A DNA stretch of 64,000 nucleotides, taken from the NCBI GenBank assembly GCA_021776735.1, contig JAJFFH010000008.1:4490-68489 (forward strand), read 5' to 3'. The stretch's first letter is position 1. Each line of letters starts with the position of its first letter. The translations under genes were made by a program, and so were the position numbers. Origin of the DNA: Planctomycetota bacterium (GTDB lineage: Bacteria > Planctomycetota > PLA2). The notes beneath the pieces are model-generated. The model saw nothing but the letters and a program-made list of their open reading frames with translations. It did no database searches and had not been told where the DNA came from. This document shows, one piece after another, positions 1 to 64,000 of this stretch.

Positions 1-2
1 AA

Positions 3-440
3 AAACCCAAGCCCGAAGCCCCCAAGACCGACAAGCCCACAACGGCCGACAAGCCCACAACCGCCAAGCCCGAGACGCCTCCCAAGAAAGACGATCCGAA
101 GCCCCGCGATCCCGACAAGCGCGAGGATGGCAACGAGCCGGATCGCGACGGCGAGCCGAACGATCGGGAACGCGACGAGACGGACCGACCTGAGCGCCCC
201 GACCGGGAAGACGGTGAACGGGCCGACGGGACTGGACCGCGTCCCGACGGGCGGGGAGCGGACGGACGGCGAGGTCATGGACGGGTCGATCCTCGCGGCG
301 ACCGCAAGCGGAAGCTGAAGCGGTTGCGCGCGGAACGTCGCGCCAAGCTGCGACAACGCAACCGCCGGCGCGTGCGTGATCGCGTGCGCCGCGACACCTG
401 GTCCTGGTTCCGCAAGCTGATCGACGGGTTGCGCGGGTAG
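3..440 (+). CDS. 3' end of a low-complexity, highly charged protein (5' end outside window)
   Basis: Frame 3 is open from the window edge to TAG 438-440. It is absent from the ORF track only because it has no start. K/P/D/E/R-rich, ends ...RRVRDRVRRDTWSWFRKLIDGLRG. The stop lies 4 nt before ATG 445 of the next gene. No domain recognised. Confidence 0.4.
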   Translation, partial: KPKPEAPKTDKPTTADKPTTAKPETPPKKDDPKPRDPDKREDGNEPDRDGEPNDRERDETDRPERPDREDGERADGTGPRPDGRGADGRRGHGRVDPRGDRKRKLKRLRAERRAKLRQRNRRRVRDRVRRDTWSWFRKLIDGLRG

Positions 441-444
441 GACG

Positions 445-1921
445 ATGGTGCGACCCGGGCTCATCTCGATCATGGCGATCGCCTTGGCCGGTCCGCTGGC
501 TGCGGCGCCCGAGTCTCCCGCGCCGGGCGTTCCGGTGGCGGCCGTATCACAGCCGCGCCTGCTGGTGAAGAACCTCGACCGGATGCGCGCGCGCGGCGAT
601 CTCGACGCGGCGCTCGTCGCTGCCGAACAGGCACGGCGTACGTATCCGACCGCGTTCGAAATTCACGCGCAGTACCAGGACATTCGTCTCGCGCTCGGCC
701 AGACGGTTCGGGTCCGCGAGGAGTACAGTCGCCGCCGCCGGCGCGAAAAAACGGCCGACAGCATCTGCCTCTACGCGCGGATGCTCAAGGGCTCGGCCGC
801 CATTCGCGAGTTCAAGCAGGCGTTGCGCCTGGAAAAAGACCACTTCTGGGCGCACTACGGGCTCGGCGTGGCGTACCAGCGTTCCGGCGACAACAAGCGC
901 GCCCGATTCCACCTCGAGACCGCGCAACAAAGAAACTTCTCCCACCCCGCACCGAAGATTCGACTCGGCGAGTTGCACGAGAGGTCCGGCGACATCGAGA
1001 CCGCGCTTTCGTCCTACGAAATGGCCGCGGTTGATGCGCCCGACCTGCCCGATCCGGTGTTTCACCAGGTGTTCGTCCTGCTCGAACTCGGCCGCCACAA
1101 CGAGGCGCGCCAAGCCGCGGCCCGGATCGCGCGGATGGAGTCGCCGGACGCAGTCACTCTGGGCGCGATTGCGCACGGCGTCGTTTGCACGGCAGGCGGG
1201 GACCAGGACGCCGCGGTGCGGCATTTTCAGCGCGCCGTGCGCCCGCTCGACCTCGCATGGTGTCCACGCGCTCACGATGCTCGGCGACACGCTGACCGAC
1301 CTGCGCCGCTACGACGAGGCCGCCGAGGCGTACACGCGCTCGCTGGGCCTGCGCGCCGACAACCCGCGCGCGTTGATGGGACTCGGGTACCTGCGGTACC
1401 GCCGCGGACTCCTGAAGGAAGCGGACAAGACCTTCCAAAGGGCCGCGAAGGCCGCCGACGGCGCGTTCGCCGCCGAGGCGAGTTTCTTTCGCGGCGTCGT
1501 CGCGGAGGATCGCGACCAACTCTCCCGCGCGCTGAAGTACTACAAGCGAGCCCGCAAGGCTGACCCGAACTCCACCGACTATCTGCTTGCGCTCGCGGCT
1601 CTCTACGAACGCCTCGACCGCCCGGTGGAAGCCCTGAACGCCTACCGCGCCGCCGCCAAACTCGACGAGACCGACGCCCTCTCGCTCTTCCAATGCGGCC
1701 TGATCGAAGCCGACCGCGAAAACGGCGCAGAAGCACTCAAGCACCTGCAAGCCGCCATCGCCCGCGACAAGAAACTGCTCGACGCCTACCTGACCGCGGG
1801 CACGGTCTGCCAGGACCTGCTACGCAACAAGAAGCAGGCCCTCGCCTGGTACGAACGCTATGTCAGGGAAGGCGGCTTGGACGACCGCGTCTTCGAGTGG
1901 ATCGAAGAACTCCGCAAGTAG
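445..1921 (+). pseudogene. TPR-repeat protein with signal-like N-terminus, interrupted by a frameshift near 1245-1260
   Basis: ORFs 445..1563 and 1031..1921 both carry TPR-like repeats (AHYGLGVAYQRSGDNKRA; ALMGLGYLRYRRGLLKEADKTFQRA). Sensible sequence switches frame at ...AAVRHFQRAVRPLD / SHGVHALTMLGDTL..., after which the first frame turns into Arg/Pro-rich nonsense. Confidence 0.7.
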
Positions 1922-1954
1922 ACCGTTCTCCCAGGAGCCAGGGTCGCGGCGAAA

Positions 1955-1971
1955 GCAAACGGACGGCGATG
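1955..1971 (-). repeat. ATCGCCGTCCGT motif copy (exact core 1959-1970, bottom strand)
   Basis: GCAAACGGACGGCGATG; 34 nt after the TPR gene stop and about 70 nt before ATG 2044. Confidence 0.9.
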
Positions 1972-2029
1972 CACTTGTCCAGTCGCATCGCCAGCGATCG
2001 AAAGTTATTTTTGTGGTCCGGAAATGTGG

Positions 2030-2035
2030 TATTCT
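2030..2035 (+). promoter_or_regulatory. -10-like hexamer TATTCT, 8 nt before ATG 2044 (leaderless-type)
   Basis: TAnnnT hexamer in a GC-rich context at the recurrent 6-9 nt distance from a start codon. Confidence 0.5.
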
Positions 2036-2043
2036 CGGAAGCG

Positions 2044-2238
2044 ATGGCAGAGAAGAAGCGATCGGGTCCGGGTCGTCCTGCCTTGACGGACTCCGACCGC
2101 AGGGACCGCTACTTGAAGATTCGGCTTAGAGACGACGAACTCACGGCGATCCAGACGGCGGCGGACGCGGGTGGCCGGACCGTCAGCCACTGGGGCCGCG
2201 AGGTGCTCCTGCGGGCAGCCAGGAGATCGAAGCTCTAA
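2044..2238 (+). CDS. ribbon-helix-helix (CopG/MobC/antitoxin-like) small DNA-binding protein
   Basis: 64 aa, MAEKKRSGPGRPALTDSDRRDRYLKIRLRDDELTAIQTAADAGGRTVSHWGREVLLRAARRSKL. The beta-strand then two-helix pattern is typical of RHH proteins. Start chosen from the TATTCT hexamer; an in-frame ATG at 1969 is an alternative. Confidence 0.65.
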   Translation: MAEKKRSGPGRPALTDSDRRDRYLKIRLRDDELTAIQTAADAGGRTVSHWGREVLLRAARRSKL

Positions 2239-2632
2239 TGGCTGGACGTAGCTGGTGAAACTCCCGATATCCAAGATCATGTGACTGCGGCGATCGACTA
2301 CATGAAGTTGGTCGCTGGCCCGATTGAGAGTTGTCAAGCAGGTCGACCGGTCGAAAGAGCTGGATTCGATCGTGTCAATGGTTCGGAACTCCCGGAGGTT
2401 ACCGGCAAGCCTCGCGGACGATCGCGTCTGTCAGAGCGCCGCCGACCTCATCATCTTCCTTGACTCTCTTTCCGTAAAGCGTGCGATCACCACGAACTCC
2501 CGTGAATGGGCTGCATTCGATGGAATCGCCGGTGTGCGTGTCATCACGTTCCGCAAGAACCCGCAACATTCGAATCCGGCCCCGTTCGAGGGCTGCAAGG
2601 ACGGGTAGTACTTCGCTTCCCCAGCGTCGCAT

Positions 2633-4135
2633 CTAACGTGGGACCCGGAGTTCCAGGATGCCCTCGTGGTCTGGCGTGACGCGCACGGTCTGGCGTGCGC
2701 CTACCGCGATGGGTTCGGGGCCGAGGTTCGGCAGGACCAGCGTGCCGTCGGCGCCGGTCAGGATCGGTACGTACTGCACGCCGTCGCGCAATAGCGCGTA
2801 CGGCATCTTCGTCGTCTCGTGTGTCACGGTTACCCGCAGGAACGGCAGGGGCTGGTCGTTTTCGTCGTCGCGGACGCGCAACTGTAGCGTCCACCCGGCC
2901 GGCTCGGTGAGTACCACCTCGCTTGTCTTGCCTGCGGTGACGGTCACTCGTGCGCGTGTGGGGACAAAGCCTGCGGCACCTGCATAGATCTCGTAGGTTC
3001 CGGGCTCCATCTTGCTCACGGTCGCAATGCCGCGCGCGTCGGTGTGGGCGAGTCCGGCGAACTCCCTTCCGGCTACCTGCACCCGCACACCGCGCGCGGG
3101 TGCGCCGTTGCTGCGCCGTACGGATGCGCGGATGGCGCCCGCGTTCTTGATGTCCGGACGATACCGGACCGTGATCGAGTTCTTCGGTGGCATCGTGAAG
3201 GGTTGTTCCGTTGCGTCTTCCTCCGGGTCGAGAAGCATCATGGCCGCCAGCGTCGTGATGCGGTGGTAGGCGATGTAGTGCTGCTTGTCCTTTCGCACGA
3301 CGACATACGCTTCCGTACCGGGAAGAAACGGCACGCCACGCACGCGCACAACGCCACGCCGGGCGCCCGTTTCGATTTCGTGCGCCAGCTTGTCGGGACC
3401 GCGCATCATTCCGATCTCGTGCAACGCGTAGCCGTGCGGCAGCTCGATGCGCCAGTCGAGTTCGCGGTACAGCGGTATCGTGGCGGTGACACGCCGCGCC
3501 TGCGACCCGATGAACTCGTCGAGCCGGTAGCGCAACCCGTCGCGTGTCGTCCAACCGGGCGTCTTGATGTGCACGGTCACCCGGTCATGTCCGCCGCGCC
3601 CGAAGGGAGAGTTCATGATCACGCCCTTCTCGGGCGCGAGGTCGCCGCCCAGTGTTCCGACGACCAGCTCGATGCCGTCGAGCCTCTTCCCGGTCACGCC
3701 ATCGACCGTGCGCAGCTCGAGCGGCAGCAACTTCGGAAACCGAATCACCGTCCGCGGCGCGGTGAGGATGCGTCCGTGCGGCTCGAACGGGCACGCCATC
3801 AGTCGCTGCCTGGCCTTCGCCGGCCCCGGCAACACGGCGCGGCCGGCGGCGTCGGTGGTGTAGTCCTTTTTCTCGGGATACCCGCGCACGGGAATCCCCT
3901 TGAGCGGTCGGTCCGCGGGCCCGAGCAGGATGACCTCCCAGCGCCTGGCAACGTCGGTTTTTTGGTTGGAAAGATCTTTCGGAGCGGCAGGAACGGACGG
4001 CGATGTCTTGGAAGAGGTCCCCTGCCCCCGTGCCCCCTCACCCCTCGAAGCGATGTGTTCGCTCCCTCCCCGCGACACGGCCCATAGTCCGAATCCGACC
4101 ACGAGCACAACGATAAGCACGATTGCGGCGCGCAT
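2633..4135 (-). CDS. membrane-anchored protein with carboxypeptidase-regulatory-like (CarboxypepD_reg) domain
   Basis: N-terminal TM MRAAIVLIVVLVVGFGLWAV. Segment GVRVQVAGREFAGLAHTDARGIATVSKMEPGTYEIYAGAAGFVPTRARVTVTAGKTSEV matches the carboxypeptidase regulatory-like fold signature. 500 aa ORF with coherent composition. Confidence 0.8.
   Translation of the reverse strand: MRAAIVLIVVLVVGFGLWAVSRGGSEHIASRGEGARGQGTSSKTSPSVPAAPKDLSNQKTDVARRWEVILLGPADRPLKGIPVRGYPEKKDYTTDAAGRAVLPGPAKARQRLMACPFEPHGRILTAPRTVIRFPKLLPLELRTVDGVTGKRLDGIELVVGTLGGDLAPEKGVIMNSPFGRGGHDRVTVHIKTPGWTTRDGLRYRLDEFIGSQARRVTATIPLYRELDWRIELPHGYALHEIGMMRGPDKLAHEIETGARRGVVRVRGVPFLPGTEAYVVVRKDKQHYIAYHRITTLAAMMLLDPEEDATEQPFTMPPKNSITVRYRPDIKNAGAIRASVRRSNGAPARGVRVQVAGREFAGLAHTDARGIATVSKMEPGTYEIYAGAAGFVPTRARVTVTAGKTSEVVLTEPAGWTLQLRVRDDENDQPLPFLRVTVTHETTKMPYALLRDGVQYVPILTGADGTLVLPNLGPEPIAVGARQTVRVTPDHEGILELRVPR
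3990..4007 (-). repeat. ATCGCCGTCCGT motif copy (exact core 3993-4004, bottom strand) inside CDS
   Basis: GGAACGGACGGCGATGTC. Sense orientation for gene 2633..4135, encoding ...KTSPSVP... in the low-complexity linker after the TM helix. Flanks resemble the copy at 52338. Confidence 0.9.
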
Positions 4136-4141
4136 TCCAAG

Positions 4142-4147
4142 AGCTTA
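4142..4147 (-). promoter_or_regulatory. -10-like hexamer TAAGCT, 6 nt before ATG 4135
   Basis: Bottom strand reads TAAGCT-cttgga-ATG. Confidence 0.45.
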
Positions 4148-4169
4148 GGCGTTCCCGGAAGATGGAGGC

Positions 4170-4601
4170 ATGAAAACGTCGTCCCGACCCGAGCTGCGCG
4201 GTCCGGTGCATGCCTTTTGGGAGCGGTTGCGCTCTTCGCCCGCGACGATTCCGATGCGGGATCTTGCGGCACTGTTCGGGGCCGGGGACGAGTTGCTGAA
4301 GCGTGTTCGGATGCGGGGTGACCTCATCCTGCGCGAGAACCGGTTTGTGAACGATGGGCCGGAGCTTGTCGTGCCGGCGGGCAAGGTCGAGCTCGAGATT
4401 CCGTCGATTCTGTCCGGAACCTGGCGTGCGGACGAGTCCGGCTTTGCGCTGGTGTTTTCGAAAGACGAGTTCACGTTGCGGGCGTGCGCGGTCATCGCCG
4501 TCTTTCGCAAGTGCTTCGATCTGAAGGAGTTGCGCGCGACGGCGACCGACCTGGTGCTCGACTTTGGCGGCAGTATGGCCGATAGACGCTATACGTTTTG
4601 A
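4170..4601 (+). CDS. hypothetical protein (143 aa)
   Basis: GGAGG 2 nt upstream of ATG 4170 (unusually close for a Shine-Dalgarno); balanced amino-acid composition, unlike the overlapping antisense ORFs. No domain recognised. Confidence 0.55.
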   Translation: MKTSSRPELRGPVHAFWERLRSSPATIPMRDLAALFGAGDELLKRVRMRGDLILRENRFVNDGPELVVPAGKVELEIPSILSGTWRADESGFALVFSKDEFTLRACAVIAVFRKCFDLKELRATATDLVLDFGGSMADRRYTF

Positions 4602-4637
4602 GGCGTGCCGAGGGGTTTCGAACCTTCCGCCTCTGCT

Positions 4638-4643
4638 TAAATT
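4638..4643 (+). promoter_or_regulatory. -10-like hexamer TAAATT, 8 nt before ATG 4652
   Basis: TAnnnT hexamer at leaderless-type spacing. Confidence 0.5.
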
Positions 4644-4651
4644 GGTGAACG

Positions 4652-6778
4652 ATGGGCAAGACGCGTACAAAGCCGAAATTCGACCATGCCGGGCTTTCCC
4701 GGGACGATCTGCTGCACCTGTTTCGCGTGATGTATGCGTCGCGCCGGACCGACGACAAAGAAATCGTCCTCAAGCGGCAGAACAAGGCGTTTTTCCAGAT
4801 CAACGGCTGCGGCCACGAGGCGATCTGCGCCGCCGCGGGATTCGCCGCGCGTCCCGGCTACGACTGGTTTTATACGTACTACCGCGACCGGGCGCTGGCG
4901 CTCGCCGTCGGCATGACGCCGTACGAGCAGCTCTTGCAGGCCGTCGGCTCGGTGGACGATCCTTCGTCCGCGGGTCGCCAGATGCCGTCCCATTGGGGCA
5001 AGCGCGAGTGCCGTCTTGCGTCCGCCTCGTCGCCGATCGCGACGCAGTACCTGAACGCGGTCGGGTGCGCCGAGGCCATCGCGAAGGCGCGCGATTTCAA
5101 AGACGTGCGTGATGCCCTGGAAGGTGATTTCTATCCCGACGAGGTGGTGCTTTGCACCGGCGGCGACGGGTCCACGAGCGAGGGCGAGTTCTGGGAGGCG
5201 TTGTCTTCGGCCTGCGTTCTCAAGCTTCCGGTCGTGTTCATCATCGAGGACAACGGCTACGCCATTTCGGTTCCGCGCGAGGTCCAGACTCCGCAGGACT
5301 CGATCAGCAGGGCCGTCGCCGGTTTTCGGCCGCTGCTGATGTTGGAAGGCGACGGTCTTGATCCCGTCGATTCGTATCGAATGATGCGCGAAGCGATCGA
5401 CCATGCGCGCGCGGGCAACGGTCCCGCGTTGGTCCACGCCCACTGCATCCGGCCGTACTCCCACTCGATGTCCGACGACCAGTCGCTCTATCGCACCAAG
5501 GACGACATCGCCGCGGAGTGGGAAAAAGACCCGATCGTTACGTTTCCAGCGCGGCTGATCGCCGAGGCCGTGGCGACGAAGGAGCAGATCGAGGCGCTCA
5601 AGGCCGAGGTCGATGCCGAGATCGAAGACGCTGCCGAGCGCGCGCTGCGGGCGCCGCTGCCGGAGAAGACGGCCGAGGCGGCCGAGCAGTGGGTCTTTTC
5701 GGAAGATATCGATCCGACGTCGGCGGATTTCGATACCGAGCCCGACCTCGAGGGCGATCCGCGCACCCTGATTGATCTGGTCAACCAGACGCTCGACCAC
5801 GAGATGGAGCGCGACGGCCGCGTCCTCGTGTTCGGCCAGGACGTCGCGGACGTGTCGCGCGAGAACCTCCTTGGCGAGGTCAAGGGCAAGGGCGGCGTCT
5901 TCAAGTCGACGCACGGGCTCCAGCGCAAGCACGGAAGCCATCGCTGCTACAACTCGCCGCTGGCGGAAGCCAACATCATGGGCCGCACCGTCGGGCTCGC
6001 GACGCGCGGCCTGAAGCCGGTGAGCGAGATCCAGTTCATCGACTACATCTGGCCCGCGTTCGAACAGATCCGAAACGAGTGGGCGGTCCTGCGCTGGCGC
6101 TCCGGCAACACCTGGAGCTGCGGCAGCGTCGTGCGCACGACGATCGGCGGCTATATTCGCGGCGCGCTCTGCCACAGCCAGTCCGCCGAATCGCTGTTCA
6201 CCCATATTCCCGGAATTCGCGTCGTGTTCCCGAGCAACGCGCTCGACGCCTGCGGCCTGCTGCGGACAGCGATTCGCTGCGACGACCCCGTGCTGTTTCT
6301 GGAACACAAGCACCTCTATCGCCAGACGTACAACCGTTCGCCCTACCCGGGCCGCGAGTTCATGATCCCGTTCGGGAAGGCGAAGACCGTTCGCGAAGGC
6401 GCCGACGTGGCCATCGTGACCTACGGCGCGCTTGTCGAACGCAGCCTGCGCGCGGCAAAAAAACTCGCGGAGGAGGACGGGATCGAGGCCGAGGTTCTCG
6501 ACTTGCGCACGATCCAGCCGTACGACTTCGAGGCGATCGCCGCGGCGGTCGAAAAAACGAACCGCGTCGTCGTCGCGTACGAGGACAACCGCTCGTGGGG
6601 CTGGGGCGCCGAGATCGCCGCACGCATCGCGGACGAACTCTTCTCGCACCTGGACGCGCCGGTGAAGCGCGTGGGTGCGCTCGACACCTTCGTGGCCTAC
6701 AGCCCCGATCTCGAGGACGTGATCCTGCCGCAGTCCGAAGACATCGCGGACGCCTGCCGCGCCGCCGCGCGGTTTTAG
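4652..6778 (+). CDS. 2-oxoacid (branched-chain/pyruvate-type) dehydrogenase E1 component, fused alpha and beta subunits
   Basis: 708 aa. The N-terminal half has the TPP-binding E1-alpha pattern ([27 protein letters not shown]). The C-terminal half has the E1-beta/transketolase-like pattern ([52 protein letters not shown]). Confidence 0.9.
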
Positions 6779-7073
6779 GCTCTGTTTGAAAAGTCGGCGC
6801 AAGGCCCGAGGGCGAGCGACGACAAGGCAGGCAAGGCACCGCCGCGCCGCAGGGCGCTATGGCGTCCCGAACGCGGGAGGGCTGACGAAGTCGTGCCAAC
6901 GGAGAGGCACCCTTCATCGAGGAAGCGCGACGCAGCCCTCCGCTCGCCTCCAACATCGTCAGATGTTGAGGCAAACAACACTGCCGCGTAGCGAAGCCGG
7001 GTCGTGAGCCGAAGGCGAGCGACCTGGCGCAGCCGCAGCCGGCCGAAGCCAGGCGACTTCCAAACAGAGCCTA
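6776..7073 (+). mobile_element. MITE-like non-autonomous element, copy 1 (298 bp)
   Basis: Terminal inverted repeats TAGGCTCTGTTTGAAAAGTCG ... CGACTTCCAAACAGAGCCTA. The interior aligns, in inverse orientation and with indels, with 61230..61441. No credible ORF. Its first three bases are the TAG stop of the E1 gene. Confidence 0.75.
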
Positions 7074-7097
7074 GGCCGAGCGGGCGGGTTCGCGGGC

Positions 7098-7116
7098 GAC
7101 ATCGCCGTCCGTTTGC
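7098..7116 (+). repeat. ATCGCCGTCCGT motif copy (exact core 7101-7112, top strand)
   Basis: GACATCGCCGTCCGTTTGC; 24 nt right of MITE copy 1 and 79 nt upstream of ATG 7196. Confidence 0.9.
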
Positions 7117-7183
7117 TGTCCCTCAGGCTGCGGTCCCTCAGGGGGTGTTGCCGTGAGCTTGACCGCGAGGGGCGGCGGGCCGC

Positions 7184-7189
7184 TACAAT
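7184..7189 (+). promoter_or_regulatory. -10-like hexamer TACAAT, 6 nt before ATG 7196; possible -35 TTGACC at 7159-7164
   Basis: TTGACC-19 nt-TACAAT-6 nt-ATG. The spacer is slightly long for a sigma-70 promoter. Confidence 0.5.
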
Positions 7190-7195
7190 GGCGGG

Positions 7196-8629
7196 ATGCT
7201 CTCGGTGCTGCTGGTCCTGCTTCCGCTTCTCGTCCTTGCGCCCGACGACCCGAAAGACCCCAAGAAAGCGCAAGGACCCAAGAAGGCCGAGAAGGCCGAG
7301 AAGCCCAAGGAACTGTCCGAAGCGGGCAAGCTCCTGCGCACGGCGTGGGCGTCGCAGTACGAGTGGACGGAGGACGAGGTCGAGAGTGTTGCGCTTTCGT
7401 TTACCTACTCCAGTCGCTGGCGTGGGAGGGACGAAGCCAAGAGCGCTTGGAAGGGTCGCGGGGAGTTGCTGATCGTCGGGGGCAAGCTCCTCCGCGTGCA
7501 TATGCCTGGAAGTCAGGAATGGCAGCGAAAAACGATCACGGGCGAGCTTCATTGGGTGCTTGCGCGGTTCATGCGCAAGCCATTCGCGGAGGTGTTCAAG
7601 GGCCAGAAGTTCAAGGGACCGGAAAAGCTGGCCCGCGACATCTTGCGCGTGACGGCTGGTCGGCGCGTTTTCTTGCTGAAGGACGACCGCATCGTCGGAT
7701 CGGAGCAGTGGCGTGGTCCTCCCAAAAAGCCTCAGCGCGTGCGCATCGACTACTCCCCCGGACCGCTCGGCGGCGGGTACGGGATCCTCGGCACGGCGGA
7801 GTCGTACACCATCGACTCCAAGAAGACCCGCGCCACCCGGACGCTGACGATCCGGGAAGGCGAGCGCGCGCCCGCGCCCCTGAAGTACGTGTCCAGCACC
7901 AGTAGCTTTGGCGGCGAATCGACAACCACGATCGAGTTCGAGGCGCCCGAGTTCGATCAAAAAGACGCCGTCCTGCTCGACCCCTCCGCGCGCGACATCT
8001 TGAAGGCTGCGTGGGAGGCGCGGTTCACGTTGGCCGCCGACCTCCGCCTCGAAGGCAGGTTCGAGCGCGAATCGGGCAAGGGCACGCGGTTGCGCCGCAA
8101 GGTCGAGGGCGAGTTCCAGGTCTGGGGCATGGACAAGATCGACGCGGTCCTCGACGAGCGCGGACAAAAACTGGGCAACGCCGAGCAGGTTCGCGAGACG
8201 TGCCGCGCACATCTGATCGGGGGGTTTGACGTCGTGCGCGCGATTGCGTTCGACAAGGAGTTCGAGAACTGCGGGTTCCGGCTCGAGGACGGCGTGAAGG
8301 AGCAGGTCGTCACCTTGATCGGCCATCCGTCCCGCCTCGCGTTCCGGCTCAAGGACACGGCGATCGTGGGCCACACCGTCATCGAGCGGCCCGAGACTTG
8401 GTTTCGGTACAAGATCAAGCGCGGACGGGACGGTTTCATTCGCATTCGCCGCATCGATGTCGAGATCGACGACAACAAGCACCGCCTCGACTTTCGCTAC
8501 GGCAAGTCACGCAGTGTGGAAGTTCCCAAGCAACTCGGCATCTTCCTGCCGCCGAACTCGGGCGGTGTGGGCCCCGCCGGTGGCGTGGTGCACTACAAGC
8601 TGACCCGCCTAAAGATCACGAAGCAGTAG
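7196..8629 (+). CDS. secreted hypothetical protein (477 aa)
   Basis: Signal-like MLSVLLVLLPLLVLAP followed by a K/P/E-rich spacer. Long ORF with ordinary composition. No domain recognised. Confidence 0.7.
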   Translation: MLSVLLVLLPLLVLAPDDPKDPKKAQGPKKAEKAEKPKELSEAGKLLRTAWASQYEWTEDEVESVALSFTYSSRWRGRDEAKSAWKGRGELLIVGGKLLRVHMPGSQEWQRKTITGELHWVLARFMRKPFAEVFKGQKFKGPEKLARDILRVTAGRRVFLLKDDRIVGSEQWRGPPKKPQRVRIDYSPGPLGGGYGILGTAESYTIDSKKTRATRTLTIREGERAPAPLKYVSSTSSFGGESTTTIEFEAPEFDQKDAVLLDPSARDILKAAWEARFTLAADLRLEGRFERESGKGTRLRRKVEGEFQVWGMDKIDAVLDERGQKLGNAEQVRETCRAHLIGGFDVVRAIAFDKEFENCGFRLEDGVKEQVVTLIGHPSRLAFRLKDTAIVGHTVIERPETWFRYKIKRGRDGFIRIRRIDVEIDDNKHRLDFRYGKSRSVEVPKQLGIFLPPNSGGVGPAGGVVHYKLTRLKITKQ

Positions 8630-8718
8630 TTTCGGGAGTCCGGCGCAAATCCGGACACAGCAAGGGCCTGCCGCGCCGTGGCCCTGACGGGCGAAGGCGG
8701 GACGGCGATGCCTTCGAT

Positions 8719-10080
8719 CTACGGCGCCTCGCCGAACAGGGCGATGCCGGTGCGGATGCCGCGGTAGAAATCCTCGATCGGGTAGCGTTCGTTCGGGCTG
8801 TGCGCGCGTTCGCCCGGGGTGTAGGTGCCCAACAGGAGCGGCGGGGTCCCGAGGAGTTTCTGGAAGGTGTTCACGACCGGAATCGAGCCGCCCTCGCGCA
8901 TCAGCACGGGCGACTTGCCGAAGGCCGTTTCGAGGGCGCGGCACGCCGCCTTGGCCCACGGCGTCGTCGGGTTCGAGTACACCGCCTTCGCGACCGGGCC
9001 ACGCCGAATTTCGACGTTCACGGCGGACGGGGCGTGCTTTTCAAGGTGCGCGACCATGGCGCCCTGAACGTGCGCGGGATCTTGGCCCGGCACGAGGCGG
9101 CAGGTCATCTTGCAGCCGGCCTTGGCGGGCACGATGGTCTTGGAACCTTCGCCCTGGTAGCCGCCGAAAATGCCGTTGACCTCGACCGTCGGCCGCGCGG
9201 TTTTGCGCTCGAGCGTCGTGAAACCCGCCTCGCCAAACAGCGCGGGCGCGCCGGTCTCCGCAAGGTGCGCCTGCTCGTCGAACGGCACCTCGGCAATTCG
9301 CGCGCGCTCGGTGTCATCCACCGGCTGTACGCCGTCGTAGAACCCCTCGACCGCGACGCGGCCCTCGTCATCGTGCAGCGTCGCCACGAGCCGCGCCAGC
9401 GCCGTCGCCGGGTTGGCCACCGTGCCGCCGTAGGTGCCCGAGTGCAGGTCGCGCGCCGGTCCGGTGATGTTGATATCGACGACCACAAGTCCGCGCAGGC
9501 CGTAGCACAGAGACGGCACACCCGCTGCCGCACCGGACACGTCCGCGATCACGACGGCGTCGGCAGCAAGGTCCGCGGCGTGTTTTTCGAGATAGCGTTC
9601 GATGACGCGTCCGCCGACTTCTTCTTCACCCTCGATCACGACCTTGAGGTTGACCGGCAGCGAATCGGTCGCGGCGATCCAGCATTCGGCGGCCTGGATC
9701 ATCGCGAGCGTCGGCCCCTTGTCGTCCGCGCAGCCGCGCGCATAGATCACGCCGTCGCGCACCGTCGGCTCGAAGGGCGGCGTCTCCCAGAGATCGAGCG
9801 GCTCGGGCGGCTGCACGTCGTAGTGGCCGTACAAGAGCAGTGTCGGCTGGTCGAGGTTCTGGATCCGGCGGCCGTACACGGTCGGCAAGCCGCTGCCGTC
9901 CTCGTAGATCGCGGCGTCGATGCCGGCGGCCTCGAGCCGCGCGCGCACCCACTCCGCCCCGGCGCGCACGTCCTCCTCGTGCTCGCGCTGCGCCGATACC
10001 GATCGGATGCGCAAAAAATCAAAGAGCTCGTTCAAGTACCGGTCGCGGTTTGCTTCGAGGTGGGCCAGGGCTGCGTCCAT
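8719..10080 (-). CDS. M20/M25/M40 family dipeptidase
   Basis: LLLYGHYDVQPPEPLDLWETPPFEPTVRDGVIYARGCADDKGP and the downstream metal-ligand context are typical of M20 dipeptidases. 453 aa. Confidence 0.9.
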   Translation of the reverse strand: MDAALAHLEANRDRYLNELFDFLRIRSVSAQREHEEDVRAGAEWVRARLEAAGIDAAIYEDGSGLPTVYGRRIQNLDQPTLLLYGHYDVQPPEPLDLWETPPFEPTVRDGVIYARGCADDKGPTLAMIQAAECWIAATDSLPVNLKVVIEGEEEVGGRVIERYLEKHAADLAADAVVIADVSGAAAGVPSLCYGLRGLVVVDINITGPARDLHSGTYGGTVANPATALARLVATLHDDEGRVAVEGFYDGVQPVDDTERARIAEVPFDEQAHLAETGAPALFGEAGFTTLERKTARPTVEVNGIFGGYQGEGSKTIVPAKAGCKMTCRLVPGQDPAHVQGAMVAHLEKHAPSAVNVEIRRGPVAKAVYSNPTTPWAKAACRALETAFGKSPVLMREGGSIPVVNTFQKLLGTPPLLLGTYTPGERAHSPNERYPIEDFYRGIRTGIALFGEAP

Positions 10081-10083
10081 GGC

Positions 10084-10698
10084 TCACAAACTACCTTTCG
10101 CACGCAGCCGAGCAAGACGTGCGTCCCGGTCACCCGCGGCGGCGAGATCGTCCGGGGTGTCGATGTCGAACAGGATGTCGGCCGTGACGACCTCGCGATG
10201 GACGATTTCGTCCGCCCGTGCCCGCCAGATTTCGCGCGCCCCGCCCTCGTCGCCAAGCTCAAAAAAAGGCGCTCGATCACGGGCAAACGCCGGATGCCCG
10301 CGCCGCCCGCCATGGCAGGGAATGAGAAAGACAGGGGCCTGTCGCGCCGTAGCTCCGGGGAGCGAAGGCGAAACGGCGATCTCTTCGGCCAGCGAGCGGA
10401 TCAGGGCGGGAAAAAGCGCCGGCATGTCCGCGGGCGCAAACGCGAACGCGTGGTCGTCGGGAATCTTTTGCAGCCCAAGGCGCAGGGTCTCGATCATGGT
10501 GCGGCCCGCTCCGGCACGAATGACGCGCGGATCCTCCGGAATGCCACGCCCGGCGAACACCACGGGCGACAACCCGGCGTCCAGAAAATGCCCGCACGCG
10601 ATGTCCATGAGCCGGCGCCCGAAAAGCCGCGCCTCGAGCTTGGGCGCCCCGAAACGCGTCGATAAGCCGCCCCCGAGCAGGATCCCCGCGATCGCCAT
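10084..10698 (-). CDS. MobA-like NTP transferase (NTP_transf_3) family protein
   Basis: MAIAGILLGGGLSTRFGAPKLEA... is the nucleotide-binding loop of MobA/molybdenum-cofactor cytidylyl/guanylyl-transferase-like enzymes. The stop is 3 nt from the dipeptidase start. Confidence 0.75.
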   Translation of the reverse strand: MAIAGILLGGGLSTRFGAPKLEARLFGRRLMDIACGHFLDAGLSPVVFAGRGIPEDPRVIRAGAGRTMIETLRLGLQKIPDDHAFAFAPADMPALFPALIRSLAEEIAVSPSLPGATARQAPVFLIPCHGGRRGHPAFARDRAPFFELGDEGGAREIWRARADEIVHREVVTADILFDIDTPDDLAAAGDRDARLARLRAKGSL

Positions 10699-10704
10699 CA
10701 AAAC

Positions 10705-10710
10705 ACCGTA
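10705..10710 (-). promoter_or_regulatory. -10-like hexamer TACGGT, 6 nt before ATG 10698
   Basis: Bottom strand reads TACGGT-gttttg-ATG; back-to-back with the hexamer at 10719. Confidence 0.45.
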
Positions 10711-10718
10711 GCACCGCG

Positions 10719-10724
10719 TACACT
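10719..10724 (+). promoter_or_regulatory. -10-like hexamer TACACT, 7 nt before GTG 10732
   Basis: Supports GTG 10732 as the true start of the binding-protein gene. Confidence 0.5.
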
Positions 10725-10731
10725 CGCGACC

Positions 10732-11568
10732 GTGCGCGACATCGCCGTCCGTTTGCTTTTTTTCGTGGGGTTTTTGCTCACGGGCTGTGGGTGCGATGCT
10801 CCGGAGCCGCGGTCCGGGCCGATTCGGCGGGTCGTGTGCCTGCTGCCTTCGTTTACCGAAACGATGAGCGCGCTCGGGGCCGCGCCGATGCTCGTCGGGT
10901 GCACGCGGTTTTGCAAGGCGGACGCGGATGTGGCGCGCGTGCCGTGGCAGGACGCGGCGGCGGTCGAGGCGATCCTGCGCACCGATCCCGATCTCGTGAT
11001 CAAGCAGCGGTCGCGGCGCGCGCATGATCCGCTCGCGGACGCGCTCGCGCGCGCCGGCGTGCGCGTGCTGACGTTGCCCAGCGAGACGATCGCCGACGTG
11101 CGTGCCGCGATTTCGAAGTTGGGTGACGTGTTGGGGCGGGAGGAGGCGGCGCGGCGTCTGCTGACCCGCTTCGACGCGCGCTTGAAGGCGGTGCAGGAGA
11201 AGTATCGGGACCGCACGCGGCCGCGGGTGCTGTTTGTGTTCGACCGCGACCCGCAGGCGATTGCCAACGTGCGGGCAGCGGGGCCGGGCAGTTTTCTCGA
11301 CGAGCTGATTCACGCGGCGGGCGGGGCCAACGCGCTCGCGGACGCCGGGCGCGCGTATGTGTCCGTCGATCTCGAACGGCTCCTGCGCCTTGAGGCGGAC
11401 GTGATCATCGACAGCGTCCCGCAGGCCACCGGCGGGCTCGAACCGTGGCGCGAACTCAAGCACCTGACGGCCCGGGTGCACGCGGTGCGCGACGCGACGC
11501 TGCTGGTGCCCGGTCCCCGGCTCCCCGACGCCATCGCCGAGCTCGCAGAGCTGCTCCACGGAGAGTAG
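10732..11568 (+). CDS. periplasmic substrate-binding lipoprotein of an iron-siderophore/cobalamin-type ABC transporter
   Basis: Lipoprotein signal MRDIAVRLLFFVGFLLTGC. RRVVCLLPSFTETMSALGAAPMLVGCT resembles BtuF/FecB-type binding proteins. An ATPase and a FecCD permease follow in the same orientation. Confidence 0.8.
   Translation: MRDIAVRLLFFVGFLLTGCGCDAPEPRSGPIRRVVCLLPSFTETMSALGAAPMLVGCTRFCKADADVARVPWQDAAAVEAILRTDPDLVIKQRSRRAHDPLADALARAGVRVLTLPSETIADVRAAISKLGDVLGREEAARRLLTRFDARLKAVQEKYRDRTRPRVLFVFDRDPQAIANVRAAGPGSFLDELIHAAGGANALADAGRAYVSVDLERLLRLEADVIIDSVPQATGGLEPWRELKHLTARVHAVRDATLLVPGPRLPDAIAELAELLHGE
10738..10756 (+). repeat. ATCGCCGTCCGT motif copy (exact core 10741-10752, top strand) inside codons 3-9 of CDS 10732
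   Basis: GACATCGCCGTCCGTTTGC followed by a T7 run; encodes DIAVRLL of the signal peptide. Confidence 0.9.
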
Positions 11569-11574
11569 CCGGGT

Positions 11575-11580
11575 TACTCT
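11575..11580 (+). promoter_or_regulatory. -10-like hexamer TACTCT, 7 nt before GTG 11588
   Basis: TAnnnT hexamer at leaderless-type spacing. Confidence 0.4.
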
Positions 11581-11587
11581 TTAGTCT

Positions 11588-12358
11588 GTGATGAGACCTG
11601 TCCTCTTGTCCGCGGTCGTCGGATCCCTCCTGCTGTGCCGGTGCGCCGCGGACGAGCCCGCCGCGCCGCCCGCGAAGCCGACTCCGAGATCAATTCCGAA
11701 GTCGCCGCCCTCCCGGGATCTGCAGTTGGAACTCGACAACGCGCTCAAAAGAGGAGACTTCGTCGAAGCGGCGAGGCTTATCGAGCAGGGCGCCGACGTC
11801 AACGTCGCGGACGACGACGGCCAGCGGCTGATCCACGCGATATGCAATCCCCACGTCTATCGCGACGTGCTTGCGGCGGCGCGGTTCTTGAAAAAACAAG
11901 GCGCCGACCTGACGGCAAAGAGCAAGGACGGCTGGCCGCCGATCGCCGACGCGACGTGGTGGAGCCGCATCGACCTGATGGAGTTCTTTGCAAAGAACGG
12001 CGCGGATCTGACGGCCACGCAGCCGGGGCCGATTCACCGACCGAGGCCCGGCTACACCCTGCTGCACATCGCCGCGCTCCACAGCGACCCGGCGCCCGTG
12101 CAATGGCTGCTCAAGAAGGGACTTGAGGTCGACGCCAAGACATCGCGGGGCGACACGCCGCTGCTGTTCGCCGCGCACAAGGGATTCCCGAAAGTCGTCA
12201 GGGTGTTATTGCAAGACGGCGCGGACGCGACCGTCGTCGGCTACGAGAAAAAGACCGCGCGGCAGTTCGCGTTGGGAGGCATCGAGCGCTGGAAGAACGA
12301 CGCCGTGAATCGTGTGCGCTTTGAAGAGATCGTCTCCCTTTTGGACGCCGACAGATAG
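11588..12358 (+). CDS. secreted ankyrin-repeat protein
   Basis: Signal-like MMRPVLLSAVVGSLLLC. Ankyrin repeats include GADVNVADDDGQRLIHAI, GYTLLHIAALHSDPAPVQWLLKKGLEVDAKTSRGDTPLLFAAHKGFPKVVRVLLQDGAD. Confidence 0.85.
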   Translation: MMRPVLLSAVVGSLLLCRCAADEPAAPPAKPTPRSIPKSPPSRDLQLELDNALKRGDFVEAARLIEQGADVNVADDDGQRLIHAICNPHVYRDVLAAARFLKKQGADLTAKSKDGWPPIADATWWSRIDLMEFFAKNGADLTATQPGPIHRPRPGYTLLHIAALHSDPAPVQWLLKKGLEVDAKTSRGDTPLLFAAHKGFPKVVRVLLQDGADATVVGYEKKTARQFALGGIERWKNDAVNRVRFEEIVSLLDADR

Positions 12359-12366
12359 GCGTGCGA

Positions 12367-12388
12367 GACCTCGCCGTCCGTCCTTTGC
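12367..12388 (+). repeat. ATCGCCGTCCGT motif, variant copy
   Basis: GACCTCGCCGTCCGTCCTTTGC (one core mismatch plus a 2-nt insertion); 8 nt after stop 12358, upstream of the ABC ATPase. Confidence 0.7.
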
Positions 12389-12472
12389 CCGTCCGGGCTA
12401 CGGCGCGGCAGGACCGTCTGCTTTTGGTTCCGGTGTGCGCTCTTGTGGAAGTGAAACCGGCGGAGCTGCGAC

Positions 12473-13249
12473 GTGGGTAAGGAGGGGGGCGAGGGCAGCG
12501 GCGGCGAACTTGGGGCGCGCGGGTTGACCGTTCGCTTTTCGGGTCGTGCGGTGCTTGAGGGGCTCGATCTCGCCTTTCGCGACGGGGAGCGGACCGCGCT
12601 CCTGGGGCCCAACGGTTCGGGCAAGACGACGCTGCTCCGAGCTCTCGCCGGTGTGATCGCGCCGACTGCGGGAACGGTGACGCCTGCGGTCGGGTTGCCG
12701 CGTCGCGAGTTTGCCCGGCGGGTGGCGTACATGCCGCAGGCCGAACGCTGGGAGTTTCCGTTCACGGTCGAGGAGGTCGTGCGCGGTGGGCGTTACGTAC
12801 ACGCGGCCGGGCTGTTCGCCGAGTCGGCGGAGGATCACGCTGCTGTGGACACAGCGCTCGCCGCGCTCGGCCTGGCGTCGCTGCGCGCGCGCGTCGTAAC
12901 CGAGTTGTCGGGCGGCGAGCAGCGCCGCGTGGCACTCGCGCGCACGTTGGCGCAGCGCACACCCATCCTGCTGCTCGACGAGCCCACGACCGCCCTCGAC
13001 CTCGAGCACCGCCGTGCCGTGTTGTCGGTGCTGACGGATTGGCGGGGCACGCTGGTGTTGGCGACGCATGACTTTGCCGCCGCGTCGCGCCTGGATCGGG
13101 TCGTCTTGTTGCGCGCGGGGCAAGTCGTCGTCGACGGATCGCCGGACGCCGTGTTGACCGCTGACCACATCGAGAAGGCGTTCGGCGTGCGCGTGCGCGT
13201 CGTCGAAATCGGGGGCACGCGGCACGTCGTCGCGGAGGACGAGGCGTGA
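12473..13249 (+). CDS. ABC transporter ATP-binding protein (FecE/BtuD-like)
   Basis: Walker A GPNGSGKTT, signature LSGGEQRRV, Walker B ILLLDEPT. The start is uncertain; in-frame TTG 12524 would give MTVRFSGRAVLEGL... Confidence 0.9.
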   Translation: MGKEGGEGSGGELGARGLTVRFSGRAVLEGLDLAFRDGERTALLGPNGSGKTTLLRALAGVIAPTAGTVTPAVGLPRREFARRVAYMPQAERWEFPFTVEEVVRGGRYVHAAGLFAESAEDHAAVDTALAALGLASLRARVVTELSGGEQRRVALARTLAQRTPILLLDEPTTALDLEHRRAVLSVLTDWRGTLVLATHDFAAASRLDRVVLLRAGQVVVDGSPDAVLTADHIEKAFGVRVRVVEIGGTRHVVAEDEA

Positions 13250-14226
13250 GGCGGTTCGCGCGCGCGGGCAGCCCCGGCCGGTTTCTGCTCGGGGCGGCGG
13301 TGCTCTTTTTCGTCGCCGCGGTTGTCGCACCCTGGCTCGGCGGCTCCCTCGATCTCGATGCCGCGCGTGACCGGTACATCCTCGTGCACATCCGAATGCC
13401 GCGCGTGATGATGGGGTTGGTCTGCGGCGCCGGGCTCGCCGTCGCGGGCGTCGTCCTGCAGGCGATCTTGAAAAACCCGCTCGCCACGCCCTACACCCTC
13501 GGCGTCGCGAGCGGCGCCGCGCTCGCCGTCGTCTTGGCCATCGTCGCCGGGGTCGACTCGTTTTTGCCGCGCGCGCTGGGCCGGCCCATCGTCGGCATGA
13601 CGGGCGCGTTGAGCGTGATCTTCTTGACCTATCGCATCGCGTGGTGGCGCGGCCGATTGCCAACGCACACCCTGCTGCTCGCGGGCGTGGCGTTGACGTT
13701 TGTGTTCGGGTCGCTCATCGTGGCGCTGCAATACACGGCGACGCCGGACAGTGCCGTGCGCATCCTGCGCTGGCTGGTCGGCAGCCTCGAAACCGGCGTG
13801 GGCTTCATGCCGCCGCTGGTCACGGGCATCGCCGTCCTGATCTGTACGTTGCTGTTGATGCCCCTGACCCGCGCCTACAACGCCATGGCGGGCGGCGACG
13901 AGGCGGCGCTGGGCGTTGGCGTCGACGTGCCGCGCGTTATCAAGCGCAGCTATCTTCTGGCGTCGCTGATGGTCGGCGTGATCGTCGCGTTCGTCGGCCC
14001 GATCGCGTTCGTGGGTCTGATCGTGCCGCATACGCTGCGCCTGCTCGGGCTGGTCGACAACCGTTTTCTGCTGCCCGCGGCCGCGCTCGCGGGTGGCGCG
14101 TTTCTGGCCTTGTGCGACGGCGCGACGAACCTGATGCCGGCTCGCGATCTGCCCGTCGGCGTCCTGACCCCGCTGCTCGGCGGTCCGTTTTTCCTGTATC
14201 TGCTGGTGCGGGAGAAACGGGGTTGA
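13246..14226 (+). CDS. FecCD-family iron/cobalamin ABC transporter permease
   Basis: Multi-TM 326 aa with FecCD-type segments (NPLATPYTLGVASGAALAVVLA, GPIAFVGLIVPHTLRLL). 4-nt overlap with the ATPase gene. Confidence 0.9.
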   Translation: MRRFARAGSPGRFLLGAAVLFFVAAVVAPWLGGSLDLDAARDRYILVHIRMPRVMMGLVCGAGLAVAGVVLQAILKNPLATPYTLGVASGAALAVVLAIVAGVDSFLPRALGRPIVGMTGALSVIFLTYRIAWWRGRLPTHTLLLAGVALTFVFGSLIVALQYTATPDSAVRILRWLVGSLETGVGFMPPLVTGIAVLICTLLLMPLTRAYNAMAGGDEAALGVGVDVPRVIKRSYLLASLMVGVIVAFVGPIAFVGLIVPHTLRLLGLVDNRFLLPAAALAGGAFLALCDGATNLMPARDLPVGVLTPLLGGPFFLYLLVREKRG

Positions 14227-14255
14227 CTTGCGTCAGAAACGGGGCTCGGCGGTGC

Positions 14256-14261
14256 GAGAAT
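14256..14261 (+). promoter_or_regulatory. -10-like hexamer GAGAAT, 8 nt before ATG 14270
   Basis: xAxAAT hexamer at leaderless-type spacing. Confidence 0.4.
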
Positions 14262-14269
14262 AGCGGGGC

Positions 14270-14704
14270 ATGACCGGTCGGTTTTTGGGCAAGCTCAATT
14301 GGCTGACGCCGCTGCTGCTGCGCGGGTACCTCGGCGTCACGTTTTTTTACGTCCACGGGCTCACACGGCTGCGCGGCAAGGGCGAGATTTGGGACTGGGG
14401 CCGCGCGTGGGTCGAGTCCGTCGCGCCGCGCATCGAGCCGCAGGTCATCATGTTCGTGCCGCCGTGGATCGAATTCATCGGTGGTTTCGCGCTCCTGGCG
14501 GGCCTCATGACCCGGTGGGCGGCGCTGGTGCTCGCCGCGGTGGCCGGCTTCATGGCGTACCGGGAAGTCTGGCGCCACGGATTCACGCTGCCGCAGGGCT
14601 GGAGCGCCCCGGCGCTGTTTTTGATCGCCTGCGTGGTGCTGGCGATCCGCGGCCCCGGGAAGGTGTCTCTCGACCGCCTGTTTTTCGGCAAGGAAGCGGC
14701 GTAA
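14270..14704 (+). CDS. DoxX-family membrane protein
   Basis: 144 aa, four predicted TM helices. IEFIGGFALLAGLMTRWAALVLA is a DoxX-like core. Confidence 0.75.
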   Translation: MTGRFLGKLNWLTPLLLRGYLGVTFFYVHGLTRLRGKGEIWDWGRAWVESVAPRIEPQVIMFVPPWIEFIGGFALLAGLMTRWAALVLAAVAGFMAYREVWRHGFTLPQGWSAPALFLIACVVLAIRGPGKVSLDRLFFGKEAA

Positions 14705-14737
14705 GCGGCTTTTGACACGCGGGTGGCCCGGCGCGCG

Positions 14738-14743
14738 TAGGAT
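14738..14743 (+). promoter_or_regulatory. -10-like hexamer TAGGAT, 7 nt before GTG 14751; TTGACA at 14712-14717
   Basis: TTGACA-20 nt-TAGGAT-7 nt-GTG. The ORF-track start at 14712 is the TTG of the -35-like hexamer. Confidence 0.5.
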
Positions 14744-14750
14744 CATTGCC

Positions 14751-15725
14751 GTGCGCTTTCTCCCGCCGGTCTTCCTCGTCTTTGTTGCGACCGCATTTCC
14801 GACACCGACCGTCGCCGAGGGCGATTCGTCGCTGGAATTCGGCGAGAAACCGTTTCAGGCCCGAACGCTCGAGTTCGAGGTCGCCGTACCCAAGGGCTGG
14901 GATTCTCGCGGCGACCATCGCGCGCTGATCGTGCAGGCGCCGACCAATGGTCCGGCCTTTCGCGTCACGCGCGAACCGATGCTTTGGGACCCCAAGCAGT
15001 ACGCCGCCCTATGGAAGGCCGAACTCGACGAGGCCGGCGTCAAGGTCGAACGGATCGAGCCGGTCCGTGCGGGAGGAGACAAGGGCTGGAAAGCGCAATG
15101 GGGGGGCGGGGGCAGAACGATCACCGCGTGCCGCATCCACGCTGGCGCCAACGAGATGCTCTACAACTTCGCGTTCTCGGTTCCCGCGGGCTACGCGGCG
15201 GACGATCTGGATGATCTGCTTGAGGGCGTGCTGCGCTCGTTCAAGTGCACCGCACCCAAGAAACCGAAACTGCGTTTCAAGCCGGTCCAGTTCACCCCCG
15301 TGTCCAGGGCGAGAGGTGAGCTACCGGACTTCTTTGTGAAACAGGGCGGACGGATGTCGCGGACCGCGCGCTTCGCCAAGATCGTTCCCGGTTACGCCCA
15401 GCCGCGCGTCGCCGCCGAGGTTCTGCTCGACCTTGCGAAGTTGCCCGCCGAGGATTGCGCGAAGATAACGGTGGCCGAAAGACTCAAGGCCATGACCGGG
15501 TGCAAGAAAACGCCGCGAGCCAAGAAGGACAAGCTGGGCAAGCGGAAAGGGTTCAGCCTCAAGGCGAAGGGGGTCGTCCGCAGCGGCATTGCGAAGGAGG
15601 GGCTCGCCTTTGTCTGGCCGGCGGGCCGCCAGCACGCTTTCTACCTGATCGTGGTCGTGGACCGGCGCGAGACGCGGCTCTACAAGAAGCTCCTCAAGGA
15701 GATCTTCGCGCGCGCCATACGATGA
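14751..15725 (+). CDS. secreted hypothetical protein
   Basis: In frame with ORF 14712..15725. GTG 14751 gives the signal peptide VRFLPPVFLVFVATAFPTPTVAEG. No domain recognised. Confidence 0.6.
   Translation: MRFLPPVFLVFVATAFPTPTVAEGDSSLEFGEKPFQARTLEFEVAVPKGWDSRGDHRALIVQAPTNGPAFRVTREPMLWDPKQYAALWKAELDEAGVKVERIEPVRAGGDKGWKAQWGGGGRTITACRIHAGANEMLYNFAFSVPAGYAADDLDDLLEGVLRSFKCTAPKKPKLRFKPVQFTPVSRARGELPDFFVKQGGRMSRTARFAKIVPGYAQPRVAAEVLLDLAKLPAEDCAKITVAERLKAMTGCKKTPRAKKDKLGKRKGFSLKAKGVVRSGIAKEGLAFVWPAGRQHAFYLIVVVDRRETRLYKKLLKEIFARAIR
15718..15723 (+). promoter_or_regulatory. -10-like hexamer TACGAT, 9 nt before GTG 15733
   Basis: Lies within the 3' end of the upstream gene. Confidence 0.4.
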
Positions 15726-15732
15726 CGCCCCC

Positions 15733-15999
15733 GTGGGCAAGTTCGTCCTTATCTACCTGGCGGTTGTCAACCTGCTGACGTTCGGCGTCTACGGCTGGGA
15801 CAAGCGCCGCGCCGCGAAGGGCCAGCGCCGCATCTCGGAGCGCGAACTGCTCTTGTGGGCCGTGGCGGGCGGCTCGATCGGCGCGTTCTTCGCGATGCGC
15901 AGGTTTCGCCACAAGACCCGGAAGAAGAGCTTTCGCCTGGCCTTTTGGGCCATCGTCGCCCTTCAGATCGTGGGTATCTGGTTCCTCGTCTGGCGGTGA
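15733..15999 (+). CDS. DUF1294-family small membrane protein
   Basis: LLTFGVYGWDKRRAAKGQRRISERELLLWAVAGGSIGAFFAMRRFRHKTRKKSF matches my memory of the DUF1294 signature. Confidence 0.8.
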   Translation: MGKFVLIYLAVVNLLTFGVYGWDKRRAAKGQRRISERELLLWAVAGGSIGAFFAMRRFRHKTRKKSFRLAFWAIVALQIVGIWFLVWR

Positions 16000-16247
16000 A
16001 TCCGCGCTTCGCGCGCATTCACCAGTGGGGCGGTTACGTCGGTTTCAGCGGTTCGGATCTTCCTCCTGGCGTGTGCGCCGGGTAGGTGGGCGCTCTGCTG
16101 GCAGTCCATACCGAGCCCGGCACAAAAGAGCGAACCTAGGCCGGGGCGTGCCGGCATGCGAATGACGCAACCTGTTGTTTTGGAACGGGTTATGGAAGAC
16201 GATCGGAGTCTCAGTGACCGGCGGGCTCGGGGCTCGGCACCGGGGTG

Positions 16248-16535
16248 TCAACCACCTGAGATCGCTTGGTGGACGAGGATCTCGTCGCCGTCGGCCAGCT
16301 TGATCTTGGGGATCTCGTGGCGGTGCACGCTCTCGCCATTGACGATGCAGAGGATGTGCGGGCGAAGCTCGCCCGACGCGAGCGTGAGATGGTGGCGCAG
16401 TTGCGGCAACGCCTCGTAGGCCGCTTCGAAGGCTTCGGGCAGATTCCGCCCGCGCACTTCGATGCGGTCCCGTCCGACCGCGACCTTCAGGACCGCGGGC
16501 AATCGCAGCTCAACCCGGGGTGCGTCGTTCGTCAT
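16248..16535 (-). CDS. MoaD/ThiS-family ubiquitin-like sulfur-carrier protein
   Basis: 95 aa ending ...GDEILVHQAISGG (C-terminal Gly-Gly). 4-nt overlap (ATGA) with the upstream BNR-like gene. Confidence 0.8.
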   Translation of the reverse strand: MTNDAPRVELRLPAVLKVAVGRDRIEVRGRNLPEAFEAAYEALPQLRHHLTLASGELRPHILCIVNGESVHRHEIPKIKLADGDEILVHQAISGG

Positions 16536-17653
16536 TCGATGACCGCCGCCGCTACCGAGTAGACGGGCGGGAGGTAGTCGGCTGCCAACTGCCAGCTTGC
16601 GCCTTCATCCGCGCTTGCGAACACCTGGCCGCCCGCGGTGCCGAAGTAGACGCCGCACGGAGTGCTCGGGTCCGAAGCCATCGCCTGGCGCAGGACGCTG
16701 ACATAGGCATTCTTGCTGGGCAGACCCCTCGCGAGTTTTTTCCAGCGACCGCCCTTCCCCGACCGGTAGACCCGCAGCGCCCCGTTCGTTGCTCGAAACG
16801 CGTAGCCCTCCGGCTCGAGGGGGATCACGTAGCAGGTGTGCGGGTCGCGTGGGTGCACGGCCAGTCCGAAACCGAAATCGTAAGGCAGCCCGTCATCGAT
16901 GCGCTGCCAGGAATCGCCGTGATCGGCTGAACGGTACACGCCGACATGGTTTTGCTGGAAGAGGACACCCGGCGCCGCCGAATGCACGAGGAGCTTGTGT
17001 ACTCACGTACCGACGTCCGACTCCTGCGGCGCACCGACATAGTCCGCGACACACGAGTTGATCGGGGTCCACTTCTGGCCGCCATCGTCGGTCCGAAACG
17101 CTCCCGCCGCGGAAATCGCGACGTACATCCGGTTTGCATCGTGCGGATCGACCTGGATGCTGTGCAGGCACTGGCCCCCCGCACCCGGACTCCAATCCTT
17201 GCGCGTCCGGTGGCGATTCAACCCTTCGACCGGCTCCCACGAACGGCCCCGATCCTCGCTGCGAAACAGGCCGGCGGGTGCCGTGCCCGCGTACAGCACG
17301 CTCTTTTGCCGCGCCGGACCGGGCGCGATGATCCACACCCGGTTCGTCGCATCGAGCCCGTACTCCTTGGCGAACTTGGCGGCCTTCGGGTTGAGCTTCG
17401 GAAACGCGGGCGGCTGCTTCGCCGGCTTGAAACGCTGCGTCGCGAGATCGGCGGACAGCGTCGTGCACCCGAACGTGAAATTCGACGCCGCCGCATGCAG
17501 GCGCGGCGCACCCCGCGTATCCACGACGGCGTGCGGAACCGACCACCCCTTGAGCAGCGGTCCGGTGATCTTCCAACGCTTGCGCCCGCCTCCGGATTCC
17601 AGCAGAAACAGCCCACGCTTCGTGCCTACACTGAGAATCGTTCGTTTCGCCAT
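16532..17653 (-). CDS. BNR/sialidase-like beta-propeller protein with an in-frame TGA (17003-17005), candidate selenoprotein
   Basis: ORFs 17003..17653 and 16532..16987 are in the same frame and separated only by TGA plus 5 sense codons. The joined product is collinear: ...GGQCLHSIQVDPHDANRMYVAISAAGAFRTDDGGQKW...DVGT-TGA-VHKLLVHSAAPGVLFQQNHVGVYRSADHGDSW... The TGA sits where the preceding blade has Cys. Confidence 0.7.
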
Positions 17654-17710
17654 CGGTTCGCGCCTCCCTGCCGAGCCGGAATCGTAGCAGAGAACAAACT
17701 CGCAAAAACA

Positions 17711-17728
17711 GCAAACGGACGGCGATAT
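17711..17728 (-). repeat. ATCGCCGTCCGT motif copy (exact core 17715-17726, bottom strand)
   Basis: GCAAACGGACGGCGATAT; sense orientation about 60 nt upstream of the minus-strand start at 17653. Confidence 0.9.
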
Positions 17729-17864
17729 TTGGAGAATCCGCTGCGCGTATTCTCCTAGTCCGGGCCGCCGTTCGGCGGCCCCAGCGGCGCGCGCGCCAAC
17801 GGTCCTGTTGAGTTTGTCGATGTGCCTCGTCGTCCGTACGCTTACGTCGCGTCGGAACGCCGGA

Positions 17865-18541
17865 CTAATCCTTGCGCTTGTACCACTCCAACCCGGGGCT
17901 ATGTTTTTTGGTGCGTACTCGCAGCGCGTCGCGCTCTTTTTTGGTGAGCGGCTTCAGGTTGCGGGCGACGTGGGCGGCCAGCTCGACATGCTTGACCTGA
18001 TCGCAGCCGACGATGCAGGTGTCGATGTTGGTTCCGTACGTGTAGCGCAGGCACTCTTCGGCGCCGATGATCTTTTTTTGCGGCAGGCGGCCCGAGCAAA
18101 ACACCTTCATCGCGATGACCGCGGTGCCCTGCTTGTTTGCGAACGGGAGTGCCTCTCGCGCAGCTCCTTGAGCGCCGCCTTCTTCCCGCGCTTTTGCGTT
18201 TTTGTGGCGAGGAAGACCTTGTCGCGGCGCTTGTCGCGTTCGAGCGCAAGACCGAGCTTGCGTTCGCTGTGCCCGGACCGGTACGACGGCGCGACGTCGA
18301 AGTAGTCGACCCCGAGATCCATCGCGCGGTGCACGACCTTTGTCGCGTCGTCGTCCGAGAGTCGTCCCGCCCCGATCTGAAACCCGCCGAACCCGGCCAG
18401 CGAGACCTTGGCCCCGGTACGCCCGAGGAGCCGCCGCGGCATCGGCCGCGCGTCCGCAAACAGCGGCCATGAATGGGTCAGCGAAAGCCCAGCCGCCGCA
18501 GCGGACCCGGCGAGAAAGCGGCGACGCGTGACATCGGCCAT
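17865..18541 (-). pseudogene. Tat-signal aldo/keto reductase with internal deletion and frameshift
   Basis: The N-terminal part (MADVTRRRFLAGSAAAAGL..., GVDYFDVAPSYRSGHSERKLGLALERDKRRDKVFLATK) and the C-terminal part (GTAVIAMKVFCSGRL...CLRYTYGTNIDTCIVGCDQVKHVE) lie in different frames. They are joined near 18150-18160, and roughly 100 central residues expected for the family are missing. Confidence 0.7.
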
Positions 18542-18600
18542 GCCTCCATTATCCCCGAGACGGCCCCGAGTGGGCCCCTCGCCTGGGACGCGAAGCCGAA

Positions 18601-19011
18601 TCAAAGGCTGAACGCGTCGGCCACGTGCGCCGCAAAACGTCTGAGGTCGTCGACACGGTCGCGGACGATGGACTCGATGATGGCTCCCTCGATTTCAGCG
18701 TACCGGTGGACGGCCAAGTTCCGGAAGCCCGCCATGCGCCGGAGGTTGTCTGCCAACTCCTCGTCGATCACGCCGTGCCGATGGAGGATCGTGAACGATT
18801 CCGCTTGGGTTGCGGGCGCTCCGTACCTCTCGCTGGCGATCACGTGGGCGGCGAGGTCCAGGCACGCCTGCGTTGCGTTGACGAGGTTGAGGATCGTGAG
18901 TTCCTCGACATCCACGGGCAGAAGTCCCGGTCGGTTGCGAACCTCCCGAATTCGCTCGAGATGCCGTTCGATGGCGGCGATCTTGCCCCGGGCGATGTCA
19001 GGCTCGACCAC
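18601..19011 (-). CDS. hepT: HEPN-domain toxin (DUF86, HepT-like)
   Basis: 136 aa from GTG 19011. Has the RX4H motif in RRMAGFRNLAVHRYAEI. Overlaps the upstream MNT gene by 14 nt. Confidence 0.8.
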   Translation of the reverse strand: MVEPDIARGKIAAIERHLERIREVRNRPGLLPVDVEELTILNLVNATQACLDLAAHVIASERYGAPATQAESFTILHRHGVIDEELADNLRRMAGFRNLAVHRYAEIEGAIIESIVRDRVDDLRRFAAHVADAFSL

Positions 19012-19399
19012 GGATTCTCCGAAGCGCTGCGCTCTCGATAGGGGCGAGGAATTGCCGCAGATCCTCGTACCGTGCCACGAGGCGGGCCAAAAAGAGGACC
19101 CGGCGGCTGGGCGATCGTTCGTACAGGAGGCGCCCGTGCCGAGCCACCTGCATGGCGAGGATCGGCGAGGCTCGGTCCAGGTCCACGAGGTCCACTTCGC
19201 GCCCGACGATGACGGCGAGGTCGGCCCGCGCGGCCAATAGCTCCTGCACGTCGGGCGGCGAGCGAAACAATGCCGCGAGATCGAGGTCGGAGTCCGGCCG
19301 CGCCGCATCCGCCGCGACCGAGCCGAAGAGCCAGAGCGTCTCGAGGCCGAAGTACTCGTCGAGTACGCGGGTCACTCGGTCAACCTGCTCGGGGTCCAT
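18998..19399 (-). CDS. mntA: minimal nucleotidyltransferase antitoxin (MntA-like)
   Basis: LWLFGSVAADAARPDSDLDLAALF is the GSx10DxD nucleotidyltransferase motif. The start could alternatively be ATG 19453. Confidence 0.8.
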   Translation of the reverse strand: MDPEQVDRVTRVLDEYFGLETLWLFGSVAADAARPDSDLDLAALFRSPPDVQELLAARADLAVIVGREVDLVDLDRASPILAMQVARHGRLLYERSPSRRVLFLARLVARYEDLRQFLAPIESAALRRIRGRA

Positions 19400-19448
19400 C
19401 AGCTCGGGAGGCAACACTCCGGCGCATCGTATCACCAAGCGCGGCACA

Positions 19449-19468
19449 GACATCGCCGTCCCGCCTGC
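19449..19468 (+). repeat. ATCGCCGTCCGT motif, variant copy
   Basis: GACATCGCCGTCCCGCCTGC; 92 nt upstream of ATG 19561. Confidence 0.65.
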
Positions 19469-19560
19469 GCTCCTACGGGGCTACGGCGCGGGCCGTTTGC
19501 TGTCTCCGTACGCGTGCTCTCTTTGGGGGAGGTCTCCGGTACGTTGCAAGGTGAAGAACC

Positions 19561-21487
19561 ATGGCATCCCGTACACGCAAGAAGAAGGCGGCTGGGCGGC
19601 GCGTGCAGCTCAAGCCGCAGGATAGTTTCGATCTCATCCGGCTGCTGGCGACAAGCCAGTCCGACCCGCGCAAGGCCGTCGCGGAGCTCGTGCAGAACTC
19701 GCTCGATGCCGGGGCGCGCCACGTCACGGTCACGTGGTTCAACGAGCGGGGACGGCGCGCGCTGCGCATCCTCGACGACGGGGCCGGCGTGTTTCCGGAG
19801 CTGGAACGCGAAGCGGCGCTGCGGCGCATCGCGCAGACCATCGGCCACTCGCACAAGCGCGACCTCGACCCGGTGAAGCGCCGCGAGCTGATGATGCTGG
19901 GCCAGTACGGCATCGGCCTGCTCGGGTTTTGGAGCCTCGGCGAGGAAATGGAGGTGCGCAGCCGCGTCGGCGGCGCAAGTCCGGTGAGCCTGCGGATGCG
20001 GCGCGACGTGCGGCACGGCGAGATCGCGGGCGCGCGCGCGGCGCCTGGACGAAGCCGACACCTACACCGAGATCACGATCCGGCGCCTCTTGCCGCCCGC
20101 CGTTCGGCAGGTCCGTCCGGCGCGTTTGCATCTGTACCTGTCGCGCGAACTGCGCGGGCAGCTCCTCGGCCGCGACGTCGAACTCGTGATCCACGACCGG
20201 GTTGCGCGCGGCCTGTCCCGCAAGCAGTGGCACGTCGTGGCGCAGCCATATCTCGGCCGGCCGTTGCGCGAGATCGCCGTCCTCCCGGTGCCGGGGCACA
20301 CCGACGCGTCCGTGGAGCTCTACTACGTCTCGCCGGATGAGGACCGGGACGGGCTCGTCGAGCTGACGTGCGGTGGCGCGACGGTGCTCGACGACCTGGC
20401 AGCCGTGGATGGCGATGCGGAAGGTCATGCCGATGAAAAGGAACAAGGGAGGGGCGGGGGCGGCGCCGCGGGTGCGGGCCGGCGATATCCGTGGAGTTCC
20501 GGCCGCTTCGAGGGGGTCATCGACTTTCCCGAGTTGCAGGTCGCGCCCAGCACGCGGCGCGGCGTGGTCGCGAACGCGGCGTTCGAGGCCTTCTTGGAAG
20601 CGTTACCCAGCCTGGAGGCCCAGCTTCGCGCGCTTTTGGCCGAGGAAAACGCGCGGCGCGAACAGCAAAGGCAAGAACGCGTGGCCGTCGAACTCCGGCG
20701 CGCGTTCCGCTCCGTCGCACGAAGCCTGCCGGAATACGACATGTTCGACGTCGGCGCCCGCGCGCGCAACAAGCCGCCCGATCCCGACGCTGACCCCGAT
20801 CCCGACACCGTCGACGCGCCGCTCCGGGAAGCCGCGCCGGGCGCCCCGGTCGATCCTGTCGCGGAAGACACCACCGGACCGCCCGCGGAGTCGGACGACG
20901 AATCTCCCGCGCTGTTCCCGCCGGGTCCGCTCGCCGAGGTTCGCATCCGCCCGGCCCGGCCGCGGGCCGGGCCCGGCGGAACGCGTGCGTTGGCGGCCAC
21001 CGTCCGGGACGCGGACGGCCGTACGTTGCCGCCCGACGCGGGTGTGACGTTTTTCTGGGAGCTGGAAGGCCCGGGCGCACTTCAGCAGGACGGGCGCCGT
21101 GCGAGATACGAAGCACCCGACCACCTCGGCGCCGCCCAGGTCACCGTGCGCGCCACCCAGGGCGAAAACGCCTGCGAAGCAACCGTACGCATTGAGATCA
21201 CCGACGCTGGCGCGGGCCCGGACAAGTCGATCGGCATTCCCGAACCGCGCGCGGTGAACGCCCCGGGCGAACGGTGGCGTGCGCGCATGACCGCCGACAC
21301 CTGGGAATACAACGAGGGCCATCGCGACTATCGCGCCGTGGCGGACGTCGCCGCCCAGCGCGTGCGCTATCTCTCCCATCTGTTTGCCAAAGAACTGGTG
21401 CTCCGCAACTTCGGCCGCCCGGCCGACGCCGTGGTCCTGGAGCGCATGGTGGAGGTCATCACCTATCTCCACGCGCGCGGCGGCTGA
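19561..21487 (+). pseudogene. GHKL (HATPase_c_3-type) ATPase with C-terminal Ig-like domain, frameshifted in a GC run near 20027-20043
   Basis: N-box ELVQNSLDAGA, G1 DDGAGV, G2 GQYGIGLLGF in ORF 19561. Sensible sequence continues in ORF 20090 (RLDEADTYTEITIRRLLPPAVRQV... upstream of its annotated start). The C-terminal region is Big_2-like (RALAATVRDADGRTLPPDAGVTFFWELEGPG...AQVTVRATQGENACEATVRIEI). Confidence 0.7.
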
Positions 21488-21508
21488 CGGTCGTCTCCCC
21501 GCGTTTGG

Positions 21509-21970
21509 TCAAGGCGCCAGGCGCGCGGCTTCGGGCACCTCCTCTGCTTCCGTGCTGTCGGCGTGCACGGCGGCGGCGATGATGCGGTCGGTGGCCTGCT
21601 CGAGGTAGGTGCGCAGCTCGGCCTGCAGTGCCGTGAACTCCGGCCATAGCTCCTCGTCGATGAAACGCTCGGACGCGCGGACCATGATCGTCGTGCGGCG
21701 CTGACGCGGATAGCGGTAGGGTTGGACGCCGTGGCGGCGCAAGAGCGCGCGCAGCAGTTTGCGGCCCCATGGGTCGTGGACCGTGAGCCGGTACTCGGCC
21801 TCCGGCTCGGCGCGGACGTGCTCGTCCTGCACATCATCGAGTACGCCATCGAGCCGGTTCAGGATGCGTTCCCGCGCGGCCGCAGCCGCACGGCGCTCGC
21901 CGTCGGTGCCCGCGCGGGCGTGGAGCGCCTGGATCTTTTCCAGCAGCGCAATGAGTTCTTGTTCTGTCAT
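21509..21970 (-). CDS. hypothetical protein (153 aa)
   Basis: MTEQELIALLEKIQALHARAGTDGERRAAAAARERIL...; helical with ordinary composition. No confident family assignment. Confidence 0.5.
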   Translation of the reverse strand: MTEQELIALLEKIQALHARAGTDGERRAAAAARERILNRLDGVLDDVQDEHVRAEPEAEYRLTVHDPWGRKLLRALLRRHGVQPYRYPRQRRTTIMVRASERFIDEELWPEFTALQAELRTYLEQATDRIIAAAVHADSTEAEEVPEAARLAP

Positions 21971-22064
21971 GGCCTGGTTCGCTTCCGGGCCAAAGGATGG
22001 ACCCGGGGTCCGACAGTTCTCCGGACCGGTCCCGAAGATCCTTTGGCGGAGGCCGATCGCGACA

Positions 22065-22083
22065 AACATCGCCGTCCGTACGC
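22065..22083 (+). repeat. ATCGCCGTCCGT motif copy (exact core 22068-22079, top strand)
   Basis: AACATCGCCGTCCGTACGC; ends 10 nt before the TATCCT hexamer and 22 nt before ATG 22106. Confidence 0.9.
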
Positions 22084-22093
22084 ATACGCCCGG

Positions 22094-22099
22094 TATCCT
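22094..22099 (+). promoter_or_regulatory. -10-like hexamer TATCCT, 6 nt before ATG 22106
   Basis: The same arrangement (TATCGT-8 nt-ATG) recurs in the degenerate copy at 25013-25032. Confidence 0.45.
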
Positions 22100-22105
22100 G
22101 CCGCG

Positions 22106-22687
22106 ATGGCGAACATCGAGCTCGTGAACGACGACGATGCAACCGGGACGCTCCGCGCCTTCTACGACGCCGCGATCAGCCGCGCGGGGAGGGTCTACAA
22201 CATCGTGCGCACGATGAGCCCGAACCCCGCGGTGCTCGAGGCGTCGATGCGCCTTTATATGCAGGTCATGAAGGGGCCGTCCGGGCTGACGCGCCGCGAG
22301 CGCGAACTGATCGCAACGGTGACCAGCCGCACTAACGATTGCTACTACTGAACCCTCGCGCACGCGGACGACTTTCGCCAGTTGGGCGGAGACGACGAGG
22401 TGGCGCGGGGGCTGATCAACGAGGGAAGCCTACGGACGGCGATGCTTTCCGAGCGCGAGCGAGCGCTGTGCGGGTACGCCGAGAAACTCACGAAGACCCC
22501 GGCTGCGGTGGGGCCGACCGACCTCGACGCGCTGCGCACGCACGGTCTCACGGACCGCGATCTCCACGACGCCGTGCAGGTGATCAGCTACTTCAACTAC
22601 ATCAACCGTGTCGCGGACGCGCTGGGCACGGATTTGGAACCGGAGATGTCGGCGCGGCCGGCGGGGTGGGGGGACGGCTCGCGCTAG
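22106..22687 (+). CDS. AhpD-like / carboxymuconolactone-decarboxylase-family peroxidase-related protein, selenocysteine candidate (TGA 22349-22351)
   Basis: ORFs ending at 22351 and starting at 22382 share one frame. Read-through gives ...RERELIATVTSRTNDCYY-TGA-TLAHADDF...ERERALCGYAEKLTKTPAAV... The TGA occupies the second Cys of the family CxxC(L/T)xAH motif. Confidence 0.8.
22373..22391 (+). promoter_or_regulatory. candidate bacterial SECIS-like hairpin
   Basis: TTTCGCC-AGTTG-GGCGGAG: 7-bp stem including two G-U pairs. The apical loop contains GU and lies 29-33 nt after the UGA. Small, and not validated. Confidence 0.35.
22430..22446 (-). repeat. ATCGCCGTCCGT motif copy (exact core 22432-22443, bottom strand) inside the AhpD-like CDS
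   Basis: CTACGGACGGCGATGC, encoding ...LRTAML...; about 80 nt downstream of the TGA. Confidence 0.9.
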
Positions 22688-23019
22688 TGCCCCACGCCCC
22701 AGAGTTGCCAGGCGGCCCAAAAGTGGGGGTGACGCCACTGTGGTTGGGCGCGTACGTGGTTCATGGCTTCGCGTAGGGCCGTGGCGGGATCTTGGCCGGC
22801 TTTTCGCCAGCGTTCGTGGAACTTTTCATGAGGGCCGTGGTGGCCTGGTCATCGACCTTCCACAGGGACACGATGACGCGCGGTGCTCCCGCGAACATGA
22901 ACGCGCGGGTCAGGCCGATGATGCCTTCCGCCTTGTAGACCTTGCCGCGCGCGGTTTCGCATGCCGACAGCACCACGAGGTCGGCGCGGATCCTGCTGCG
23001 AAACACTTCGAGGGCGGTG

Positions 23020-23037
23020 AAATCGCCGTCCGTAAGC
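23020..23037 (+). repeat. ATCGCCGTCCGT motif copy (exact core 23022-23033, top strand) inside the CHAT remnant
   Basis: AAATCGCCGTCCGTAAGC; antisense to the remnant, where it encodes LTDGD. Confidence 0.85.
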
Positions 23038-23229
23038 GCCAGCGCGCTTTGGAGCGGGTGCGTGACGGGACCCGCCTACGCGAGTTGGCTGAGCGACACC
23101 CACATCGTCGTGACCGGCAGCACGAGCAAGAGCATCGCCGTCCTGAAGGTGACCGACCTGATTGACCCGCAGGGGTCGTCGCAAGAACCGTAGCGGGGAG
23201 GCGCGCGTCCCCTCTGGCCATCGGAGGCG

Positions 23230-23248
23230 GACATCGCCGTTCGTTTGC
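23230..23248 (+). repeat. ATCGCCGTCCGT motif, variant copy
   Basis: GACATCGCCGTTCGTTTGC (one mismatch), in the non-coding filler between the TPR ORF and the CHAT remnant. A further partial copy GAGCATCGCCGTCCTG lies at 23129-23144. Confidence 0.75.
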
Positions 23249-23446
23249 TCTCTCGGAGTTGTTTCGCGCGCCCGTACGGGGGCCCGCCCGTACGGGTGCC
23301 AGGTAATTCTGGTGCATCCGTACGCGTTGGGGGCGATCGAGCTTCGCTCGTGCGATTCTGCGAAATCGCGCCACGCGCAAGTCTGTGGCGCGAATCGACA
23401 CAACCACTGGCGCACCAACGACTTCGGAGTCGCGGCAGCTTTACCC

Positions 23447-23472
23447 GGCACCGTACCGCGGCACCGTACCGC
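23447..23472. repeat. perfect 13-bp tandem duplication (GGCACCGTACCGC x2)
   Basis: Read directly from the sequence. It lies in the last codons of the TPR ORF, immediately before its stop (23441-23443). Confidence 0.9.
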
Positions 23473-24987
23473 CGTAGTCGATCTCGCGGCCGAGTGCCAC
23501 CGATCGCTGTTGGTATCGCAACGCCTCGTCGAGATGGCCCATCATCCAGTGGACCGTGCCGACGTTGCCGAGGCCGAACGCCTCGCCCTGCCGGTTTCCC
23601 ATCTCAGTGGTCAGGGTGAGCGATTGTTGGTGGTAGTCGAGCGCCTTGTCGTACTGGGCCAGGCTTCGGTGCACGATGCCGATGTTGTCCAGCGTGATCG
23701 CGGTGCCCGGCTTGTCCCCGATCTCCTTCTTGAGTTGCAGCGCTCGGTCGTGGAGCGTCAGCGCGCGATCAAACTCGCCGAGCTGGAATCGGATGTTGCC
23801 GAGGTTGCCGAGCACCATCGCGACGCCCGCGCGGTTGCCCGCCGTCTGCATGAGTGCCTGCGAACGCGTGTATGCGTCGATTGCGCCGGGATAATCCGCG
23901 AGGAACTGGAGGTTGGCGCCGATGTTGAGCAGCGCACGTCCCTGGAGGATGACGTCGCCGAGCTCTTCGCCGCGCGCGAGGGCTTGCCGTTGAAGGGCGA
24001 GCGCCGCACGATACTCCGAACGGCGAAACGAGATGTTGCCCTGGTTGACCAGCGCCTTCGCAACGCCCGCGCGATTGCCTAGCTCCTCGCAAAGCTGCAT
24101 GGATTCGCGCTGCGTCGCGAGCGCGCGTTCGTACTGGCCGAGCGCCTCGTAGACCGTGCCGAGGTTGCCGAGCACCTGCGCGACATCGGTCTTCGCCTTG
24201 AGTTTGCGCAGCGTGGCGAGCGCCCCGGTGTAGAGCTCGAGCGCGCCGGCAAAGTCGCCGACGAGCTGCCGCGTAACGGCTACAAGCTGCTGCGCCTGCG
24301 CCGTCCCGAGTTCGTTCCCGCGTTGTTTCTCAAGAGCCAGTCGTCGCCGCCACATCCGCTCCGCCGTCGCAAAGTCGGAATGGAAGTACGCGGCGACCCC
24401 ACCCTCGTGCGCCGCCTCGGACGCGCCGCGCAACCAACCGAGTTTCTGCGCGAGCTCGACGGATCGCTCGCACATCTTCACCGCCTCGTCGAACCTCTGC
24501 GCCAGCCGCATTCCGACACCGCGCGCATGGAGCACACGCGCGGAAGAGACGTCGTCCCCGAGCTTGACCGTGCGCAGCGCCCCCAACATGCCCGCGCCGT
24601 CGTTTTTTGCCTGTGCCTGCCCGGCCACGGCGAGCCCCGCACTCGCGCTCCGGCTGACGGCGACCGTACGATGCGCGGCCACGTACGCCGGAAGCCTCTT
24701 GGTGTCCTTTCGCAAACCGGCTTTCGCAAACACCGCGGCGGCGTCGTGCGATCCACGGAGCAGGAGCGCATCCACCGCGAGCCACGGATCGGGAGTGTCC
24801 GCCGCCGCGAGCGCCTTGAGCGCCGCGTCATCCTTGCGCCGAACCGCGTCCTCGATCTTCGCAACCGGATCCTGAGCGAGCGCGGAAGCCTCCGAAATCA
24901 AGACGACGGTCAGCAGGCGAACCCAACCCATCGAACTCACAAGGGCCAGCGTAGCCGAGCTGCCGCCCCAAAGCGACAACGCTCCCA

Positions 24988-25006
24988 GACATCGCCGTCC
25001 GTTTGC
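24988..25006 (+). repeat. ATCGCCGTCCGT motif copy (exact core 24991-25002, top strand)
   Basis: GACATCGCCGTCCGTTTGC; 9 nt beyond the annotated TPR start. It heads a degenerate copy of the AhpD-like leader and first codons. Confidence 0.9.
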
Positions 25007-25325
25007 TTACGCCCGGTATCGTGGCCGCCGATGACGCAACCGGAACCTTCCTACGACGTCGCCTTTCAGCGCGCGGGCCGGGTCCCCCCGGCTGGCTTCA
25101 AGAACATCAAGCAGGACGACCCGCTGCACGACGCCGCTGCACGAGGCCGCGGCGCAAGCGTTGCGCGATACCTCTCCGGAGGACTCGACCCGGACCGTAT
25201 CCGTGACCGGCCACCTCACGGTGTCTTCTTCGATCGCCTCGAGGCCGCGCGCCAGGCGACGTTTTTTTTCCGCTTGGTGGCGGCGGGTTTTCTGCCGTCT
25301 TCTTCTTGGCCTTCCTGGTCGCGGG

Positions 25326-25559
25326 GTACAGGGTTGCCTGCTGCTTGCTGAGGAGGCAATGCACCGACACCTCGGTCTTGTCGGGAAGATCGGAGATGAC
25401 GTTCTTGTCGGTCTTCAGTCTTCTGAGGATGTAGGGCTGAACCAGCGTGCGCAGCGGCGCATAGGCGTGGTGCCGGCGCGCAGCCAGGGACTTGCAGAAA
25501 CCGCTGAATGGCTTGGCCGTGCCCAGCAGGCCCGGGCTCAGAAACTCGAAGATCGACCA
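25326..25559 (-). pseudogene. SNF2-family helicase fragment
   Basis: WSIFEFLSPGLLGTAKPFSGFCKSLAARRHHAYAPLRTLVQPYILRRLKTDKNVISDLPDKTEVSVHCLLSKQQATLY matches the region between SNF2 motifs III and IV. Sequence on both sides is non-homologous. Locally lower GC. Confidence 0.7.
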
Positions 25560-25789
25560 GCAGGGGCTAGAGCAATGCCCGCAGTTACTTTCTGTTTCTG
25601 GCACCGGGATACTCCTGCAGTGCCCGATTGACTCGGGTTCGATCGGGTCCAAGGCCGCTTATACCGCGGCACGTCAACGGTTGCTGCGCCTCGGAGCCGG
25701 CATCGAGCGCTCGCTGGGTCGTCGCGCCGCCGATTGTAAGACCGAGTAGGTCGCGGTTGGGCGCGGGGTGTGTCCCGCTCGCGGCCAGA

Positions 25790-25807
25790 GACACGCCGTC
25801 CGTATGC
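25790..25807 (+). repeat. ATCGCCGTCCGT motif, variant copy
   Basis: GACACGCCGTCCGTATGC (one base missing from the core); 43 nt upstream of ATG 25851. Confidence 0.65.
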
Positions 25808-25835
25808 TCCATGCGGCAGGTGCCTCCCGGTGTCG

Positions 25836-25841
25836 TAGAAT
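25836..25841 (+). promoter_or_regulatory. -10-like hexamer TAGAAT, 9 nt before ATG 25851
   Basis: TAnnnT hexamer at leaderless-type spacing. Confidence 0.5.
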
Positions 25842-25850
25842 CCGGGCGGA

Positions 25851-28265
25851 ATGACCGAAGAGATCCGGCTCGACCAGGAAAGCGCGTTGCGTGGCTTCGG
25901 CTCGGTCAGTGGCGGTGAGGCGCAACGAACGGAGGAATCGACGGAGCCGCCGGAGCGGCGCTACAGCCTCGAGGGCAAGCTCGGTGCCGGCGGGATGGGC
26001 GAGGTTTTCCTCGTGCGCGACCGGGATCTTCGGCGCAACGTAGCGATGAAGATGTTGTGCGGGGCACCGGATGCGCAGGAGGAGTTGCGCCTGCACTTCA
26101 TCGCCGAAGCGCAGGCGACGAGCCAGCTTGAGCATCCGGGTATCCCGCCGGTGCATGAAATCGGCTTCACCGCGGAGGGCCGCGTCTACTTCACGATGAA
26201 GGTGTTGCGCGGCCGTACGCTCCGGGAGATCATCGATGCGCTTGTTGCATGCGATGCGGGGACGGAGACAGAGTTTACCCTGCACAGACTTGTGACCGTG
26301 CTCGAGCGCGTGGCCGAGACGCTTCATTTTGCGCACGAGTGCGGCGTCATCCATCGCGACCTCAAGCCAGCGAACATCATGCTCGGCGACTACGGCGAGG
26401 TCTATGTGATCGACTGGGGGCTCGCGCGGGTCGAGGGTCAGCAGGACCACGTCGGCGAGAGGCGCCTGCAGACCGCGCGCACCGAATCGGGCCACAAGAC
26501 GCAACACGGTGCGATCCTCGGCACCCTCCCCTACATGAGCCCGGAGCAGTCACTCGGGCAGGCCGACGAAGTTGATGCGCGCTCAGACATCTTCGCCATC
26601 GGGTGTGTCCTGTACGAGATCCTCACGCTGAAACCCGCGTATGACGCGGTCGACTTCTCCGGGTTGTACGCGCAGGTGATCAAGTGCGACTTTCCACCGG
26701 TGGGCTCGCGGAACCCGGAGCGTCCCGTGCCGGGGGAGCTGGAGGCGGCCTGCACCATGGCGATGGCGGCTCGCAAGTCGGAGCGGACATCGTCGGCGGG
26801 CGGGTTGGCGCGCGAGCTGCGTGCATGGCTGGACGGATCGAGCGAGCAGAAGCGGCGTCTCGCAGGGGCTGATTCCCTTGCGGCTCTCGGCGCGCGTGTC
26901 GGACAGCGGGTCGAGGCACTTCGCGGGCAGTTGCGCGACGCCGTCGGGCACGCGGAGGAAGAGGAGGCCCGATACGAGCCGTGGCAATCGCTGGACGAGA
27001 AGCAGTCCCTCTTGGAGGCGCGTCGGCGGGTCGCCGGGCTGCGTCATCGGCAGGCGACGGAGTTCGCGGAGGCGACGAAACTCCTGGACGCCGCGATCGT
27101 TCAAATGCCCAATCATGAGGGTGCCCGCGCGCAGATGGCCTCGCTCTGGAGCACGCGGCTGGAGGACGCGGAGCGGATCCGGGACGACGTGGAGGCCACG
27201 TACGCACTGAATATGGTTCGTCGCTTCGACGATGGCCCGCTCTCGGAGTTCATTTTGGGTGACGGCGTGCTCGACCTCCGCAGCGAACCTTCGTCGGCCG
27301 AGGTCGTCCTGCACCGCTACGAGGATCGCGGCGGCGTGCTGGAGGCGGTCGAGGACCGCGTGCTGGGCATGACGCCGTTGCGCACCCGGCTTCCCATGGG
27401 GTCGTATCTTTGCGTCCTGCGCTGGGAGGGGTGTGCCGATGTTCGCTACCCGGTCCACATCACGCGTTGCCGGGAGTGGAGCGCGACCGTGACGTTGCCC
27501 GCCCAAAGCGACATCGGCGACGGCTTCGTCTACGTCCCGGCAGGCCCTGCTCTGCTTGGTGAGGGCTCGCGGAAGTGCGAGGTCGATCCCGGCGACTTCG
27601 TTATCGGCCGGACGCCGGTCACGCTTGGCCAGTACGCCGAGTTCCTTGAGGATCTGGACCGCACGCGGGGTCGCTCGGCCGCGGCCGAGCATGTTCCGAA
27701 TATGCGCGGCGAAGGCGCGTTCTTGGAGCGCCGCGAGGACGGTCGGTATGCGATCCTCCGCACTGTTTGCGAGGGGTCCGCTCGCGAGCGGTGCGAGGTG
27801 CGCTACGGCGAGGGCTTTGAGCGCAACCTGCCCGTGTTCTGCGTGAGCTGGTACGACGCGCACGCCTACTGCACCTGGATGTCGGAACGGACGGGACGCA
27901 AGTGGCGGCTGCCGACCGAGGCAGAGCGGGAAAAGGCGAGTCGTGGAGTCGACGGCCGCTTGTTCCCGTGGGGCGACCTGCAGGATGCGTCCCTGGCGAA
28001 GTGTCGCGATTCATTCCCCGAAATCGCGCAACCCGAACCGGTCGGGGCGTTCTTGTCCGCTGTCTCGGTGTACGGCATGGCGGATGCCGCGGGCGGCGTC
28101 TGGGACTGGACGGACACGCCGTTCGACAACGACGAGACCTCGATGTTCGTGCGCGGCGGCGCGTGGAACGACGCGCCGGAATACTTGCGCTGTGCCTACC
28201 GCTACTGGATGGATGTCACCAGTCGGGGAACGCTGGTCGGGTTCAGGTGCGCGCGGAGCCTCTGA
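25851..28265 (+). CDS. Ser/Thr protein kinase fused to a formylglycine-generating-enzyme (SUMF1/FGE-sulfatase) domain
   Basis: Kinase motifs [32 protein letters not shown]. The C-terminal FGE-type domain has [15 protein letters not shown] and [18 protein letters not shown]. 804 aa. Confidence 0.9.
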
Positions 28266-28269
28266 GGCT

Positions 28270-29211
28270 TCACAAGCTCTCGCGCCGCCGTCGGTGCGCG
28301 TAGAGCCCGGCCAAGCCGACGCCGAGAAGAGCCAGCGTTCCCGGCTCGGGAACCGGGTCGGCCGCGGACACCTGAGTCGGCCCGAAGAAGGCTGCGGTGC
28401 CGCCGTCGGTCTGGCCGATCACGCTCGAGTAGGACGTCGTGAGAAACGTGCTGCCGAACGATTCCGGCGCCAACGTCGCGCCGGGCGAGCCGTCCGACTT
28501 CTGGAAGTACCGGTCCCAGTTGGGGAAGATCCCGATGCTCGACGCGGGCTGCGTGTTGCCGTTGTGCGTGCCCTGGGTCGGGCTGCCCCCCATGTTTTGC
28601 TGGTCGATCTCGCTCGCGGTTAGCGCGTCGAGCCAGTCGTAGCTTCCCGGACCGTCGCCGATGCCGAAGATCCCGCCGCCGCCGGTCGCGTAGGTGATCA
28701 GCCCGTTGATCGCCGCCACGCTGCCGAGGTTTCCGAAAATGACGAGCACGCCGACATCGGCGAGGCTCCGGGAGCCCGCCCCGAGTGTGAGGCTGGCGCC
28801 GTCGTAGGAGCCGATGTCGCCGTTCACCGAGGCGCCGCCGAGGAAACCGGTCAGGTCGCCCGCACTGTAGTAGCCGATTTCCCAGTCGCCCAGACCGTCC
28901 GGCGGTATGTCGATTCCGCCGAGCACACGAGAGCGGTCCGGGTCGGACACGTTGTTGAAACCGGCGGTGAGATAGGCGAAGGCGGAGCCGAAGCCGGTCT
29001 TGGTTGCAGCGTCGTCCCGAAAGACGGCCACAGAGACGTTGCCGTTGGTCGCCGTGGTTCCCAGATAATGGAGAGCGTCTTGCAGGAACGCCCAACCGCC
29101 GTGGTTGCCCCCGGCGTCCGCATCGCCCGCCGGTACCGGCTCGAATCCCGAAACCACCAAGTCGGCCGACGCGACCGAGACCATGAACACTATCGCAAAC
29201 ACATACCGCAT
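28270..29211 (-). CDS. PEP-CTERM sorting-domain secreted protein
   Basis: The C-terminus VPEPGTLALLGVGLAGLYAHRRRRESL is a PEP-CTERM anchor. Start chosen at ATG 29211 (MRYVFAIVFMVSVASA signal, GGAGGAG 4 nt upstream) rather than 29262. Confidence 0.8.
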   Translation of the reverse strand: MRYVFAIVFMVSVASADLVVSGFEPVPAGDADAGGNHGGWAFLQDALHYLGTTATNGNVSVAVFRDDAATKTGFGSAFAYLTAGFNNVSDPDRSRVLGGIDIPPDGLGDWEIGYYSAGDLTGFLGGASVNGDIGSYDGASLTLGAGSRSLADVGVLVIFGNLGSVAAINGLITYATGGGGIFGIGDGPGSYDWLDALTASEIDQQNMGGSPTQGTHNGNTQPASSIGIFPNWDRYFQKSDGSPGATLAPESFGSTFLTTSYSSVIGQTDGGTAAFFGPTQVSAADPVPEPGTLALLGVGLAGLYAHRRRRESL

Positions 29212-29262
29212 CTCACTCCTCCACACAGGCCGTACGGGCAGGCCGTACGGGACGATTACCAT

Positions 29263-29811
29263 TCAAAAGCCTACCGAATACACCACGAGGGATGAAGCCA
29301 ATTCCGTGTCCGGGCTCTTGCCGACCTGGGTCAGCTCGCCACACGAAGCGTTGCAGTGCTGTCGGTGCCACCTTCCGAACAGGACCGCCTCGTTTTGTGC
29401 GCACCGGCTTGCGTCCGGATCGTCCGTGGTGCCCGCGGTGCGGAGCCACTCTACATACGGCATCGGCAGGTCGTGCTCGACCGCACCCGCGACAACGAAC
29501 GCCTTGTACCAGCGATACGGTTGCAGGCCGGTGCGGAGGTCTGTGGCGACGTAGGTTGCAGCGTCGACCACGGTGTCGAACTGGAGCGCGAACGGACCTT
29601 CGGTCTCGTTCGAGATCACCAGGACAGTGTCTTTCTTGTAGCCGGCGCCGACACCCTCCGCACGGTCGAGGGCCGCCTCTTCGGCGCGCGGCTCAAGCCG
29701 GCGGCCTTCCACGTATCCCGTACCGACCGGCGTCGCGGAAGGCGTGCGCGCGCGCAGGCGCGCCGTCAGCATGTTCGATCCGTAGGCGAAGTAGTAAGAC
29801 GTGTCGGGCAT
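29263..29811 (-). CDS. gamma-glutamylcyclotransferase (AIG2/GGCT)-like protein
   Basis: YYFAYGSNMLTARLRAR at the N-terminus, and later ALDRAEGVGAGYKK, YRWYKAFVVAGAVEHDLPMPYVEWL. These resemble GGCT-like proteins, possibly shortened after GYVEGRRL. Confidence 0.65.
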   Translation of the reverse strand: MPDTSYYFAYGSNMLTARLRARTPSATPVGTGYVEGRRLEPRAEEAALDRAEGVGAGYKKDTVLVISNETEGPFALQFDTVVDAATYVATDLRTGLQPYRWYKAFVVAGAVEHDLPMPYVEWLRTAGTTDDPDASRCAQNEAVLFGRWHRQHCNASCGELTQVGKSPDTELASSLVVYSVGF

Positions 29812-29817
29812 GTCTCC

Positions 29818-29823
29818 ACGGTA
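29818..29823 (-). promoter_or_regulatory. -10-like hexamer TACCGT, 6 nt before ATG 29811
   Basis: Bottom strand reads TACCGT-ggagac-ATG. Confidence 0.45.
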
Positions 29824-29954
29824 GCCCCCGTGTGCCCGCGCGCCTCCTGATCTGTCCTTGGAGGACTCGTCCGAGACGGGAGTCCGGACCGCTGCGCCCC
29901 GGGTGGCGTGGCAGGATCCGGGAGACGGATCCCTGGTGCGCGGAGGCGATCGCT

Positions 29955-29973
29955 GATATCGCCGTCCGTTTGC
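29955..29973 (+). repeat. ATCGCCGTCCGT motif copy (exact core 29958-29969, top strand)
   Basis: GATATCGCCGTCCGTTTGC followed by T6; 56 nt upstream of ATG 30030. Confidence 0.9.
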
Positions 29974-30015
29974 TTTTTTCGCGTGGTTGCTTGAAATGAA
30001 ACCCGGACGACCGGG

Positions 30016-30021
30016 TACATA
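30016..30021 (+). promoter_or_regulatory. -10-like hexamer TACATA (imperfect), 8 nt before ATG 30030; TTGAAA at 29991-29996
   Basis: TTGAAA-19 nt-TACATA-8 nt-ATG. Confidence 0.4.
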
Positions 30022-30029
30022 GGGGCGGC

Positions 30030-32291
30030 ATGGCAGTAACTCCCGACGTCTTGTGGCAACGCTGGCGCCGTTCGCGGCGGGCGGATGCGTTTGAGACTCT
30101 CGTCAAGCCGCACCTGCCGTACGTCGCGGACCTTGCGCGGCGGCAGGGGGTTTCGGCGGCGGATGCCGAAGACGTGGTGCAGGAAACGCTGCTCGAACTT
30201 GCGCGCGAGCGCAGCGACGAGCCCGTGCGCGTCGGCGTGCGGCCGTGGCTTGCGCGGCGCGTGCGCTTTCGGGCCAAGAAATCGATTCGGTCGTCGGTGC
30301 GGCGACGGCGGCACGAACAGGCCGGCCGCCGGTCGCGCAAGACGGCGGACGAGACGAGTTCCGTGCGGCTCGAGGTGCGCGAAGAGGTCGAGGCGGCCCT
30401 GGCGCTGCTGCGGCCGGCGGAACGACAGGCAGTCGTGCTGCGCTACCTGCACGACATGGACTACCGCGAGATCGCCTACGTGCTCGGGGTGTCGGAGAAC
30501 GCGGGCCGGATCAAGGTGCATCGCGGCATCGGAAAGCTGCGGCGTTCGCTCGGCGGGCATGCGGCAGCGCTCGTTGCCGCGCTGGGCCTTCCGCGCATCG
30601 GCGAGGCCGCGGTCATTCTCAAGACGACCAGTATGGCGGTTGCGACCACGGCGGGCGCAACGGCCGGTATTGGGAAAGGGGTTCTTCTCATGGGCACCGG
30701 AATCAAGTTTGGTGCCGCCGTCGTGATCGGCGCGGCGATCGCCGCTGTCGGCATGATGGCGTTCTACGAGGGATCGACGGCGGGCCGCACGGAAGGGTCG
30801 CGCGGGTCTGGTATGCCGGTCGGGCGGTCGGTGGATCCGGACGGCCCTGCCACGACCCGCTTGATGGCGGAACTCGACGTCACGGGCGAGGAGGCGGAAT
30901 GGGTCAAGAATGCCCTGACGCACGAACGGCTGCGGCGCGAGAACGCGCGTATCCTGCCGGAGGACACCGGCCTCGACATCATCGAACGTCGTCTGAAATG
31001 GGACGCCGAGGTCGATGAGCTGGTCAGCGACTTCGACCGGTTCGCAGGTCACGTGCAGGCAGCGCCGGGCAAGGTTGCGCGTTTCGAAGCGACGGGCGAC
31101 GTGACGAAGGTCAACCTCGGCGAGCTTGCGCCGGGGGTCGCCGTGATCGAGTTCGGGCCGGGGACGTTCCAGCTCGGTCGTGGGTCGCGCGACTTTCACT
31201 ACGCGCGCAAAGACATTCGCCATCTCGAGATTCGGGGCGCGGGCATGGATCAAACCAGGGTTGTGCTCGGGTCGAGCGATCTACTGACTGCGGCCGCCCG
31301 AGTCGAGCATCTTCGCATTCACGACCTGACGCTGGACGGCGGCAAGCGAGGATCGATGTTTCTCGATGTCCGCGGCAAAGTCGCGGCCGTCTTCGAGAAG
31401 GTACGATTCAAGAGGTGGCCGAGCGGCGGATACAGCTCGGCCATCGGGCTGTCCGGCGGTGCCTACGTGGGCTGTCGCAATTGTGAGTTCCTCGGCGGGT
31501 ACGGACACGGCGGCACCGGCGTGATCTCGTTTCGCGGGACTGGAATTGCCTCGTTCGACCGCTGCGTCTTCGCGGACATACCGACGACGGTGTACGGAGG
31601 CAACGGGGCAGCCCCAAAGAGCGTGGTGCACTTCGAGCGCTGCGTCTGGGAAAACACACAGCTGGCCCATGCCGGCCTGCTCTATCAGGGCACCCGCGAG
31701 TTTCCGATCACGGTGCGCGGCGGCAAGGTCCACTACGAGTCCGCCAAGGCGTGGGGCCGGCAGTTCGCCCAGAGCGTAGAAGCCGTCGAGTTTTCCGCGC
31801 GCATTCCGCGGTGCCGCCTGTCGGACTTGCTGCGGATTGTGCGTGGCGTGAAGGCGAGCCTGGAGGAGGGCCAGCGTGTACAGGGCGTCCAGCTCGTGGC
31901 TGCGAGACCGGAGCCGCCGCGCGAATTCATCGTCTACCTATGGCATTCCTCGGACTACATCATGAGAATGCACAAGGCCAAGCGCTCGGTGCGGATAGCG
32001 CCGATCTATGTGACGTGGGAAGGATCGGGGGTCAAGATCTGGCCGGAAGACCGCCGCCGGCGGCTGCCCAACTACCACCCCGGTTCGCTGATGGAAGGTG
32101 CGCGCGATATTGAAGACGTGGTTGCGCGTGCCGGGCTCGATCCTTCGATGGAGGCCTACGGCATCATCCAGACGAGCCATTCCACGCGAGGCGCCGCGAC
32201 GCCCGCTGTCGAGTTGCGCGACGAGCGCGCCCGGAGGCAGGTGGTCCTTGACGCCGTCACGGGCGAGGTGCGGGCGAAGAACCCCCGGTAG
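30030..32291 (+). CDS. ECF-type sigma-70 domain fused to a TM segment and a large extracytoplasmic (beta-helix-like) domain
   Basis: Residues 1-190 have sigma region 2 (DAEDVVQETLLELARE) and region 4 (RQAVVLRYLHDMDYREIAYVLGVSENAGRIKVHRGIGKLRRSL). A hydrophobic stretch follows (GKGVLLMGTGIKFGAAVVIGAAIAAVGMMAF), then about 500 aa with repetitive G/V-rich strands. Single uninterrupted 753-aa ORF. Confidence 0.8.
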   Translation: MAVTPDVLWQRWRRSRRADAFETLVKPHLPYVADLARRQGVSAADAEDVVQETLLELARERSDEPVRVGVRPWLARRVRFRAKKSIRSSVRRRRHEQAGRRSRKTADETSSVRLEVREEVEAALALLRPAERQAVVLRYLHDMDYREIAYVLGVSENAGRIKVHRGIGKLRRSLGGHAAALVAALGLPRIGEAAVILKTTSMAVATTAGATAGIGKGVLLMGTGIKFGAAVVIGAAIAAVGMMAFYEGSTAGRTEGSRGSGMPVGRSVDPDGPATTRLMAELDVTGEEAEWVKNALTHERLRRENARILPEDTGLDIIERRLKWDAEVDELVSDFDRFAGHVQAAPGKVARFEATGDVTKVNLGELAPGVAVIEFGPGTFQLGRGSRDFHYARKDIRHLEIRGAGMDQTRVVLGSSDLLTAAARVEHLRIHDLTLDGGKRGSMFLDVRGKVAAVFEKVRFKRWPSGGYSSAIGLSGGAYVGCRNCEFLGGYGHGGTGVISFRGTGIASFDRCVFADIPTTVYGGNGAAPKSVVHFERCVWENTQLAHAGLLYQGTREFPITVRGGKVHYESAKAWGRQFAQSVEAVEFSARIPRCRLSDLLRIVRGVKASLEEGQRVQGVQLVAARPEPPREFIVYLWHSSDYIMRMHKAKRSVRIAPIYVTWEGSGVKIWPEDRRRRLPNYHPGSLMEGARDIEDVVARAGLDPSMEAYGIIQTSHSTRGAATPAVELRDERARRQVVLDAVTGEVRAKNPR

Positions 32292-32299
32292 ATGCGGCG

Positions 32300-32318
32300 G
32301 ACATCGCCGTCCGTTTGC
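32300..32318 (+). repeat. ATCGCCGTCCGT motif copy (exact core 32303-32314, top strand)
   Basis: GACATCGCCGTCCGTTTGC; 8 nt after stop 32291 and 44 nt before GTG 32363. Confidence 0.9.
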
Positions 32319-32350
32319 TTTCTCGGGGTTTGTTCCCGGGATCCTTTTGG

Positions 32351-32356
32351 CAGAAT
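32351..32356 (+). promoter_or_regulatory. -10-like hexamer CAGAAT, 6 nt before GTG 32363
   Basis: xAxAAT hexamer at leaderless-type spacing. Confidence 0.4.
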
Positions 32357-32362
32357 CCCTGT

Positions 32363-33610
32363 GTGCCGGTTCATGGAAGCGTTGAGAATTTCATCCCGTT
32401 TCGTCGTGCGGAGCTCGTCGAGTTTTGTGCGGACGAGGGGCGTCTGGATGACGGGGACGCGGGGCGTTTTCGGACGTTGGCGCGGCTTGTGTCGGCGCTC
32501 TACCACCACGAGTTTCACGAACGACTCGAGCGGTTGAAGGCGGCGTTCGCTCCGTACGATCCCGACGCCGACACGCGTGCCCTGGGCGAGGCGGGCGGCA
32601 TCGACGTCGGGGCCCTGGTCGAGGAGTTCGAGGACGTGCTGTTGCGCGCGAACTACGAGAAGGTTTCGGAGGCCGACCTCGAACTGGCGCTCGAGGAGCG
32701 TTCGCTGATTCAGTTCGACGTTCGCGTCGACTTCGACGACTTTCAGGACATGCTGCTCTACAAGCGCGGCGCGCGGTCCGTGCCCGTTGAGTTTCGCAAG
32801 GGCATCTGGCCGTTTCGCAAGACCAGGACGATGGTCGTCGAGAGCTTCGACCGGCTGGTGATGCTGCTGCGCTACAAGGACGCCGACTACTTCGCGCGCC
32901 GCGACCGCAAGCCGAAGAAGCTGCCGTTCGAGCCGGGAAAGATGTACGTGCAGCTCTTCAAGGACATCCCGCGCGCCGACTTCGAGGTTCTGTTTCCCAA
33001 CGTGCGCATCGGGATGACACGGAAGCACAAGGCGTTCTTCATCGTGCCGGCGCTCGGCGCGGGGATTCCGGTGGCGATCAAGGTCGTCGTCTCGCTGGCT
33101 GCGCTGTTTACGGCGATCTCGATCTTCCTCGGCCTCGAGAAGGGCGGCGACGCCGCCGCGATCGCGGGCGCCACGGCCGGGCTCACCGCGCTGGCGGCCC
33201 TCGGCGGCTACCTGTTCCGGCAGTACGCGAAGTACAAGGGCACGATCACGCAGTTCCTCAAAGGCATGACCGAGCAGCTCTTCTTCAAAAACATCGACTC
33301 GAATACCGGCGTGTTCCGCACCCTCATCGACGAGGCCGAGGAGGAAGAGGGCAAAGAGGCACTGCTCGCCTACTACCACCTGCTCGCCGGCGGATCCGCG
33401 ACCGCGTCCGACCTCGACCGCCGCATCGAGAAGTGGTTTGCCGACCGCCTCGACGCCAAGCTCGATTTTGAGATCGAGGACGCGCTGGGCAAACTCGAGA
33501 AGCTCGAACTCGTCCGCCGCAACGGCGAGGTCTTAGAGGCGCTGCCGCTACCGGACGCCATCCGCCGCGCCGACGAGATCTGGGACGGACTCTACGACCC
33601 GGACGCGTAG
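32363..33610 (+). CDS. DUF3754/TMEM143-like membrane protein
   Basis: QLFKDIPRADFEVLFPNVRIGMTRKHKAFFIVPALGAGIPVAIKVVVSLAALFTAISIFLGL resembles my memory of the DUF3754 core. Start set at GTG 32363; the ORF-track TTG 32315 lies inside the motif. Confidence 0.65.
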   Translation: MPVHGSVENFIPFRRAELVEFCADEGRLDDGDAGRFRTLARLVSALYHHEFHERLERLKAAFAPYDPDADTRALGEAGGIDVGALVEEFEDVLLRANYEKVSEADLELALEERSLIQFDVRVDFDDFQDMLLYKRGARSVPVEFRKGIWPFRKTRTMVVESFDRLVMLLRYKDADYFARRDRKPKKLPFEPGKMYVQLFKDIPRADFEVLFPNVRIGMTRKHKAFFIVPALGAGIPVAIKVVVSLAALFTAISIFLGLEKGGDAAAIAGATAGLTALAALGGYLFRQYAKYKGTITQFLKGMTEQLFFKNIDSNTGVFRTLIDEAEEEEGKEALLAYYHLLAGGSATASDLDRRIEKWFADRLDAKLDFEIEDALGKLEKLELVRRNGEVLEALPLPDAIRRADEIWDGLYDPDA

Positions 33611-33645
33611 GCCCAACCCGGAGGCAGCGTACGGACGGCGATGCC
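33513..33645 (+). repeat. direct repeat copy 1 (3' end of gene 32363..33610 plus motif)
   Basis: About 90 percent identical by eye to 36020..36146, with one 6-nt and one 1-nt indel. The two copies bracket the LRR gene. Confidence 0.85.
33627..33645 (-). repeat. ATCGCCGTCCGT motif copy (exact core 33631-33642, bottom strand)
   Basis: GCGTACGGACGGCGATGCC; 16 nt after stop 33610 and 11 nt before the LRR gene stop. Confidence 0.9.
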
Positions 33646-33656
33646 TTTGCGCGGGT

Positions 33657-35966
33657 TCAACGTGCGTGTTTCTTGCGGAGCTTGTTGGCTTGCGTTTCAA
33701 GGCGCGCATCGACGCGCAGCGCGGCTTCGCTCCGAAACACGGCCAGCGGTAGTGGACTCAGATCCTCGATGCCGCGACAGCGCGCGAGCGTCAGCGACCG
33801 CAGGTTCGGGAGTCCGCCCAGCGGCGAGAGATCACGAACCCCGTCCAGGTTTCCAATCGTCAGATGCTCGAGCCGCAAGAGGTTCGCCAGCGGTCGCAGA
33901 TCCTCGACGTGCTTCATGCCGACAAGCTGCAAGGTCGTCAGTCGCGCGAGTTGGCCCACCGGTCTCAGGCTGCGGATGTCTTGACAGTCCCGCAAGCCGA
34001 GCCGCGTGAGCCGGCCGTGACGCCCCAAGGGCGCGAGGTCCCGGGCTTGTACGCCGGTGAGCATGAGTGAACGCAACGTTCCCAGCGCCGCGAACGGATC
34101 GAGGTCGGAGAATTCGGCGGCGTTGTCGATGCGCAGCGTCGCAAGGCGCGGGAATCCCGCGAGCCTTCTCGCCAGGCGCGGCGTCGCCAGGCTCCCGATC
34201 TCGAGACGCTCGAGGTCCGGGAGTCCCTGCAACGTCTCGAGATCCTTGCGGCCGAGGCGCATGGTCGGCAACGAAACCGCGCGCAGTTTTCGCAGCTCGG
34301 CGAGCGGCGTGAGATCCGACACGGTGGTCGGAACGAGATACAGCGACGTCATTTCCGTCAAGGCGGCCAGCCTCGCGATCCGTCGGATCGTTCCGCAGCC
34401 TGCGACGGACACTGTTTTCAGGCGCACGAGTGTGCTGAGCGTCTCGAGATGCGAGAGGCCGGGGCAGCCCCGGATCGACACCTCCTCGAGTTGGTCCAAT
34501 CCCTTGAGCGGCGAAAAGTCGCGCGCCTTGCTCAAGTCCGATAGCTGGAGCCTGCGGAGATCGGCCAGGGCCGCGAGCGCTGTCAAGTCCTCGGCGCTCT
34601 TCAGGCCGTCCAGCGTGAGGATTCTGACCTTCTTGAGCTTGCCGAGCGCGCCCAAGCTCTTTATGCGCGGAAAGCCATAGAGCTGAAGCTTCTCGAGCTG
34701 CTCCAGACCGGCCAGGGCGTCGAGGTTCTCGGAATCGACGAAACCCGCGAGGTTCAACGACTTGAGCGCGGGCAGCAAGCCGATCCACTCCAGATCCTGG
34801 GCGCCGTGCTCCCGCTCCAGCCGAAGATCCTCGAGCGCGGCGCAGCCCCTGAGCACCGAAACGTCGCCGAGCTTGTCGCATTGCTGCAGGTCGAGACTGA
34901 CCAGCGCGGGCAGTTTCGCCAGCGCGCCTACATCGACCAACGCATCGCAATCCGTCAGTCCCAGGATCTCGAGCTTCGACAGGCCCGCCAGCGGCTTCAG
35001 GTCGGACAGAGTCTTGCACGCCATCACGTTCAGAAACCGAAGTCGCGACAGCGTCGCCAGCGGCGAGAGGTCTGCGAGTTCTCCCGAAGCGATGAGGTTG
35101 AGCCAGGCGAGTTTCGGAAGTGAGCCAAGGACGGCGATGTCCTTGAGCTCCTTGCATCCCTCGAGCCCGACGGTCTTGAGCACGCGCAGTGACTTGACGG
35201 GTCGCAGGTCGCTCACTCTCGGACAGCCGTAGACATCGAGAATCGAGAGCCTCTCGAGCCCGCGGAGATCCGCAAGGCCGGTGCGATCGGCGCACTCCCA
35301 GATGCTCAGCGAACGTAGGCGCGGGCTCCGATTCAGTGCCGTGAGGTTCGAGGCTCCCGCCGGGCCCGTGAGCATGAGCGCATGCAAGTGCGGCAGGCCG
35401 GCAAGCGGTGCGAGATCGAGTCTGCCGCGGCCTCCGCGCAGCGCTACCGCGACGATGTCGCCGCGACCCTTCAGCGAGGCGAGCTCGTTCGAGTCCACGT
35501 TCGAAGCCACGACGCAAAGATCGACGTTGCGCGGCGCCGCGGGCAGTTCGGCGAGCTGCGCCCCCTCGCACGACACGGTGAGGAGCCCGACGTGGTCCCT
35601 GAGAATCTGAGGCAGCGCATCCCACGCGCCCGGTTCGTCGCCGAGGACTCCGAGCAGGCGTCGTTCGCCGCCGTCGGTTCGCGTGAAAACGCGAAACCCG
35701 ACGCGCTCGAACCAGTGCTCGCGCCCGCCGCGATGCAGGCTCAACAGAGGAAGGTCGAGCGGCGTACGAATCCACTGCCCCGGTCGAATCCACAGCCCGT
35801 GCCCGGCGCCGTCGGCGGCCGTCAGAATCGCTTCAACGTGCTCCGGCCCCGACGCCCACGGGATCCGGGCCCGCCGCGATGTAACGGCACCCGAGTCGTT
35901 GCCGCAGCCAACCAGGAGCGCGAGTCCTACGAAGGCACACCGCACATGTGAGGACGCGCGACCCAT
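33657..35966 (-). CDS. leucine-rich-repeat (LRR) lipoprotein
   Basis: Lipobox FVGLALLVGC. About 25 tandem LRRs of 22-24 aa (LxxLxxLxLxxCxxLxDLxPLAxLxxL), for example LSKLEILGLTDCDALVDVGALAKLPALVSLDLQQCDKL. 769 aa. Confidence 0.85.
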   Translation of the reverse strand: MGRASSHVRCAFVGLALLVGCGNDSGAVTSRRARIPWASGPEHVEAILTAADGAGHGLWIRPGQWIRTPLDLPLLSLHRGGREHWFERVGFRVFTRTDGGERRLLGVLGDEPGAWDALPQILRDHVGLLTVSCEGAQLAELPAAPRNVDLCVVASNVDSNELASLKGRGDIVAVALRGGRGRLDLAPLAGLPHLHALMLTGPAGASNLTALNRSPRLRSLSIWECADRTGLADLRGLERLSILDVYGCPRVSDLRPVKSLRVLKTVGLEGCKELKDIAVLGSLPKLAWLNLIASGELADLSPLATLSRLRFLNVMACKTLSDLKPLAGLSKLEILGLTDCDALVDVGALAKLPALVSLDLQQCDKLGDVSVLRGCAALEDLRLEREHGAQDLEWIGLLPALKSLNLAGFVDSENLDALAGLEQLEKLQLYGFPRIKSLGALGKLKKVRILTLDGLKSAEDLTALAALADLRRLQLSDLSKARDFSPLKGLDQLEEVSIRGCPGLSHLETLSTLVRLKTVSVAGCGTIRRIARLAALTEMTSLYLVPTTVSDLTPLAELRKLRAVSLPTMRLGRKDLETLQGLPDLERLEIGSLATPRLARRLAGFPRLATLRIDNAAEFSDLDPFAALGTLRSLMLTGVQARDLAPLGRHGRLTRLGLRDCQDIRSLRPVGQLARLTTLQLVGMKHVEDLRPLANLLRLEHLTIGNLDGVRDLSPLGGLPNLRSLTLARCRGIEDLSPLPLAVFRSEAALRVDARLETQANKLRKKHAR

Positions 35967-35972
35967 GCCCCG

Positions 35973-35978
35973 ATCCTA
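35973..35978 (-). promoter_or_regulatory. -10-like hexamer TAGGAT, 6 nt before ATG 35966
   Basis: Bottom strand reads TAGGAT-cggggc-ATG; suggests the LRR gene has its own promoter. Confidence 0.5.
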
Positions 35979-36019
35979 CCGTGGGCGGGGCGGGATCGGG
36001 GACAAGGATCGAGGGTGTT

Positions 36020-36146
36020 CCGCTACGCAACGGCGAGGTCTTGGAGGCGCTGCAGGACGCCATCCGCCGTTTCGACGAGATCTGGGACGGACTCTACGGC
36101 CCGACGCGTAGGTCAATCCCGGAGGCAGCGTACGGACGGCGATAGC
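36020..36146 (+). repeat. direct repeat copy 2 (degenerate duplicate of the 3' end of gene 32363..33610 plus motif)
   Basis: Encodes ...RNGEVLEALQDAIRRFDEIWDGLY, compared with ...RNGEVLEALPLPDAIRRADEIWDGLYDPDA in the intact gene. A 1-nt deletion destroys the original stop context. Confidence 0.85.
36128..36146 (-). repeat. ATCGCCGTCCGT motif copy (exact core 36132-36143, bottom strand)
   Basis: GCGTACGGACGGCGATAGC at the end of direct repeat copy 2; 59 nt before the TIR gene stop. Confidence 0.9.
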
Positions 36147-36205
36147 CCCTGTGTCGGACACGAATCCCGTGGGAGGCGCTTGCACAAGGATCTGATCACG
36201 TTGAA

Positions 36206-37855
36206 TCAACGACTGCGGTGTGCGAGCCACCGCTTACGGTGAAATGCCAGCACGTAGTCGACGTGGCGGTTGGATGATCCCAGTCCTATTGAACCGGGTG
36301 ACGTGTTCTTGTCCGGCAGGATGTCGCGAAGGACCTCGTCGGCCAGTCGGAGGTTCAACAGTTGCATTTTGTCTGTAATGGACCCATCGCCGGCGAGGCT
36401 CTTTCGCACCGTCAGCATGCGGTTGAAGATCGTCGGAAACGCCGGCTGGCCGAGCGCAACGAGACTCTCCTTCGCGACCAGCGACTCGCCGACCGTGGCG
36501 TCGAACATCATGTCGATGAGCCGACCGATTCTTCGCGTGAAGCCTGGCGCATCGGCAGCGTTGCCGTGTTTTCTGATCGGCTCCACTCGTTCCTTCTTGC
36601 CGCGGAGTCCGATCGAGGAGGCAGCGCCCGGGCCCTCGAAGGCACCGCTCTTGTCGGATTTCGGCACGACCCGGCTGTCGGGCGCTATCTGGACCGCGAC
36701 CGTGTTGCTCTGGACAGTGCCCGTGTGCGTTTGAGCCGTCAGGTGGACGTGGAGCAGGCCGGTACGCGTGCCCCGGATCAGGACCGCGCCGTTTCTCGGG
36801 CCCTTCACGACCGCGGCGCTCGGGCGCGGGTCGCATTGCACTCGCAGCGCCGTGTCCGGAACGCTGTTCGATTCGAACGAGTAGCGGAGCGAGAACTCGT
36901 GACCGATCGTCGCCTCCCGCGGCCCTGCAAGGGTCAGCTTGGGTCGACCCCCTTCGTACTTTGATCGCTTCGGATTGTTGTCGCGAGAGACCAGCCAGAT
37001 CAGGAAGACTCCGAGCGGGATCAACCCAATCATGATCCAGCGGGCCTTGGTCGATCCCGGTGTCTTGTCGCGGCTACGCGTTGACCGCGGCGAGCTGATT
37101 GATTTCCGTGCATGCCCGCGCCGGCGCGTTCGCGCCCGATCAGACCTCCGTCGGTGTTTCGTGCGGGTCTTGCCCTTCCTCTTTCGTGTGGGAACCGGGT
37201 TGGGCTGTTCGTCGATGTTGGGTACAGGCCCGGGTTCGGGTTCGGGTTCGGGTTCGGGTTCGGGTTCGGGTTCGGGTTCGGGTTCGGGTTCGGGTTCGGG
37301 TTCGGGGTCGGGGTCGGGTTCGGGTTCGGGGTCGGGTTCGGGTTCGGGTTCGGGTTCGGGGTCGGGTTCGGGTTCGGGGTCGGGTTCGGGTTCGGGATCC
37401 GTCGTCGGTCCCGGCGAGGCGATTGCGGACGAGTCGGGTTCGGTGGCACGCTGGTAGTTCAGCAGTTCCGCAACGGCGCGCGACAGGTGGTCCAGGTGTT
37501 CGTCCAGCGGTTCGGTCAAGGCATCGAGCCAGTGGGAAGCTCCGATGTAGTACTCGACCGCGTCGCTCGGGGGCCTGTCCTGGATTCGGAATGGGAGAAT
37601 CGCCGCGTTGTTTGCCACGGCACGCTCCAGCTCGCGAAGCACCTGACTCGATTGATTGGAGTGTTCCGAGTAGATGAGCACAAACACCCTTGCGCTCCGA
37701 ATCGCACGGTTGATCTCGCCGGCCCATGTCGCGCCCGCACGAATGTCGCGCGGCGCGATCCAGCAACGGACGCCCGCCGCCTCCAGCCGTGCGCAGGCCG
37801 CGTCGGCCACAGGCTTGTCCTTCGTAGAGTGGCAAATGAAGATATCGTGCGCCAC
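36206..37855 (-). CDS. membrane-anchored TIR-domain protein (N-terminal TIR, acidic PE/PD repeat, TM, extracytoplasmic domain)
   Basis: TIR_2-like [80 protein letters not shown]. Then about 55 residues of (P-E/D)n, a basic stretch, the [19 protein letters not shown], and a C-terminal domain of about 270 aa. Confidence 0.85.
37231..37396. repeat. hexanucleotide microsatellite (GGGTTC/GGGGTC)n, about 27 units, inside the TIR gene
   Basis: Read directly from the sequence. On the coding strand it gives the PEPEPD... linker. The unit length of 6 keeps any expansion or contraction in frame. Confidence 0.95.
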
Positions 37856-37953
37856 GGGTCAGCCGTTTCAGGTCGCCCGCAGGCTACCATCGACGGCACG
37901 CCGCGATAACCCCGGCTCTCCGAAGGATCCGCGAAGCCTCTCGACGCAGGACG

Positions 37954-38778
37954 CTACCCCTTCCGGATCGCTTGCGCGGCCATCTTGCTCGCGAAGCGCA
38001 GCGCGCCGCGGCCCGACTTCGCGTTTTCGTCGAGGACCGGCAAGGCGCTCCTGGCCGCCGCTCCGATCTTGCCCAGCGCGTGCGCCGCCTTGGCGCGCGT
38101 GAAGTCCGGCTTGCCCGACTTGACCGCTTCGATGAGCGCGGGCACCGCGTCGGCCGCGGCCGGTCCGATCTTTCCCAGCCCCTCGGCCATGTGCGGGCGA
38201 TTCTTTGCCGGTCCGTCTTGAAGCAGCTCGATCAGGCGCGGGATCGCGACGTGGCCGGTCTTACCGAGGCGCCCGAGGGCCTGGGCGACGTGCTGCGCAT
38301 CGACGGGATGCTCCAGCAGCTTGATCAACGCGGGCATCGCCGGTCCGGCGCCGTCGCCCATTTCGGCGATCTTGCTGATCGCGAACGCGCGATTCGAATC
38401 CGCCTCGTCGTTGCGCGCCACAGTGACCAGCGCATCGCGCACCTTCGCGAGCAGCGCCGGATGTTTCTGAAAGTGCCCCGGCGCCGACGGCAACGACATG
38501 ATCGCCATCGCGCGCTGTTTCTTGTCGGCACTCTTGAGGTTCGCCAGCGTCGGATCGACCTGCGCCGGGGTGTACTGCATCAGCTTGAACGCCGGGATGT
38601 CCGGCTTTCGCGCGGGCGTCCGGGTCGGGGGCGGTTCCTCGTCGTCGTCGCCACATCCGCAGCCGGGATTCGTATCAGTCGAGCAGCCGCAGCCCTGGTC
38701 GAACGACGAGTCGTCGTCCGGCTCTTGGTCGCAGGCGCAAAGAGCGAGCATCAGGCAGAGTGAGATAGCGTGCTTCAT
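37954..38778 (-). CDS. HEAT-repeat lipoprotein
   Basis: Lipobox LMLALCAC followed by a Cys/Asp-rich spacer. HEAT-like repeats include AMPALIKLLEHPVDAQHVAQALGRLG, AIPRLIELLQDGPAKNRPHMAEGLGKIG, AVPALIEAVKSGKPDFTRAKAAHALGKIG. Confidence 0.8.
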   Translation of the reverse strand: MKHAISLCLMLALCACDQEPDDDSSFDQGCGCSTDTNPGCGCGDDDEEPPPTRTPARKPDIPAFKLMQYTPAQVDPTLANLKSADKKQRAMAIMSLPSAPGHFQKHPALLAKVRDALVTVARNDEADSNRAFAISKIAEMGDGAGPAMPALIKLLEHPVDAQHVAQALGRLGKTGHVAIPRLIELLQDGPAKNRPHMAEGLGKIGPAAADAVPALIEAVKSGKPDFTRAKAAHALGKIGAAARSALPVLDENAKSGRGALRFASKMAAQAIRKG

Positions 38779-38887
38779 GGAGGGATCCTGTCGTCAGAAT
38801 AGTTGCGGTACCAAGGGGAACCGAACAGGAAAAAAGGACGGGGGGGCGGAGGGCGGGGCTCAGAAACAGCTGGGGGTCCGGCGGCCG

Positions 38888-38906
38888 TACATCGCCGTCG
38901 GTTTGC
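38888..38906 (+). repeat. ATCGCCGTCCGT motif, variant copy
   Basis: TACATCGCCGTCGGTTTGC (one mismatch); 63 nt upstream of ATG 38970. Confidence 0.75.
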
Positions 38907-38969
38907 TACCGCCAACGGTCTCTCCAAAAAACCGTGTCCGCTCCCCCTGCAAAAGCCGTTTGAGGATCC

Positions 38970-41900
38970 ATGCGGTACACCTTGTTCGCGGCCCTTCTCC
39001 TTGCCGGATGCTCCACCAGCAACCCCGTTGCTCCCGTTGCGTCCTCGGCGCACATCGGCGCCGCCGGCGGCACGATCACGTCGGCCGACGGCCGGCTGAC
39101 GTTGCAGGTTCCGGCCGGCGCGCTGCCGACCGAGACCACGATCACGATCGACGTCGTGACCGTGTCCGCGAACGATGTGCCCGGGACGACCGCGGGCGCG
39201 GCGTATGAATTGGGCCCGGACGGGACGCAGTTTGCGACGCCGGTGACGGTGTTGTGGCTGCTGCCCGACGCGGATGCGCAGGGCCGGCGCGGGCTGCCGT
39301 TCTTGACCGTGTCGGGTGGCGTTCGCCAACAGCTCGACGAGCCCGTGATCGACGTGGCAGGGGATGGCAGTGCGGTGGTCGGTGGCACGCTGGCGCAGCT
39401 CTCAACGGTGGTGGGGCTGGTCGCGGACGGGATCACGTTCTCGTTCGAGTTCGACGGTACGTCTGCGCTTGTCGGCGAGGCGATCGAGGGCTCTCTGCTT
39501 TTCCATATCACCGACTCCGAACTCGTCGATTCGGCCACGCTGCGGCCGACCTTCGAACCTGCCGGGGGCTACTCGTTCGAAGGTTCGATCCCGATCGCGC
39601 AGGTGCTGCCGTTCGACGATCCGGTCACAGTGGATGTCGTCTATCGCTGCGAGGCCGCGAACGACGGTCGCATCGGCGTCGCGATCGAGCTTGTCGGCGC
39701 GGCGCTGGCGCTGATGAACCCCGAGGGCGTGGAGTTCAAGCAGCCGCACATCTTCGCCACCTCCGAATGCCGGGCGGTGCCCGCACCGAAGCGGCGCAAC
39801 GCGGCGGCGGCGACACGGCTGCTCTTCGTGCAGGCGCTTGATGTCGCGGGGAAGCCGGTCGAGGGCGCGGAGGTGCTGGTGAAGGATCTCCTTGGCTCGA
39901 CCGCCTCCGCAACCACGGACGCCGACGGTTTAGCCGCGATTGTCGCCGGCCCCACCGGCACGGTCGTGGTGACCATCAAGAAGGAGTTCGTGGACGCGGT
40001 GGCGCGCGTCGAACGACGGATTGTGATGTCGCTCGTGGGTGTCCTGACCATGCCGGGCCTGGTGCTGCGGGCTCCCGGAGACACGCGGACCGTCGAGCGC
40101 GACGGGGACGACGTGGTCACGACAGGCGGGACGTTGACCGACGGGGCGGTTTCGGTCGAGGTTCCGACCGGAGGAAAAGTAGAGGGGGGCGCGGGGGCGT
40201 CGGTGGAGTTGTCGGTCACGGAGCAGGTGCCGCACCACGCCATCGCGCCGCCGCCGAGCGTTGCCATGGCCGTCGTGCTGGACGTGGCCGATGAGGCAGG
40301 GGCCGCGCTCAACTTCGTTGCCGCCAATGCCGTCGCGGGTGTGTCGGCGCGGGTCGATGCCGCCCTGTTTGCGGAGGGCGTCACGCCGCAGGCATTCGTA
40401 TTCAATCAGGGGTTGAGGGAATGGCTGGGCCGGGGCGCCGGCACGAAGGTGGGCGACAAGTGGGTCTTCGACAAACTCGTCACGCAAACCGGCACATACG
40501 GTTTCGGTCGGTTCACGACCCCAGGTGACATCACGATCATCGTCGAGGACGCGGACGACAGGCCGTTGCCGAATGCGGAAGTCCGTCTCAAGACAGGGGA
40601 ACGGGGAGTAACGGACGCCAACGGGCGGGTCACGATCTCCGCCGCGAATGAGCCGAATACCGCGACCGTTTTCAGTCTCTTCCTCTCCGAACCCGAGGAG
40701 ATCGACATTCCGGGAACCGGCGATCTCGGGACGCATGTGGCGGAGGGGCTGAACGGTGGCTGCGCGATCGGCATTCGGACGATCTTCGACGGCGAGGACG
40801 CGCCGTTCACGGACGGGACCATTGATGTCGGCGGAGCGGTCTTCGGATTTCGCTCGAACGAGGCGGCGTACTTCGGTGGAGTAGTGCCGAGCGGACAGGG
40901 CGACCTGAACGTGTTCGGGACGATGTTCGATTTTGAAGCGGATGTCTATTCCACGCGCTTTTTTGCCGTTCAGGCGCACACGCCCAATGCGGAGGGAACC
41001 GAGACAACCTTTCGTGTCCTCGTGACGGCGGACTACAGCTTGCCGATGGCGCATGCTGCCAGCGGCGCTCATGTGCGGTACACCGATCCGAGCGGTCAGG
41101 TTCGGTTGGGCTACACGAACCAGTTCGGAGGGCTGACCGTCCCGCGCCAGGAGACGTTCGACAACCTCTCGTTCCGGCTCAACATCGTGCGCGATGGAAT
41201 CGGGCAGATGGTGATGAGGTCTTTCGCCTCGACGATCACCGGCGAGGAGAGCGTTGCGTGCATGCTCGCGGCCAACGCGCGTCCGTTTTACGGGGGCCGG
41301 GTCGAGCTCACGGTAAGCGGTACCTACAATCGGACCGCAGAGGGGGAGACGTTCATCCAGAGCCACGTAAGGGCGAACAGCGGGATCACCCGGCAGATTT
41401 CTCACACCTCCGGCGCGTTCGAGATCGGCGCGTCCTCCGGCGACAACGACGTGTACGCCCTGACGTTCGTGGTCGAGGGTGTGACCCCGCAGAATCCGGT
41501 CGGGTCTCGACGGACGACCGGGATTGCCCATACCCCCGCCGACGCCGGCGTCACCGATGTCGGTGAACTGGAGGAGCGACTCTTCAACCGCCCGTTGCGG
41601 ATCAACTTCCAGGGGCCCATCGACTTCTTGACCGCGGGCCAGTTCATCCGTCCGACGCCGGTCCATCCGCGGGCCGCGATCAGCGCGGAGTTGGGCCAGC
41701 CGCAACAAAACTGGGACGTGCAACTCGCGGAGATCGAGGACGTTCCGCTTCAGGTGGTCGTAAACCAGTTCGATGGGAGCGGGAGGATCACCTACCACGG
41801 CACGTTCGCATCGTTCGACGAGGAGCTCAACGTCAACAACGCCGACGGAAGACCGCGCGTGCTGAACGTCGGCGGGGACGGCGTCGGGTTGGAAAGCCTG

Positions 41901-42278
41901 GTTCCCGGCAGCATCTACCGGATTGAGGAGCGACGGCCCGCGTTTGGGCAATCGGTCGTCGTCGATTTCGTGGCGACCTCCACGACGCAGTTCGTACCTA
42001 CTCCCGTGTCCCTGAATCCCGCGACGATCGAGGTCTCGCGCGTCCGCCCGTTCTTTCCCGGCTTGAGTCCTTTGCCGAGTTTGAACCGCTGGCCGACGTT
42101 TGATCGCAACGGGGGCCTGGCCCTGGCGATCGGTCTCCTGGTCGATGACCCCCTTGCGCTCGCGAGCGTCCGCCATGCCGAGGGTCTGGACCTGTTTGGC
42201 GGGTTCGGCACGTACGAGTTCACGGAGAACGTAGTCGTGGGCGTCACGAATATTGAGCAGATCTTCGCCGATAGGTAG
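38970..42278 (+). CDS. very large lipoprotein (1102 aa) with carboxypeptidase-regulatory-like segments
   Basis: Lipobox FAALLLAGC. Segments such as VLVKDLLGSTASATTDADGLAAIVAGPTGTVVVTI and IIVEDADDRPLPNAEVRLKTGERGVTDANGRVTIS resemble CarboxypepD_reg/Ig-like modules. Otherwise unassigned. Confidence 0.8.
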   Translation: MRYTLFAALLLAGCSTSNPVAPVASSAHIGAAGGTITSADGRLTLQVPAGALPTETTITIDVVTVSANDVPGTTAGAAYELGPDGTQFATPVTVLWLLPDADAQGRRGLPFLTVSGGVRQQLDEPVIDVAGDGSAVVGGTLAQLSTVVGLVADGITFSFEFDGTSALVGEAIEGSLLFHITDSELVDSATLRPTFEPAGGYSFEGSIPIAQVLPFDDPVTVDVVYRCEAANDGRIGVAIELVGAALALMNPEGVEFKQPHIFATSECRAVPAPKRRNAAAATRLLFVQALDVAGKPVEGAEVLVKDLLGSTASATTDADGLAAIVAGPTGTVVVTIKKEFVDAVARVERRIVMSLVGVLTMPGLVLRAPGDTRTVERDGDDVVTTGGTLTDGAVSVEVPTGGKVEGGAGASVELSVTEQVPHHAIAPPPSVAMAVVLDVADEAGAALNFVAANAVAGVSARVDAALFAEGVTPQAFVFNQGLREWLGRGAGTKVGDKWVFDKLVTQTGTYGFGRFTTPGDITIIVEDADDRPLPNAEVRLKTGERGVTDANGRVTISAANEPNTATVFSLFLSEPEEIDIPGTGDLGTHVAEGLNGGCAIGIRTIFDGEDAPFTDGTIDVGGAVFGFRSNEAAYFGGVVPSGQGDLNVFGTMFDFEADVYSTRFFAVQAHTPNAEGTETTFRVLVTADYSLPMAHAASGAHVRYTDPSGQVRLGYTNQFGGLTVPRQETFDNLSFRLNIVRDGIGQMVMRSFASTITGEESVACMLAANARPFYGGRVELTVSGTYNRTAEGETFIQSHVRANSGITRQISHTSGAFEIGASSGDNDVYALTFVVEGVTPQNPVGSRRTTGIAHTPADAGVTDVGELEERLFNRPLRINFQGPIDFLTAGQFIRPTPVHPRAAISAELGQPQQNWDVQLAEIEDVPLQVVVNQFDGSGRITYHGTFASFDEELNVNNADGRPRVLNVGGDGVGLESLVPGSIYRIEERRPAFGQSVVVDFVATSTTQFVPTPVSLNPATIEVSRVRPFFPGLSPLPSLNRWPTFDRNGGLALAIGLLVDDPLALASVRHAEGLDLFGGFGTYEFTENVVVGVTNIEQIFADR

Positions 42279-42284
42279 GGCGTC

Positions 42285-42854
42285 CTACGTCCGCGCCAAG
42301 CCGCGTGCCCGTCGCGCGAGCCGGTGGGCCTTGCGGAAACGGTCCAGCGCGCGCAGCCGGGCGCGCCGGGCCGCCTCGTACGTCACGCCGAGTCGCGCCG
42401 CCATCTCGTCGAGTTCCACGTCCTCGCAGGACCAGCGTACGAGTTGCTGGTCGCGCGGCAGCAGTGCGGTCACGGCGTCGTAGGCGATGGCCAGCGCCTC
42501 GCGCCGTTCGGCGAAGGTCGCGGGTCCGGTCGAGTCGCGCACCGGCTCCGCAGCCGCGTGCGCGTCGCTGGTCGATGACGCCGCCTCGGTCAGGCGCAGC
42601 AGTGCGCCCGGCCGCCGCCGCACGGCCATCCAGTACGCGTGACGGTCCGCCAAGTGCGAGCGCGCCAGCTGGTGCATCCATTCCAGGAACGGTTTTTTGC
42701 CGCGGAACTCGAAATGCTCCTGCTTGAGCGCGCGCAGGTGGATGCCCTGCACCAGATCCTCCGGCGCCTCGAAGCGCAGCACGCGGCCGCCGCGGCGGGT
42801 GACGAAGGCCAGTAGCGCCTCGCGATGACGCTGGAGCAGTTCGGCCAGCGTCAC
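42285..42854 (-). CDS. ECF sigma factor, translationally coupled to the upstream Ser/Thr kinase
   Basis: 189 aa from GTG 42854. Region 2-like PEDLVQGIHLRALK and region 4-like RDQQLVRWSCEDVELDEMAARLGVTYEAARRARLRALDRFRKA. The start overlaps the kinase stop as GTGA. Confidence 0.8.
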   Translation of the reverse strand: MTLAELLQRHREALLAFVTRRGGRVLRFEAPEDLVQGIHLRALKQEHFEFRGKKPFLEWMHQLARSHLADRHAYWMAVRRRPGALLRLTEAASSTSDAHAAAEPVRDSTGPATFAERREALAIAYDAVTALLPRDQQLVRWSCEDVELDEMAARLGVTYEAARRARLRALDRFRKAHRLARRARGLART

Positions 42855-45784
42855 GGCCGCCTCCGCAGGACGAGACGAAACCCGAATTGCGTTGCCTTGC
42901 GCGTGCGGTGCGCCCCGAGCCCGTTCTCCAACCGAAACTCGGACGGCTTGGCCGAGGCCCACGAGCCGCCGCCGAGGCGGCGAAAGTCGGGATTCGACGG
43001 GTAGGGCGTGGCGAGCCACTCCTGCACGCTGCCGGTCATGTCGTAGATGCCGCGCGGGTTGCAGTCCGTCGGGTACGACATGACTGGCTCGGGCCCCGGC
43101 TTTGCCCGCGAGAAGTTCGAGTTGGTCCACCGCGGCCAGAACACGTTGCCGAAAGCAAAGGCCCAGCTGCCCAGCCCCTGGCCCGCGCGCAGCCACTCGG
43201 CGTAGGTCGGCAGGGCGTACACCATGCCCGCCGGCGTCGCGCGGTTGCGCCACGCGACAAACGCCTCGGCGTCGTCGAAGCTGATCCCGAGTACGGGCCA
43301 GCGCGGGCGCCATGTATCGGGCAGTCGATACCGACCGTCGGATGTCTTGGGCCAGAATCCGCCTTGAGCTTCGTTGTGGGGGGCGTGGGGGCAGTACTTT
43401 CCGCGTGCCCCCGGCGCTTCGTTGATAAACGCCAGGTACTCCGCGCACGTGACCTCCCGCTCCATGATCCAAAACGGTTCGCCCCGCTCCGCGACGTGGA
43501 CGAATCCCGCCGGCGCCGCTTCCGCGGGGGGCAGCCGCACCGGCAGCTCGAGGGGGTTGGAGCCCAGCATCACGCGGACATTCCGGCAATCCGCGTGGCG
43601 AAACAGCGCGACGTACAGCGAGCTGCTCGGCAGGGCGATTCGTAACGGTGTCTTGCCCACGTATGCCGTCTTCGTCGGCAGCAGCGGGGTCGCCGTCGGG
43701 CGCAGCGCAAGTCCCTTCGGCAACGTGATCGTGACCAGACCGCCGTTGCGCCACACCTGCGCCTCGACTCCGCCGCGGGCTGCGAGCGCCTCGGGCGCGC
43801 CGACCTCGATGCCGAGGACCGCCAAGCTTTCGCCACGCACGTCGCCGGCGTGCTGGAAACGGAACACGCTGCCCTCGGTGTGGTGCGCATCCCACGCCGC
43901 GCGCACCGGGACGTCGTCGATTTGGAGGAGCCGGTCGCCGGTGGCCACCTTCGAGTTGCCCCGCAGCACGAGGACCGCGTCCCGGATCGGATGTCCGGCG
44001 AGTTTCACGATCCACCACGGCCGATCGACGACACGCAGCGCCCACGTGGCGGGGGACAATACGGGATCGCCCTGCCACGGCACCGGCACCCGCCGCCGGC
44101 TTCCGCCGGGGACCACGTCGGCCTCCTCCAAAAAGCGCCACAAGAAAACCTCGGCGCCGGGCGGATCGGTTGAGAACTCCTGCCCGTACTCGCCGTACCC
44201 GAGGTCGAGCTGTGGATCCTCGCGACGCGCCCGGTCCTTCCAGAACCGCCTGGTGACGGGGTTGTTTTCGACCTGGGAGCGGCGCTTGTACAGCCGCGCC
44301 CGCACGGCCCGCACGTTTTTCACGTCGGTGTCGAGCTGCCGGGCGCGGTGCAGCATTTCGAGCGCGCGATGGAACTTGGCGGATCGCGCAAGCTGCAGTC
44401 GCCGTACCTCGGCGCGTCCGTCGAGCAGCCGGCGCTCCTCGTCGTGGTCCAGGTGTTTGCTGGCGATGTAGGACTCGAGCACGGCAACCTCGCCTTCGAA
44501 CTTGCGCGAGTCGGACCAGTCCTGCCGCAGCTCCTCGCCGAGCGCGTCCGCGCGGGCGACCATGTCTTGGGCCCGGCCTGCGCGTTCGCGCGCCGCCCGC
44601 CAGCGCTGCACGCCAAAGATGGCGGCGCCGAGCAGAAGTGCGGTCAGCGCCATCGCGGCCGCCGGATGACGGCGAATCCAGCGCAGCGTTTTCTTGAGGG
44701 GGCCCGGGGGCCGCGCGCGGATCGGAGCGTCGTCGAGGACGGCCGTGAGATCGTCGGCAAAAGCGCGGGCCGACGCGTAGCGCGCGCGCGGCTCCTTCGC
44801 GATCGCCTTTTGCACGACGGTGTCGAGGTCGCGCGGCAGCGACGGGTCGAGCTTGCGCGGTGCGACCGGTTCCTCGATGAGGATGCGCCGCACGACCTGT
44901 TCGATGCTGCCGCCCGCGAACGGCGTGCGTCCGGTGAGCAGTTCGTAGAGCACGACGCCGAGTCCGTACACGTCCACGCGCGCGTCGATGTCGTGGCCCA
45001 TGATCTGTTCGGGCGCGGAGTAGAGCGGCGAGCCCGCGTAGGTCTGCGTGAGACCCGCCGTCGCCTCGGCGTCGCGTGCGATGCCGAAGTCGAGCAGCAA
45101 CGGCCGGCCATCGGCCGCCAGCCGAATGTTGGAGGGCTTGACATCGCGATGAACGATGCCGTGGTCGTGCGCGTGTTGCAGCGCGTCTGCGAGCGCGCGC
45201 GCCCAGCCGGCCGCCTGCCGCCACTTCGGTCGCGCCGATAGCTTGTCGAGGTTTTGTCCCTCGACAAGCTCCATCGCGATGTAGTCGTCGCCGACCTCGT
45301 GGACCTGTGCGATGTGCGGATGCGTCAGGCGGGCGGCCGCGCGTGCTTCCCGCCGGAACCGTTCAACGGTGGTGGAGGATCCAAGCAGGTCCGGGCGGAT
45401 CATCTTCAGCGCGACGCGACGCCCCAAGGACTCCTGCTCGGCGAGGTACACGCGCCCCATGCCACCTTCGCCGAGCAGCGAGAGAATGCGAAACTCGCCG
45501 ACGCTTTCCGGGATCCCGTCGTGGGCTCTCGTTTCGTTTCCGCAATCCTGCGCTTGCGCTGCGCTGCGGTAGAGCCGGTACAGCGTCTCGATCCGCGCGC
45601 GCGCCTCGCCTCCGAGTTCCGGGTATCCCGTCAGAAAACGGTCGGGCGATTCCACGTCGCCGGCGAGGCACCGGTCCAGGTAGGCGTCGTAGAGTTCCTC
45701 CTCGGTACGCGCCACGTCGCCATCGTACCGGGCGCGCGGTCCGATTCCCGGGGCCGAACAAGAAAAGGGGCCCAAGCGCACCAT
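42851..45784 (-). CDS. Ser/Thr protein kinase fused to a formylglycine-generating-enzyme (FGE-sulfatase) domain
   Basis: GEGGMGRVYLAEQ, HRDVKPSNIRL, DFGIARD, a TM near AAAMALTALLLGAAIF, and C-terminal ALPTYAEWLRAGQG, RRLGGGSWAS. Start set at ATG 45784, because the longer ORF would overlap the gene at 45979. Confidence 0.9.
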   Translation of the reverse strand: MVRLGPFSCSAPGIGPRARYDGDVARTEEELYDAYLDRCLAGDVESPDRFLTGYPELGGEARARIETLYRLYRSAAQAQDCGNETRAHDGIPESVGEFRILSLLGEGGMGRVYLAEQESLGRRVALKMIRPDLLGSSTTVERFRREARAAARLTHPHIAQVHEVGDDYIAMELVEGQNLDKLSARPKWRQAAGWARALADALQHAHDHGIVHRDVKPSNIRLAADGRPLLLDFGIARDAEATAGLTQTYAGSPLYSAPEQIMGHDIDARVDVYGLGVVLYELLTGRTPFAGGSIEQVVRRILIEEPVAPRKLDPSLPRDLDTVVQKAIAKEPRARYASARAFADDLTAVLDDAPIRARPPGPLKKTLRWIRRHPAAAMALTALLLGAAIFGVQRWRAARERAGRAQDMVARADALGEELRQDWSDSRKFEGEVAVLESYIASKHLDHDEERRLLDGRAEVRRLQLARSAKFHRALEMLHRARQLDTDVKNVRAVRARLYKRRSQVENNPVTRRFWKDRARREDPQLDLGYGEYGQEFSTDPPGAEVFLWRFLEEADVVPGGSRRRVPVPWQGDPVLSPATWALRVVDRPWWIVKLAGHPIRDAVLVLRGNSKVATGDRLLQIDDVPVRAAWDAHHTEGSVFRFQHAGDVRGESLAVLGIEVGAPEALAARGGVEAQVWRNGGLVTITLPKGLALRPTATPLLPTKTAYVGKTPLRIALPSSSLYVALFRHADCRNVRVMLGSNPLELPVRLPPAEAAPAGFVHVAERGEPFWIMEREVTCAEYLAFINEAPGARGKYCPHAPHNEAQGGFWPKTSDGRYRLPDTWRPRWPVLGISFDDAEAFVAWRNRATPAGMVYALPTYAEWLRAGQGLGSWAFAFGNVFWPRWTNSNFSRAKPGPEPVMSYPTDCNPRGIYDMTGSVQEWLATPYPSNPDFRRLGGGSWASAKPSEFRLENGLGAHRTRKATQFGFRLVLRRRP

Positions 45785-45966
45785 TGCGCGCGGCCCCCGG
45801 TGTTGCCCGCCCGCCTCGGGGGCGCCGCGGGTGGAGCTCTTGGCGCCGCCCGACCATCCGGATCGGCCCGGTCCATTCCCGTAGTTGCGAAGCGTGCCCC
45901 AAGACCGAACAGCCCAGCGGAAGAAAACAAGCGAGTGCGCCCGTGCCGGGTCCGGTCGTAACTCGC

Positions 45967-45972
45967 TACACT
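45967..45972 (+). promoter_or_regulatory. -10-like hexamer TACACT, 6 nt before ATG 45979
   Basis: TAnnnT hexamer at leaderless-type spacing. Confidence 0.45.
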
Positions 45973-45978
45973 GCAGCG

Positions 45979-46344
45979 ATGCACGTCCGGATGATCGCGG
46001 TGGCGGCGGTCCTTGTCGGCTGTGCACGGTCGGAAACGGAGACACCGATGAATACGGACGCTCGCTGGTGGCAGTTGCTCGATGCCACAGTTCCTGCCCG
46101 CGGTGCGGGCACGGACGAGCACGCGCAGGCCGTCACCAACCTCATGCCCGGGAGCCACGAACGCGGATCGTGTGAATCCCTCCTTTATGCCGCGGCAGAG
46201 GCCCACGAGGCGAAGACGGACGGCGAGGAGTTGCCCTGGGACGACTCCGTGGCGCGCAAGACCGAGCCGGACGGCGAGCGCTGGGACGAGCGCCGCGTTC
46301 ACGAGCTGTGCCCGGAGCTCGCCAAGCGCTTCAATTGGAAGTAG
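45979..46344 (+). CDS. small lipoprotein (121 aa)
   Basis: MHVRMIAVAAVLVGC lipobox; acidic mature part. No domain recognised. Confidence 0.6.
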   Translation: MHVRMIAVAAVLVGCARSETETPMNTDARWWQLLDATVPARGAGTDEHAQAVTNLMPGSHERGSCESLLYAAAEAHEAKTDGEELPWDDSVARKTEPDGERWDERRVHELCPELAKRFNWK

Positions 46345-46450
46345 TCGCGGGCGCTGTTCGGACAAAGGGCGCCTCCGAGGCGTCTCCGCCCTCCCACTAC
46401 GGACCGGACGCACCACCGAACCCGGCTTGCGGCCAGTGGTAGCACAAGAC

Positions 46451-47197
46451 ATGCCCCCGTGGTTCGAACACGCGTCGTTCTGGCAGGACTTCGAGTCGAT
46501 GATGTTTGACGCCGCGCGTTTCGAGGAGGCACCCGCGCAGGTCGATTGGATCGTCCGGGCGAGCGGGGTGGATGCCCCCGGACCGGTTCTTGATCTGTGC
46601 TGTGGCGTGGGGCGTCACACCCTGGAGTTCGCGCGCCGCGGCTACGAAGTCACCGGCGTGGATCGGTGCGAGCCGTATCTTGATCGTGCGCGAGTCGCCG
46701 CGGCGGAGGAGGGCGTGTCCGCGACCTGGGTGCCGGACGACATGCGGCGTTTCCGGCGCGAGGGGGCGTTCGCGCTCGCGATCAACCTGTTCACGTCGTT
46801 CGGCTACTTCGACGATCCCGCGGAAGACGCGCTCGTGGCGCGCAATGTGTGCGCATCCCTGCGCCCCGGCGGCCGATTCGTCCTTGAGATCAAGGGCAAG
46901 GAGCCGCTGGCGCGTGTGTTTCGCCCTTGCCTTTCCAGGCGCTTGGCGGATGGGAGCCTCTTCGTGCAGGAATCGAGACTGATCGATGCCTGGGAGCGCT
47001 GCGAAACGCGATGGCTCGTGATTCGGCCGGACGGCGAGCGCATCGTGGGAACCCTCACGACCCGGCTGTATTCCGCGACCGAATTGCGCGCGCTCCTCCT
47101 CACGGTCGGATTCGAGACCGTGGAATTCTACGGCGACCTGGCCGGGGCCCCGTTCGATCACACCGCCACACGCCTGGTCGCCCTGGCCACCCGTTAG
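46451..47197 (+). CDS. class I SAM-dependent methyltransferase
   Basis: Motif I VLDLCCGVGRHTLEFARRGYEVTGVD and post-I/II segments (FALAINLFTSFGYF, LRPGGRFVLE). Confidence 0.85.
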   Translation: MPPWFEHASFWQDFESMMFDAARFEEAPAQVDWIVRASGVDAPGPVLDLCCGVGRHTLEFARRGYEVTGVDRCEPYLDRARVAAAEEGVSATWVPDDMRRFRREGAFALAINLFTSFGYFDDPAEDALVARNVCASLRPGGRFVLEIKGKEPLARVFRPCLSRRLADGSLFVQESRLIDAWERCETRWLVIRPDGERIVGTLTTRLYSATELRALLLTVGFETVEFYGDLAGAPFDHTATRLVALATR

Positions 47198-47308
47198 GCC
47201 CGGGGCGAGCGGCCAGGTTCGCCTCCCGATCGGACAGGTGCGTGGCCCCCTCCCTCCCCGCTCCTCTCGTACCGGCTCCTGTCGTCCCATACCTTTGGTT
47301 TGACTAAC

Positions 47309-47314
47309 TAAAAT
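47309..47314 (+). promoter_or_regulatory. -10-like hexamer TAAAAT, 8 nt before ATG 47323
   Basis: Lies in the only markedly AT-rich stretch of the window (47295-47322). Confidence 0.5.
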
Positions 47315-47322
47315 AAAATGGC

Positions 47323-47823
47323 ATGCTTCATCACGTGAAGCGAATGGTCGCGCAGGTGCTGGATGCCTATCCCAGGATTTACTTCGCCTGTCATGCGCGG
47401 CATCGGCGGGATCCGGTGTCGAAGGCAGTGCTCTCGGAGCGGCAGGCGAGCATCCTCGACCATCTCGACGGCGTACGGCCGATGAGCGTGACGGAGTTGG
47501 CGGATCATTTCGGGGTCACGCTGGCGACGATGTCGGTGACCGTCGCGCGGCTGGTGCGCGACGGGTACGTCAAGAAAAAGGCGGCGCGCGGCGATCGACG
47601 GCGTGCCGAATTGCGATTAACGGCAGCGGGGGAGCGCATGAAGGCGGCGATGCAGGTGCTCGAGCCGGAGCTTGTCGCGTCGCTCTTGCGCGAACTCAAA
47701 CCCGTGGAGCGGCGGCAGGCGCTTGCGGGACTCCGGTTGCTCGCGAGTGCGGCGGACGACAGCTATCGCCGGCGCAAGAAGGACCAAAAAGAGGACCACA
47801 GACAGGACCGGATCAAGACGTAG
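47323..47823 (+). CDS. MarR-family transcriptional regulator
   Basis: Winged-HTH core LSERQASILDHLDGVRPMSVTELADHFGVTLATMSVTVARLVRDGYVKKKAARGDRRRAELRLTAAGE. Confidence 0.85.
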   Translation: MLHHVKRMVAQVLDAYPRIYFACHARHRRDPVSKAVLSERQASILDHLDGVRPMSVTELADHFGVTLATMSVTVARLVRDGYVKKKAARGDRRRAELRLTAAGERMKAAMQVLEPELVASLLRELKPVERRQALAGLRLLASAADDSYRRRKKDQKEDHRQDRIKT

Positions 47824-47832
47824 GGAGGAACC

Positions 47833-48342
47833 ATGCAGTGGCTTTGGATCGGACTCGGCGTTCTTGCGGGAGTCATTCTCGTCATCGTGGTTTGGGGCGC
47901 ACTCCTGCCCAAGGGGCACTCTTGCACCGTGGCGCGCGCCTATCGCGCGACGCCGGACAAGGTGTGGGCGCTCATCACCGGGGTGGAGGACTTCCCGCGC
48001 TGGCGCAAGGATCTGAAATCCGTCGACGTGCACGAGCGTGATGCCGACGGAGCGCCGGTGGCGTGGACGGAGCACTCGAGCTTCGGCCCATTGCCCTTGC
48101 GCAACGTGGAGTTCGAGGCTCCGCTGCGGTTGGTTGGGCGCATCGACACCGACAAGCTTCCGTTCGGCGGTACATGGACGTACACGATCGAGAACTTGGG
48201 CGATGGTCAGGTCCGCCTGTCGATCACCGAGGATGGCGAGGTCACGAACGTCGTTTTTCGCTTCTTGTCGCGCTACGCGTTCGGTCACGACAAAACCATG
48301 AAGGCGTACCACGGCTTTTTGGCCGCGGAACTCGAAAGCTAA
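47833..48342 (+). CDS. SRPBCC (START/polyketide-cyclase-like) family protein with N-terminal TM
   Basis: ATPDKVWALITGVEDFPRWRKDLKSV..., LSITEDGEVTNVVFRFLSRY. GGGAGGA Shine-Dalgarno upstream. Follows the MarR gene. Confidence 0.7.
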   Translation: MQWLWIGLGVLAGVILVIVVWGALLPKGHSCTVARAYRATPDKVWALITGVEDFPRWRKDLKSVDVHERDADGAPVAWTEHSSFGPLPLRNVEFEAPLRLVGRIDTDKLPFGGTWTYTIENLGDGQVRLSITEDGEVTNVVFRFLSRYAFGHDKTMKAYHGFLAAELES

Positions 48343-48346
48343 GGCC

Positions 48347-48787
48347 ATGGCCGGCTACTCGGGAACCCCGCTGCCCAAAAAACTCGGCATCAAGGAGGGC
48401 CATCGCGTTCTTCTGCAGCGTGCTGCCGGGTTTCGTCTCGACAGGTCTTCGGCGGGCGGGCTTCCGCCGGACGTTCGGTTGCTGTCACGTCGGAGCGCGG
48501 GCGCGAGCTACGACGTGATCCTCGCGTTTTGCGGCGACAGGAAAACGCTCGCCGAATTGTTGCCGCGCTGCCTCGGCGTGCTGCCCGCGGACGGCGCGCT
48601 CTGGCTTTGCTGGCCCAAGAAAAGCAGCGGCGTGAAGACCGACGTGGGCGAAGCCGACATCCGCGCGGCGGGGCTCTCCGCGGGGGTGGTGGATGTAAAG
48701 ATCTGCGCGATCGACGAGACCTGGTCGGGCCTGAAGTTCGTGGTGCGCGTGAAGGATCGTCCCGAGTGGCCCTCGGTGGGGACGTAG
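48347..48787 (+). CDS. DUF3052-family protein
   Basis: MAGYSGTPLPKKLGIKEGHRVLL... and LWLCWPKKSSGVKTDV match my memory of DUF3052. Confidence 0.75.
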   Translation: MAGYSGTPLPKKLGIKEGHRVLLQRAAGFRLDRSSAGGLPPDVRLLSRRSAGASYDVILAFCGDRKTLAELLPRCLGVLPADGALWLCWPKKSSGVKTDVGEADIRAAGLSAGVVDVKICAIDETWSGLKFVVRVKDRPEWPSVGT

Positions 48788-48791
48788 TCGA

Positions 48792-48810
48792 GACATCGCC
48801 GTCCGTCTGC
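48792..48810 (+). repeat. ATCGCCGTCCGT motif copy (exact core 48795-48806, top strand)
   Basis: GACATCGCCGTCCGTCTGC; 4 nt after stop 48787 and 72 nt before ATG 48883. Confidence 0.9.
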
Positions 48811-48882
48811 TTTCTTGCAGCGTTTCGGCCCAGGCCGACCCCTTTGCGGTGGCACGAGGGTTCCGTGTTACGGTGCCGCGGG

Positions 48883-49587
48883 ATGGAACCGCGAGAGGCC
48901 GCTTCGCAAGAACTGCTCAAGATGCAGCTCGGCTCCGGCGACGACGACTGGACGCCGACGCCGCATGGCCGGCTTCTCGCACACTCTCTTGCGGGGCGCA
49001 ACCTTGTCGCGGACCGGGAGGTTTTGGAGCTCGGGGCCGGCGTCGGGAATCACACGATTCTTCTCGTGCGGCAGGGAGCGAAACGCGTCGTCGCCACCGA
49101 GATCACGAAAAGCCGTCTGGACACGACCCGCCGCAACGTCGAGCGGAACTGTTCGAGGACCGGGCACGTCGAGTACCGGGTTGCCGACTGGTTGCAAACC
49201 GACGGGCGGTTCGACGTGATCGTGGCCAATCCGCCGTTTGCGCAGAGCGGCAAACGCAACCGGCGCTATTTCATCGACTCGCTGATCCTCGACGCGCACA
49301 AGCGCTTGCGCGAGGGGGGCCTGTTGGTGTTTGTCCAGTCGTCGATGGCGGACCTCGCCAAGACCAGGATCCGCCTTGCGGAGAACGGCTACGAACCGGA
49401 GGTTCTGGAGTCGACGCAAGGGCCGTTTCGAGACTACTATCTCGCGGACGAGACCTTCATGCAGGAGATTTCGTCGGTTGAGAACGGCTTTGAACTGCGT
49501 GACGGGGTGTACTACGAGACCCTGTGTGTGATCGCGGCACGGCTCGTGCCCTGGTCGCCGCCCGCAACCGCCCATTTGCCGCCGTAG
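48883..49587 (+). CDS. SAM-dependent methyltransferase (NPPF-motif, HemK/PrmC-like small-domain type)
   Basis: VLELGAGVGNHTILLV (motif I) and DVIVANPPFAQSG (motif IV NPPF). Confidence 0.8.
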   Translation: MEPREAASQELLKMQLGSGDDDWTPTPHGRLLAHSLAGRNLVADREVLELGAGVGNHTILLVRQGAKRVVATEITKSRLDTTRRNVERNCSRTGHVEYRVADWLQTDGRFDVIVANPPFAQSGKRNRRYFIDSLILDAHKRLREGGLLVFVQSSMADLAKTRIRLAENGYEPEVLESTQGPFRDYYLADETFMQEISSVENGFELRDGVYYETLCVIAARLVPWSPPATAHLPP

Positions 49588-49609
49588 GAAAGCAACAAGA
49601 GGAGCAGTC

Positions 49610-50593
49610 ATGCGTCTAGGTGGTCTGTTGATCGCGGTCATCATCGTGTTGGCCATCGTGTTCGTGGCCCGACGGGGTGACGACGAAACGGTGATCGTCT
49701 ATGCCGGATCGAAGTGGTACGGCCACGCGCCGGTCTGGGTGGGGCTGCGCAAGGGCATCTTCAAGAAGCACGGCTTTCACGTGCGCAAGGAAGCGTTCGG
49801 CGGAAGCGCGGACCGGATCAACGCTTTGGCAGCCGGCAACGCGCAGTTCGCGAGCCTCGGTGAGGTGGCGATGCTGGCGGCGATGTCGCGCGGCAACCGC
49901 GACTTTTTCTGGATCGGGTGCCACAACATCGCACCGGGCAACGAGGGACTCGTCGCGATCGGCATCGACTCGATCGAGGGACTGCGGGGCAAAGAGATCG
50001 CGCTCTACGAGAACACCTCGGTGCATCTCACGATTGCGCTGCTGCTGAAGGACGCGGGACTCGACCTGCGCAAGGATGTCGAGGTGTTGAACGCGCAGGA
50101 TTCGGCGGTCGTGGATCTGGTGCGCAAGGGCGATGCCGTCGCGGGCGGGATGTGGGAGCCGTTTTATTCCGACCTGCGCAACCTGCCGGGCGCGCGCATT
50201 CTTGGCACGGACATGGACACGTCGATCTACAAGCGGTTCAAGATGATGACCGGGCCGGATGTCTTGTGTGCCTCCAAGGCGTGGGTCGATGCCGACACCG
50301 AGCGGGCCAAGCGATTCTTTCGGGCGTATTTCGAGGCCGTGCAGTGGTGTCGGGACCACCCCGAGGAACTGGTCAAGATCGTCATGGACGAGGTGCGCAA
50401 GCCGGAGGCAGAGGTTCGGGCGGTGCTCAAGAACTTCAAATGGAACGGCTGGGGGGCGCAAAAAGCGATGATGAGCGACGCGCGCATGTTCGGCCAGGCA
50501 AACGCGGTTTCCGAGCTGCTCCGCGAGATGGGCCGCATCGATCAGATCCCGCCGTTTCGCGAGTGGACCAAAGTCGACTGGTTTTTTGAATGA
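49610..50593 (+). CDS. ABC transporter substrate-binding protein (NMT1/SsuA/TauA-like)
   Basis: N-terminal anchor MRLGGLLIAVIIVLAIVFV. GAGGAG Shine-Dalgarno. Followed by a cognate permease and ATPase; the family call rests mainly on operon context and overall pattern. Confidence 0.75.
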   Translation: MRLGGLLIAVIIVLAIVFVARRGDDETVIVYAGSKWYGHAPVWVGLRKGIFKKHGFHVRKEAFGGSADRINALAAGNAQFASLGEVAMLAAMSRGNRDFFWIGCHNIAPGNEGLVAIGIDSIEGLRGKEIALYENTSVHLTIALLLKDAGLDLRKDVEVLNAQDSAVVDLVRKGDAVAGGMWEPFYSDLRNLPGARILGTDMDTSIYKRFKMMTGPDVLCASKAWVDADTERAKRFFRAYFEAVQWCRDHPEELVKIVMDEVRKPEAEVRAVLKNFKWNGWGAQKAMMSDARMFGQANAVSELLREMGRIDQIPPFREWTKVDWFFE

Positions 50594-51518
50594 CCGGGTT
50601 CCCGCCGCGGATCACGCAGGGAAAACGGATCCTCTTCGGCACGATCGGCATCGTCTCGGTGCTCGTTGTCTGGTGGCTGCTGACGCTGCCGGTTTTCGAT
50701 GAGACCCGTGAGCGGCGCCTCCCCGTGAAGACGGGCGCAACCGAGAAAGTGCACGATCCGGTCACCGGCGACTTTATCGAGGTCGAGCGGATTCGATACG
50801 AGACCCGAACCGAGAGCGTGCGCCGCGCGCTCGTGAACCCGCCCGCGCTCGACACCCCGGGCAACACCGCGCGCGACGCGTGGGAGCTGTTGTTTCACTC
50901 CGGCCCGAACCCGTCGTTGTTTCAGCACGTCCTCTGGTCGTCGCTGCGGATTATCCTCGGGTTCCTGATCTCCGCGGCGATCGCGGTACCGCTCGGCGTG
51001 GCGATGGGGTTGTTCCCGCGCCTGCATGCCACGCTGAATCCCATCGTGAGTTTCCTGCGCCCGCTGCCCTCGATTTCCTGGGTGCCGCTCGCGATCATCT
51101 GGCTCGGCGCGGGCGAACTGCAGAAACTCGCGATCATTTTCATGGGAAGTTTTTCCGCCGCGCTGATCTACACCGTCGAAGCCACGGTGCGCGTCGATCC
51201 CACGCTCATCCGCGCCGCCCAAAACCTCGGTGTCGGCAAACGACACCTGCTCTGGAGGGTGCTCTTGCCCGCCGCGCTCCCCTCGATCCTCAGCGGCCTC
51301 AAGGTCGTCATGGCGATCGGCTGGACGTGCGTCATCTCGGCGGAGATCGTCGGCACCCAGATCGGTCTCGGCAGCCTGATCTGGCAATCCAAGGAGACCT
51401 CGCACACGGCAGCGGTGCTTGTGGGCATGGCGTGCATCAGCTGCGTCGTGTTGATCATGGACACGCTGTTCGCCCGGCTCGAGCGCCGCCTTGTTCCGTG
51501 GATGCACGCGGGGGACAA

Positions 51519-51522
<4 letters not shown>
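50590..51522 (+). CDS. ABC transporter permease (SsuC/TauC-like)
   Basis: Six TM segments and an EAA-loop-like IRAAQNLGVGKRHLLWRVLLPAALPSIL. 4-nt overlaps on both sides. Confidence 0.9.
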
Positions 51523-52319
<797 letters not shown>

Positions 52320-52337
52320 CGGACAAAGAGGGCGTCA

Positions 52338-52356
52338 GGAACGGACGGCGATGTTC
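52338..52356 (-). repeat. ATCGCCGTCCGT motif copy (exact core 52341-52352, bottom strand)
   Basis: GGAACGGACGGCGATGTTC, between the convergent stops 52319 and 52364. Flanks resemble the copy at 3990. Confidence 0.9.
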
Positions 52357-52363
52357 TTGGAGC

Positions 52364-53806
52364 CTATTCCGCCAGCAGCTTGTCGAGGACCTTGCGGAAC
52401 TTCGCCACCGCCGCCGGGCGGTCCTTGAGCAGCGCGCCCGACTTCAGGAACCGGATGCGGCCCTTCTTGTCGATGACCACCGCATGCGGCCAGCAGGCCA
52501 GCGCGTACTTCGCCTTCGGTTCGCTCTTGTCGATCATCACGATGTCCCAGGTCACCGTGTGGTTTTTCAGGAACGTGGCGATGATGTCTCTTTCCTTGGT
52601 GCGGTACTCCGCGGCCTGCTCGTCCGTGGCGTTGCGCTCGAGCCGCAACGTCGGCGGTGTTCGCCCGGTGGACTTGTCCTTGAAGTCGTCGTCGAGGTCG
52701 TAGCGGTGTTCCCACACATAGCCCGCCGTCGCGGTCACGCCGACGATCGCGAGCGGCTTGTCCTTGTAGTCCTTGACGATGTCGCGCAACGCGGGGAAAG
52801 AGCGGATGCACCACGGGCACCACGTCGCCCAGAAGTCCACGATCACGACCCGGCCCTTGTACGCAGCCAAGTTCGGCTCGCCCTGGAACAGATGCTCCAG
52901 CGTCCATGCCGTTGCCGGAGTGCCGACGAGTTCAAGGGGCCTTATGAGGCCGCCCATTCGCTGGAGCGTCGATCGCCCGCGGCGGACCTGCTGCTCGGCG
53001 CGGCGGAGTTGTTGTTCGTGGTTCGGACCCCATTTGTCTTCCGGTGTGCCCTGCAATCCCCCGAGCGTCTTGTCGAGGCTCTCGACATGCTGCTCGTAGA
53101 TGCCGGAGAGTTCCGTGATGAGCTTGTTCGCCTTGTCGCGCGTCGCTTCGAGCCGGTCGAGATCGACTGTCTCCTTCAAGAGCATGCCGATGATGCCGCG
53201 TGCCGCGTTGTAGGCGCCCGCCGGTGATCCGCGGGCCGCGGCCATGGAGTGCTCGACCGCCGCGCCGGTGTTGCCGAGTAGGTCGTGACAACTTCCGAGC
53301 ACGGTGTGCAGGGTCGCCTGCTGACGCGCGTCGAGCTGCGCCAGTTCGCTCTCGGCCCAATGCAAGGCTTCCGCGCCCTGCTTGAGCTTGATGTCGCCGG
53401 CGGTCAGCGCGCCTCGCGTTGCCTGTGCGTACGCGATCCACGTCCCCGCGCGGAGGTTTTTGGGCAGGGTCTTGTCCTTGAGACACGCCGCGAACGAAGC
53501 CATGGCGTCGCCGCTCTTGCCGGCCATCGACTGGAACTTGCCGAGGAAGTAGCGCTCCTCACCGCCGGCTTCCTGACCGGCAGCAGTCCACGTCGCCACG
53601 AACGATTTCGGCGTGTCTCTTTGAATACGGCGGTACTCGTTGAAGTCGCGGCTCTTTCGCGCCGTGTCGAGCTGCGCCTGCATGTCTTGCCAGGCGCGTT
53701 TGGGGCTGGACTTTGCGGCGTTCTCTTTTTCGGGCGCGTCGGCCGGCGGCGTTTCTTCAGCCGCGGCGACGAGGACGAGCAGACACAAGACGGTGAATTC
53801 GCGCAT
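52364..53806 (-). CDS. secreted TlpA-like thioredoxin-fold (redoxin) protein with N-terminal helical domain
   Basis: Signal MREFTVLCLLVLVAAA. Redox motif in VVIVDFWATWCPWCIRSFPAL. GGAGG Shine-Dalgarno 8 nt upstream of ATG 53806. Confidence 0.8.
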   Translation of the reverse strand: MREFTVLCLLVLVAAAEETPPADAPEKENAAKSSPKRAWQDMQAQLDTARKSRDFNEYRRIQRDTPKSFVATWTAAGQEAGGEERYFLGKFQSMAGKSGDAMASFAACLKDKTLPKNLRAGTWIAYAQATRGALTAGDIKLKQGAEALHWAESELAQLDARQQATLHTVLGSCHDLLGNTGAAVEHSMAAARGSPAGAYNAARGIIGMLLKETVDLDRLEATRDKANKLITELSGIYEQHVESLDKTLGGLQGTPEDKWGPNHEQQLRRAEQQVRRGRSTLQRMGGLIRPLELVGTPATAWTLEHLFQGEPNLAAYKGRVVIVDFWATWCPWCIRSFPALRDIVKDYKDKPLAIVGVTATAGYVWEHRYDLDDDFKDKSTGRTPPTLRLERNATDEQAAEYRTKERDIIATFLKNHTVTWDIVMIDKSEPKAKYALACWPHAVVIDKKGRIRFLKSGALLKDRPAAVAKFRKVLDKLLAE

Positions 53807-53862
53807 GGTTCCGGCCTCCGAACAAAGCGTAGCAAAACCGGCCGTTGGGCGGCCGGGCGGTG

Positions 53863-53881
53863 GAAATCGCCGTCCGTAGGC
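53863..53881 (+). repeat. ATCGCCGTCCGT motif copy (exact core 53866-53877, top strand)
   Basis: GAAATCGCCGTCCGTAGGC followed by T6, between the divergent starts 53806 and 53989. Confidence 0.9.
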
Positions 53882-53988
53882 TTTTTTCAAACTCCGTCCT
53901 GTCGCGTCGCTGCTCAATCTAGAAAGCCGGCGCACGGCGGCGTACAACCAAGGGAACCTAAGTCCGAACATCAGGAGTCAAAAAGGTC

Positions 53989-54900
53989 ATGCGTCGTCTG
54001 ATTGCTACCCTTGCGGCCGTGGCGCTCGTTTCGAGCGTCGGGTCCGCCGGGAAACACGATATCAAGCCCAGTGTCGGCTACGCGCCGTCGTGGGCGGCCG
54101 CCGTCGAGGAGGCCAAGCTGCTCAACGTCCCCATTGTCGTTCACAGCCACGGCTTTTTCTGACCCCCCTGTTGGGGGATGCACCGTGGCGTGCTCCAAAA
54201 CAAGAAGTACATCAAGTTCGCCGATGCCAACACCGTCGAGGTGATCGCGCTCGGCAGGCTCGGCGAAGGGATCAGCAAGAAGGACAAGCGAGCCGATACG
54301 TACACGACGAAGAGCGGCGAGACCTACCTCGTCGAGTTCCCCGGCATGACCGTCGCGCAGATGAACGCGGTCAGGGGATCCAAGGCCGGCAGCTACAACA
54401 AGACGGGCAAGATTCCGTACACCGCCATCGTCAATCCGCACACCGGCGAGGAGATAACCTCCCTGCCCGGCGGCCAGAGTTCGAAATCGCTCATGGAAGC
54501 GGTGCTCGGGGCCAAGAAGAAGCTCAACAAGCAGTACGGCGCGAGCCTGAGCCGCAAGACGCTGCGCAAGGTCGAGAAGGCCGGTCGCGAGATTCGCCAG
54601 TACCTCGACATCAGCGACATCAACAAGGCGATGCGCACTCTGTCGAAGCTCGAGAAGAAGACGGCGAAGGAGGGCGACGCGCTGAAGGCGAAGGTCGCCG
54701 GAATCCGCAAGGACATTCTCGACCACGCGACGAAGATGCTCGACACCGTCGAGGGCCTGATCGCTCGCGACGAGCTCAAGACCGCGTCGAAGACCCTGGG
54801 CAAGCTCAAGCGCGCTCTGAAAAAGACCGCGCTCGAGACTCGCGCGAACGAGCTTGACGAAAAGCTCAAGGCCAAGAAGGCCGCCGCTTCCGACGAGTAG
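53989..54900 (+). CDS. secreted thioredoxin-fold protein with in-frame TGA (54160-54162) in a UxxC motif, selenocysteine candidate
   Basis: ATG 53989 (AGGAG 11 nt upstream) gives the signal MRRLIATLAAVALVSSVGSAG, then ...AKLLNVPIVVHSHGFF-TGA-PPCWGMHRGVLQNKKYIKFADANTVEVIAL..., in frame with ORF 54178..54900. The TGA occupies the first Cys of a thioredoxin-type CxxC. Lys-rich helical tail. Confidence 0.7.
54176..54196 (+). promoter_or_regulatory. candidate bacterial SECIS-like hairpin
   Basis: GGA(T)GCAC-CGTGGC-GTGCTCC: 7 bp with one bulge. The loop contains GU and lies 22-27 nt after the UGA. A second small hairpin CCCCC-n-GGGGG abuts the UGA. Not validated. Confidence 0.35.
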
Positions 54901-54924
54901 CCGGTCGCCAGAAGAAGAGTCCAA

Positions 54925-54958
54925 GCGGGCGCCCCCTCACGGGGCCGCCCGCTTTTTT
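54925..54958 (+). terminator. rho-independent terminator
   Basis: GCGGGCGCCCC-CTCAC-GGGGCCGCCCGC (11 bp with one bulge) followed by TTTTTT; 24 nt after stop 54900. Confidence 0.75.
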
Positions 54959-55087
54959 CGTGGGTGTAGGGGGCGCGAGGGCATGGCCCCGGTACATGGC
55001 CTTGCAGCCGTAGCGTCCAGACATGTTCGAGCGCCGCTCGGATGCTGGAACCTAACGAAAACCGACGAAGGCGATTTTCGCAGCGTG

Positions 55088-55093
55088 TAACGT
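55088..55093 (+). promoter_or_regulatory. -10-like hexamer TAACGT, 9 nt before GTG 55103
   Basis: TAnnnT hexamer at leaderless-type spacing. Confidence 0.4.
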
Positions 55094-55102
55094 ACGGGAA
55101 TC

Positions 55103-55504
55103 GTGACAACCAAACCCCTACGCACCTTCTCCGGCGTCCCCTGGGAAAAACGCGTCGGCTACTGCCGCGCGCTGCGCACCGGAGACCGCATCGTCGTGAC
55201 CGGGACCGCGCCCGTGGCCGAAGACGGATCAGTCTTCGCGCCGGGCGACGCCTACGCGCAGGCGCGCCGCTGCCTCGAGATCATCGAGCAGGCCCTCGCC
55301 GACTTGGGCGCCGATCTTTCGCATGTCGTGCGGACGCGAATGTTTGTCACCGACATCGACCGTTGGGACGAGTTCGGGCGCGCCCATGCCGAGGCGTTTC
55401 GGGACCATCCGCCCGCGACGACGATGGTCGAGATTCAACGGCTGATCGACCCGGCAATGCTGATCGAAATCGAAGCGGAAGCCGTCGCGCAGGCGCGCGA
55501 GTAG
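55103..55504 (+). CDS. RidA/YjgF/UK114-family protein
   Basis: 133 aa. RIVVTGTAPVAEDGSVFAPGDAYAQARRCLEIIEQALADLGADLSHVVRTRMFVTDI...ATTMVEIQRL...IEIEAEA is the family pattern. Confidence 0.85.
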   Translation: MTTKPLRTFSGVPWEKRVGYCRALRTGDRIVVTGTAPVAEDGSVFAPGDAYAQARRCLEIIEQALADLGADLSHVVRTRMFVTDIDRWDEFGRAHAEAFRDHPPATTMVEIQRLIDPAMLIEIEAEAVAQARE

Positions 55505-55591
55505 CGATTCCCAGGGAGGGACTTGACGACCCGCGCCCTAGAGTCTAAAATTCAGACTAGTTTGAAGTTGAAGACGAAGGAGAGCAGATCC

Positions 55592-56503
55592 ATGACCGGA
55601 GGCAGAATTCTCGTGGTTGTCCTGGTGGCCGGAGGTGCCGGCTTCGGTGGGGGGATGCTTGCGCAGGCGTTGCGCTCGGCCCCCCAAGCCGCGCGCGCCG
55701 ATGCGCAGCCGGGCGAACGTACGCTCGCGCCCCGCGCGGACGGTGTCGCCCGCGAGCGGATCGATACCCTTGCGCGACGGCTCGACGGGCGGCTCGACGA
55801 ACTCGAGAAGCGGTCGTCCGTCGGACGAGTGTCTGATGGGGCCGGTGGCGCCGATGTCGGAGGGCAGCAGACGGACGGCGATGCACCCGGTGGCAGGGCG
55901 GACCTGGCGAATCGCTCGGCGCCCGGACCGGTGGCGGACCTTGTTACCGAACTCGCGAGCCGGCCTTACACCCATCGGCGCTCGGAGCGGCTGTTCGGCC
56001 ACTTGGCGCGCAAGCATGGCGAGATCGCCTCGACAATCGCGCGACTCAAGAAGGCGCTAGCAAAGGATCCGGACAACCCGCATCTGCACGCAGCGCTCGG
56101 CACGGCGCTCACCGCCAAGACCGCGTTTGCGACCGCGCCGGGGCCGGAACAGGGCACGGTCTGGCGCGAGGCCGAGAAGTCGTTCCAAAAGGCGATCGAG
56201 CTCAAGCCCGACCACTGGGAGGCGCGGTACAGCCTGGCGTTCGGCGACAGTATGGCGCCCGAGTTTGTCGGCCTGCGGCCGCGCGCCATCAAGCGCTTCG
56301 AGGCACTGATCGAGCTGCAGGAACAGCAGGCCCACGCCGATGATCACGCCCTTGCGTACATGCGGCTCGGCACCTTGTACAAGGACGCGGGCAACGCAAG
56401 AAAGGCGCGCGCGGTCTGGGATCGCGGTCGCCAGCGGCACCCGAAGAGCGAGCCGCTCGGGCAAGCGCTCAAACTGATCGGAAAGGCCGACAACGATGAC
56501 TGA
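55592..56503 (+). CDS. membrane-anchored TPR-like protein
   Basis: ATG 55592 with GAAGGAG upstream. TM GRILVVVLVAGGAGFGGGML, a low-complexity linker, then TPR-like helices (AEKSFQKAIELKPDHWEARYSLAF; ALAYMRLGTLYKDAGNARKARAVWDRG). Confidence 0.7.
   Translation: MTGGRILVVVLVAGGAGFGGGMLAQALRSAPQAARADAQPGERTLAPRADGVARERIDTLARRLDGRLDELEKRSSVGRVSDGAGGADVGGQQTDGDAPGGRADLANRSAPGPVADLVTELASRPYTHRRSERLFGHLARKHGEIASTIARLKKALAKDPDNPHLHAALGTALTAKTAFATAPGPEQGTVWREAEKSFQKAIELKPDHWEARYSLAFGDSMAPEFVGLRPRAIKRFEALIELQEQQAHADDHALAYMRLGTLYKDAGNARKARAVWDRGRQRHPKSEPLGQALKLIGKADNDD
55867..55886 (-). repeat. ATCGCCGTCCGT motif copy (exact core 55871-55882, bottom strand) inside CDS
   Basis: GCAGACGGACGGCGATGCAC; antisense to gene 55592..56503, encoding ...QQTDGDAP... 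in its low-complexity linker. Confidence 0.9.
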
Positions 56504-57149
56504 CGAGCGTCATTCCAGCCCCGACGGTCCCGACGGTCCCGGCGGTTCCGGCAGCAGCAGCGGCGCGGCGGCGTCCGGCGACCTCGGCTACATCCGGGAC
56601 GTTCTTGCCCGCACCGAGGCGCGGATCGATCCGCACGCGTTCCACTTCGTGATGTGGGGCACGCTCGTTTTGGTGTGCTATCCGCTGCTTAACTGGTTCG
56701 AACTCATGCATCGTCCGCGCTGGATGTTGTCGATCGGTGTCGGTGGGCTCGTTCTGGGCAGCGTCCTGAGTTGCGTGTTCGAGATCCGGTTGGCGCGGTG
56801 CCCACGGCTGTCCGGCGAAAACACGTTCGTGGGCCGCCAGGTCGAGCAGATCGTGTGGCTCAACGTCGGCATGGGCGTGCTGTTCAGTGCGATCGGCCCC
56901 GCCAGTGGCCTCATCCCGCATCAAGCCGTCCAGCTCGTTTGGGGGTTTGCGTACGCGAACATGGCCTACATGGTCGGCGTCGTCTACCGGATCGAGTACC
57001 TCGTCGCGGGTCTCGCCATCGCCGTCGGCACGCTTGCTGCGTGGTTCGTGCCCCCGTACCGTGGTTTTATCCTTGGCCCGTTCATGGGACTCGGCATGAT
57101 CATTCCCGGCGTAATGGCCGAGCGCCGCGTCGCGCGCCTGCGCGAGTAG
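56496..57149 (+). CDS. integral membrane protein (217 aa)
   Basis: Gly/Ser-rich N-terminus, then about 5 TM helices. Overlaps the preceding stop. Immediately followed by a wHTH regulator gene. Confidence 0.7.
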   Translation: MTDERHSSPDGPDGPGGSGSSSGAAASGDLGYIRDVLARTEARIDPHAFHFVMWGTLVLVCYPLLNWFELMHRPRWMLSIGVGGLVLGSVLSCVFEIRLARCPRLSGENTFVGRQVEQIVWLNVGMGVLFSAIGPASGLIPHQAVQLVWGFAYANMAYMVGVVYRIEYLVAGLAIAVGTLAAWFVPPYRGFILGPFMGLGMIIPGVMAERRVARLRE

Positions 57150-57153
57150 CGCC

Positions 57154-57459
57154 TTGCGAGAGCAGCTCTTGGAACACGACTTCGACCCGGTCCTCTTGTC
57201 GCGCGCGCGACTCGGCATCGTGACCGTACTGATGACCCGTCGGGACGCGACCTTCCCCGACCTGAAGGGCCTGCTCGGCCTCACGCAGGGCAACCTCGGC
57301 GTGCATCTCAGAAAGCTCGAAGACGAAGGCTACGTGAAGGTCAAAAAGGACTTCGTGAAACGCAAGCCACGCACAACCGCCAGGCTGACGGCGAAGGGCA
57401 AGAAAGCCTTCCTTGCCCACGTGAAGCAGCTCGAACGCATCGCCCGCGACGCGAAGTAA
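57154..57459 (+). CDS. winged-helix transcriptional regulator (ArsR/MarR-like small wHTH)
   Basis: RARLGIVTVLMTRRDATFPDLKGLLGLTQGNLGVHLRKLEDEGYVKVKKDFVKRKPRTTARLTAKGKKAF. Confidence 0.8.
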   Translation: MREQLLEHDFDPVLLSRARLGIVTVLMTRRDATFPDLKGLLGLTQGNLGVHLRKLEDEGYVKVKKDFVKRKPRTTARLTAKGKKAFLAHVKQLERIARDAK

Positions 57460-57496
57460 CGCGCCACCCAGCGAGAGCAGAATGAGCAGGAAAAGA

Positions 57497-57515
57497 GCAA
57501 ACGGACGGCGATGTG
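57497..57515 (-). repeat. ATCGCCGTCCGT motif copy (exact core 57501-57512, bottom strand)
   Basis: GCAAACGGACGGCGATGTG; 37 nt after stop 57459, at the left edge of the composite repeat locus. Confidence 0.9.
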
Positions 57516-57738
57516 CGTGCGATCACGGCGCGGTCGGTGACCCAGAAATGGAAACACGAGGGCCACGGAGGATGAGAGGAAAGGGAACCACGAAGGGCGC
57601 GAAGAGCACGAAGGCAGGAGAGAGACATGAAATGACCCGCGGGATCCAACCTCCGTGTGCCAGTTTCATACCCGACCCCGACCCCGAACCCGAACCCGAA
57701 CCCGATTCCACCGAGAAGCACTACGACAGCTGACGAAG

Positions 57739-57824
57739 CGTTCACGTTCAGGAAGGACGTTCACGTAGCGCTTGCCGAACACGCGGAAGTCGATCATTCG
57801 AACAACCCGCGACGCAGTCGCGAC
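57739..57824 (+). repeat. 86-nt repeat unit U1
   Basis: CGTTCACGTTCAGGAAGGACGTTCACGTAGCGCTTGCCGAACACGCGGAAGTCGATCATTCGAACAACCCGCGACGCAGTCGCGAC. Confidence 0.9.
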
Positions 57825-57918
57825 CCGAACCCGAACCCGAACCCGAACCCGAACCCGAACCCGAACCCGAACCCGAACCCGAACCCGAACCCGAACCCGA
57901 ACCCGAACCCGAACCCGA
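57824..57918 (+). repeat. (CCCGAA)n microsatellite, about 16 perfect units
   Basis: Read directly from the sequence. Same hexamer family as inside the TIR gene (37231-37396), in the opposite strand orientation. Confidence 0.95.
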
Positions 57919-57976
57919 GCAGCCGTTCCCATTCACGAACGACGTTCACGTAGCGCATGCTGATCGCGCACCGGGA

Positions 57977-58384
57977 TCAACCCGGCGTTCGCGAACGCTG
58001 ACTCTGGATGAGCCGCGTCAACATCGCGCCGACCCGGTTCGTGTATGAGAGCAGCTCGTCGGACGTGTCCTGCGAGATGACCTTGACGATCGTGGCCAGC
58101 TCGAGAGCCGCGGCACCCTCGAGGCACTCCGCCTGCGCGATGGTGTAGCGGTAAGCCTTGTCCGCCGGCTTCCAGCGCCCCGCACCCTCGGCGATATTGA
58201 GAACCGTGGCCGTAGCGCAACGCCGCAACTGGTCCTTGATCGCTCCGTAACCACGCGGGAACGAAGCAGCCGATTCTTCGACGCCAGCAAACAGCAAGAT
58301 CGCGACCCGATAGACATCAAGCCGTTGGTGAGGTGCCAGGGACGATGCCCGGGAGGCCGCGGAGAAGTTTCGGTTGTCGGTCAT
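57977..58384 (-). CDS. four-helix-bundle protein (23S rRNA intervening-sequence protein / Avd-like family)
   Basis: 135 aa. [77 protein letters not shown] matches the TIGR02436-type pattern. AAGGAG Shine-Dalgarno. Confidence 0.85.
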
Positions 58385-58404
58385 GGAAGACTCCTTTCAA
58401 CGGG

Positions 58405-58449
58405 GAGCGCCTATCGCCCCACGCAAGTGGATAGGGGCGATGGGCGCTC
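58405..58449. promoter_or_regulatory. 16-bp-stem palindrome in the 5' region of four-helix-bundle gene A
   Basis: GAGCGCCTATCGCCCC-13 nt-GGGGCGATGGGCGCTC (one mismatch). The arm plus loop CCACTTGCGTGGGGCGAT(A/T)GGCGC recurs upstream of gene B (58758-58783). Confidence 0.55.
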
Positions 58450-58510
58450 TCCCGACAGTAGCCCCCGGCAACCGATCCGCCCGCGAGTCCGACGGCCAAG
58501 CGACCGAACC

Positions 58511-58602
58511 CGTTCGCGTTCACGAACGACGTTCACGTTCACGTAGTGCTTGCTGGATACGCGGGAGTCGATCATTCGAACAACCCGCGACGTAGACGCG
58601 AC
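58511..58602 (+). repeat. 86-nt repeat unit U3 (with a 6-nt internal duplication)
   Basis: CGTTCGCGTTCACGAACGACGTTCACGTTCACGTAGTGCTTGCTGGATACGCGGGAGTCGATCATTCGAACAACCCGCGACGTAGACGCGAC. Confidence 0.9.
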
Positions 58603-58810
58603 CCGACCCCGACCCCGACCCCCGACCCCGAACCCGAATGACGTTCGCGTTCACGTAGCGCTTGCTGACTCGAACGACGGCGGGACGATCAACGCACCCT
58701 GCGCGGGCGCTCTAATTCGGGTGGGCGACCTGGGGGGAGGGGGCCTAGCGCCCCCTTCCACTTGCGTGGGGCGATTGGCGCCCCCCGTCGCAACCCTGGA
58801 GGAACTCCAA

Positions 58811-59194
58811 GTGAACCATTCTCTTTCACCGTTCGCTCACGAAAGGCTCGATGTCTATCGTGTCGCGCTGCGGCTGTTTTCCGATGTTGAAGAGGTTGTG
58901 AATCTGGCGCCCGCCGGACACGGCGATCTCCTCAGACAACTTCGGCGCTGTGCTGCGTCGACGGTGCTCAACATCGGAGAGTGTGCGAACCGCGGGCACC
59001 ACAAGGACAAGGCATCTCGCTTCATCATTGCTCGCGGCGAATGCGGCGAGTGTGCGTGTGCGTTGGATCTTCTGCACGTCTGCGGGCTGGCGTCCGCCGC
59101 CAGGGTCGCGTCGCTCAAGAACACCGCTCGCAGAGTTGCGGCGATGCTCACCGGGCTCATCCGCCGCGAACGGCGGTTGGCGGAGTCGGGCTGA
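58811..59194 (+). CDS. four-helix-bundle protein (23S rRNA intervening-sequence protein / Avd-like family), paralogue
   Basis: GTG 58811 with GGAGGA upstream. [77 protein letters not shown]. Confidence 0.85.
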   Translation: MNHSLSPFAHERLDVYRVALRLFSDVEEVVNLAPAGHGDLLRQLRRCAASTVLNIGECANRGHHKDKASRFIIARGECGECACALDLLHVCGLASAARVASLKNTARRVAAMLTGLIRRERRLAESG

Positions 59195-59229
59195 TCCGAC
59201 CCGGTCGCCGTCGCGCCGTGCCCCCCAAC

Positions 59230-59315
59230 CGTTCTCGTTCTCGAACGACGTTCACGTAGCGCCTGCCAAATACGCGGATGTCGGCCATTCGAACAATCCG
59301 CGAGGTAGTCGCGAC
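59230..59315 (+). repeat. 86-nt repeat unit U5
   Basis: CGTTCTCGTTCTCGAACGACGTTCACGTAGCGCCTGCCAAATACGCGGATGTCGGCCATTCGAACAATCCGCGAGGTAGTCGCGAC. Confidence 0.9.
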
Positions 59316-59364
59316 CCGACCCCGAACCCCGAGCCCGAACCCATCCCGAATCCGATCCCGAACC

Positions 59365-59450
59365 CGTTCTCGTTCTCGAACGACGTTCACGTAGCGCCTG
59401 CCAAACACGCGGGAGTCGACCATTCGAACCACCCGCGACATGACCGCGAC
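59365..59450 (+). repeat. 86-nt repeat unit U6
   Basis: CGTTCTCGTTCTCGAACGACGTTCACGTAGCGCCTGCCAAACACGCGGGAGTCGACCATTCGAACCACCCGCGACATGACCGCGAC. Confidence 0.9.
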
Positions 59451-59495
59451 CCGAACCCGAACCCGAACCCAAATCCGATCCCGAAACGCCCCGAC

Positions 59496-60383
59496 CTACT
59501 CGAAAACCTCGCCGATCTCTCGCACCACCGGGTGCTGTCCGTCCCAGACCATCGCCCGCGCCTCGGTCAACACGCACGCCGACAGCGTGGTTCCGAGGAC
59601 CGCGGCCAACGACAACGTCGGCCATCGCAGCGGCTCGAATCCGTACGCGGCGGCGGTCACCAGCGCCTGGAGTACGAGCACGAGCGCGAGGCAGCCAAGG
59701 ACGGCGATGCTGGTTCCCCGCGACGGCCGGGCGCGGGACTCGAGAGCCCCCTTGAGGGTCATACCGTCCACGGCGATCAGTGGCAGAATCAGCCAGGAAC
59801 GCGTCCCCACCCAAACGACGAACACATACCAGCCCACGGCGGCGACCCCGACGCCGGCCTCGCCGAGAGTGTCCAGGAAGAGTCCGGAAAACAGTCCGGC
59901 AACACCGAAGAACAGGGCACCGGCCATGGAGTAAAACCAGATCGCGAGCAGCCCCAGCAGGGCGACGCGCACCGTCGATGACGGCGGCAGGCTGAACCGG
60001 AAGAACTGACGCCGAGTCTCTGCGGCGTGCAATCCGGCGGCCAGTACGGCGGTTGCCACAGACCATGCCGCCGGACTGGCGATCAAGATCAGAAGTATCA
60101 CGCCGGACGGTCCGCTTGGCCGATCCCCAAACATCTCGGCGAACGTCACCCAGACGCCAGCCGGAAAGTGGATGTAGCCCGCGAGAAGCGACGCCCCCGC
60201 GCGCGGATCGACACGGACAAGCCAGGGAGCAGCGAGCACAGGTGCACAGACCACGAGCCCCACGAGGTGCAGCGGCACGAAATGGCGTCGCCATCGCATG
60301 AGCGAGCGCCGCCGAAGGGTTGAGAAAAACTCTTCCCCCCCGCGCCCCCCCAACTCGATCTCGTCCGGATTCGCCATCGTCAA
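59496..60383 (-). CDS. integral membrane protein (about 7 TM)
   Basis: 295-aa ORF with repeated hydrophobic segments. ATG 60377 is an alternative start. No family recognised. Confidence 0.65.
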   Translation of the reverse strand: MTMANPDEIELGGRGGEEFFSTLRRRSLMRWRRHFVPLHLVGLVVCAPVLAAPWLVRVDPRAGASLLAGYIHFPAGVWVTFAEMFGDRPSGPSGVILLILIASPAAWSVATAVLAAGLHAAETRRQFFRFSLPPSSTVRVALLGLLAIWFYSMAGALFFGVAGLFSGLFLDTLGEAGVGVAAVGWYVFVVWVGTRSWLILPLIAVDGMTLKGALESRARPSRGTSIAVLGCLALVLVLQALVTAAAYGFEPLRWPTLSLAAVLGTTLSACVLTEARAMVWDGQHPVVREIGEVFE

Positions 60384-60387
60384 CGAT

Positions 60388-60393
60388 TAGGAT
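60388..60393 (+). promoter_or_regulatory. -10-like hexamer TAGGAT, 7 nt before GTG 60401
   Basis: Supports GTG 60401 as the start. The bottom strand also carries TATCCT (60389-60394) facing the divergent membrane gene. Confidence 0.45.
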
Positions 60394-60400
60394 AACGTGC

Positions 60401-61225
60401 GTGATCCTCGACGGCGGATTGGCGACTGAACTCGAGGCGCGCGGGCATGACCTCTCCGACGCGCTCTGGTCCGCGCGCCTTTTGCGCGAGCGGCCGGACG
60501 AGGTGTTGGCGGTGCACCGCTCGTTCGTGAACGCGGGCGCGGAGTGCGTCACGACGGCGAGCTACCAGGCGCACACGGACAACCTCGGCGCGGGCGCAAG
60601 CGCGCTCCTGCTCCGGTCCGTGGAGCTGGCGCGCGCGTCCGGAGCAAGAAAGGTTGCCGCCAGCGTCGGTCCCTACGGTGCGGTGCGGGCCGACGGCTCG
60701 GAGTACTGCGGCGACGACGGCCTTACCGTGGCCGAACTGCGGGACTGGCACGAGGAGCGCTTGCGCGTGCTGGACGGCGCGGGCGCCGATCTTCTCGCGT
60801 GCGAAACGCTGCCGTCGCTGCGCGAAGCACGCGCCCTGGCGCGACTGCTCGATCAAACGCCGGCATGGTTCAGTTTTTCGTGCCGCGACGATGAACACGT
60901 GAGCGACGGCACGCCGCTGGCCGAGTGCGCCGCCGCGCTGGCTGAGTATCCGCAGATCGTGGCCTTGGGCGTGAACTGCGTGCCGCCGCGCCTCGTGGCA
61001 GCGCTCCTCGCTCGTCTCAAGACCGACAAGAAACGTGTTGCCTATCCGAACTCGGGCGAGAACTGGGACGCGGGCTCCCGCCTCTGGACCGGCGAAAGAA
61101 ACGCCGGGGACTTCGCCAAGATGGCCGCAGCGTGGCCCGCGGACTGGATCGGCGGCTGCTGCCGGGTGCGCCCGCAACACATTCGCGCCCTGAGCGAGGG
61201 CACCGACATCGCCGTCCGTACCTGA
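60401..61225 (+). CDS. mmuM: homocysteine S-methyltransferase
   Basis: VILDGGLATELEARGHDLSDALWSARLLRERPDEVLAVHRSFVNAGAECVTTASYQA, and a C-terminal zinc-ligand context IGGCCRVRPQHIRAL. Confidence 0.85.
   Translation: MILDGGLATELEARGHDLSDALWSARLLRERPDEVLAVHRSFVNAGAECVTTASYQAHTDNLGAGASALLLRSVELARASGARKVAASVGPYGAVRADGSEYCGDDGLTVAELRDWHEERLRVLDGAGADLLACETLPSLREARALARLLDQTPAWFSFSCRDDEHVSDGTPLAECAAALAEYPQIVALGVNCVPPRLVAALLARLKTDKKRVAYPNSGENWDAGSRLWTGERNAGDFAKMAAAWPADWIGGCCRVRPQHIRALSEGTDIAVRT
61205..61222 (+). repeat. ATCGCCGTCCGT motif copy (exact core 61208-61219, top strand) forming the last codons of mmuM
   Basis: GACATCGCCGTCCGTACC encodes the C-terminal tail ...DIAVRT before TGA 61223-61225; 7 nt left of MITE copy 2. 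Confidence 0.9.
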
Positions 61226-61229
61226 CGTC

Positions 61230-61441
61230 TAGGCTCTGTTTGAAGAGTCGCCTGGCTTCGGCCGGCTGCGGCTGCGCCTGGTCGCTCGCCTGCGGCTCAC
61301 GACCCGGTTTCGCGCGGCGAAACCGGGCTGCGTCGCGCTTCCTCGATGTGCCTCTCGGTTGGCACGACTTCGTCAGCGCTCCTTGCCTGACTTGTCCTCG
61401 CTCGCCCTCGGGCCTTACGCCGACTCTTCAAACAGAGCCTA
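61230..61441 (-). mobile_element. MITE-like non-autonomous element, copy 2 (212 bp, inverted relative to copy 1)
   Basis: Perfect 21-nt TIRs TAGGCTCTGTTTGAAGAGTCG. Flanked by direct CGTC (61226-61229 and 61442-61445). Removing the element and one CGTC restores the perfect palindrome CCTGACGTCAGG, which contains both convergent stop codons. Confidence 0.8.
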
Positions 61442-61443
61442 CG

Positions 61444-62214
61444 TCAGGCAGGCCACGAGAGGTTCGCGAGCGAATTCAGCACGAGGTCGGGCGTAACCGT
61501 ACCGTTCAGGTCGCCCGGCTGGAACTTGCCCGTCTTCACGAGGGCGCCCTTGAGGCCCGCGCGTTGCGCACCGCCCACGTCGGAGTTGATGTCGTCGCCG
61601 ATCATGAGCACCTGCGCGGGCTCGAGGCCGAGCCGATCGACCGCCGCGTGGAAAAATCCGCCTGCCGGCTTGCCGAGGACGACGGCCTTGCGGCCCGTGG
61701 CGTGCTCAAGCGCGACCACGAACGGCGCGACGTCGAGCGAAACGCCCTCGGGCGCCATCCAGTACCGAGTCATGCCGAGCGCGACCAGCACCGCCTCGGG
61801 GTCGGCGTGCAGATAGCGAAACGCCTTGTTGAGTACCTCATAGGTCCACTCGCTACCGAGATCCCCGACGACGACGTACCGTGCGTTTTCCCGTGCGCGT
61901 TCGATCCCCTGGAATTCGATGCGCGCCGCCGTGCGCAGAAACAGCGCCGCGGGCCCGGGCGGTTGCGCGCGAAGCCACGCCGCCGCAGCGACCGCGGGCG
62001 TCAGAACATGCTCGGCGGAGGTCTCGATCCCAAACATCTGGAGCTTGCCGACGAGCGCTGCGCGCGGTCGCGAGGTCGTGTTCGTGACGAATAGATGCGG
62101 CACCCTGCGTTTCTGAAGCGCCCGCACGGCCGCAGCCGCGCCAGCAACAGGCTCCTCGCCGTGGTACACCACGCCATCGAGGTCGAAGAGGACGCCGCGC
62201 AGATCAGGATTCAC
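61444..62214 (-). CDS. HAD-superfamily subfamily IIA hydrolase
   Basis: Motif I VLFDLDGVVYHG, FVTNTTSR, and motif IV MIGDDINSDVGGAQRAGLKGALVKTG. Confidence 0.85.
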   Translation of the reverse strand: MNPDLRGVLFDLDGVVYHGEEPVAGAAAAVRALQKRRVPHLFVTNTTSRPRAALVGKLQMFGIETSAEHVLTPAVAAAAWLRAQPPGPAALFLRTAARIEFQGIERARENARYVVVGDLGSEWTYEVLNKAFRYLHADPEAVLVALGMTRYWMAPEGVSLDVAPFVVALEHATGRKAVVLGKPAGGFFHAAVDRLGLEPAQVLMIGDDINSDVGGAQRAGLKGALVKTGKFQPGDLNGTVTPDLVLNSLANLSWPA

Positions 62215-63293
62215 TTCAAGGACAACGACCGCGAGGAAAACGCCAAGCCGTCCGGCTCACGCCCGGTCTCATACCGGGCGATCACCTTGAACGTCTTCAG
62301 GTCGATCACGGCGAGCCGATCGTAGCCGCCGTTAGCGACGAAAGCGTGCCGTCCATCCGGTGCCAGCACGATCCCGATCGGCATGGGCCCGCGCCGCCGG
62401 CCAAACATCGTGCCCCGATCGCCCTTCTCCAGCTCCTCGACGCGCATCGTGACGCGCTTGATCACTTTGCGCGCGGCCACGTCGAGCACCGCGACATCGG
62501 CGGAGAGCGCGCACGACACGAGCGCGTGCTTGCCATCCGCGGCCATCGCAATGCGAATCGGAAAGCGGGGACAGGGAATCTGCGCGACAACCTTGAGCTT
62601 CGTGGCGTCCACAACACTGATGGTGTCGGCCGCCCTGTTGGTGACCCAAATCTCGGCCCCACAGGGACGGACGGCGATGCCTTCGGCGCCGCGGCCGGTC
62701 GGCACCTGCTTGATTACCTCGCCCTTTTCCAGATCGATCGCCGTCATCGAATGCGACATGATGTTGGCCACGTAGGCGCGCTTGCCTTTCGGCCCGAGCG
62801 CGACCATGTGGCTGAGCCGAGCGCCGGTATCGACGGCCTTTTCCACCTTGCCCGATTTGACGTCTACCACGAGCAGCGCCCGGCTCGCCTCGGCGGTCAC
62901 GACCACGCGTGCGCCATCGGGCAAAAACGCAATGCCGTGCGGCCGCCGGTAGTCGCCGAGCTCGATCGTGCTGGTCTTTTGGAACTTGACGATGTCGTAG
63001 ACCGTGAGGGTTCGCCCGGCCTGCCCGCGCACGCCGTAGTTGCACGCGACCGCCGTCTTGCCGTCCGGCGACACCGCGATCTCGTGCGGGCCGGCGTCCG
63101 TCGGCAGCGTCTTCAGCGGCAGCCCGCTCGTCCGGTCCAGGATCGACAGCGTGTTGCCGCTCTTGTTGAGGATCAAGACGACGCCCCCGCCCCCCCTCTT
63201 TGCTTTTTTTTCTTGGGCCCCGACTTCCCCCTCCGCCCGACCGAGGCCGGCCAGAAGGACCAAGAACAGAACGGCCCGCACGCACGCGTCCAT
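62211..63293 (-). CDS. secreted YVTN-family beta-propeller repeat protein
   Basis: Signal MDACVRAVLFLVLLAGLG. Repeated blades have P-x-G/E-I-A-x-x-P-D-G-K (PHEIAVSPDGKTAVACN, PHGIAFLPDGARVVVT, AEGIAVRPCGAEIWVTN, PIGIVLAPDGRHAFVAN). Confidence 0.85.
   Translation of the reverse strand: MDACVRAVLFLVLLAGLGRAEGEVGAQEKKAKRGGGGVVLILNKSGNTLSILDRTSGLPLKTLPTDAGPHEIAVSPDGKTAVACNYGVRGQAGRTLTVYDIVKFQKTSTIELGDYRRPHGIAFLPDGARVVVTAEASRALLVVDVKSGKVEKAVDTGARLSHMVALGPKGKRAYVANIMSHSMTAIDLEKGEVIKQVPTGRGAEGIAVRPCGAEIWVTNRAADTISVVDATKLKVVAQIPCPRFPIRIAMAADGKHALVSCALSADVAVLDVAARKVIKRVTMRVEELEKGDRGTMFGRRRGPMPIGIVLAPDGRHAFVANGGYDRLAVIDLKTFKVIARYETGREPDGLAFSSRSLSLK
62664..62681 (-). repeat. ATCGCCGTCCGT motif copy (exact core 62667-62678, bottom strand) inside the YVTN CDS
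   Basis: Encodes GIAVRP of one propeller blade. It may be codon-driven convergence, although CGT is a rare Arg codon here. Confidence 0.6.
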
Positions 63294-63298
63294 GGCCG

Positions 63299-64000
63299 TC
63301 ACCCTCCGATGCGAAACATCTCGATGCGTTCGCGGCGCTCGGTGTGTTCGGTGCGGTCGTCGCTGTAGCGATCCGTGCGCGCGCCCCAGACGCCAGCCAG
63401 GAACTCGCGCAGCTCGCCATCGGCTGCACCGTCGCGCAGGCGCGTGCGCAAATCGGCGCCCTCGCTGCCGAACAGGCACGTAAAGAGTCGGCCCTCCGGT
63501 GTGAGGCGCGCGCGTGTGCAGCCGCCGCAAAACGGCTGCGTGACCGACGCGATGATGCCGATTTCGCCTGCGCCGTCGCGGTAGCGATAGCGGCGGGCGG
63601 TCTCGCCGGGATAGTTCGGTTCCACCGGCTCGAGCGGGAACGCGGCAGCGATCAGATCGTGGATTTGCTGCGCCTCGATGACCTGGCTCTTGTCCCATCC
63701 GTTCAGCGTGCCAACATCCATGAACTCGATGAAGCGCACGATGTGCCCGGTGCCGCGAAAGTAGCGGGCGAGATCGACGAACGTGTGGTCATTGACGCCC
63801 CGCTGCGCGACGCAGTTGATCTTGATCGGCGCGAGGCCCACACGCTCCGCCGCTTCGATGCCGGCAAACACGGGCGCGACGCCGTGCTTGCGTCCGCTCA
63901 TCTTCTTGAGCACCTCTTCATCAAGACTGTCGAGGCTGACAGTCACACGATCGAGTCCCGCGTCGCGCAGCGCGCCGGCCCAACCCGCGAGCAGGGAGCC
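63299..64000 (-). CDS. moaA: GTP 3',8-cyclase MoaA (radical SAM), C-terminal part; 5' end outside window
   Basis: RVTVSLDSLD, IKINCVAQRGVNDH, VRFIEFMDVG, FCGGCTRARLTPEGRLFTCLF, ...RIEMFRIGG. The frame stays open to the window edge. Confidence 0.9.
   Translation of the reverse strand, partial: GSLLAGWAGALRDAGLDRVTVSLDSLDEEVLKKMSGRKHGVAPVFAGIEAAERVGLAPIKINCVAQRGVNDHTFVDLARYFRGTGHIVRFIEFMDVGTLNGWDKSQVIEAQQIHDLIAAAFPLEPVEPNYPGETARRYRYRDGAGEIGIIASVTQPFCGGCTRARLTPEGRLFTCLFGSEGADLRTRLRDGAADGELREFLAGVWGARTDRYSDDRTEHTERRERIEMFRIGG

Follow-up and report, generated by a model that had tools for sequence, protein, structure and literature searches.

The closest described systems are the DNA uptake signals called DUS in the Neisseriaceae and USS in the Pasteurellaceae. 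To our knowledge, DNA uptake tags have so far been described only in relatives of Neisseria and Haemophilus, and we know of no description of natural transformation in Planctomycetota. In N. meningitidis, 34.5% of DUS lie in ORFs, and USS are located at poorly conserved residues (PMC2817400). Predicted terminators immediately behind genes contain about half of all DUS and USS (bioRxiv 10.1101/2025.10.24.684340).

Here we analyze a 12-mer, ATCGCCGTCCGT, in a window (the whole 64-kb stretch of DNA under study) from an uncultured Planctomycetota genome (a MAG). We tentatively read it as a lineage-specific, DNA-level signature word that has been written in place by point substitution and is most likely an uptake signal of the DUS/USS kind, a reading to which we give a probability of roughly 0.35. 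By our analysis, the pattern fits DUS/USS better than an operator, REP, MITE, Chi or attC; that DNA uptake is the selective agent is the part of this reading that we infer.

A 12-mer present mostly as exact copies

The window holds 20 exact copies of the 12-mer, 10 per strand, all where a sequence-only reading of this DNA had placed them. Dinucleotide shuffles give a chance expectation of ~0.05 copies and Markov models of order 1-4 one of 0.04-0.07, so the strong over-representation described in that reading stands. The mean density is 1 exact copy per 3.2 kb, with a spacing no more even than random (CV 0.88). Set against a simulated order-2 Markov model, the family consists mostly of exact copies: 20 sites (0.02 expected) show no mismatch, 8 (1.3 expected) show one, 19 (17.9 expected) show two and 97 (144 expected) show three. 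Five variants with 1-2 differences had been named earlier; all are real sites, but the positions given for them included the 3-nt GAC flank, and the cores start at 12370, 19452, 23233, 25792 and 38891. We found a sixth variant at 8698(-).

With its flanks, the consensus extends to GAC-ATCGCCGTCCGT-TTGCT, and a T run often comes next. A position matrix built from 22 non-coding-type copies reads G-A-C, the 12-mer and (T/A)(T/C)GCT, then a pyrimidine- or T-rich stretch, confirming the [T/A][T/C]GC extension and T run proposed before. The conserved positions hold ~27 bits, against 12.6 bits needed for a site at this density; DUS and USS show a similar excess, which ordinary transcription-factor sites are not known to have. 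One alternative is that the 12-mer is the site of an abundant sequence-specific DNA-binding protein, a global regulator or nucleoid organiser that co-evolves with its site. An asymmetric, intergenic motif of 17-20 bp would suit such a protein, but information about twice what the frequency needs and the dominance of exact copies do not, and we consider this proposal unlikely.

Copies concentrate between genes

Non-coding DNA makes up 12.4% of the window and holds 14 of the 20 exact copies, a density ~16-fold higher than in coding DNA (binomial p ~4e-9), in keeping with the concentration at gene boundaries noted earlier. Intergenic regions carry about one copy each, in either orientation, with 20 of the 36 gaps occupied and 16 empty; the bracketing of genes by inverted pairs, also claimed before, therefore looks incidental. 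No close inverted pairs of full motif copies occur in the window.

All six copies in the window's co-directional gaps have the sense orientation, as does the one independent case in the relative L128 (two-sided p ~0.02 if all seven are treated as independent, one of the six, at 36132..36143(-) upstream of an LRR gene, being a duplicate of 33631). The exact copy at 7101..7112(+) lies between co-directional genes for an E1 dehydrogenase and a 477-aa protein, ~24 nt from the E1 stop if an inserted MITE (6776-7075) is left out. The copy at 17715..17726(-) is followed by a T run, with start 17653 lying 61 nt downstream, and those at 32303..32314(+) and 48795..48806(+) come 11 and 7 nt after stops 32291 and 48787 and 48 and 76 nt before starts 32363 and 48883, respectively. 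The variant CTCGCCGTCCGT at 12370..12381(+) lies 11 nt after the stop of an ankyrin gene.

Six copies (8698, 12370, 32303, 33631, 48795 and 52341) follow a same-sense stop codon by 7-14 nt: among them are the variant ATCGCCGTCCcg at 8698..8709(-), 9 nt after the stop of an M20 peptidase gene (-), and two exact copies in convergent gaps, at 33631..33642(-), 14 nt past the stop codon of the LRR gene (-), and at 52341..52352(-), 11 nt after that of a TlpA-like gene (-). In the relative L112 a copy starts 23 nt after a same-sense stop. At the place equivalent to 8698, L112 has a degenerate copy, likewise 9 nt after the stop, and L113 has ATCGCCG 5 nt after the M20 peptidase stop.

These placements argue for the main rival to uptake, an orientation-dependent boundary element of transcription units, at which a roadblock protein would read the DNA, or a termination factor the nascent untranslated RNA with its U-rich tract, such that upstream read-through is stopped and the next, often leaderless, promoter is insulated. 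The motif follows the stop codon and precedes the TAnnnT promoter of the next gene, many copies have a T run behind them in a genome of 66% G+C, a scan of gene ends over 20 kb gave no canonical terminator, and a frequency of about one copy per intergenic region would suit such an element. Further, three copies (8698, 12370 and 19452) each pair with a degenerate inverted copy (CGCCGT/ACGGCG) to give a GC-rich hairpin and then a T-rich tract, resembling an intrinsic terminator. No hairpin is common to all copies, however, and 16 gaps do without the motif. Also against this explanation are the 8 or 9 copies in the window's divergent gaps, which have no upstream gene to terminate, and the exact sense copies at +10 of the Peripla_BP operon (10741) and in mid-gene (62667). 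We regard a boundary element as rather unlikely, though first among the alternatives.

The divergent-gap copies include exact ones at 24991..25002(+), 14 nt upstream of a TATCGT hexamer belonging to an uncalled gene (start 25031); at 29958..29969(+), between both promoters and followed by T6, with a sigma-factor fusion gene 60 nt downstream; and at 53866..53877(+), also followed by T6. Divergent gaps likewise hold the variants ATCGCCGTCCcg at 19452..19463(+), which belongs to the hairpin subfamily and is followed by CCGTTTGCTGTC, and ATCGCCGTCgGT at 38891..38902(+), upstream of start 38970. The exact copy at 22068..22079(+) lies 14 nt upstream of the TATCCT hexamer of an AhpD-like gene (start 22106) and therefore overlaps the -35 position; the variant CACGCCGTCCGT at 25792..25803(+) lies 32 nt upstream of the TAGAAT hexamer of a kinase gene (start 25851). 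Other copies outside called genes are at 1959..1970(-), antisense to the + gene 1277-1921 and 37 nt past its stop; at 57501..57512(-), 41 nt beyond the stop codon of the + gene 57154-57459; at 23022..23033(+), antisense in a CHAT-domain gene fragment (codons T-D-G-D); and, as the variant ATCGCCGTtCGT, at 23233..23244(+) in non-coding DNA.

Measured from promoters, motif positions span about -97 to +10 without clear helical phasing, and the earlier observation that its distance to the -10 hexamers is variable was correct. This lack of phasing and the unrelated functions of the neighboring genes count against a DNA-binding-protein site, and the global-regulator operator put forward by the sequence-only reading is weakened by the same unrelated neighbors and by near-perfect 12-19-mers, some of them mid-gene.

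Start codons often come 5-9 nt after the TAnnnT hexamer, which would make many mRNAs leaderless and leave promoter-upstream copies untranscribed. Divergent-gap copies between two promoters, for example 29958 and 53866, are probably not transcribed, which argues for action on DNA. These considerations bear on a further proposal, that the motif acts in RNA, as AUCGCCGUCCGU within 3' or 5' untranslated regions, where a small RNA, an RNA-binding protein or an RNase would target it. Its sense orientation in co-directional gaps, near stop codons, is compatible with this, and exact conservation of at least 12 nt is typical for base-pairing recognition; but leaderless mRNAs would leave promoter-upstream copies unread, divergent-gap copies and antisense in-gene copies fall outside sense RNA, and the motif has no Rfam match and no common fold. 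We think such an element very improbable.

In-gene copies and the origin of the motif

Contrary to the earlier claim that gene interiors lack the motif, six of the 20 exact copies lie within CDSs (0.04 expected), with four frames or orientations represented among them (IAVR, TSPSV, antisense TDGD and antisense LRTAM). The copy at 3993..4004(-), on the sense strand of CDS 2633-4135(-), encodes T-S-P-S-V in a low-complexity linker following an N-terminal membrane anchor and has a syntenic counterpart at L112 60(-). The copy at 10741..10752(+) occupies codons 4-7 (D-I-A-V-R) in the lipoprotein signal peptide of a Peripla_BP_2 gene, downstream of its -10 hexamer, TACACT. Two copies are antisense, at 22432..22443(-) in the AhpD-like CDS (L-R-T-A-M) and at 55871..55882(-) in a TPR gene (T-D-G-D), and two are sense, at 61208..61219(+) in the last codons (D-I-A-V-R-T-stop) of a homocysteine S-methyltransferase gene and at 62667..62678(-) in the middle of a YncE-like beta-propeller CDS (G-I-A-V-R-P). 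A MITE lies 10 nt downstream of copy 61208. The presence of in-gene copies on both strands is a further point against a DNA-binding-protein site.

Comparison with orthologs in relatives shows that point substitutions, some of them amino-acid-changing, created the in-gene copies in place. The Peripla_BP signal peptide reads VRDIAVRLL in the window, MEGIAVRTL in L112 and VRRALVL in L113, which lacks the motif, and no inserted segment is apparent. The NTP_transf_3 gene has GAAGAGATCGCCGTTTCG in the window versus GAAAGCATCGCCGTCCTG in L112; the FecCD N-terminus has GGGACGGCGATGCTTTTC in L112 versus GGGGCGGCGGTGCTCTTT in the window, a difference of A->T, V->M and a synonymous CTC->CTT that runs against the GC3 bias; and DUF3754 has RDGDA in L128 versus RNGEV in the window. 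On the protein level the motif falls in a signal-peptide n-region, a linker, a C-terminal tail and a membrane segment. The terminator model offers no reason for such copies, which occur in relatives' genes in both orientations.

Because in-gene copies were created by point substitution, the 12-mer is not part of a transposed element, and the idea that it is a mere piece of a longer mobile repeat fails on the same point. Several non-coding copies do have 38-125 nt of flank in common, so local duplication or gene conversion, not point mutation, accounts for the spread of some copies. The longest case is a 125-nt duplication that brackets the LRR gene, with copies 33631 and 36132 in its two blocks and block identity ending exactly at the motif's 5' A. 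Flank-sharing subfamilies have 38-56 nt in common: 38 nt for copies 22068 and 24991, and 43 nt (86% identity) for variant 23233 and the element 32296-32338. Further, the window's ankyrin gene, absent from the L113 operon, has a motif copy at its 3' boundary.

Such cases would be expected of a recombination or insertion site, or of a small mobile or duplicative repeat with the motif as its conserved head (REP-like, MITE end or cassette boundary), but the copies in conserved genes arose by substitution, and no inserted segment is apparent there. Moreover, motif copies have no terminal inverted repeats, target duplications or shared stem-loop, the window has no transposase, integrase or RAYT genes, its two real MITEs, inserted at TA dinucleotides, have no relation to the motif, and synteny differences between the window, L112 and L113 lie mostly away from motif copies. 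We find this origin quite improbable; the cassette-boundary site suggested earlier draws on one case, the LRR duplication, and is contradicted by the substitution-born copies.

Core and flanks in related genomes

A count in relatives finds the core, ATCGCCGTCC, also in the close relatives L112 and L128 (10 in 18 kb), at a density similar to that of the window (27 in 64 kb); five more distant relatives have it once in 64 kb. Several L112 and L128 copies are at sites syntenic with window copies, and L112 conserves copy 10741 (at 6468+), but the L113 ortholog lacks it. The flanks form two dialects across the three genomes, GAC-core-GTTTGCT in the window and GRAAGC-core-CGAGC in L112 and L128, and change in concert genome by genome. 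The difference holds at orthologous sites too (window 7101 and L112 2897(+); window 10741 and L112 6468), such that at 7101 the core is kept and the flanks have diverged. Dialects of DUS have reportedly been described. At syntenic positions the core is conserved as strongly as -10 hexamers while the DNA around it has diverged, which, like the genome-wide concerted change of flanks expected of one trans-acting factor reading all sites, favors a DNA-binding protein.

Comparison with known uptake systems

Of the three candidates offered by the sequence-only reading, an uptake-signal-like tag fits best, given the equal use of both strands, the in-gene frames, the substitution origin in place, the dialects and the excess information. 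The restriction of the core to one clade also speaks for it. Under the uptake reading, the transformation machinery would include a DNA receptor with a preference for double-stranded fragments that contain GAC-ATCGCCGTCCGT-TTGCT, and fragments whose mutations improve the match would more often be taken up and recombined. The word would therefore accumulate by molecular drive wherever selection tolerates it, mostly between genes and otherwise in weakly constrained codons, and its flanks would co-evolve with the receptor, giving rise to dialects. The 64-kb window holds no competence or pilus genes.

The motif resembles DUS and USS in its both-strand use, its intergenic enrichment and its in-gene copies in several frames. 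As with USS, the in-gene copies fall at poorly constrained residues (linker, tail, n-region and membrane segment), and the hairpin subfamily at 8698, 12370 and 19452 resembles the inverted DUS and USS of terminators. By contrast, its density is about three times lower, and the all-sense orientation in co-directional gaps is not predicted by a pure uptake model. If the uptake reading is true, a planctomycete would carry a type of tag so far described only in the relatives of Neisseria and Haemophilus.

Over-representation of an asymmetric 12-mer

The non-palindromic word ATCGCCGTCCGT occurs in 20 exact copies, ten on each strand, all at the coordinates and in the orientations that a sequence-only reading of the window had reported. 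Dinucleotide shuffles predict 0.05 copies in the window and Markov models 0.04-0.07; the observed density is one exact copy per 3.2 kb. Against expectations simulated with an order-2 Markov model, we count 20 copies without mismatch (0.02 expected), 8 with one mismatch (1.3), 19 with two (17.9) and 97 with three (144); exact copies dominate the motif family. A position matrix built from 22 non-coding-type copies upholds the extended consensus proposed earlier, namely G-A-C followed by the 12-mer, (T/A)(T/C)GCT and a pyrimidine- and T-rich stretch, and holds ~27 bits of information as compared with the 12.6 bits needed for 20 sites in 2 x 64 kb.

Copies on the two strands are equal in number and interleaved, with no relation to GC skew across the window, and on these grounds we rejected a skewed oligomer of the Chi or KOPS type. 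Chi, KOPS and similar words are 5-8-mers co-oriented with replication. They share with the motif that they are over-represented, evolve in place and are read by DNA-processing machines, whereas the motif is a 12-19-mer with ten copies per strand.

Because raw ORF lists are useless at the G+C content of this window (66%), its gene map was built from codon bias. The genes encode Ser/Thr kinases fused to FGE-sulfatase domains, an ECF-sigma fusion protein, LRR, TPR and PEP-CTERM proteins, ABC transporters and ordinary metabolic enzymes; no phage, transposase, integrase, RAYT, competence or tRNA genes were found in the window. An Rfam RNA family was discarded as an identity for the motif, as a search of the whole window reached the gathering score nowhere. 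The window's proteins find their best matches in genomes labelled Planctomycetota bacterium, every one from metagenomes, and the same organism is present in the Logan assembly of run SRR15505515.

Several other features of the window were recorded. A (CGGGTT)n hexamer array at 37231-37396, within a TIR-domain gene, probably encodes Pro-Glu repeats; inverse (ACCCGA)n arrays lie at 57670-59516, a 2-kb stretch of little coding character, inside dispersed repeats of 135-155 nt, and the two regions give long inverted matches. At 18601-19417 (-), genes for an MntA-like nucleotidyltransferase (Pfam Polbeta) and a HepT-like RNase adjoin with a ~14-nt overlap and form a probable toxin-antitoxin pair. 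The gene for an AhpD/CMD-family 'peroxidase-related enzyme' at 22106-22687 (+) has an in-frame TGA (22349-22351) exactly at the second Cys of CxxCxxxH (C-Y-Y-TGA-T-L-A-H). Its read-through protein matches TIGR01926 over the full length at 157 bits (cut-off 81.8) and an AhpD-related (seleno)protein model below cut-off; the product is a probable selenoprotein, whose gene would be called as two separate ones by gene callers.

Placement of the copies relative to genes

Fourteen of the 20 exact copies lie in non-coding DNA, which makes up 12.4% of the window, at a density ~16 times that of coding sequence. The earlier statement that the motif is absent from gene interiors did not hold: six exact copies fall within coding sequences, in four different frames or orientations. 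Three are in sense and supply the codons I-A-V-R (10741, 61208 and 62667), one is in sense and supplies T-S-P-S-V (3993), and two are antisense, supplying T-D-G-D (55871, and also 23022 in a CHAT gene fragment) and L-R-T-A-M (22432). These copies fall in places such as a signal-peptide n-region, a linker and a C-terminal tail. A coding unit I-A-V-R was rejected, as most copies run into stops or do not share the reading frame of the gene that follows. The CHAT fragment (22761-23075, minus strand) is an isolated C-terminal piece of a CHAT-domain gene preceded by an in-frame stop, likely a gene remnant, and the 1.5-kb stretch around it holds three exact and three variant copies of the motif.

Of the 36 gaps that are 25 nt or longer, some 20 carry a copy with at most two mismatches, nearly always just one copy. 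In co-directional gaps, all six copies are in sense (7101, 12370, 17715, 32303, 36132 and 48795), of which 36132 is not independent in orientation because it is a duplicate of 33631; a close-relative contig, L128, adds one further co-directional-gap copy, again in sense. Six copies start 7-14 nt past a same-sense stop codon (8698, 12370, 32303, 33631, 48795 and 52341), and 8 or 9 copies sit in divergent gaps with no upstream gene. Sense orientation in gaps, position just past stops and T runs are what a transcription-unit boundary or terminator element would show, and no canonical terminators were found at gene ends in the 20 kb scanned. We nevertheless regard such an element as somewhat unlikely, given that copies also lie in divergent gaps, that exact sense copies occur mid-gene and at +10 of an operon, and that in-gene copies show directed creation on both strands. 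If the motif did mark borders, it would show how a high-G+C genome that apparently relies on leaderless mRNAs separates its genes.

Many start codons in the window are preceded at 5-9 nt by a TAnnnT hexamer (for example 7185-7190, 10719-10724, 22094-22099 and 25836-25841), and such hexamers also occur in the close relative L112 (2934-2939) and the more distant relative L113 (~16152-16158, read by eye as TACACT). They are kept in orthologous promoters of relatives, for example as CCGCTACAATG and TACACT. Because these hexamers are close to starts and conserved in relatives, many of the mRNAs are probably leaderless, which suggests that such transcripts are common in this lineage. As reported previously, the distance from the motif to the -10 hexamer varies, in our hands from 14 to >70 nt; one copy, 10741, is downstream of its hexamer, and offsets from promoters span about -97 to +10. 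The motif is usually upstream of the promoter and outside the transcript. That it acts as an RNA-level element is highly improbable, since some copies are probably not transcribed. A transcription-factor operator was rejected on the -97 to +10 offsets, the unrelated neighbouring genes and the ~27 as against 12.6 bits; an operator would keep a set distance from promoters, serve genes of related function and be degenerate, with information in line with its frequency. A sigma-54 or ECF promoter was likewise set aside after our own comparison with consensus sequences, which found no GG at -24, no conserved -35 upstream, and TTGC in only about half of the copies.

The core and its flanks in relatives

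The core of the 12-mer, ATCGCCGTCC, recurs in two contigs from close relatives at a density similar to that of the window. L112 (JGI sample 3300023283), with an E1 protein 87% identical to that of the window, has six core copies in 10 kb, and L128 (JGI sample 3300022719), with a DUF3754 protein 77% identical, has four in 7.9 kb. Their consensus is GRAAGC-ATCGCCGTCC-CGAGC as against GAC-core-GTTTGCT in the window, so that the core has two dialects of flanks. By contrast, five more distant relatives (L113, L115, L130, L131 and L132), found through the E1, TlpA-like or DUF3754 protein and 62-81% identical there, together hold a single core copy in 64 kb, and no other abundant intergenic word was found in these five. 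The over-represented oligomers of L132 derive from a 110-nt tandem repeat of ~7 units inside a gene (15900-16700).

Three copies are syntenic between the window and L112: 3993(-) corresponds to 60(-), 7101(+) to 2897(+) and 10741(+) to 6468(+). The variant copy 8698(-) corresponds to a degenerate copy in L112, both being 9 nt past the stop of an M20 peptidase gene. Because the intergenic surroundings have diverged beyond recognition between the two contigs, the core is kept about as strongly as the -10 hexamers. An ankyrin-repeat gene (11588-12358 (+) in the window, 7308-8117 in L112) separates the substrate-binding gene from the ATPase gene in a FecCD-type ABC transporter operon of the window and of L112 and is absent from L113; as the two transporter genes overlap directly in L113, the ankyrin gene is a lineage-specific operon insertion.

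A site for a global DNA-binding protein would account for the concerted change of flanks but leaves the excess information, the in-gene copies and the variable promoter offsets unexplained; we consider it unlikely. A polar DNA boundary element, in which a dedicated TTF-I/Reb1- or CTCF-like protein would occupy an asymmetric 17-20-bp site at most transcription-unit borders and block or insulate one direction, could give rise to the two dialects if protein and site co-evolved. We judge this quite unlikely; to our knowledge, it would be the first such system known to operate genome-wide in bacteria.

Origin of the copies in coding sequence

In coding orthologs, motif copies arose in place by point substitution, and an inserted segment was not seen. 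The Peripla_BP signal peptide of the window is VRDIAVRLL; its L112 counterpart is MEGIAVRTL, and that of L113, which lacks the motif there, is VRRALVL. In the NTP_transf_3 gene, the window has GAAGAGATCGCCGTTTCG and L112 has GAAAGCATCGCCGTCCTG, a sequence that fits the dialect of L112 itself at the cost of an E-to-S change. At the FecCD N-terminus, L112 carries a full antisense copy in the L112/L128 dialect (GGGACGGCGATGCTTTTC) and the window carries GGGGCGGCGGTGCTCTTT; the difference amounts to A-to-T and V-to-M changes plus a synonymous CTC-to-CTT change that runs against the G+C bias. Finally, DUF3754 has RDGDA in L128 and RNGEV in the window. These four ortholog comparisons, on which the substitution origin rests, speak against a mainly transpositional source of the copies; some of the non-coding copies, however, have 38-125 nt of flank in common. 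The sequence-only reading had allowed for all copies being fragments of some larger mobile element, which the ortholog substitutions rule out.

Structure and shared flanks

When all 20 copies were folded with 60 nt on each side, no common hairpin was found, and the window contains no full inverted pair of motifs within 300 nt. Only three copies (8698, 12370 and 19452) pair with a degenerate partial inverted copy: CGCCGT of the motif pairs with a downstream ACGGCG, and the resulting GC-rich hairpin is followed by a T-rich tract. This subfamily looks like a terminator made of the motif and a degenerate inverted copy. A mini-hairpin GAC...GTC within the extended motif was rejected, as it has just ~3 base pairs in most copies.

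The three hairpin copies share ~56 nt of flank, copies 22063 and 24986 share 38 nt, and copies 23226 and 32296 share 43 nt. A direct duplication of ~125 nt (33520-33642 and 36020-36143) stands on either side of a minus-strand LRR gene (33657-35966, 769 aa). Each block contains the 3' end of a DUF3754 gene plus the motif, and their identity breaks off precisely at the motif's 5' A; no LRR gene lies beside DUF3754 in L128. The duplication may have been left behind by an insertion or by recombination. It is mainly this duplication and the shared flanks that would favor a recombination site or the head of a mobile repeat, an explanation that we hold to be very unlikely.

The window does contain a MITE, in two copies (6776-7075, 300 nt; 61230-61443, 214 nt) with 21-nt terminal inverted repeats (TAGGCTCTGTTTGAAGAGTCG) and TA on both flanks, as in IS630/Tc1-type elements. 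The first copy overlaps the E1 dehydrogenase stop codon, and the syntenic intergenic region of L112 lacks it. A link between the motif and a 68-nt inverted repeat (6991-7058 and 61246-61313) was dismissed, the repeat being part of this TA-inserting MITE. That the motif itself is a MITE or other transposed repeat was rejected as well: its unit is only 12-22 nt, orthologous coding sites lack an inserted segment, and the window MITEs are distinct from it. A transposed repeat would have terminal inverted repeats and a target-site duplication, and would appear as an insertion when compared with empty sites.

An integron attC site or cassette boundary was rejected for want of conserved structure and an integrase, and on the mixed gene orientations and housekeeping genes. 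In an integron, each cassette ends at its 3' side in an attC site, an imperfect inverted repeat with a defined structure, and the cassettes form an array of uniform orientation by the integrase gene. A REP or REPIN was excluded because a shared palindrome or hairpin was not found, in-gene copies arose through substitutions and a RAYT gene is missing from the window. REPs and BIMEs resemble the motif as abundant intergenic repeats past gene ends, and the motif contains CGTC; REPs are defined by a stem-loop (imperfect palindrome) with an unpaired GTAG or CGTC tag and often form dimers (PMC3733652).

Searches beyond the relatives

A scan of a genome collection with the 14-mer ACATCGCCGTCCGT returned only single chance matches, in 110 unrelated genomes, and a metagenome scan with a 19-mer returned one match (L117), probably by chance. 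An 18-mer gave 10 matches in a viral scan; these are irrelevant, as there is a single copy per contig and 9 are in the same conserved region of related low-G+C phage contigs. These nine IMG/VR contigs (L118-L121 and L123-L127) share a ~120-nt region containing ACATCGCCGTCCGTTTGC; in three of them the region is ~50 nt from a contig end. It has no relation to the planctomycete motif but may be an element conserved close to the end of the phage genome. In full-text literature searches with the word in either orientation, all matches were to primers or other unrelated sequences, and the literature searched on planctomycete motifs, promoters and uptake sequences held no description of the motif or a comparable word.

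A tentative reading as an uptake-type tag

Of all the explanations considered, an uptake-signal-like tag, one of those put forward from sequence alone, is the one that we rank most likely, at a probability of roughly 35%, with the uptake step itself entirely something that we infer. A DNA uptake step that prefers the word would, through molecular drive, cause such a tag to accumulate in the genome. We place this reading first because the motif behaves as has been described for DNA uptake signal sequences (DUS and USS). The matching observations are a long asymmetric word on both strands with about twice the required information and exact copies dominating, and intergenic enrichment together with copies at weakly constrained codons in either orientation. 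Comparison with relatives further shows in-place substitution, syntenic conservation, flanks that changed in concert and confinement to a narrow clade. Three features are not predicted by the uptake model: the sense orientation of all co-directional-gap copies, the position just past stops (beyond the fit between stop and promoter) and the T runs. Our functional inference draws on the 64-kb window, from the MAG of an uncultured organism, and on ~18 kb of relatives.

We know of sequence-specific DNA uptake tags described in only two proteobacterial families. The word behaves like an uptake-signal-type signature; what is new is the phylum, the lack of full inverted pairs and an orientation that may be linked to transcription. 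If the motif is an uptake-type tag, this would suggest that self-preferring transformation, or another form of genome-wide self-marking, evolved independently in a distant phylum. It would also provide a simple sequence marker for binning or tracking the clade in metagenomes, and would point to a receptor or binding protein that could be sought by comparing genomes with and without the motif.

Comparison with known systems

HIP1 (GCGATCGC) of cyanobacteria is a palindromic 8-mer. Both it and the motif are lineage-specific, hyper-abundant words in coding and non-coding DNA with no mobile-element origin, whereas the motif is asymmetric, longer and far more concentrated in intergenic DNA. The stoperators of cluster A mycobacteriophages are asymmetric, near-identical repressor sites of 13-17 bp, ~1 per 2-3 kb, in short intergenic regions and oriented with transcription. 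The motif shares their asymmetry, near-identity, similar density, short intergenic setting and orientation; unlike stoperators, it occurs among housekeeping chromosomal genes with no phage genes in the window, has in-gene copies on both strands and is conserved between species at syntenic chromosomal sites. The sites of Reb1 and TTF-I (in RNA polymerase I units) and of CTCF are long and asymmetric, and lie in one orientation past a gene and ahead of the promoter that follows. The motif is likewise long, asymmetric, placed after genes and before promoters, and in one orientation, but these systems are eukaryotic and the analogy would be functional only; we know of no bacterial counterpart to such roadblocks or insulators.

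DUS, the 12-mer ATGCCGTCTGAA of Neisseriaceae, and USS of Pasteurellaceae, with the core AAGTGCGGT, are short non-palindromic words over-represented hundreds-fold on both strands, as is the motif, equally on the two. Dialects of DUS have reportedly been described for Neisseriaceae, and the motif too has lineage-specific flanks around a conserved inner core. The extended consensus of USS has a T-rich flank, again as in the motif. In each case, the information exceeds what the site frequency needs. The motif differs in belonging to another phylum with high G+C, in its ~3-fold lower density, in its sense bias between co-directional genes, in some longer shared flanks and in the lack of full inverted pairs, which for DUS and USS are frequent in terminator hairpins. 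It resembles the neisserial GCCGTC core, a likeness that stops short of the CTG triplet, which all known DUS dialects keep. Motif, DUS and USS all arise by point mutation rather than transposition, and all are enriched just past genes and also found in ORFs (14 non-coding and 6 coding copies in the window), in particular frames and at weakly conserved residues. In N. meningitidis, 34.5% of DUS are in ORFs, and uptake sequences fall at poorly conserved residues and reshape peptide frequencies (PMC2817400); within reading frames, one orientation is favored (PMC2346458), and about half of all DUS and USS lie within predicted terminators after genes (bioRxiv 10.1101/2025.10.24.684340).

Follow-up and report, generated by a model that had tools for sequence, protein, structure and literature searches.

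The gene at 36206..37855 (minus strand) of the 64-kb stretch of DNA analyzed here (the window) encodes a member of an unstudied, very widespread family of bacterial proteins, in which an N-terminal TIR domain is joined by a linker and one transmembrane (TM) helix to a highly variable C-terminal domain. A receptor-like logic, with an outside sensor, a TM helix, and an inside TIR, is present within this one polypeptide, and the LRR and HEAT lipoprotein genes beside it are mere neighbors that stand outside the TIR system. The initial annotation had proposed a Toll-like receptor split over these three genes; its three ORFs and their coordinates stand, all on the minus strand, but the split arrangement does not survive comparison with other loci. 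The best explanation overall, which we hold with moderate confidence, is that the protein works on its own as a transmembrane sensor, its ectodomain controlling NADase activity or signal production by the cytoplasmic TIR.

The 549-aa TIR-TM protein starts at a GTG codon, and since a stop sits one codon ahead of it (stop-to-stop segment 36209-37858), no upstream extension of the ORF is possible; the N terminus agrees with the family consensus MAHDVFISHS, and GC3 is 0.77, alike in both halves of the gene. Residues 1-135 (37451..37855, minus) make up the TIR domain, which Pfam TIR_2 matches at residues 5-115 with 82.7 bits (E 3.9e-23) against a cut-off of 28 bits. It contains Box1, a Box2-like RDxxxG motif, HWLDA, and, at residues 72-79, the Glu context VLRELERA that had been singled out from the start. 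On alignment, E75 within this motif falls opposite the Glu of PdTIR (3h16, "KELD") and that of TIR-STING (6wt6) and is the candidate catalytic residue; it is invariant in 81/81 family sequences, as are F6, W32, S69, W109, and D111. The AF2 model of the domain (pLDDT 94.3) reaches a Foldseek TM-score of 0.82 against a SPARTA TIR with bound NAD+, and the domain is canonical and appears catalytically competent.

The acidic spacer, basic stretch, and single TM helix that were initially described are all recovered by composition and hydropathy. The (PE/PD)n spacer (residues ~146-212; 28 D+E, 32 P, and no K or R) is encoded by a (GAACCC)n hexamer array (37231..37396, minus; 27.7 units by TRF), of which only 37232-37303 (72 nt) is a pure run, the remainder carrying GAC variants; the homolog P0004 likewise has a PE-rich linker between its TIR and TM helix. 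The basic juxtamembrane stretch (residues 213-270; 37046..37219, minus; 22 K+R), predicted to be cytoplasmic, leads into the helix at residues 271-289 (36989..37045, minus), the only segment of the protein with a Kyte-Doolittle mean above 1.5. Over 40 residues on each side of the helix, the K+R/D+E counts are 17/2 (N-terminal) and 8/5 (C-terminal); close to the membrane the charge bias is modest, with five K+R on either side within 15 residues. Because the protein has no signal peptide, its 270-aa N-terminal part is charged, and the helical domain at its C terminus is secreted in relatives, the predicted topology is most likely type II (N-in/C-out), which places the TIR in the cytoplasm and the C terminus outside.

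The ectodomain after the helix comprises 260 residues, slightly fewer than the ~270 first estimated, and is best read as a PEGA-like β-sandwich followed by a Planctomycetota-specific five-helix domain. Residues ~305-395 (36671..36943, minus) are β-rich and look like a weakly PEGA-like, Ig-like β-sandwich: residues ~334-380 resemble the repeats of P0136, a protein carrying 19 PEGA-domain stretches (E 6e-9, eight stretches). This assignment is tentative because a Pfam search with the region returned no match. The five-helix domain (residues ~435-549; 36209..36553, minus), modeled by AF2 with a pLDDT of 90.9, has no fold match in the PDB and belongs to an unnamed family of Planctomycetota MAG proteins, the named members of which are hypothetical proteins. 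Among 1.84e9 proteins searched, 41 representatives match at E <= 1e-3, all aligning to this part only, and an alignment of the family shows 30-38% identity; in relatives the domain sits behind a signal peptide or lipobox, or behind a Zn-ribbon and TM helix, and it is therefore extracytoplasmic.

At least 591 tblastn-confirmed matches to the TIR-TM family occur in one-genome-per-species contigs from Verrucomicrobiota, Acidobacteriota, Gemmatimonadota, Chloroflexota, Planctomycetota, Binatota, and some archaea. The TIR is conserved, with 45-60% identity across phyla and the motifs CWIAPRD and HWLDA, and in 83 of the 92 family ORFs a single TM helix follows 155-310 residues past the TIR start, ahead of a variable tail. 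The tails are modules that members of the family exchange freely: Pfam identifies TPR, Sel1, FGE-sulfatase, periplasmic binding protein, SH3, WD40, and Ank domains among them, beside many unnamed ones, and unrelated tails can follow near-identical TIRs, as in P0012 versus P0016. Two or three tandem paralogs are found at L035, L050, L024, L033, L014, and L037, and two copies each at L080 and L070, the L070 pair lying on opposite strands. Across 80 family loci (1.35 Mb), the only recurrent neighbor is a ~600-aa DUF4231+SLATT_1 protein, present at 15 loci and directly adjacent at about 10 of them. The surroundings of the gene studied here contain no recognizable defense island; PADLOC returns only generic, domain-level TIR matches of at most 35 bits across the window and no described defense system, in keeping with the initial view that the architecture is not a described one.

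In the sensor model, the flexible acidic spacer and the basic stretch would tether the TIR to the TM helix, and ligand binding or clustering of the ectodomain could draw the TIR domains in the cytoplasm into contact; TIR enzymes require oligomerization for activity. The protein would then either deplete NAD+ or make a cADPR-type signal that acts on an effector. Operons pairing a TIR with a SLATT protein have been validated as antiphage systems and employ cADPR (Thoeris type VII; bioRxiv 10.64898/2025.12.03.692087), and, by analogy, the adjacent DUF4231/SLATT membrane protein is probably the effector in about one fifth of the family loci. No gene for a SLATT, SIR2, Macro, or similar effector lies within the window, so here NAD+ depletion itself would be the output, or the effector would be encoded beyond the window. 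A search of RNA runs for the locus found none that contains it.

Many TIR domains act as scaffolds, and a membrane-tethered TIR need not belong to a sensor: it could be a scaffold, or a constitutive or otherwise regulated NADase, with an ectodomain that only anchors it in the envelope or localizes it there, for instance at a secretion or pilus platform. We consider this unlikely, even though the family's Box2-like RDxxPG motif is one that animal TIRs of the scaffold type typically carry (PMC7075850), MAL and MyD88 appear alongside NADases among the structural neighbors, and the helical domain is conserved beside a T2SSF-like platform gene in four loci, which hints at a role in envelope machinery. 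Against it stand the invariance across phyla of the candidate catalytic Glu and the identity of the best structural match, a NADase TIR with bound NAD+. Extreme tail variability on a conserved TIR and tandem paralog arrays resemble receptor diversification rather than anchoring, and the SLATT effector neighbors imply that at least some family members produce a signal.

The HEAT-repeat lipoprotein gene (37954..38778, minus; 274 aa), which was correctly recognized as such (HEAT_2 E 1.5e-17; lipobox with Cys16), lies on the same strand as the TIR gene and 98 nt upstream of it. Co-transcription of the two is possible; their linkage is not conserved across loci. It is doubtful, and in our estimate quite improbable, that they form a two-gene module in which the HEAT lipoprotein, in the periplasm, assists the TIR-TM ectodomain as a co-receptor or inhibits it, the LRR gene being irrelevant. 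The short gap, the common orientation, the lack of a terminator-like site between the genes on their strand, and the fact that this is the single HEAT gene in the whole window would suit such a pairing, as would a HEAT lipoprotein 1 kb from the helical-domain gene at L094 (E 6e-15) and a weak HEAT match 3 kb from that at L096. The HEAT gene at L094, however, lies on the other strand, beyond an intervening gene, and the likeness among the HEAT proteins is at the generic repeat level. There is no HEAT gene near the helical-domain genes of L086, L095, L100, and L101, and only one HEAT ORF, 8 kb away, in the 80 TIR-family loci; nor does the ectodomain share profile similarity with the HEAT protein.

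The single-polypeptide reading also depends on the continuity of the gene through its hexamer array, inside which two short-read contigs from the source metagenome end, one from each side and each 33 nt in (20,249 bp at depth 12.2 and 17,810 bp at depth 11.9), leaving 108 nt (37259-37366) bridged solely by the window's own assembly. The same hexamer recurs in non-coding arrays at 57.7-59.5 kb (57823-57918, 57670-57705, and 59449-59470), and the full 549-aa product is absent from records, the sole recorded call being one of 275 aa that starts within the TM helix. A misjoining of a TIR half and a TM-ectodomain half from different genes is nevertheless very improbable. The two contig depths match, the frame is preserved whatever the number of units, and, with a pure run of only 72 nt and GAC variants in the rest, the array can be bridged by ordinary 150-nt reads; the other arrays in the window are intergenic, with only short ORFs (~100 aa or fewer) in any frame. 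The halves are also complementary: family TIRs almost always (83 of 92) continue into a linker, TM helix, and tail, P0004 through a PE-rich linker of its own, and no plausible start precedes the TM helix in the downstream half.

The LRR gene (33657..35966, minus) lies 240 nt beyond the TIR gene and encodes, as first described, a 769-aa lipoprotein (lipobox AFVGLALLVGC, Cys21) with internalin-like repeats (LRR_4 E 1e-32; Pfam, NCBIfam). The repeats span residues ~188-740; the first ~170 aa are non-LRR and have no Pfam match. Its closest relatives share only 32-36% identity. The suspicion that this gene had been inserted, raised as a caveat in the initial annotation, is borne out by its flanks. 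On its far side lies a DUF3754 gene (32315..33610, plus; Pfam E 2.8e-30), the last 93 nt of which, with 32 nt of downstream sequence (33518..33642, plus), recur as a relic copy at 36026..36143 (plus; ~91% identity, with 6-nt and 1-nt deletions). The relic lies 62 nt past the TIR stop codon and makes up most of the LRR gene's upstream region; an exact 23-mer is shared by the two copies (seen twice versus 0 expected), and phmmer matches DUF3754 to an ORF over the relic (35885-36142; E 9e-9). The LRR gene thus lies within a 2.5-kb segment with a ~120-nt direct duplication of the DUF3754 3' end on either side and, judged from this footprint, is a later insertion between the once-convergent DUF3754 and TIR genes.

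Gene neighborhoods elsewhere agree. No LRR ORF occurs in the 80 TIR-family loci, and when run on control loci the same search does recover LRR genes (E 1e-48 to 1e-72); none of the three closest LRR relatives has a TIR gene beside it, and no LRR gene lies near the ectodomain relatives in 8 metagenome loci (mostly 1.4-3.2 kb) and 5 contexts with 8-10 kb flanks. A three-gene receptor, in which the LRR lipoprotein, alone or together with the HEAT protein, would bind a ligand outside and dock on the TIR-TM ectodomain for the TIR to signal, is most improbable and largely refuted by this absence of co-occurrence, by the insertion, and by the sensor-like domains already present in cis on family members, despite the common orientation and short gaps of the three genes, the predicted extracytoplasmic compartment that both lipoproteins share with the ectodomain, the precedent of a membrane-anchored Hydra TIR protein without a ligand-binding domain (PMC7075850), and the Hydra TRR-2 TIR being the best PDB sequence match of the family profile (4w8g/4w8h, E 1.7e-9).

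As far as is known, Thoeris TIR proteins are soluble and detect infection from within the cell, whereas the TIR-TM protein is membrane-tethered with a large outward-facing domain. It shares with ThsB a TIR_2-type bacterial domain with a conserved Glu and weak matches to ThsB HMMs, from PADLOC (4e-5) and from Pfam (ThsB_TIR, 22 of the 81 family members); the family shares with Thoeris type VII the adjoining DUF4231/SLATT_1 membrane protein, but the SLATT proteins beside its members run to ~600 aa and carry an additional N-terminal domain, and the gene at 36206..37855 has no effector neighbor at all. The closest solved folds are those of the NADase TIRs of SPARTA (TIR-APAZ; MapSPARTA with bound NAD+), AbTir (TM-score 0.78), and SARM1 (0.72-0.76), in which a Glu occupies the equivalent sequence position. 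The regulatory partners of SPARTA and SARM1, Argonaute/APAZ and ARM-SAM, are entirely different, and to our knowledge none of the three proteins is membrane-anchored with an ectodomain.

The window also holds two Ser/Thr kinase proteins with an FGE-sulfatase (C-type-lectin-fold) module, at 25851..28265 and 42851..46045. These share with the TIR-TM family the plan of a conserved N-terminal output domain and a C-terminal module, and the FGE-sulfatase module itself occurs on family members P0014, P0015, P0022, and P0024 and in 3/80 loci; their output domain, however, is a kinase rather than a TIR.

In Hydra, a TIR-TM protein works with a separate LRR membrane protein. This HyTRR/HyLRR pair is the known precedent for a split arrangement, and TRR-2 is a top structural match as well as the top PDB sequence match of the family profile, but HyTRR has no ligand-binding domain (PMC7075850), whereas the protein studied here has its own ectodomain and the LRR gene beside it is an unconserved insertion. 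With animal Toll-like and IL-1 receptors it has in common a binding domain outside the cell, a single TM helix, and, in the cytoplasm, a TIR with Box1, a Box2-like RDxxPG/AG motif, and the TIR fold; it differs in that its TIR sits at the N terminus (type II) and theirs at the C terminus (type I), and in that its ectodomain is a PEGA-like β-sandwich with a helical bundle rather than LRR or Ig-C2. We know of no MyD88-like adaptor in bacteria, and the invariant Glu and SPARTA/SARM1-like fold suggest an enzymatic output rather than the adaptor recruitment of animal TLRs.

Three ORFs on the minus strand bear out the layout proposed in the initial annotation: a HEAT gene (37954..38778 (-), 274 aa; Pfam HEAT_2, E 1.5e-17), the TIR-TM gene (36206..37855 (-), 549 aa; Pfam TIR_2, PF13676, E 3.9e-23, residues 5-115) and an LRR gene (33657..35966 (-), 769 aa; LRR_4, E 1e-32, internalin-like). 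The other neighbours of the TIR gene in the window are a DUF3754 gene and a gene for a CarboxypepD_reg-like lipoprotein. By pattern match, the LRR and HEAT products are lipoproteins as proposed, with the PROSITE PS51257-type lipobox rule satisfied at Cys21 and Cys16, respectively, and likewise at Cys14 of a 1102-aa neighbour. ORF boundaries, Pfam matches, composition and hydrophobicity agree on the order of parts in the 549-aa protein, in which a TIR domain (residues 1-135, with VLRELERA at 72-79) is followed by an acidic (PE/PD)n stretch (28 D+E, 32 P and zero K/R), a basic stretch with 22 K+R, the sole hydrophobic helix at 271-289 and a tail of 260 more residues. The ORF allows no earlier start upstream, and its first residues agree with the consensus of the family described below.

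The TIR assignment is secure at the levels of sequence and fold. The TIR_2 match scores 82.7 bits against a cut-off of 28, and the AF2 model of the domain (pLDDT 94.3) has the flavodoxin-like alpha/beta TIR fold. A structure search with this model returned 198 PDB matches at E <= 1e-3, the best 50 of which are all TIR domains; the top superposition is the NAD+-bound SPARTA TIR (TM 0.82), followed by Hydra TRR-2, SARM1, plant TIRs, MAL, MyD88 and AbTir. A profile built from 20 relatives and compared with solved TIRs matched best Hydra TRR-2 (E 1.7e-9), TIR-STING and Cat1. E75, the glutamate of VLRELERA, is invariant among 81 family sequences together with F6, W32, S69, W109 and D111, and in sequence alignment it pairs with the conserved Glu of PdTIR ('KELD') and of TIR-STING; E75 is thus the candidate for the conserved catalytic glutamate after strand beta-C, and the catalytic position is not missing on alignment. 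NCBIfam gives the protein a weak retron-TIR domain match only.

The tail is harder to place. A word-based homology search with its 260 residues matched nothing besides the protein itself, and its relatives became visible only in a full HMMER search, which, run exhaustively over 1.84 billion representatives, found 41 proteins, all except two aligning to the last ~110-150 residues only. By alignment, this C-terminal domain is a divergent yet genuine member (30-38% identity) of an unnamed family whose conserved motifs include IDxL, AGxxSL, GKPAFP, LKLADExLR and HYxRW and whose named members are 'hypothetical protein' entries of Planctomycetota MAGs. AF2 folds the family alignment into five helices (pLDDT 90.9), for which Foldseek found no solved counterpart, with nothing below E = 1. 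A kinship of the helical domain with HEAT repeats, seen by eye in 'ALGxPAFPxI', was rejected when hhalign against the neighbouring HEAT protein proved negative (probability 1.3%). Residues ~334-380 resemble the repeats of a PEGA-domain protein with 19 such stretches, and we tentatively suggest a PEGA-like beta-sandwich there. A metagenome scan for the helical domain returned just 8 loci, mostly short. Two genomic settings recur among its relatives (loci in their own coordinates): a Zn-ribbon-TM-domain protein lies between uvrB and a T2SSF-like gene in four loci (L086:7088-11446, L095:3491-5531, L100:10001-11983 and L101:10001-12210), and a secreted protein that carries the domain twice lies between an Endonuclease_NS lipoprotein and inorganic pyrophosphatase in two (L082:251-2619 and L094:6993-9664).

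The 549-aa protein has a single TM helix and lacks an N-terminal signal peptide. The 40 residues ahead of the helix hold 17 K+R and 2 D+E, and the 40 residues past it 8 K+R and 5 D+E. In four relatives (P0122, P0129, P0133 and P0142) the helical domain stands behind cleavable signal peptides or lipoboxes, and in four others (P0124, P0127, P0130 and P0135) a Zn-ribbon, basic stretch and TM helix precede it; it is therefore likely to be an extracytoplasmic module. These features point to a topology, predicted from sequence, with the TIR inside and the tail outside, as the initial annotation had it, the context in relatives being a stronger argument than the charge bias.

The TIR-TM gene belongs to a large family, which we name 'CWIAPRD'. 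The window protein carries its N-terminal TIR with the CWIAPRD and HWLDA motifs, shared at 45-60% identity across phyla, and its helix at 271-289 falls within the family range of 155-310 residues after the TIR start. The closest TIR relatives are 45-60% identical over just 24-29% of its length; outside the matching part they are unrelated to the window protein, carrying instead FGE-sulfatase, periplasmic binding protein plus DUF1080, Ank, Sel1, TPR, pre-peptidase-type repeats, ThuA, a kinase, or nothing known. A scan of one genome per species confirmed at least 591 relatives, from Verrucomicrobiota, Acidobacteriota, Gemmatimonadota, Chloroflexota, Planctomycetota, Binatota, Proteobacteria and a few archaea. 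Of the 92 TIR ORFs in the 80 loci kept, 83 have just one TM helix, 155-310 residues past the TIR start, and behind it a tail that is 150-900 residues long. Pfam domains in the tails include TPR (8), Sel1 (7), FGE-sulfatase (3), SH3_3 (3) and WD40 (2). Two relatives, P0012 and P0016, pair near-identical TIRs with unrelated tails. Thus, a conserved output domain coupled to shuffled sensor modules is the signature of the family.

TIR-TM paralogues with differing tails occur in twos or threes in several loci (L035:7933-14898, L050:8513-14344, L024:10001-12786, L033:10001-12548, L014, L037, L070 and L080), mostly in tandem, with the two of L070 on opposite strands; the arrangement is reminiscent of receptor-gene clusters. 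The FGE-sulfatase module (C-type-lectin-fold) of family members P0014, P0015, P0022 and P0024 is also the C-terminal part of two Ser/Thr kinases in the window, at 25851-28265 (+) and 42851-46045 (-). On the contig of P0006, the closest TIR relative with long context, an NAD synthase gene (CN_hydrolase + NAD_synthase; L098:8351-9916) precedes the TIR-TM gene by 85 nt in the same orientation, a single case that is notable for a putative NAD+-consuming enzyme.

We posit that the window protein is a self-contained transmembrane sensor. TIR enzymes require oligomerisation; a ligand could cluster the ectodomains and thereby assemble the TIRs, which would then deplete NAD+ or produce a cADPR-type signal. 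Extended to the whole family, the proposal is speculative, and we regard it as possible though rather doubtful: 'CWIAPRD' proteins would be true transmembrane receptors of bacteria and archaea, in which a diversifying outside module senses phage adsorption, envelope damage, a neighbour-cell factor or a nutrient and thereby turns on the cytoplasmic TIR, which would consume NAD+ or generate a cADPR-type signal; in some members, SLATT pore proteins would be the effectors. The rival that fares best against the sensor reading is a TIR that is merely tethered and does not sense. The variety of tails behind a conserved TIR and the tandem paralogues are more in keeping with receptors that diversify.

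A second rival holds that the 549-aa ORF is an assembly chimera of two genes, joined at the (GAACCC)n array (37231-37396) that codes for the acidic linker. The locus is present in the Logan run SRR15505515 of the source metagenome. Public short-read assembly of the source sample has it in two contigs of 20,249 bp (depth 12.2) and 17,810 bp (depth 11.9), both of which stop 33 nt into the array, so that 108 nt at 37259-37366 are bridged in the window's assembly alone. Because the short-read locus is broken in two, the database record holds solely a 275-aa product that starts within the TM helix, and the exact 549-aa product is absent from the protein records searched. The hexamer also occurs in non-coding arrays at 57.7-59.5 kb of the window. 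We nevertheless consider the join of the TIR half to the TM-tail half very probably correct, because the contig depths are equal and the frame is kept at any number of units, the uninterrupted hexamer run is just 72 nt, the downstream half lacks a credible start of its own, the TIR family nearly always runs on into a linker, TM helix and tail, and one relative, P0004, has a PE-rich linker too. At 57736-59516 lie five copies of a ~135-155-nt element, each ending in an (ACCCGA)n/(GAACCC)n array (the longest, at 57823-57918, has 16 units) of the same hexamer that codes the PE linker; the copies flank two genes for 23S_rRNA_IVP four-helix-bundle proteins, 57977..58384 (-) and 58550..59194 (+).

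The remaining rivals draw the neighbouring genes into the system, and both were confronted with the genomic context of relatives. The window LRR, HEAT, DUF3754, ectodomain and 1102-aa proteins served as queries against all ORFs of 80 aa or more from the 80 TIR-family loci (1.35 Mb in total, with full 10-kb flanks in 51). A HEAT-TIR pair finds one match to the HEAT gene in these 80 loci, 8 kb from the TIR gene, and a HEAT-repeat lipoprotein near helical-domain relatives in L094 only, plus a weak one in L096; neither a HEAT nor an LRR partner stands beside P0006 and P0010, the two closest TIR relatives with context. Queries with DUF3754, the ectodomain and the 1102-aa protein returned nothing from the 80 loci. 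The LRR gene had no match in any of them, even at E < 1, although the same search recovered the LRR genes of control loci at E 1e-48 to 1e-72; nor did an LRR gene occur near helical-domain relatives in the loci of either setting. The nearest relatives of the LRR protein are just 32-36% identical, and no TIR gene lies near the three that have long contigs. Pfam finds no LRR in the 549-aa chain itself, and no LRR family is among the best 25 of 138 Pfam families, by frequency, in the tails. The weakest rival, the split Toll-like receptor of the initial annotation, is thus not supported by the co-occurrence it called for, and nor is the specific idea of a three-gene system of TIR-TM, LRR and HEAT genes.

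The LRR gene has been inserted into the locus. The final 93 nt of the DUF3754 gene (32315..33610 (+)) and 32 nt more (33518-33642) are repeated at 36026-36143, with ~91% identity, 6-nt and 1-nt deletions and an exact 23-mer common to both copies where 0 are expected; the relic copy starts 62 nt past the TIR stop codon, and the 2.5-kb segment between the copies holds the LRR gene alone. The DUF3754 and TIR genes were therefore convergent neighbours previously. This ~120-nt duplication bears out the insertion suspected initially. GC3 and codon usage give no clear foreign signature for the LRR gene, which is therefore not obviously a recent inter-phylum transfer, and since fragmentary contigs of a second sample (X2) also cross the insertion junction (33628-33796), the insertion is not very recent. 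An insertion-free allele, suggested by contig joints from 33643 to 36124/36128, was discarded, the 21-nt sides lying inside the duplicated 23-mer and being regarded as repeat alignment artefacts. Short matches (20-29 nt) around GGACGGCGAT occur at 33619-33652, 35123-35146 and 36115-36151 in many contigs of the same metagenome, all at about the same depth (~12); in a GC-rich data set of 1 Gb they may be fortuitous, or they may mark a short dispersed motif. A 753-aa ORF (30030-32291 (+)) that immediately precedes the DUF3754 gene joins an ECF-type sigma factor (N-terminal regions 2 + 4) to a ~550-aa C-terminal extension. The DUF3754 protein, which has two TM helices and whose gene once converged on the TIR gene, was considered as an effector and rejected, its gene being in 0 of the 80 family loci. 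The LRR/HEAT neighbourhood of the TIR gene is coincidental, and experiments on the locus should therefore begin with the single TIR-TM gene, which, with its family, is of moderate interest.

Clustering all ORFs of the 80 loci against one another revealed, antisense shadows of the TIR gene aside, only one recurrent neighbour, a ~600-aa protein whose gene occurs in 15 loci and immediately adjoins the TIR gene in ~10. The protein combines an unassigned N-terminal domain with DUF4231 and SLATT_1 two-TM effector domains and is encoded, for example, on the same strand as the TIR gene (L003:1851-5501, L016:8342-9982 and L025:6146-9943), divergently (L038:8026-9852, L044:7980-9899 and L061:8014-9870) or convergently (L032:10832-12535). 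Recent work has validated operons of TIR and SLATT as type VII Thoeris, whose signal is canonical cADPR (bioRxiv 10.64898/2025.12.03.692087), and by analogy the TIR-TM loci with this neighbour look like a membrane-tethered version of that system. The 64-kb window holds neither a SLATT homologue nor a second TIR, and PADLOC reports domain-level TIR matches only (SAVED-TIR, Aga TIR and ThsB), with no system component besides the TIR.

The survey PMC7075850 notes of prokaryotic TIR groups only that their architectures are diverse. Our full-text literature search found no description of membrane-anchored bacterial TIR receptors, the 'CWIAPRD' family included. To our knowledge, those TIR proteins of bacteria that have been studied (Thoeris, SPARTA, CBASS/Pycsar and CRISPR-associated TIRs, retron-TIR) reside in the cytoplasm and take their cue from inside the cell. 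The receptor reading of the family, if true, would make it a prokaryotic counterpart of TLR/IL-1R-type outside-in TIR signalling and the first immune or stress sensor with a TIR that can respond before an invader is inside the cell. A conserved TIR and TM helix with a swapped outward tail, in hundreds of species of many phyla, would put TIR signalling under extracytoplasmic sensing and provide a prokaryotic parallel to Toll-like and IL-1 receptors that can be put to the test.

Among the closest known systems is Thoeris, especially type VII, from whose operons the window gene differs in having no adjoining effector (SIR2/SLOG, Macro-TM, SLATT, caspase-like or others); the Hydra split TLR and the NADase TIRs of SPARTA, SARM1 and AbTir are also close. 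Toll-like receptors are type I proteins, with the ectodomain N-terminal and the TIR C-terminal, and have an LRR ectodomain or a conserved LRR partner, whereas the window protein places its TIR at the N terminus and has neither; what it shares with them and with IL-1R is a single TM helix and a TIR domain predicted to be cytoplasmic.

Follow-up and report, generated by a model that had tools for sequence, protein, structure and literature searches.

The span 57670–59485 of the 64,000-nt stretch of DNA analyzed here (the window) combines two divergent four-helix-bundle genes, each preceded by its own leader, with co-oriented repeat units and hexameric microsatellites. We give roughly even chances to the interpretation that the locus is a divergent pair of cassettes, one A-type and one B-type, forming a lineage-specific version of a widespread PF05635 architecture that carries its own cis-acting nucleic-acid flanks. 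This architecture is apparently previously undescribed, and the locus is not unique but one version of a much wider pattern. Of the interpretation offered in the initial annotation, the protein family, the absences, the 5' elements and the gene–repeat link stood. Its claims of structured units and of a self-contained genetic element are not supported; neither a mobility gene nor an element boundary was found in the window.

PF05635 is a very large family that includes the Avd protein of DGRs and the ORFs of rRNA intervening sequences (IVSs). To our knowledge, its function is known in DGRs only, and the origin and movement of IVSs have been a question since 1993.

Organization of the locus

The span contains four full 86-nt units, two degenerate units and five (ACCCGA)n-type microsatellites, all on the plus strand, and, in divergent orientation, two PF05635/TIGR02436 genes with 49% identity. 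Every part that had been inventoried initially was recovered in place, far beyond chance. The features are as follows:

57670..57705, plus strand: microsatellite ms0, (ACCCGA/CCCCGA) x6 (TRF); plus strand C-rich, minus strand with a G-quadruplex motif (base composition, G4 scan)
57736..57822, plus strand: unit U1, full, 86 nt (nhmmer E 1.9e-26; repeat families D2/D3)
57823..57918, plus strand: microsatellite ms1, perfect (ACCCGA)16 (TRF, 100% matches, score 192)
57921..57989, plus strand: unit U2t, degenerate, without microsatellite (nhmmer E 1e-8 over profile positions 2–49, 57922–57969; alignment)
57977..58384, minus strand: gene A, A-type four-helix-bundle protein, 135 aa (PF05635 59.4 bits; TIGR02436 60.5 bits; PDB 2GSC E 8.7e-7)
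58382..58470, minus strand: leader A (fold −48 kcal/mol, z −4.5; covariance model R1 62.8 bits)
58508..58600, plus strand: unit U3, full, with a 6-nt ACGTTC insertion (nhmmer E 1.5e-25)
58602..58637, plus strand: microsatellite ms3, (CCCGAC)n, between divergent genes A and B (TRF)
58620..58689, plus strand: unit U4t, degenerate, without microsatellite (nhmmer E 1.5e-3, 58629–58668; 2-mismatch core match 58646–58661)
58728..58811, plus strand: leader B, degenerate copy of the leader hairpin (R1 37.1 bits, E 1e-5; fold z −1.6)
58811..59194, plus strand: gene B, B-type four-helix-bundle protein, 127 aa, GTG start (PF05635 62.6 bits; TIGR02436 60.9 bits)
59227..59313, plus strand: unit U5, full, 33 nt past the gene B stop codon (nhmmer E 5.4e-27)
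59314..59366, plus strand: microsatellite ms5, degenerate ACCCGA-type tract (TRF)
59362..59448, plus strand: unit U6, full (nhmmer E 2.3e-25)
59449..59485, plus strand: microsatellite ms6, ACCCGA-type (TRF)

The family assignment holds, as both genes score above the cut-offs of PF05635 (33.8 bits) and TIGR02436 (24 bits), and gene A additionally shows a weak match to PHROG 3206, "Avd protein of DGR" (E 2e-4). The match of gene A to PDB 2GSC (XCC0516) extends over residues 11–132; a four-helix-bundle pentamer is a prediction from sequence here. Nine A-type paralogs (P0002–P0007, P0020, P0121, P0122) are 76–93% identical to gene A, and five B-type paralogs (P0124–P0126, P0134, P0168) are 85–88% identical to gene B, some of either type being truncated. 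A-type and B-type copies appear to occur together on two contigs, that of the window itself (111,005 bp) and one of 334,325 bp. The A/B module is probably multi-copy in the source genome.

The arrays follow a fixed, co-oriented order: the core GTTCACGTAG, about 55 nt, GCGAC, and then (CCCGAN)n. In U1, the core reads GACGTTCACGTAGCGCTTGCC and the CGCGAC at the end of the unit abuts ms1. The 3' part of U2t overlaps the final codons of gene A, U3 lies upstream of gene A and antisense to it, and U4t lies upstream of leader B. Downstream of gene B, U5 with ms5 and U6 with ms6 constitute a 135-nt tandem duplication (TRF period 135, 1.9 copies, 86% matches). The remaining unit sequence is homogenized within each locus, which is concerted evolution via slippage and unequal exchange. 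A coding microsatellite of 166 bp, 20 kb from the locus, is built from the same hexamer.

U2t and U4t had been described as truncated units sharing a distinct continuation. This distinction is weak, because MAFFT aligns their "GATCAAC" continuation with the GATCATTCGAACAAC part of the full unit, and on this alignment the two are better described as full-length degenerate units without a microsatellite. Nor was the proposed structure of the units detectable: fold z-scores ranged from −1.95 to +0.34 across both strands, none significant, and the sole recurring stem is a short CGCGG...CCGCG. A profile built from the four full units and scanned over the 64-kb window, together with core searches, yielded no copy beyond the six at the locus. 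Consensus scans of the locus revealed no sigma-70 promoters or intrinsic terminators above expectation, and manual inspection near the conserved core gave nothing convincing with ECF- or sigma-54-like spacing. Rfam returned no match over the whole window at gathering thresholds and, in the locus, chance matches only at E up to 10.

Consistent with the initial annotation, the window has no rRNA, reverse transcriptase (RT) or template/variable repeat pair, and it is also devoid of tRNA, integrase and transposase genes. The rRNA result derives from an Rfam scan of the 64-kb window, where the flanking genes are protein-coding, and the RT result from Pfam scans of ~40 ORFs across the window. The locus is thus not an IVS in helix 25 or 45 of 23S rRNA, there being no rRNA in these 64 kb. 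A CRISPR array was rejected, given that microsatellites or genes separate the units and no cas genes were found in the ORF scans; a defence system was rejected in view of the lack of a PADLOC match; and a DGR was rejected on the grounds that there is no RT and that the units are intergenic and differ at all bases.

Avd, the DGR accessory protein, is small and basic and acts together with nucleic acid. It belongs to the same four-helix-bundle superfamily as the window proteins, and pentamers occur in the family (2GSC), whereas the window contains no RT, template/variable repeat pair or target gene. It is highly improbable that the locus is a degenerate DGR or other retroelement remnant, with the units as decayed template/variable repeats and the genes as Avd homologs persisting after RT loss. 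The weak PHROG 3206 match of gene A and the ~86-nt direct repeats flanking the genes would fit such an origin, but Pfam scans of ~40 ORFs from across the window turned up no RT, no unit falls within a target ORF, and the units differ from one another at all bases rather than specifically at adenines. Moreover, loci L094–L102, which share the architecture, are likewise without RT in the flanks shown.

A conserved leader with a predicted SD-sequestering helix

What were originally listed as palindromes are two copies of one conserved 5' leader: a GGGCGCCCAT(T)CGCCC-type hairpin that directly precedes the start codon, in the orientation of the gene, at both window genes. Leader A forms a long and very stable hairpin, AGCGCCCATCGCCCC ... 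GGGGCGATAGGCGCT, with an apical C-UUGC-G, and in the predicted fold its closing helix pairs the SD AGGAG with an upstream CU..CU. In leader B, which was left out of R1 training, the SD is predicted to be sequestered in a separate small local hairpin, GGAGgaaCUCC. The two leaders are 80% identical in gene orientation, whereas the proteins are 49% identical. A conserved structured 5' element at each gene, as first proposed, is borne out by the identity of the two copies, by R1, by the predicted SD pairing and by covariation.

The leader is also located directly upstream of related genes in ~20 metagenomic loci (L014–L024, L094–L102). In 407 kb, R1 matched those leader positions only, plus leader B of the window, and elsewhere in the window it found nothing besides leaders A and B. 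MFE folds pair GGAG with an upstream CUCC in all 16 relatives examined (16/16) and in leader A, and the leader can be summarized as a GGGCGCCCATCGCCC-type hairpin with a covarying anti-SD:SD closing helix. The outer anti-SD helix was not alignable with MAFFT, so its strands were extracted sequence by sequence for pair counts. Across the 17 leaders, flanking base pairs covary: one pair occurs as GC, UA or AU, and another as UA, GC or GU. Their covariation scored 0.241, compared with 0.103 ± 0.024 after shuffling (0 of 500 shuffles reached 0.241) and 0.07–0.14 with the partner slid, in a test whose helix register was anchored on each sequence's own MFE fold and thereby favours pairing at the anchor.

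Control of translation by the leader is supported by this covariation, within the limits of predicted folds. In the mechanism that we propose, the SD paired with the upstream CUCC would close the long, nearly perfect hairpin of each gene's leader, and translation would therefore be off by default. Release could occur in two ways: RNase III may cut the 20–40 bp duplex so that the anti-SD strand is removed, or a protein, possibly the four-helix-bundle protein itself, may bind the conserved C-UUGC-G apex. RNase III-activated or hairpin-repressed translation leaders are known from phage lambda N, T7 early mRNAs and E. coli adhE. The window leaders resemble these in that a stable duplex is predicted to occlude the SD and, at 20–40 bp, to be long enough as a substrate; they differ in being a separate, gene-family-specific motif with a conserved GGGCGCCCATCGCCC stem and UUGC apex. 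The leader matched no Rfam family and thus represents a new candidate cis-regulatory motif.

In viral contigs, the leader half-site gave single chance matches only, and the one viral-contig relative is 33% identical; a phage origin was rejected on this basis.

Conservation of the composite architecture in relatives

The composite architecture recurs in the closest retrievable relatives, L094–L096. L094, whose protein is 63% identical to B, comprises a divergent A-type and B-type pair, each gene with a leader, and between the genes three tandem units of ~165–208 nt (GAGGTTCACGTAG...TTGC followed by GCGAC(CCCGRN)n) that are co-oriented with B. In L096, which carries an A-type gene, the same units are found on both sides of the gene and antisense to it. 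The anchors common to the window and L094–L096 are the core GTTCACGTAG, GCGAC and then (CCCGNN)n, and the homology of the L094 and L096 units was recognized via GTTCACGTAG and GCGAC(CCCGNN)n only: a profile search for unit homologs in 80 metagenomic loci returned none, and local alignments shared hexamer parts only. Another lineage thereby preserves the unit order and the anchor motifs; the conserved orientation of the units with respect to A and B in L094 and L096 may simply have been inherited with one ancestral block. In L097–L099 the flanks are direct repeats as well but differ in sequence. The gene–repeat link suggested initially is real and recurs in other organisms, and for this clade the genes were not found elsewhere without such repeats.

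We also searched 185,579 GTDB representative genomes, the source genome not among them, for the exact 19-base unit core. There were 12 single matches, all chance occurrences in unrelated coding sequence, and no true copy.

Hexamer and heptamer microsatellites beside the gene family

A perfect 5–7-mer microsatellite is present at ≤400 nt from the gene in 45 of 81 related loci. Microsatellite density was 1.37/kb within this distance, against 0.041/kb in the remainder of these loci and 0.033/kb in a set of 12 unrelated GC-rich loci, corresponding to a ~35-fold enrichment near the gene in a comparison that pools coding and non-coding DNA. As a partial check, the window's remaining intergenic regions were inspected and proved free of such microsatellites. 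The pattern is shared by relatives in other organisms, which suggests that association with such repeats is a general trait of the gene family.

This association bears on the possibility that the units and microsatellites are a generic genome-wide intergenic repeat (REP/BIME-, MITE-like or minisatellite) without a functional tie to the genes, which we regard as quite unlikely. Concerted evolution and the 135-nt tandem duplication are typical of satellite dynamics, and the 166-bp coding tract of the same hexamer implies that the genome tolerates or generates this repeat elsewhere. However, within 64 kb the unit occurs at this locus only, the representative genomes (again without the source genome) hold no true copy of its 19-base core, homologous units with the same anchors flank orthologous genes in L094–L096, and the ~35-fold enrichment across the 81 loci lies beside this very gene family.

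The arrangement of the microsatellites varies among relatives. In 37 of 64 loci the flank upstream of the gene is complementary to the one downstream (z < −3), and in more distant relatives the microsatellites form inverted arms that enclose the gene, like an rRNA IVS. Complementarity between the flanks of a single gene was not detected in the window or in L014–L024 (duplex z ~0), and an IVS-like stem is therefore not literally present in the window. Between contigs from three samples with the same encoded protein, the flank varies by one hexamer.

In Haemophilus influenzae, 7-bp repeats in the hmw promoters switch or tune expression. By analogy, the locus could be a contingency (phase- or rheostat-variable) locus, in which hexamer slippage shifts promoter geometry or UTR length, switching or tuning both genes, and the 86-nt units are by-products; we consider this unlikely. 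As in the contingency loci of Haemophilus and Neisseria, long perfect microsatellites lie beside the genes, with a 96-bp perfect tract, four shorter tracts and one tract placed exactly between the divergent genes (58602–58637), and copy number is polymorphic, as seen in the one-hexamer difference between samples with an identical encoded protein. Heptamer repeat number upstream of the S23p ORF also varies among Coxiella strains (PMC4990558). On the other hand, most tracts lie 3' of the genes and so outside promoter regions, the promoter scan of the locus located none, and promoter spacing does not explain the matched inverted tract pairs around the gene in many relatives. The pattern further differs from contingency loci in that the hexamers occur in GC-rich DNA, on both sides of the gene and often as inverted pairs, beside one protein family across phyla.

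The tracts might instead serve termination or insulation, with the plus strand providing Rho loading (rut) sites, the minus strand G-quadruplexes, and the unit arrays blocking read-through both ways. On the plus strand the tracts are 46–64% C and 14–17% G, and all five match the G3N1-7 x4 quadruplex motif on the minus strand. The arrays at 57670–57976 and 59195–59485 occupy 3'-3' intergenic regions (HTH gene/A and B/membrane-protein gene, respectively), and the scan found intrinsic terminators to be absent from the locus. This role is nonetheless improbable, as most relatives have hexamers (GACGGC, CGTGGT, CGTTGA) that do not form G4 structures and that pair as inverted arms, and one tract lies between the divergent genes, an unexpected place for a terminator.

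Relation to rRNA intervening sequences and a model for the flanks

The window locus shares its protein family with the rRNA IVSs that carry an S23p/PF05635 ORF (Leptospira, Coxiella, Xanthomonas, Brucella). In both, the ORF lies within structured flanks. The Coxiella IVS has a terminal stem cut by RNase III and, just upstream of the ORF, variable-number heptamers, (GACAGAT)2-3 (PMC4990558). Short variable-number tandem repeats beside the ORF and a long duplex over the ribosome-binding region are common features, the enzyme that processes the IVS being RNase III (PMC4990558), and in distant relatives a long inverted-repeat stem encloses the gene in its loop. In contrast to an IVS, the window locus lies outside an rRNA gene, consists of two divergent paralogous genes and flanks each gene with direct, not inverted, repeats; it also has an SD-sequestering leader hairpin and 86-nt composite units, neither of which has been described for IVSs. 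The strong and general association with microsatellites of hexamer or heptamer units, in many cases arranged as inverted arms, connects free-standing PF05635 genes to the IVS architecture.

In the cassette-pair interpretation, we infer that the flanks, that is, the units and microsatellites, act at the RNA level. The period-6 flanks would take the role played by the inverted microsatellite arms of distant relatives and by the terminal stem of rRNA IVSs, giving rise to long RNA duplexes through which the cassette transcript is insulated or processed. As the repeats are direct on the DNA and the genes lie on opposite strands, such duplexes would form between A and B (or read-through) transcripts and not within one RNA, which would couple the fate of both paralogous mRNAs. 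The 3' flank of B and the 3' flank of A, on opposite strands, gave a duplex z of −18, compared with about −2.8 for same-strand controls; intermolecular pairing of this kind would, however, follow automatically from co-oriented repeats beside opposite-strand genes. The promoters, transcript ends and RNase III cleavage invoked here are putative and read from the DNA. If the flanks are RNA-processing signals, they would offer a general way for a small gene to inhabit other transcripts harmlessly.

A broader version of this idea, possible though on balance doubtful, is that PF05635 genes, including the rRNA IVS ORFs, are the cargo of unrecognized semi-autonomous cassettes composed of period-6 or period-7 arms and an SD-sequestering leader. 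Some active process would build or preserve these arms; candidates include templated addition of repeats and an action of the four-helix-bundle protein on its own flanking sequences. Excision from the transcript by host RNase III would permit harmless insertion into transcribed DNA (rRNA, operons, insertion sequences), and the window would be a two-gene variant processed via pairing of the A and B transcripts.

Insertion sequences are a recurrent setting of the relatives. IS4/IS5-type elements often carry distant-relative cassettes (e.g. L042, L053, L055, L064, L066), making such carriage a plausible route by which cassettes spread. This is reminiscent of IS/MITE passenger genes, from which the window differs in that neither a transposase nor IS ends were found in it. 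Among 80 metagenomic relatives, 20 have the microsatellite-armed cassette inside the IS, between a DDE_Tnp_1 transposase and the IS end, and one element of 565 bp, bounded by the IS inverted repeats, has the cassette as its sole cargo.

Organization of the locus

The locus (window 57670–59485) encodes two four-helix-bundle proteins, A and B, both of which score above the curated PF05635 and TIGR02436 cut-offs. A matches XCC0516, a solved pentameric four-helix-bundle protein (2GSC), with an E-value of 8.7e-7 and, weakly, the PHROG family "Avd protein of DGR". The genes are embedded in an array of six copies of an 86-nt unit and five ACCCGA-type hexamer microsatellites, all on the plus strand, one microsatellite being a perfect array of 16 copies (96 bp). 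These elements confirm the composite repeat locus described in the initial annotation.

Genes and minus-strand G-quadruplex motifs of the locus
57671–57703, minus strand: G-quadruplex motif
57824–57916, minus strand: G-quadruplex motif
57977–58384, minus strand: gene A, 135 aa
58602–58635, minus strand: G-quadruplex motif
58811–59194, plus strand: gene B, 127 aa, GTG start
59315–59347, minus strand: G-quadruplex motif
59450–59470, minus strand: G-quadruplex motif

A profile search based on the four full units recovered each of them (E 1e-25 to 5e-27) and the two shorter ones (E 1e-8 and 1.5e-3), with no further copies in the 64-kb window; a generic dispersed repeat is one alternative reading of the unit. 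Every full unit begins with a degenerate hexamer stretch (CGTTCN CGTTCN CGAACG), followed by the invariant core GACGTTCACGTAGCGC, and its terminal CGCGAC directly abuts a microsatellite. The shorter units, first described as truncated and sharing a distinct continuation, instead align with the full unit over its whole length once an 8-nt deletion is allowed, and their microsatellite is absent; we read them as degenerate units that have no special continuation of their own. Nor do the units appear structured, as had been suggested, since no significant fold was found on either strand (z −1.95 to +0.34). The last eight codons of gene A (QRSRTPG-stop, window 57977–58003) derive from the hexamer-like sequence CGTTCG CGAACG CCGGGT, part of a degenerate unit, and relatives carry low-complexity N-terminal tails such as SRFRSRF encoded by hexamer repeats, indicating that repeats invade both ends of the coding region.

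The microsatellite tracts contain 46–64% C and 14–17% G on the plus strand, and all five carry a G-quadruplex motif on the minus strand, together accounting for most of the nine such motifs on that strand of the 64-kb window. This composition would fit an alternative in which the tracts act in termination or insulation. On the minus strand the tract reads (GGGTTC)n, one base different from the vertebrate telomere repeat. The same hexamer is found as coding sequence at window 37231–37396, where (CGGGTT)27.7 within the minus-strand ORF 36206–37855 encodes an (EP/DP)n linker joining an N-terminal TIR_2 domain to the remainder of a 549-aa protein; the tract arose either through a genomic tendency to expand this hexamer or by seeding from the flank of a cassette. 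An AG-rich plus-strand stretch (window 57475–57660), containing the 9-nt repeat CACGAAGAG at 57589–57613, separates the HTH gene from the first microsatellite.

The neighboring genes are ordinary: an HTH_34 regulator and a membrane protein upstream, and a membrane protein, homocysteine S-methyltransferase, HAD hydrolase and MoaA downstream. No tRNA and no Rfam match, and hence no rRNA, was found in the 64-kb window, and no reverse transcriptase, integrase, transposase or cas gene was found among the approximately 40 ORFs scanned. The absence of rRNA and reverse transcriptase noted initially therefore stands, whereas the proposed self-contained element is not borne out, lacking an integrase or transposase among these ORFs. 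Elsewhere, the window encodes two large fusions of a Ser/Thr protein kinase to a C-terminal FGE-sulfatase domain (25851–28265, plus strand; 42851–46045, minus strand), an ECF-sigma fusion protein, a PEP-CTERM protein and an LRR protein, a content typical of large environmental genomes such as those of Planctomycetota and Myxococcota. Together with the single named homologue, which is from Planctomycetota, the gene content points to a probable Planctomycetota-like origin.

Protein searches retrieved nine A-type and five B-type proteins from NCBI contigs that are 76–93% identical to A or B, some of them truncated or frameshifted. One contig of 111,005 bp, equal in length to the window's own contig, carries one A-type and one B-type close paralogue, and another of 334,325 bp carries one A-type and two B-type paralogues, from which we infer that these proteins share an assembly with the window and that the A/B module is multi-copy in the source genome.

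A covarying leader sequesters the Shine-Dalgarno sequence

Read in the direction of each gene, the upstream sequences of A and B show 80% identity across 134 columns and share the apex CCACTTGCGTGG, a conservation far above that of the proteins themselves (49%). A metagenome scan with the protein alignment yielded 80 related loci, and exact look-ups added nine. The closest relatives of the window proteins are encoded by L014–L024 (50–57% identical) and L094–L102, and in all of these loci the leader lies directly 5′ of the start codon, in the order CUCC-containing strand, hairpin, NCGGAGG and start codon. The hairpin stem consists of GGGCGCCCAT(T)CGCCC and its complement, often capped by C-UUGC-G.

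A covariance model of 17 leaders (R1), searched against 407 kb, matched only leader positions, besides weaker hits on the opposite strand of these palindromic hairpins. It scored 62.8 bits on leader A and 37.1 bits (E 1e-5) on leader B, which was outside the training set, and detected a partial, divergent second copy at the edge of L021; the remainder of the window, the more distant relatives and nine control loci gave no match. The minimum-energy fold of every relative pairs the Shine-Dalgarno GGAG with the upstream CUCC. Pairs were counted in the outer-helix strands of the 17 leaders, using the fold of each individual sequence to set the register. Base pairs next to the invariant CUCC:GGAG core varied on both sides, one being GC in 12 leaders, UA in three and AU in one, and another UA in five, GC in four and GU in two. 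In this fold-anchored register, covariation reached 0.241, compared with 0.103 ± 0.024 in shuffles (0/500 reached the observed value) and 0.07–0.14 when the partner strand was slid.

Window leader A retains the CUCC/Shine-Dalgarno arrangement with a weaker helix; in leader B the 5′ arm is degraded and the Shine-Dalgarno sequence is trapped in a local GGAGgaaCUCC hairpin. The more distant L013, L026 and L030 carry hairpins of unrelated sequence in the leader position, with up to 40 perfect base pairs. The structured 5′ element initially assigned to each gene, its "palindrome", is thus a conserved, covarying, Shine-Dalgarno-sequestering translational leader that is also present in relatives. It matched no Rfam family, and we found no description of the motif in Rfam or the searchable literature. 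With stabilities of −45 to −107 kcal/mol, the hairpins are far too stable to open spontaneously, so that translation would be off by default; release could occur through duplex cleavage, for which RNase III is the obvious candidate, or through a binding protein. At L019:1000–1178, the hexamer tract, anti-Shine-Dalgarno strand and leader 5′ arm are duplicated in tandem upstream of a complete leader, indicating that the leader region itself undergoes unequal exchange.

Flank architecture in close relatives

The closest retrievable relative of B (P0127, 63% identical; L094 and L095) resides in a locus laid out as in the window, where the A-type gene occupies the other strand and each gene has a leader. 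Three tandem units of ~165–208 nt lie between the genes, co-oriented with the B-type gene, each with GAGGTTCACGTAG(N6)TTGC separated by a spacer from GCGAC, after which comes a degenerate (CCCGRN)n tract. In L096, units of this type lie antisense to an A-type gene (P0010, 55% identical to A), both upstream and downstream, placing G-rich (GGGTCN)n tracts in the sense of the gene. The order of core, spacer, GCGAC and microsatellite is therefore common to the window and these loci, as are both anchors and the unit orientation, sense with B and antisense with A; outside these features the unit sequences are too divergent for a profile search to recognize. In the L094 units, an AG-rich segment similar to that in the window, GATCGAAGAGGAAGAGGCGAGAGGAAGAGG, immediately precedes the conserved core.

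The composite flank architecture is thus conserved, not accidental, and the link between genes and repeats drawn initially proves general, with the same anchors, order and orientation in L094–L096. This link and the 5′ element are the parts of the earlier interpretation that hold; the structured units and the self-contained element find no support here. Units of one locus resemble each other at ~80%, but those of different lineages are nearly unrelated, which is the signature of concerted evolution through slippage and unequal exchange. In L097–L099 (62% identical to B), the gene is flanked on either side by direct repeats that differ in sequence again, reading (GTCGTG)n and then GGGGGTACACGC. 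Contigs from three samples encode an identical protein with a flank that differs by one hexamer; slipped-strand tuning of expression is an alternative role for such tracts.

Microsatellites, inverted arms and genomic settings across the family

Counting perfect 5–7-mer repeats of at least three copies, we found such a microsatellite within 400 nt of the gene in 45 of 81 related loci. Density near the gene was 1.37 per kb, against 0.041 per kb for the remaining sequence of those loci and 0.033 per kb for 12 unrelated GC-rich loci, demonstrating a family-wide association of PF05635 genes with microsatellites. Outside the locus, the window contains a single other such repeat, which is coding. In relatives of 38–45% identity, the repeats form matched inverted pairs around the gene, such as (GACGGC)n upstream with (CGTCGC)n downstream or (CGTGGT)n with (CCACGA)n, and L064 and L066 have nested arms, (CGTTGA)n(GACGGC)n-gene-(CGTCGC)n(CAACGT)n. 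With simple shuffles as the control, complementarity between the upstream and downstream flanks had z < −3 in 37/64 loci and z < −5 in 33/64; it was absent around single genes of the window and L014–L024 (z about 0).

The armed cassette adjoins a DDE_Tnp_1 (IS4/IS5-type) transposase in 20 of the 80 metagenomic loci. Transposase and cassette together form an element of ~1.4 kb bounded by the terminal inverted repeats TGTCCCTAA...TTAGGGACA. We found no description of this carriage, or of the microsatellite association, in the searchable literature.

Mobile-element settings of relatives
L042, L053, L055, L064 and L066, whole loci: IS4/IS5-type elements, DDE_Tnp_1 and a PF05635 gene in inverted hexamer-microsatellite arms
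L039:193–766: MITE-like element, 565 bp, ends TGTCCCTAA...TTAGGGACA, four-helix-bundle cassette only

L013:6581–11157 holds an A-type relative (50% identity to A) that has inserted into the RNA repair operon with its sigma-54 activator, between rtcB and rtcR-rtcA. Ahead of this gene come a (GGTTTCG)n tract and a perfect ~30-bp hairpin, the latter ending at the Shine-Dalgarno sequence. Insertion of PF05635 genes within cas operons has been reported by others (PMC3936711).

Comparison with rRNA intervening sequences and proposed action

The closest known system is the 23S rRNA intervening sequence (IVS) with its S23p ORF. In Coxiella, an inverted-repeat stem cut by RNase III encloses this ORF in its loop, a variable number of heptamer repeats occurs just 5′ of it, and the Shine-Dalgarno region is lost through the cleavage (PMC4990558). 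The inverted arms of the relatives of 38–45% identity have the same topology. The window locus shares with the IVS the protein, tandem repeats beside the ORF and a duplex over the ribosome-binding site, but lacks its defining features, the rRNA location and the enclosing stem.

We propose that RNA is the level at which the flanks act. An intramolecular stem in the relatives with inverted arms, as in rRNA IVSs, would let host RNase III cut the cassette from any transcript that contains it. In the window, pairing would instead join the mRNAs of the two paralogues, or read-through transcripts: because the repeats are co-oriented and the genes run on opposite strands, the B transcript has a 3′ flank complementary to the A transcript at both its 3′ and 5′ flanks. 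Such inter-transcript pairing follows from the geometry of repeats and genes, and we hold the proposal loosely. The B/A opposite-strand flank duplex had a z of −18, compared with about −2.8 in same-strand controls.
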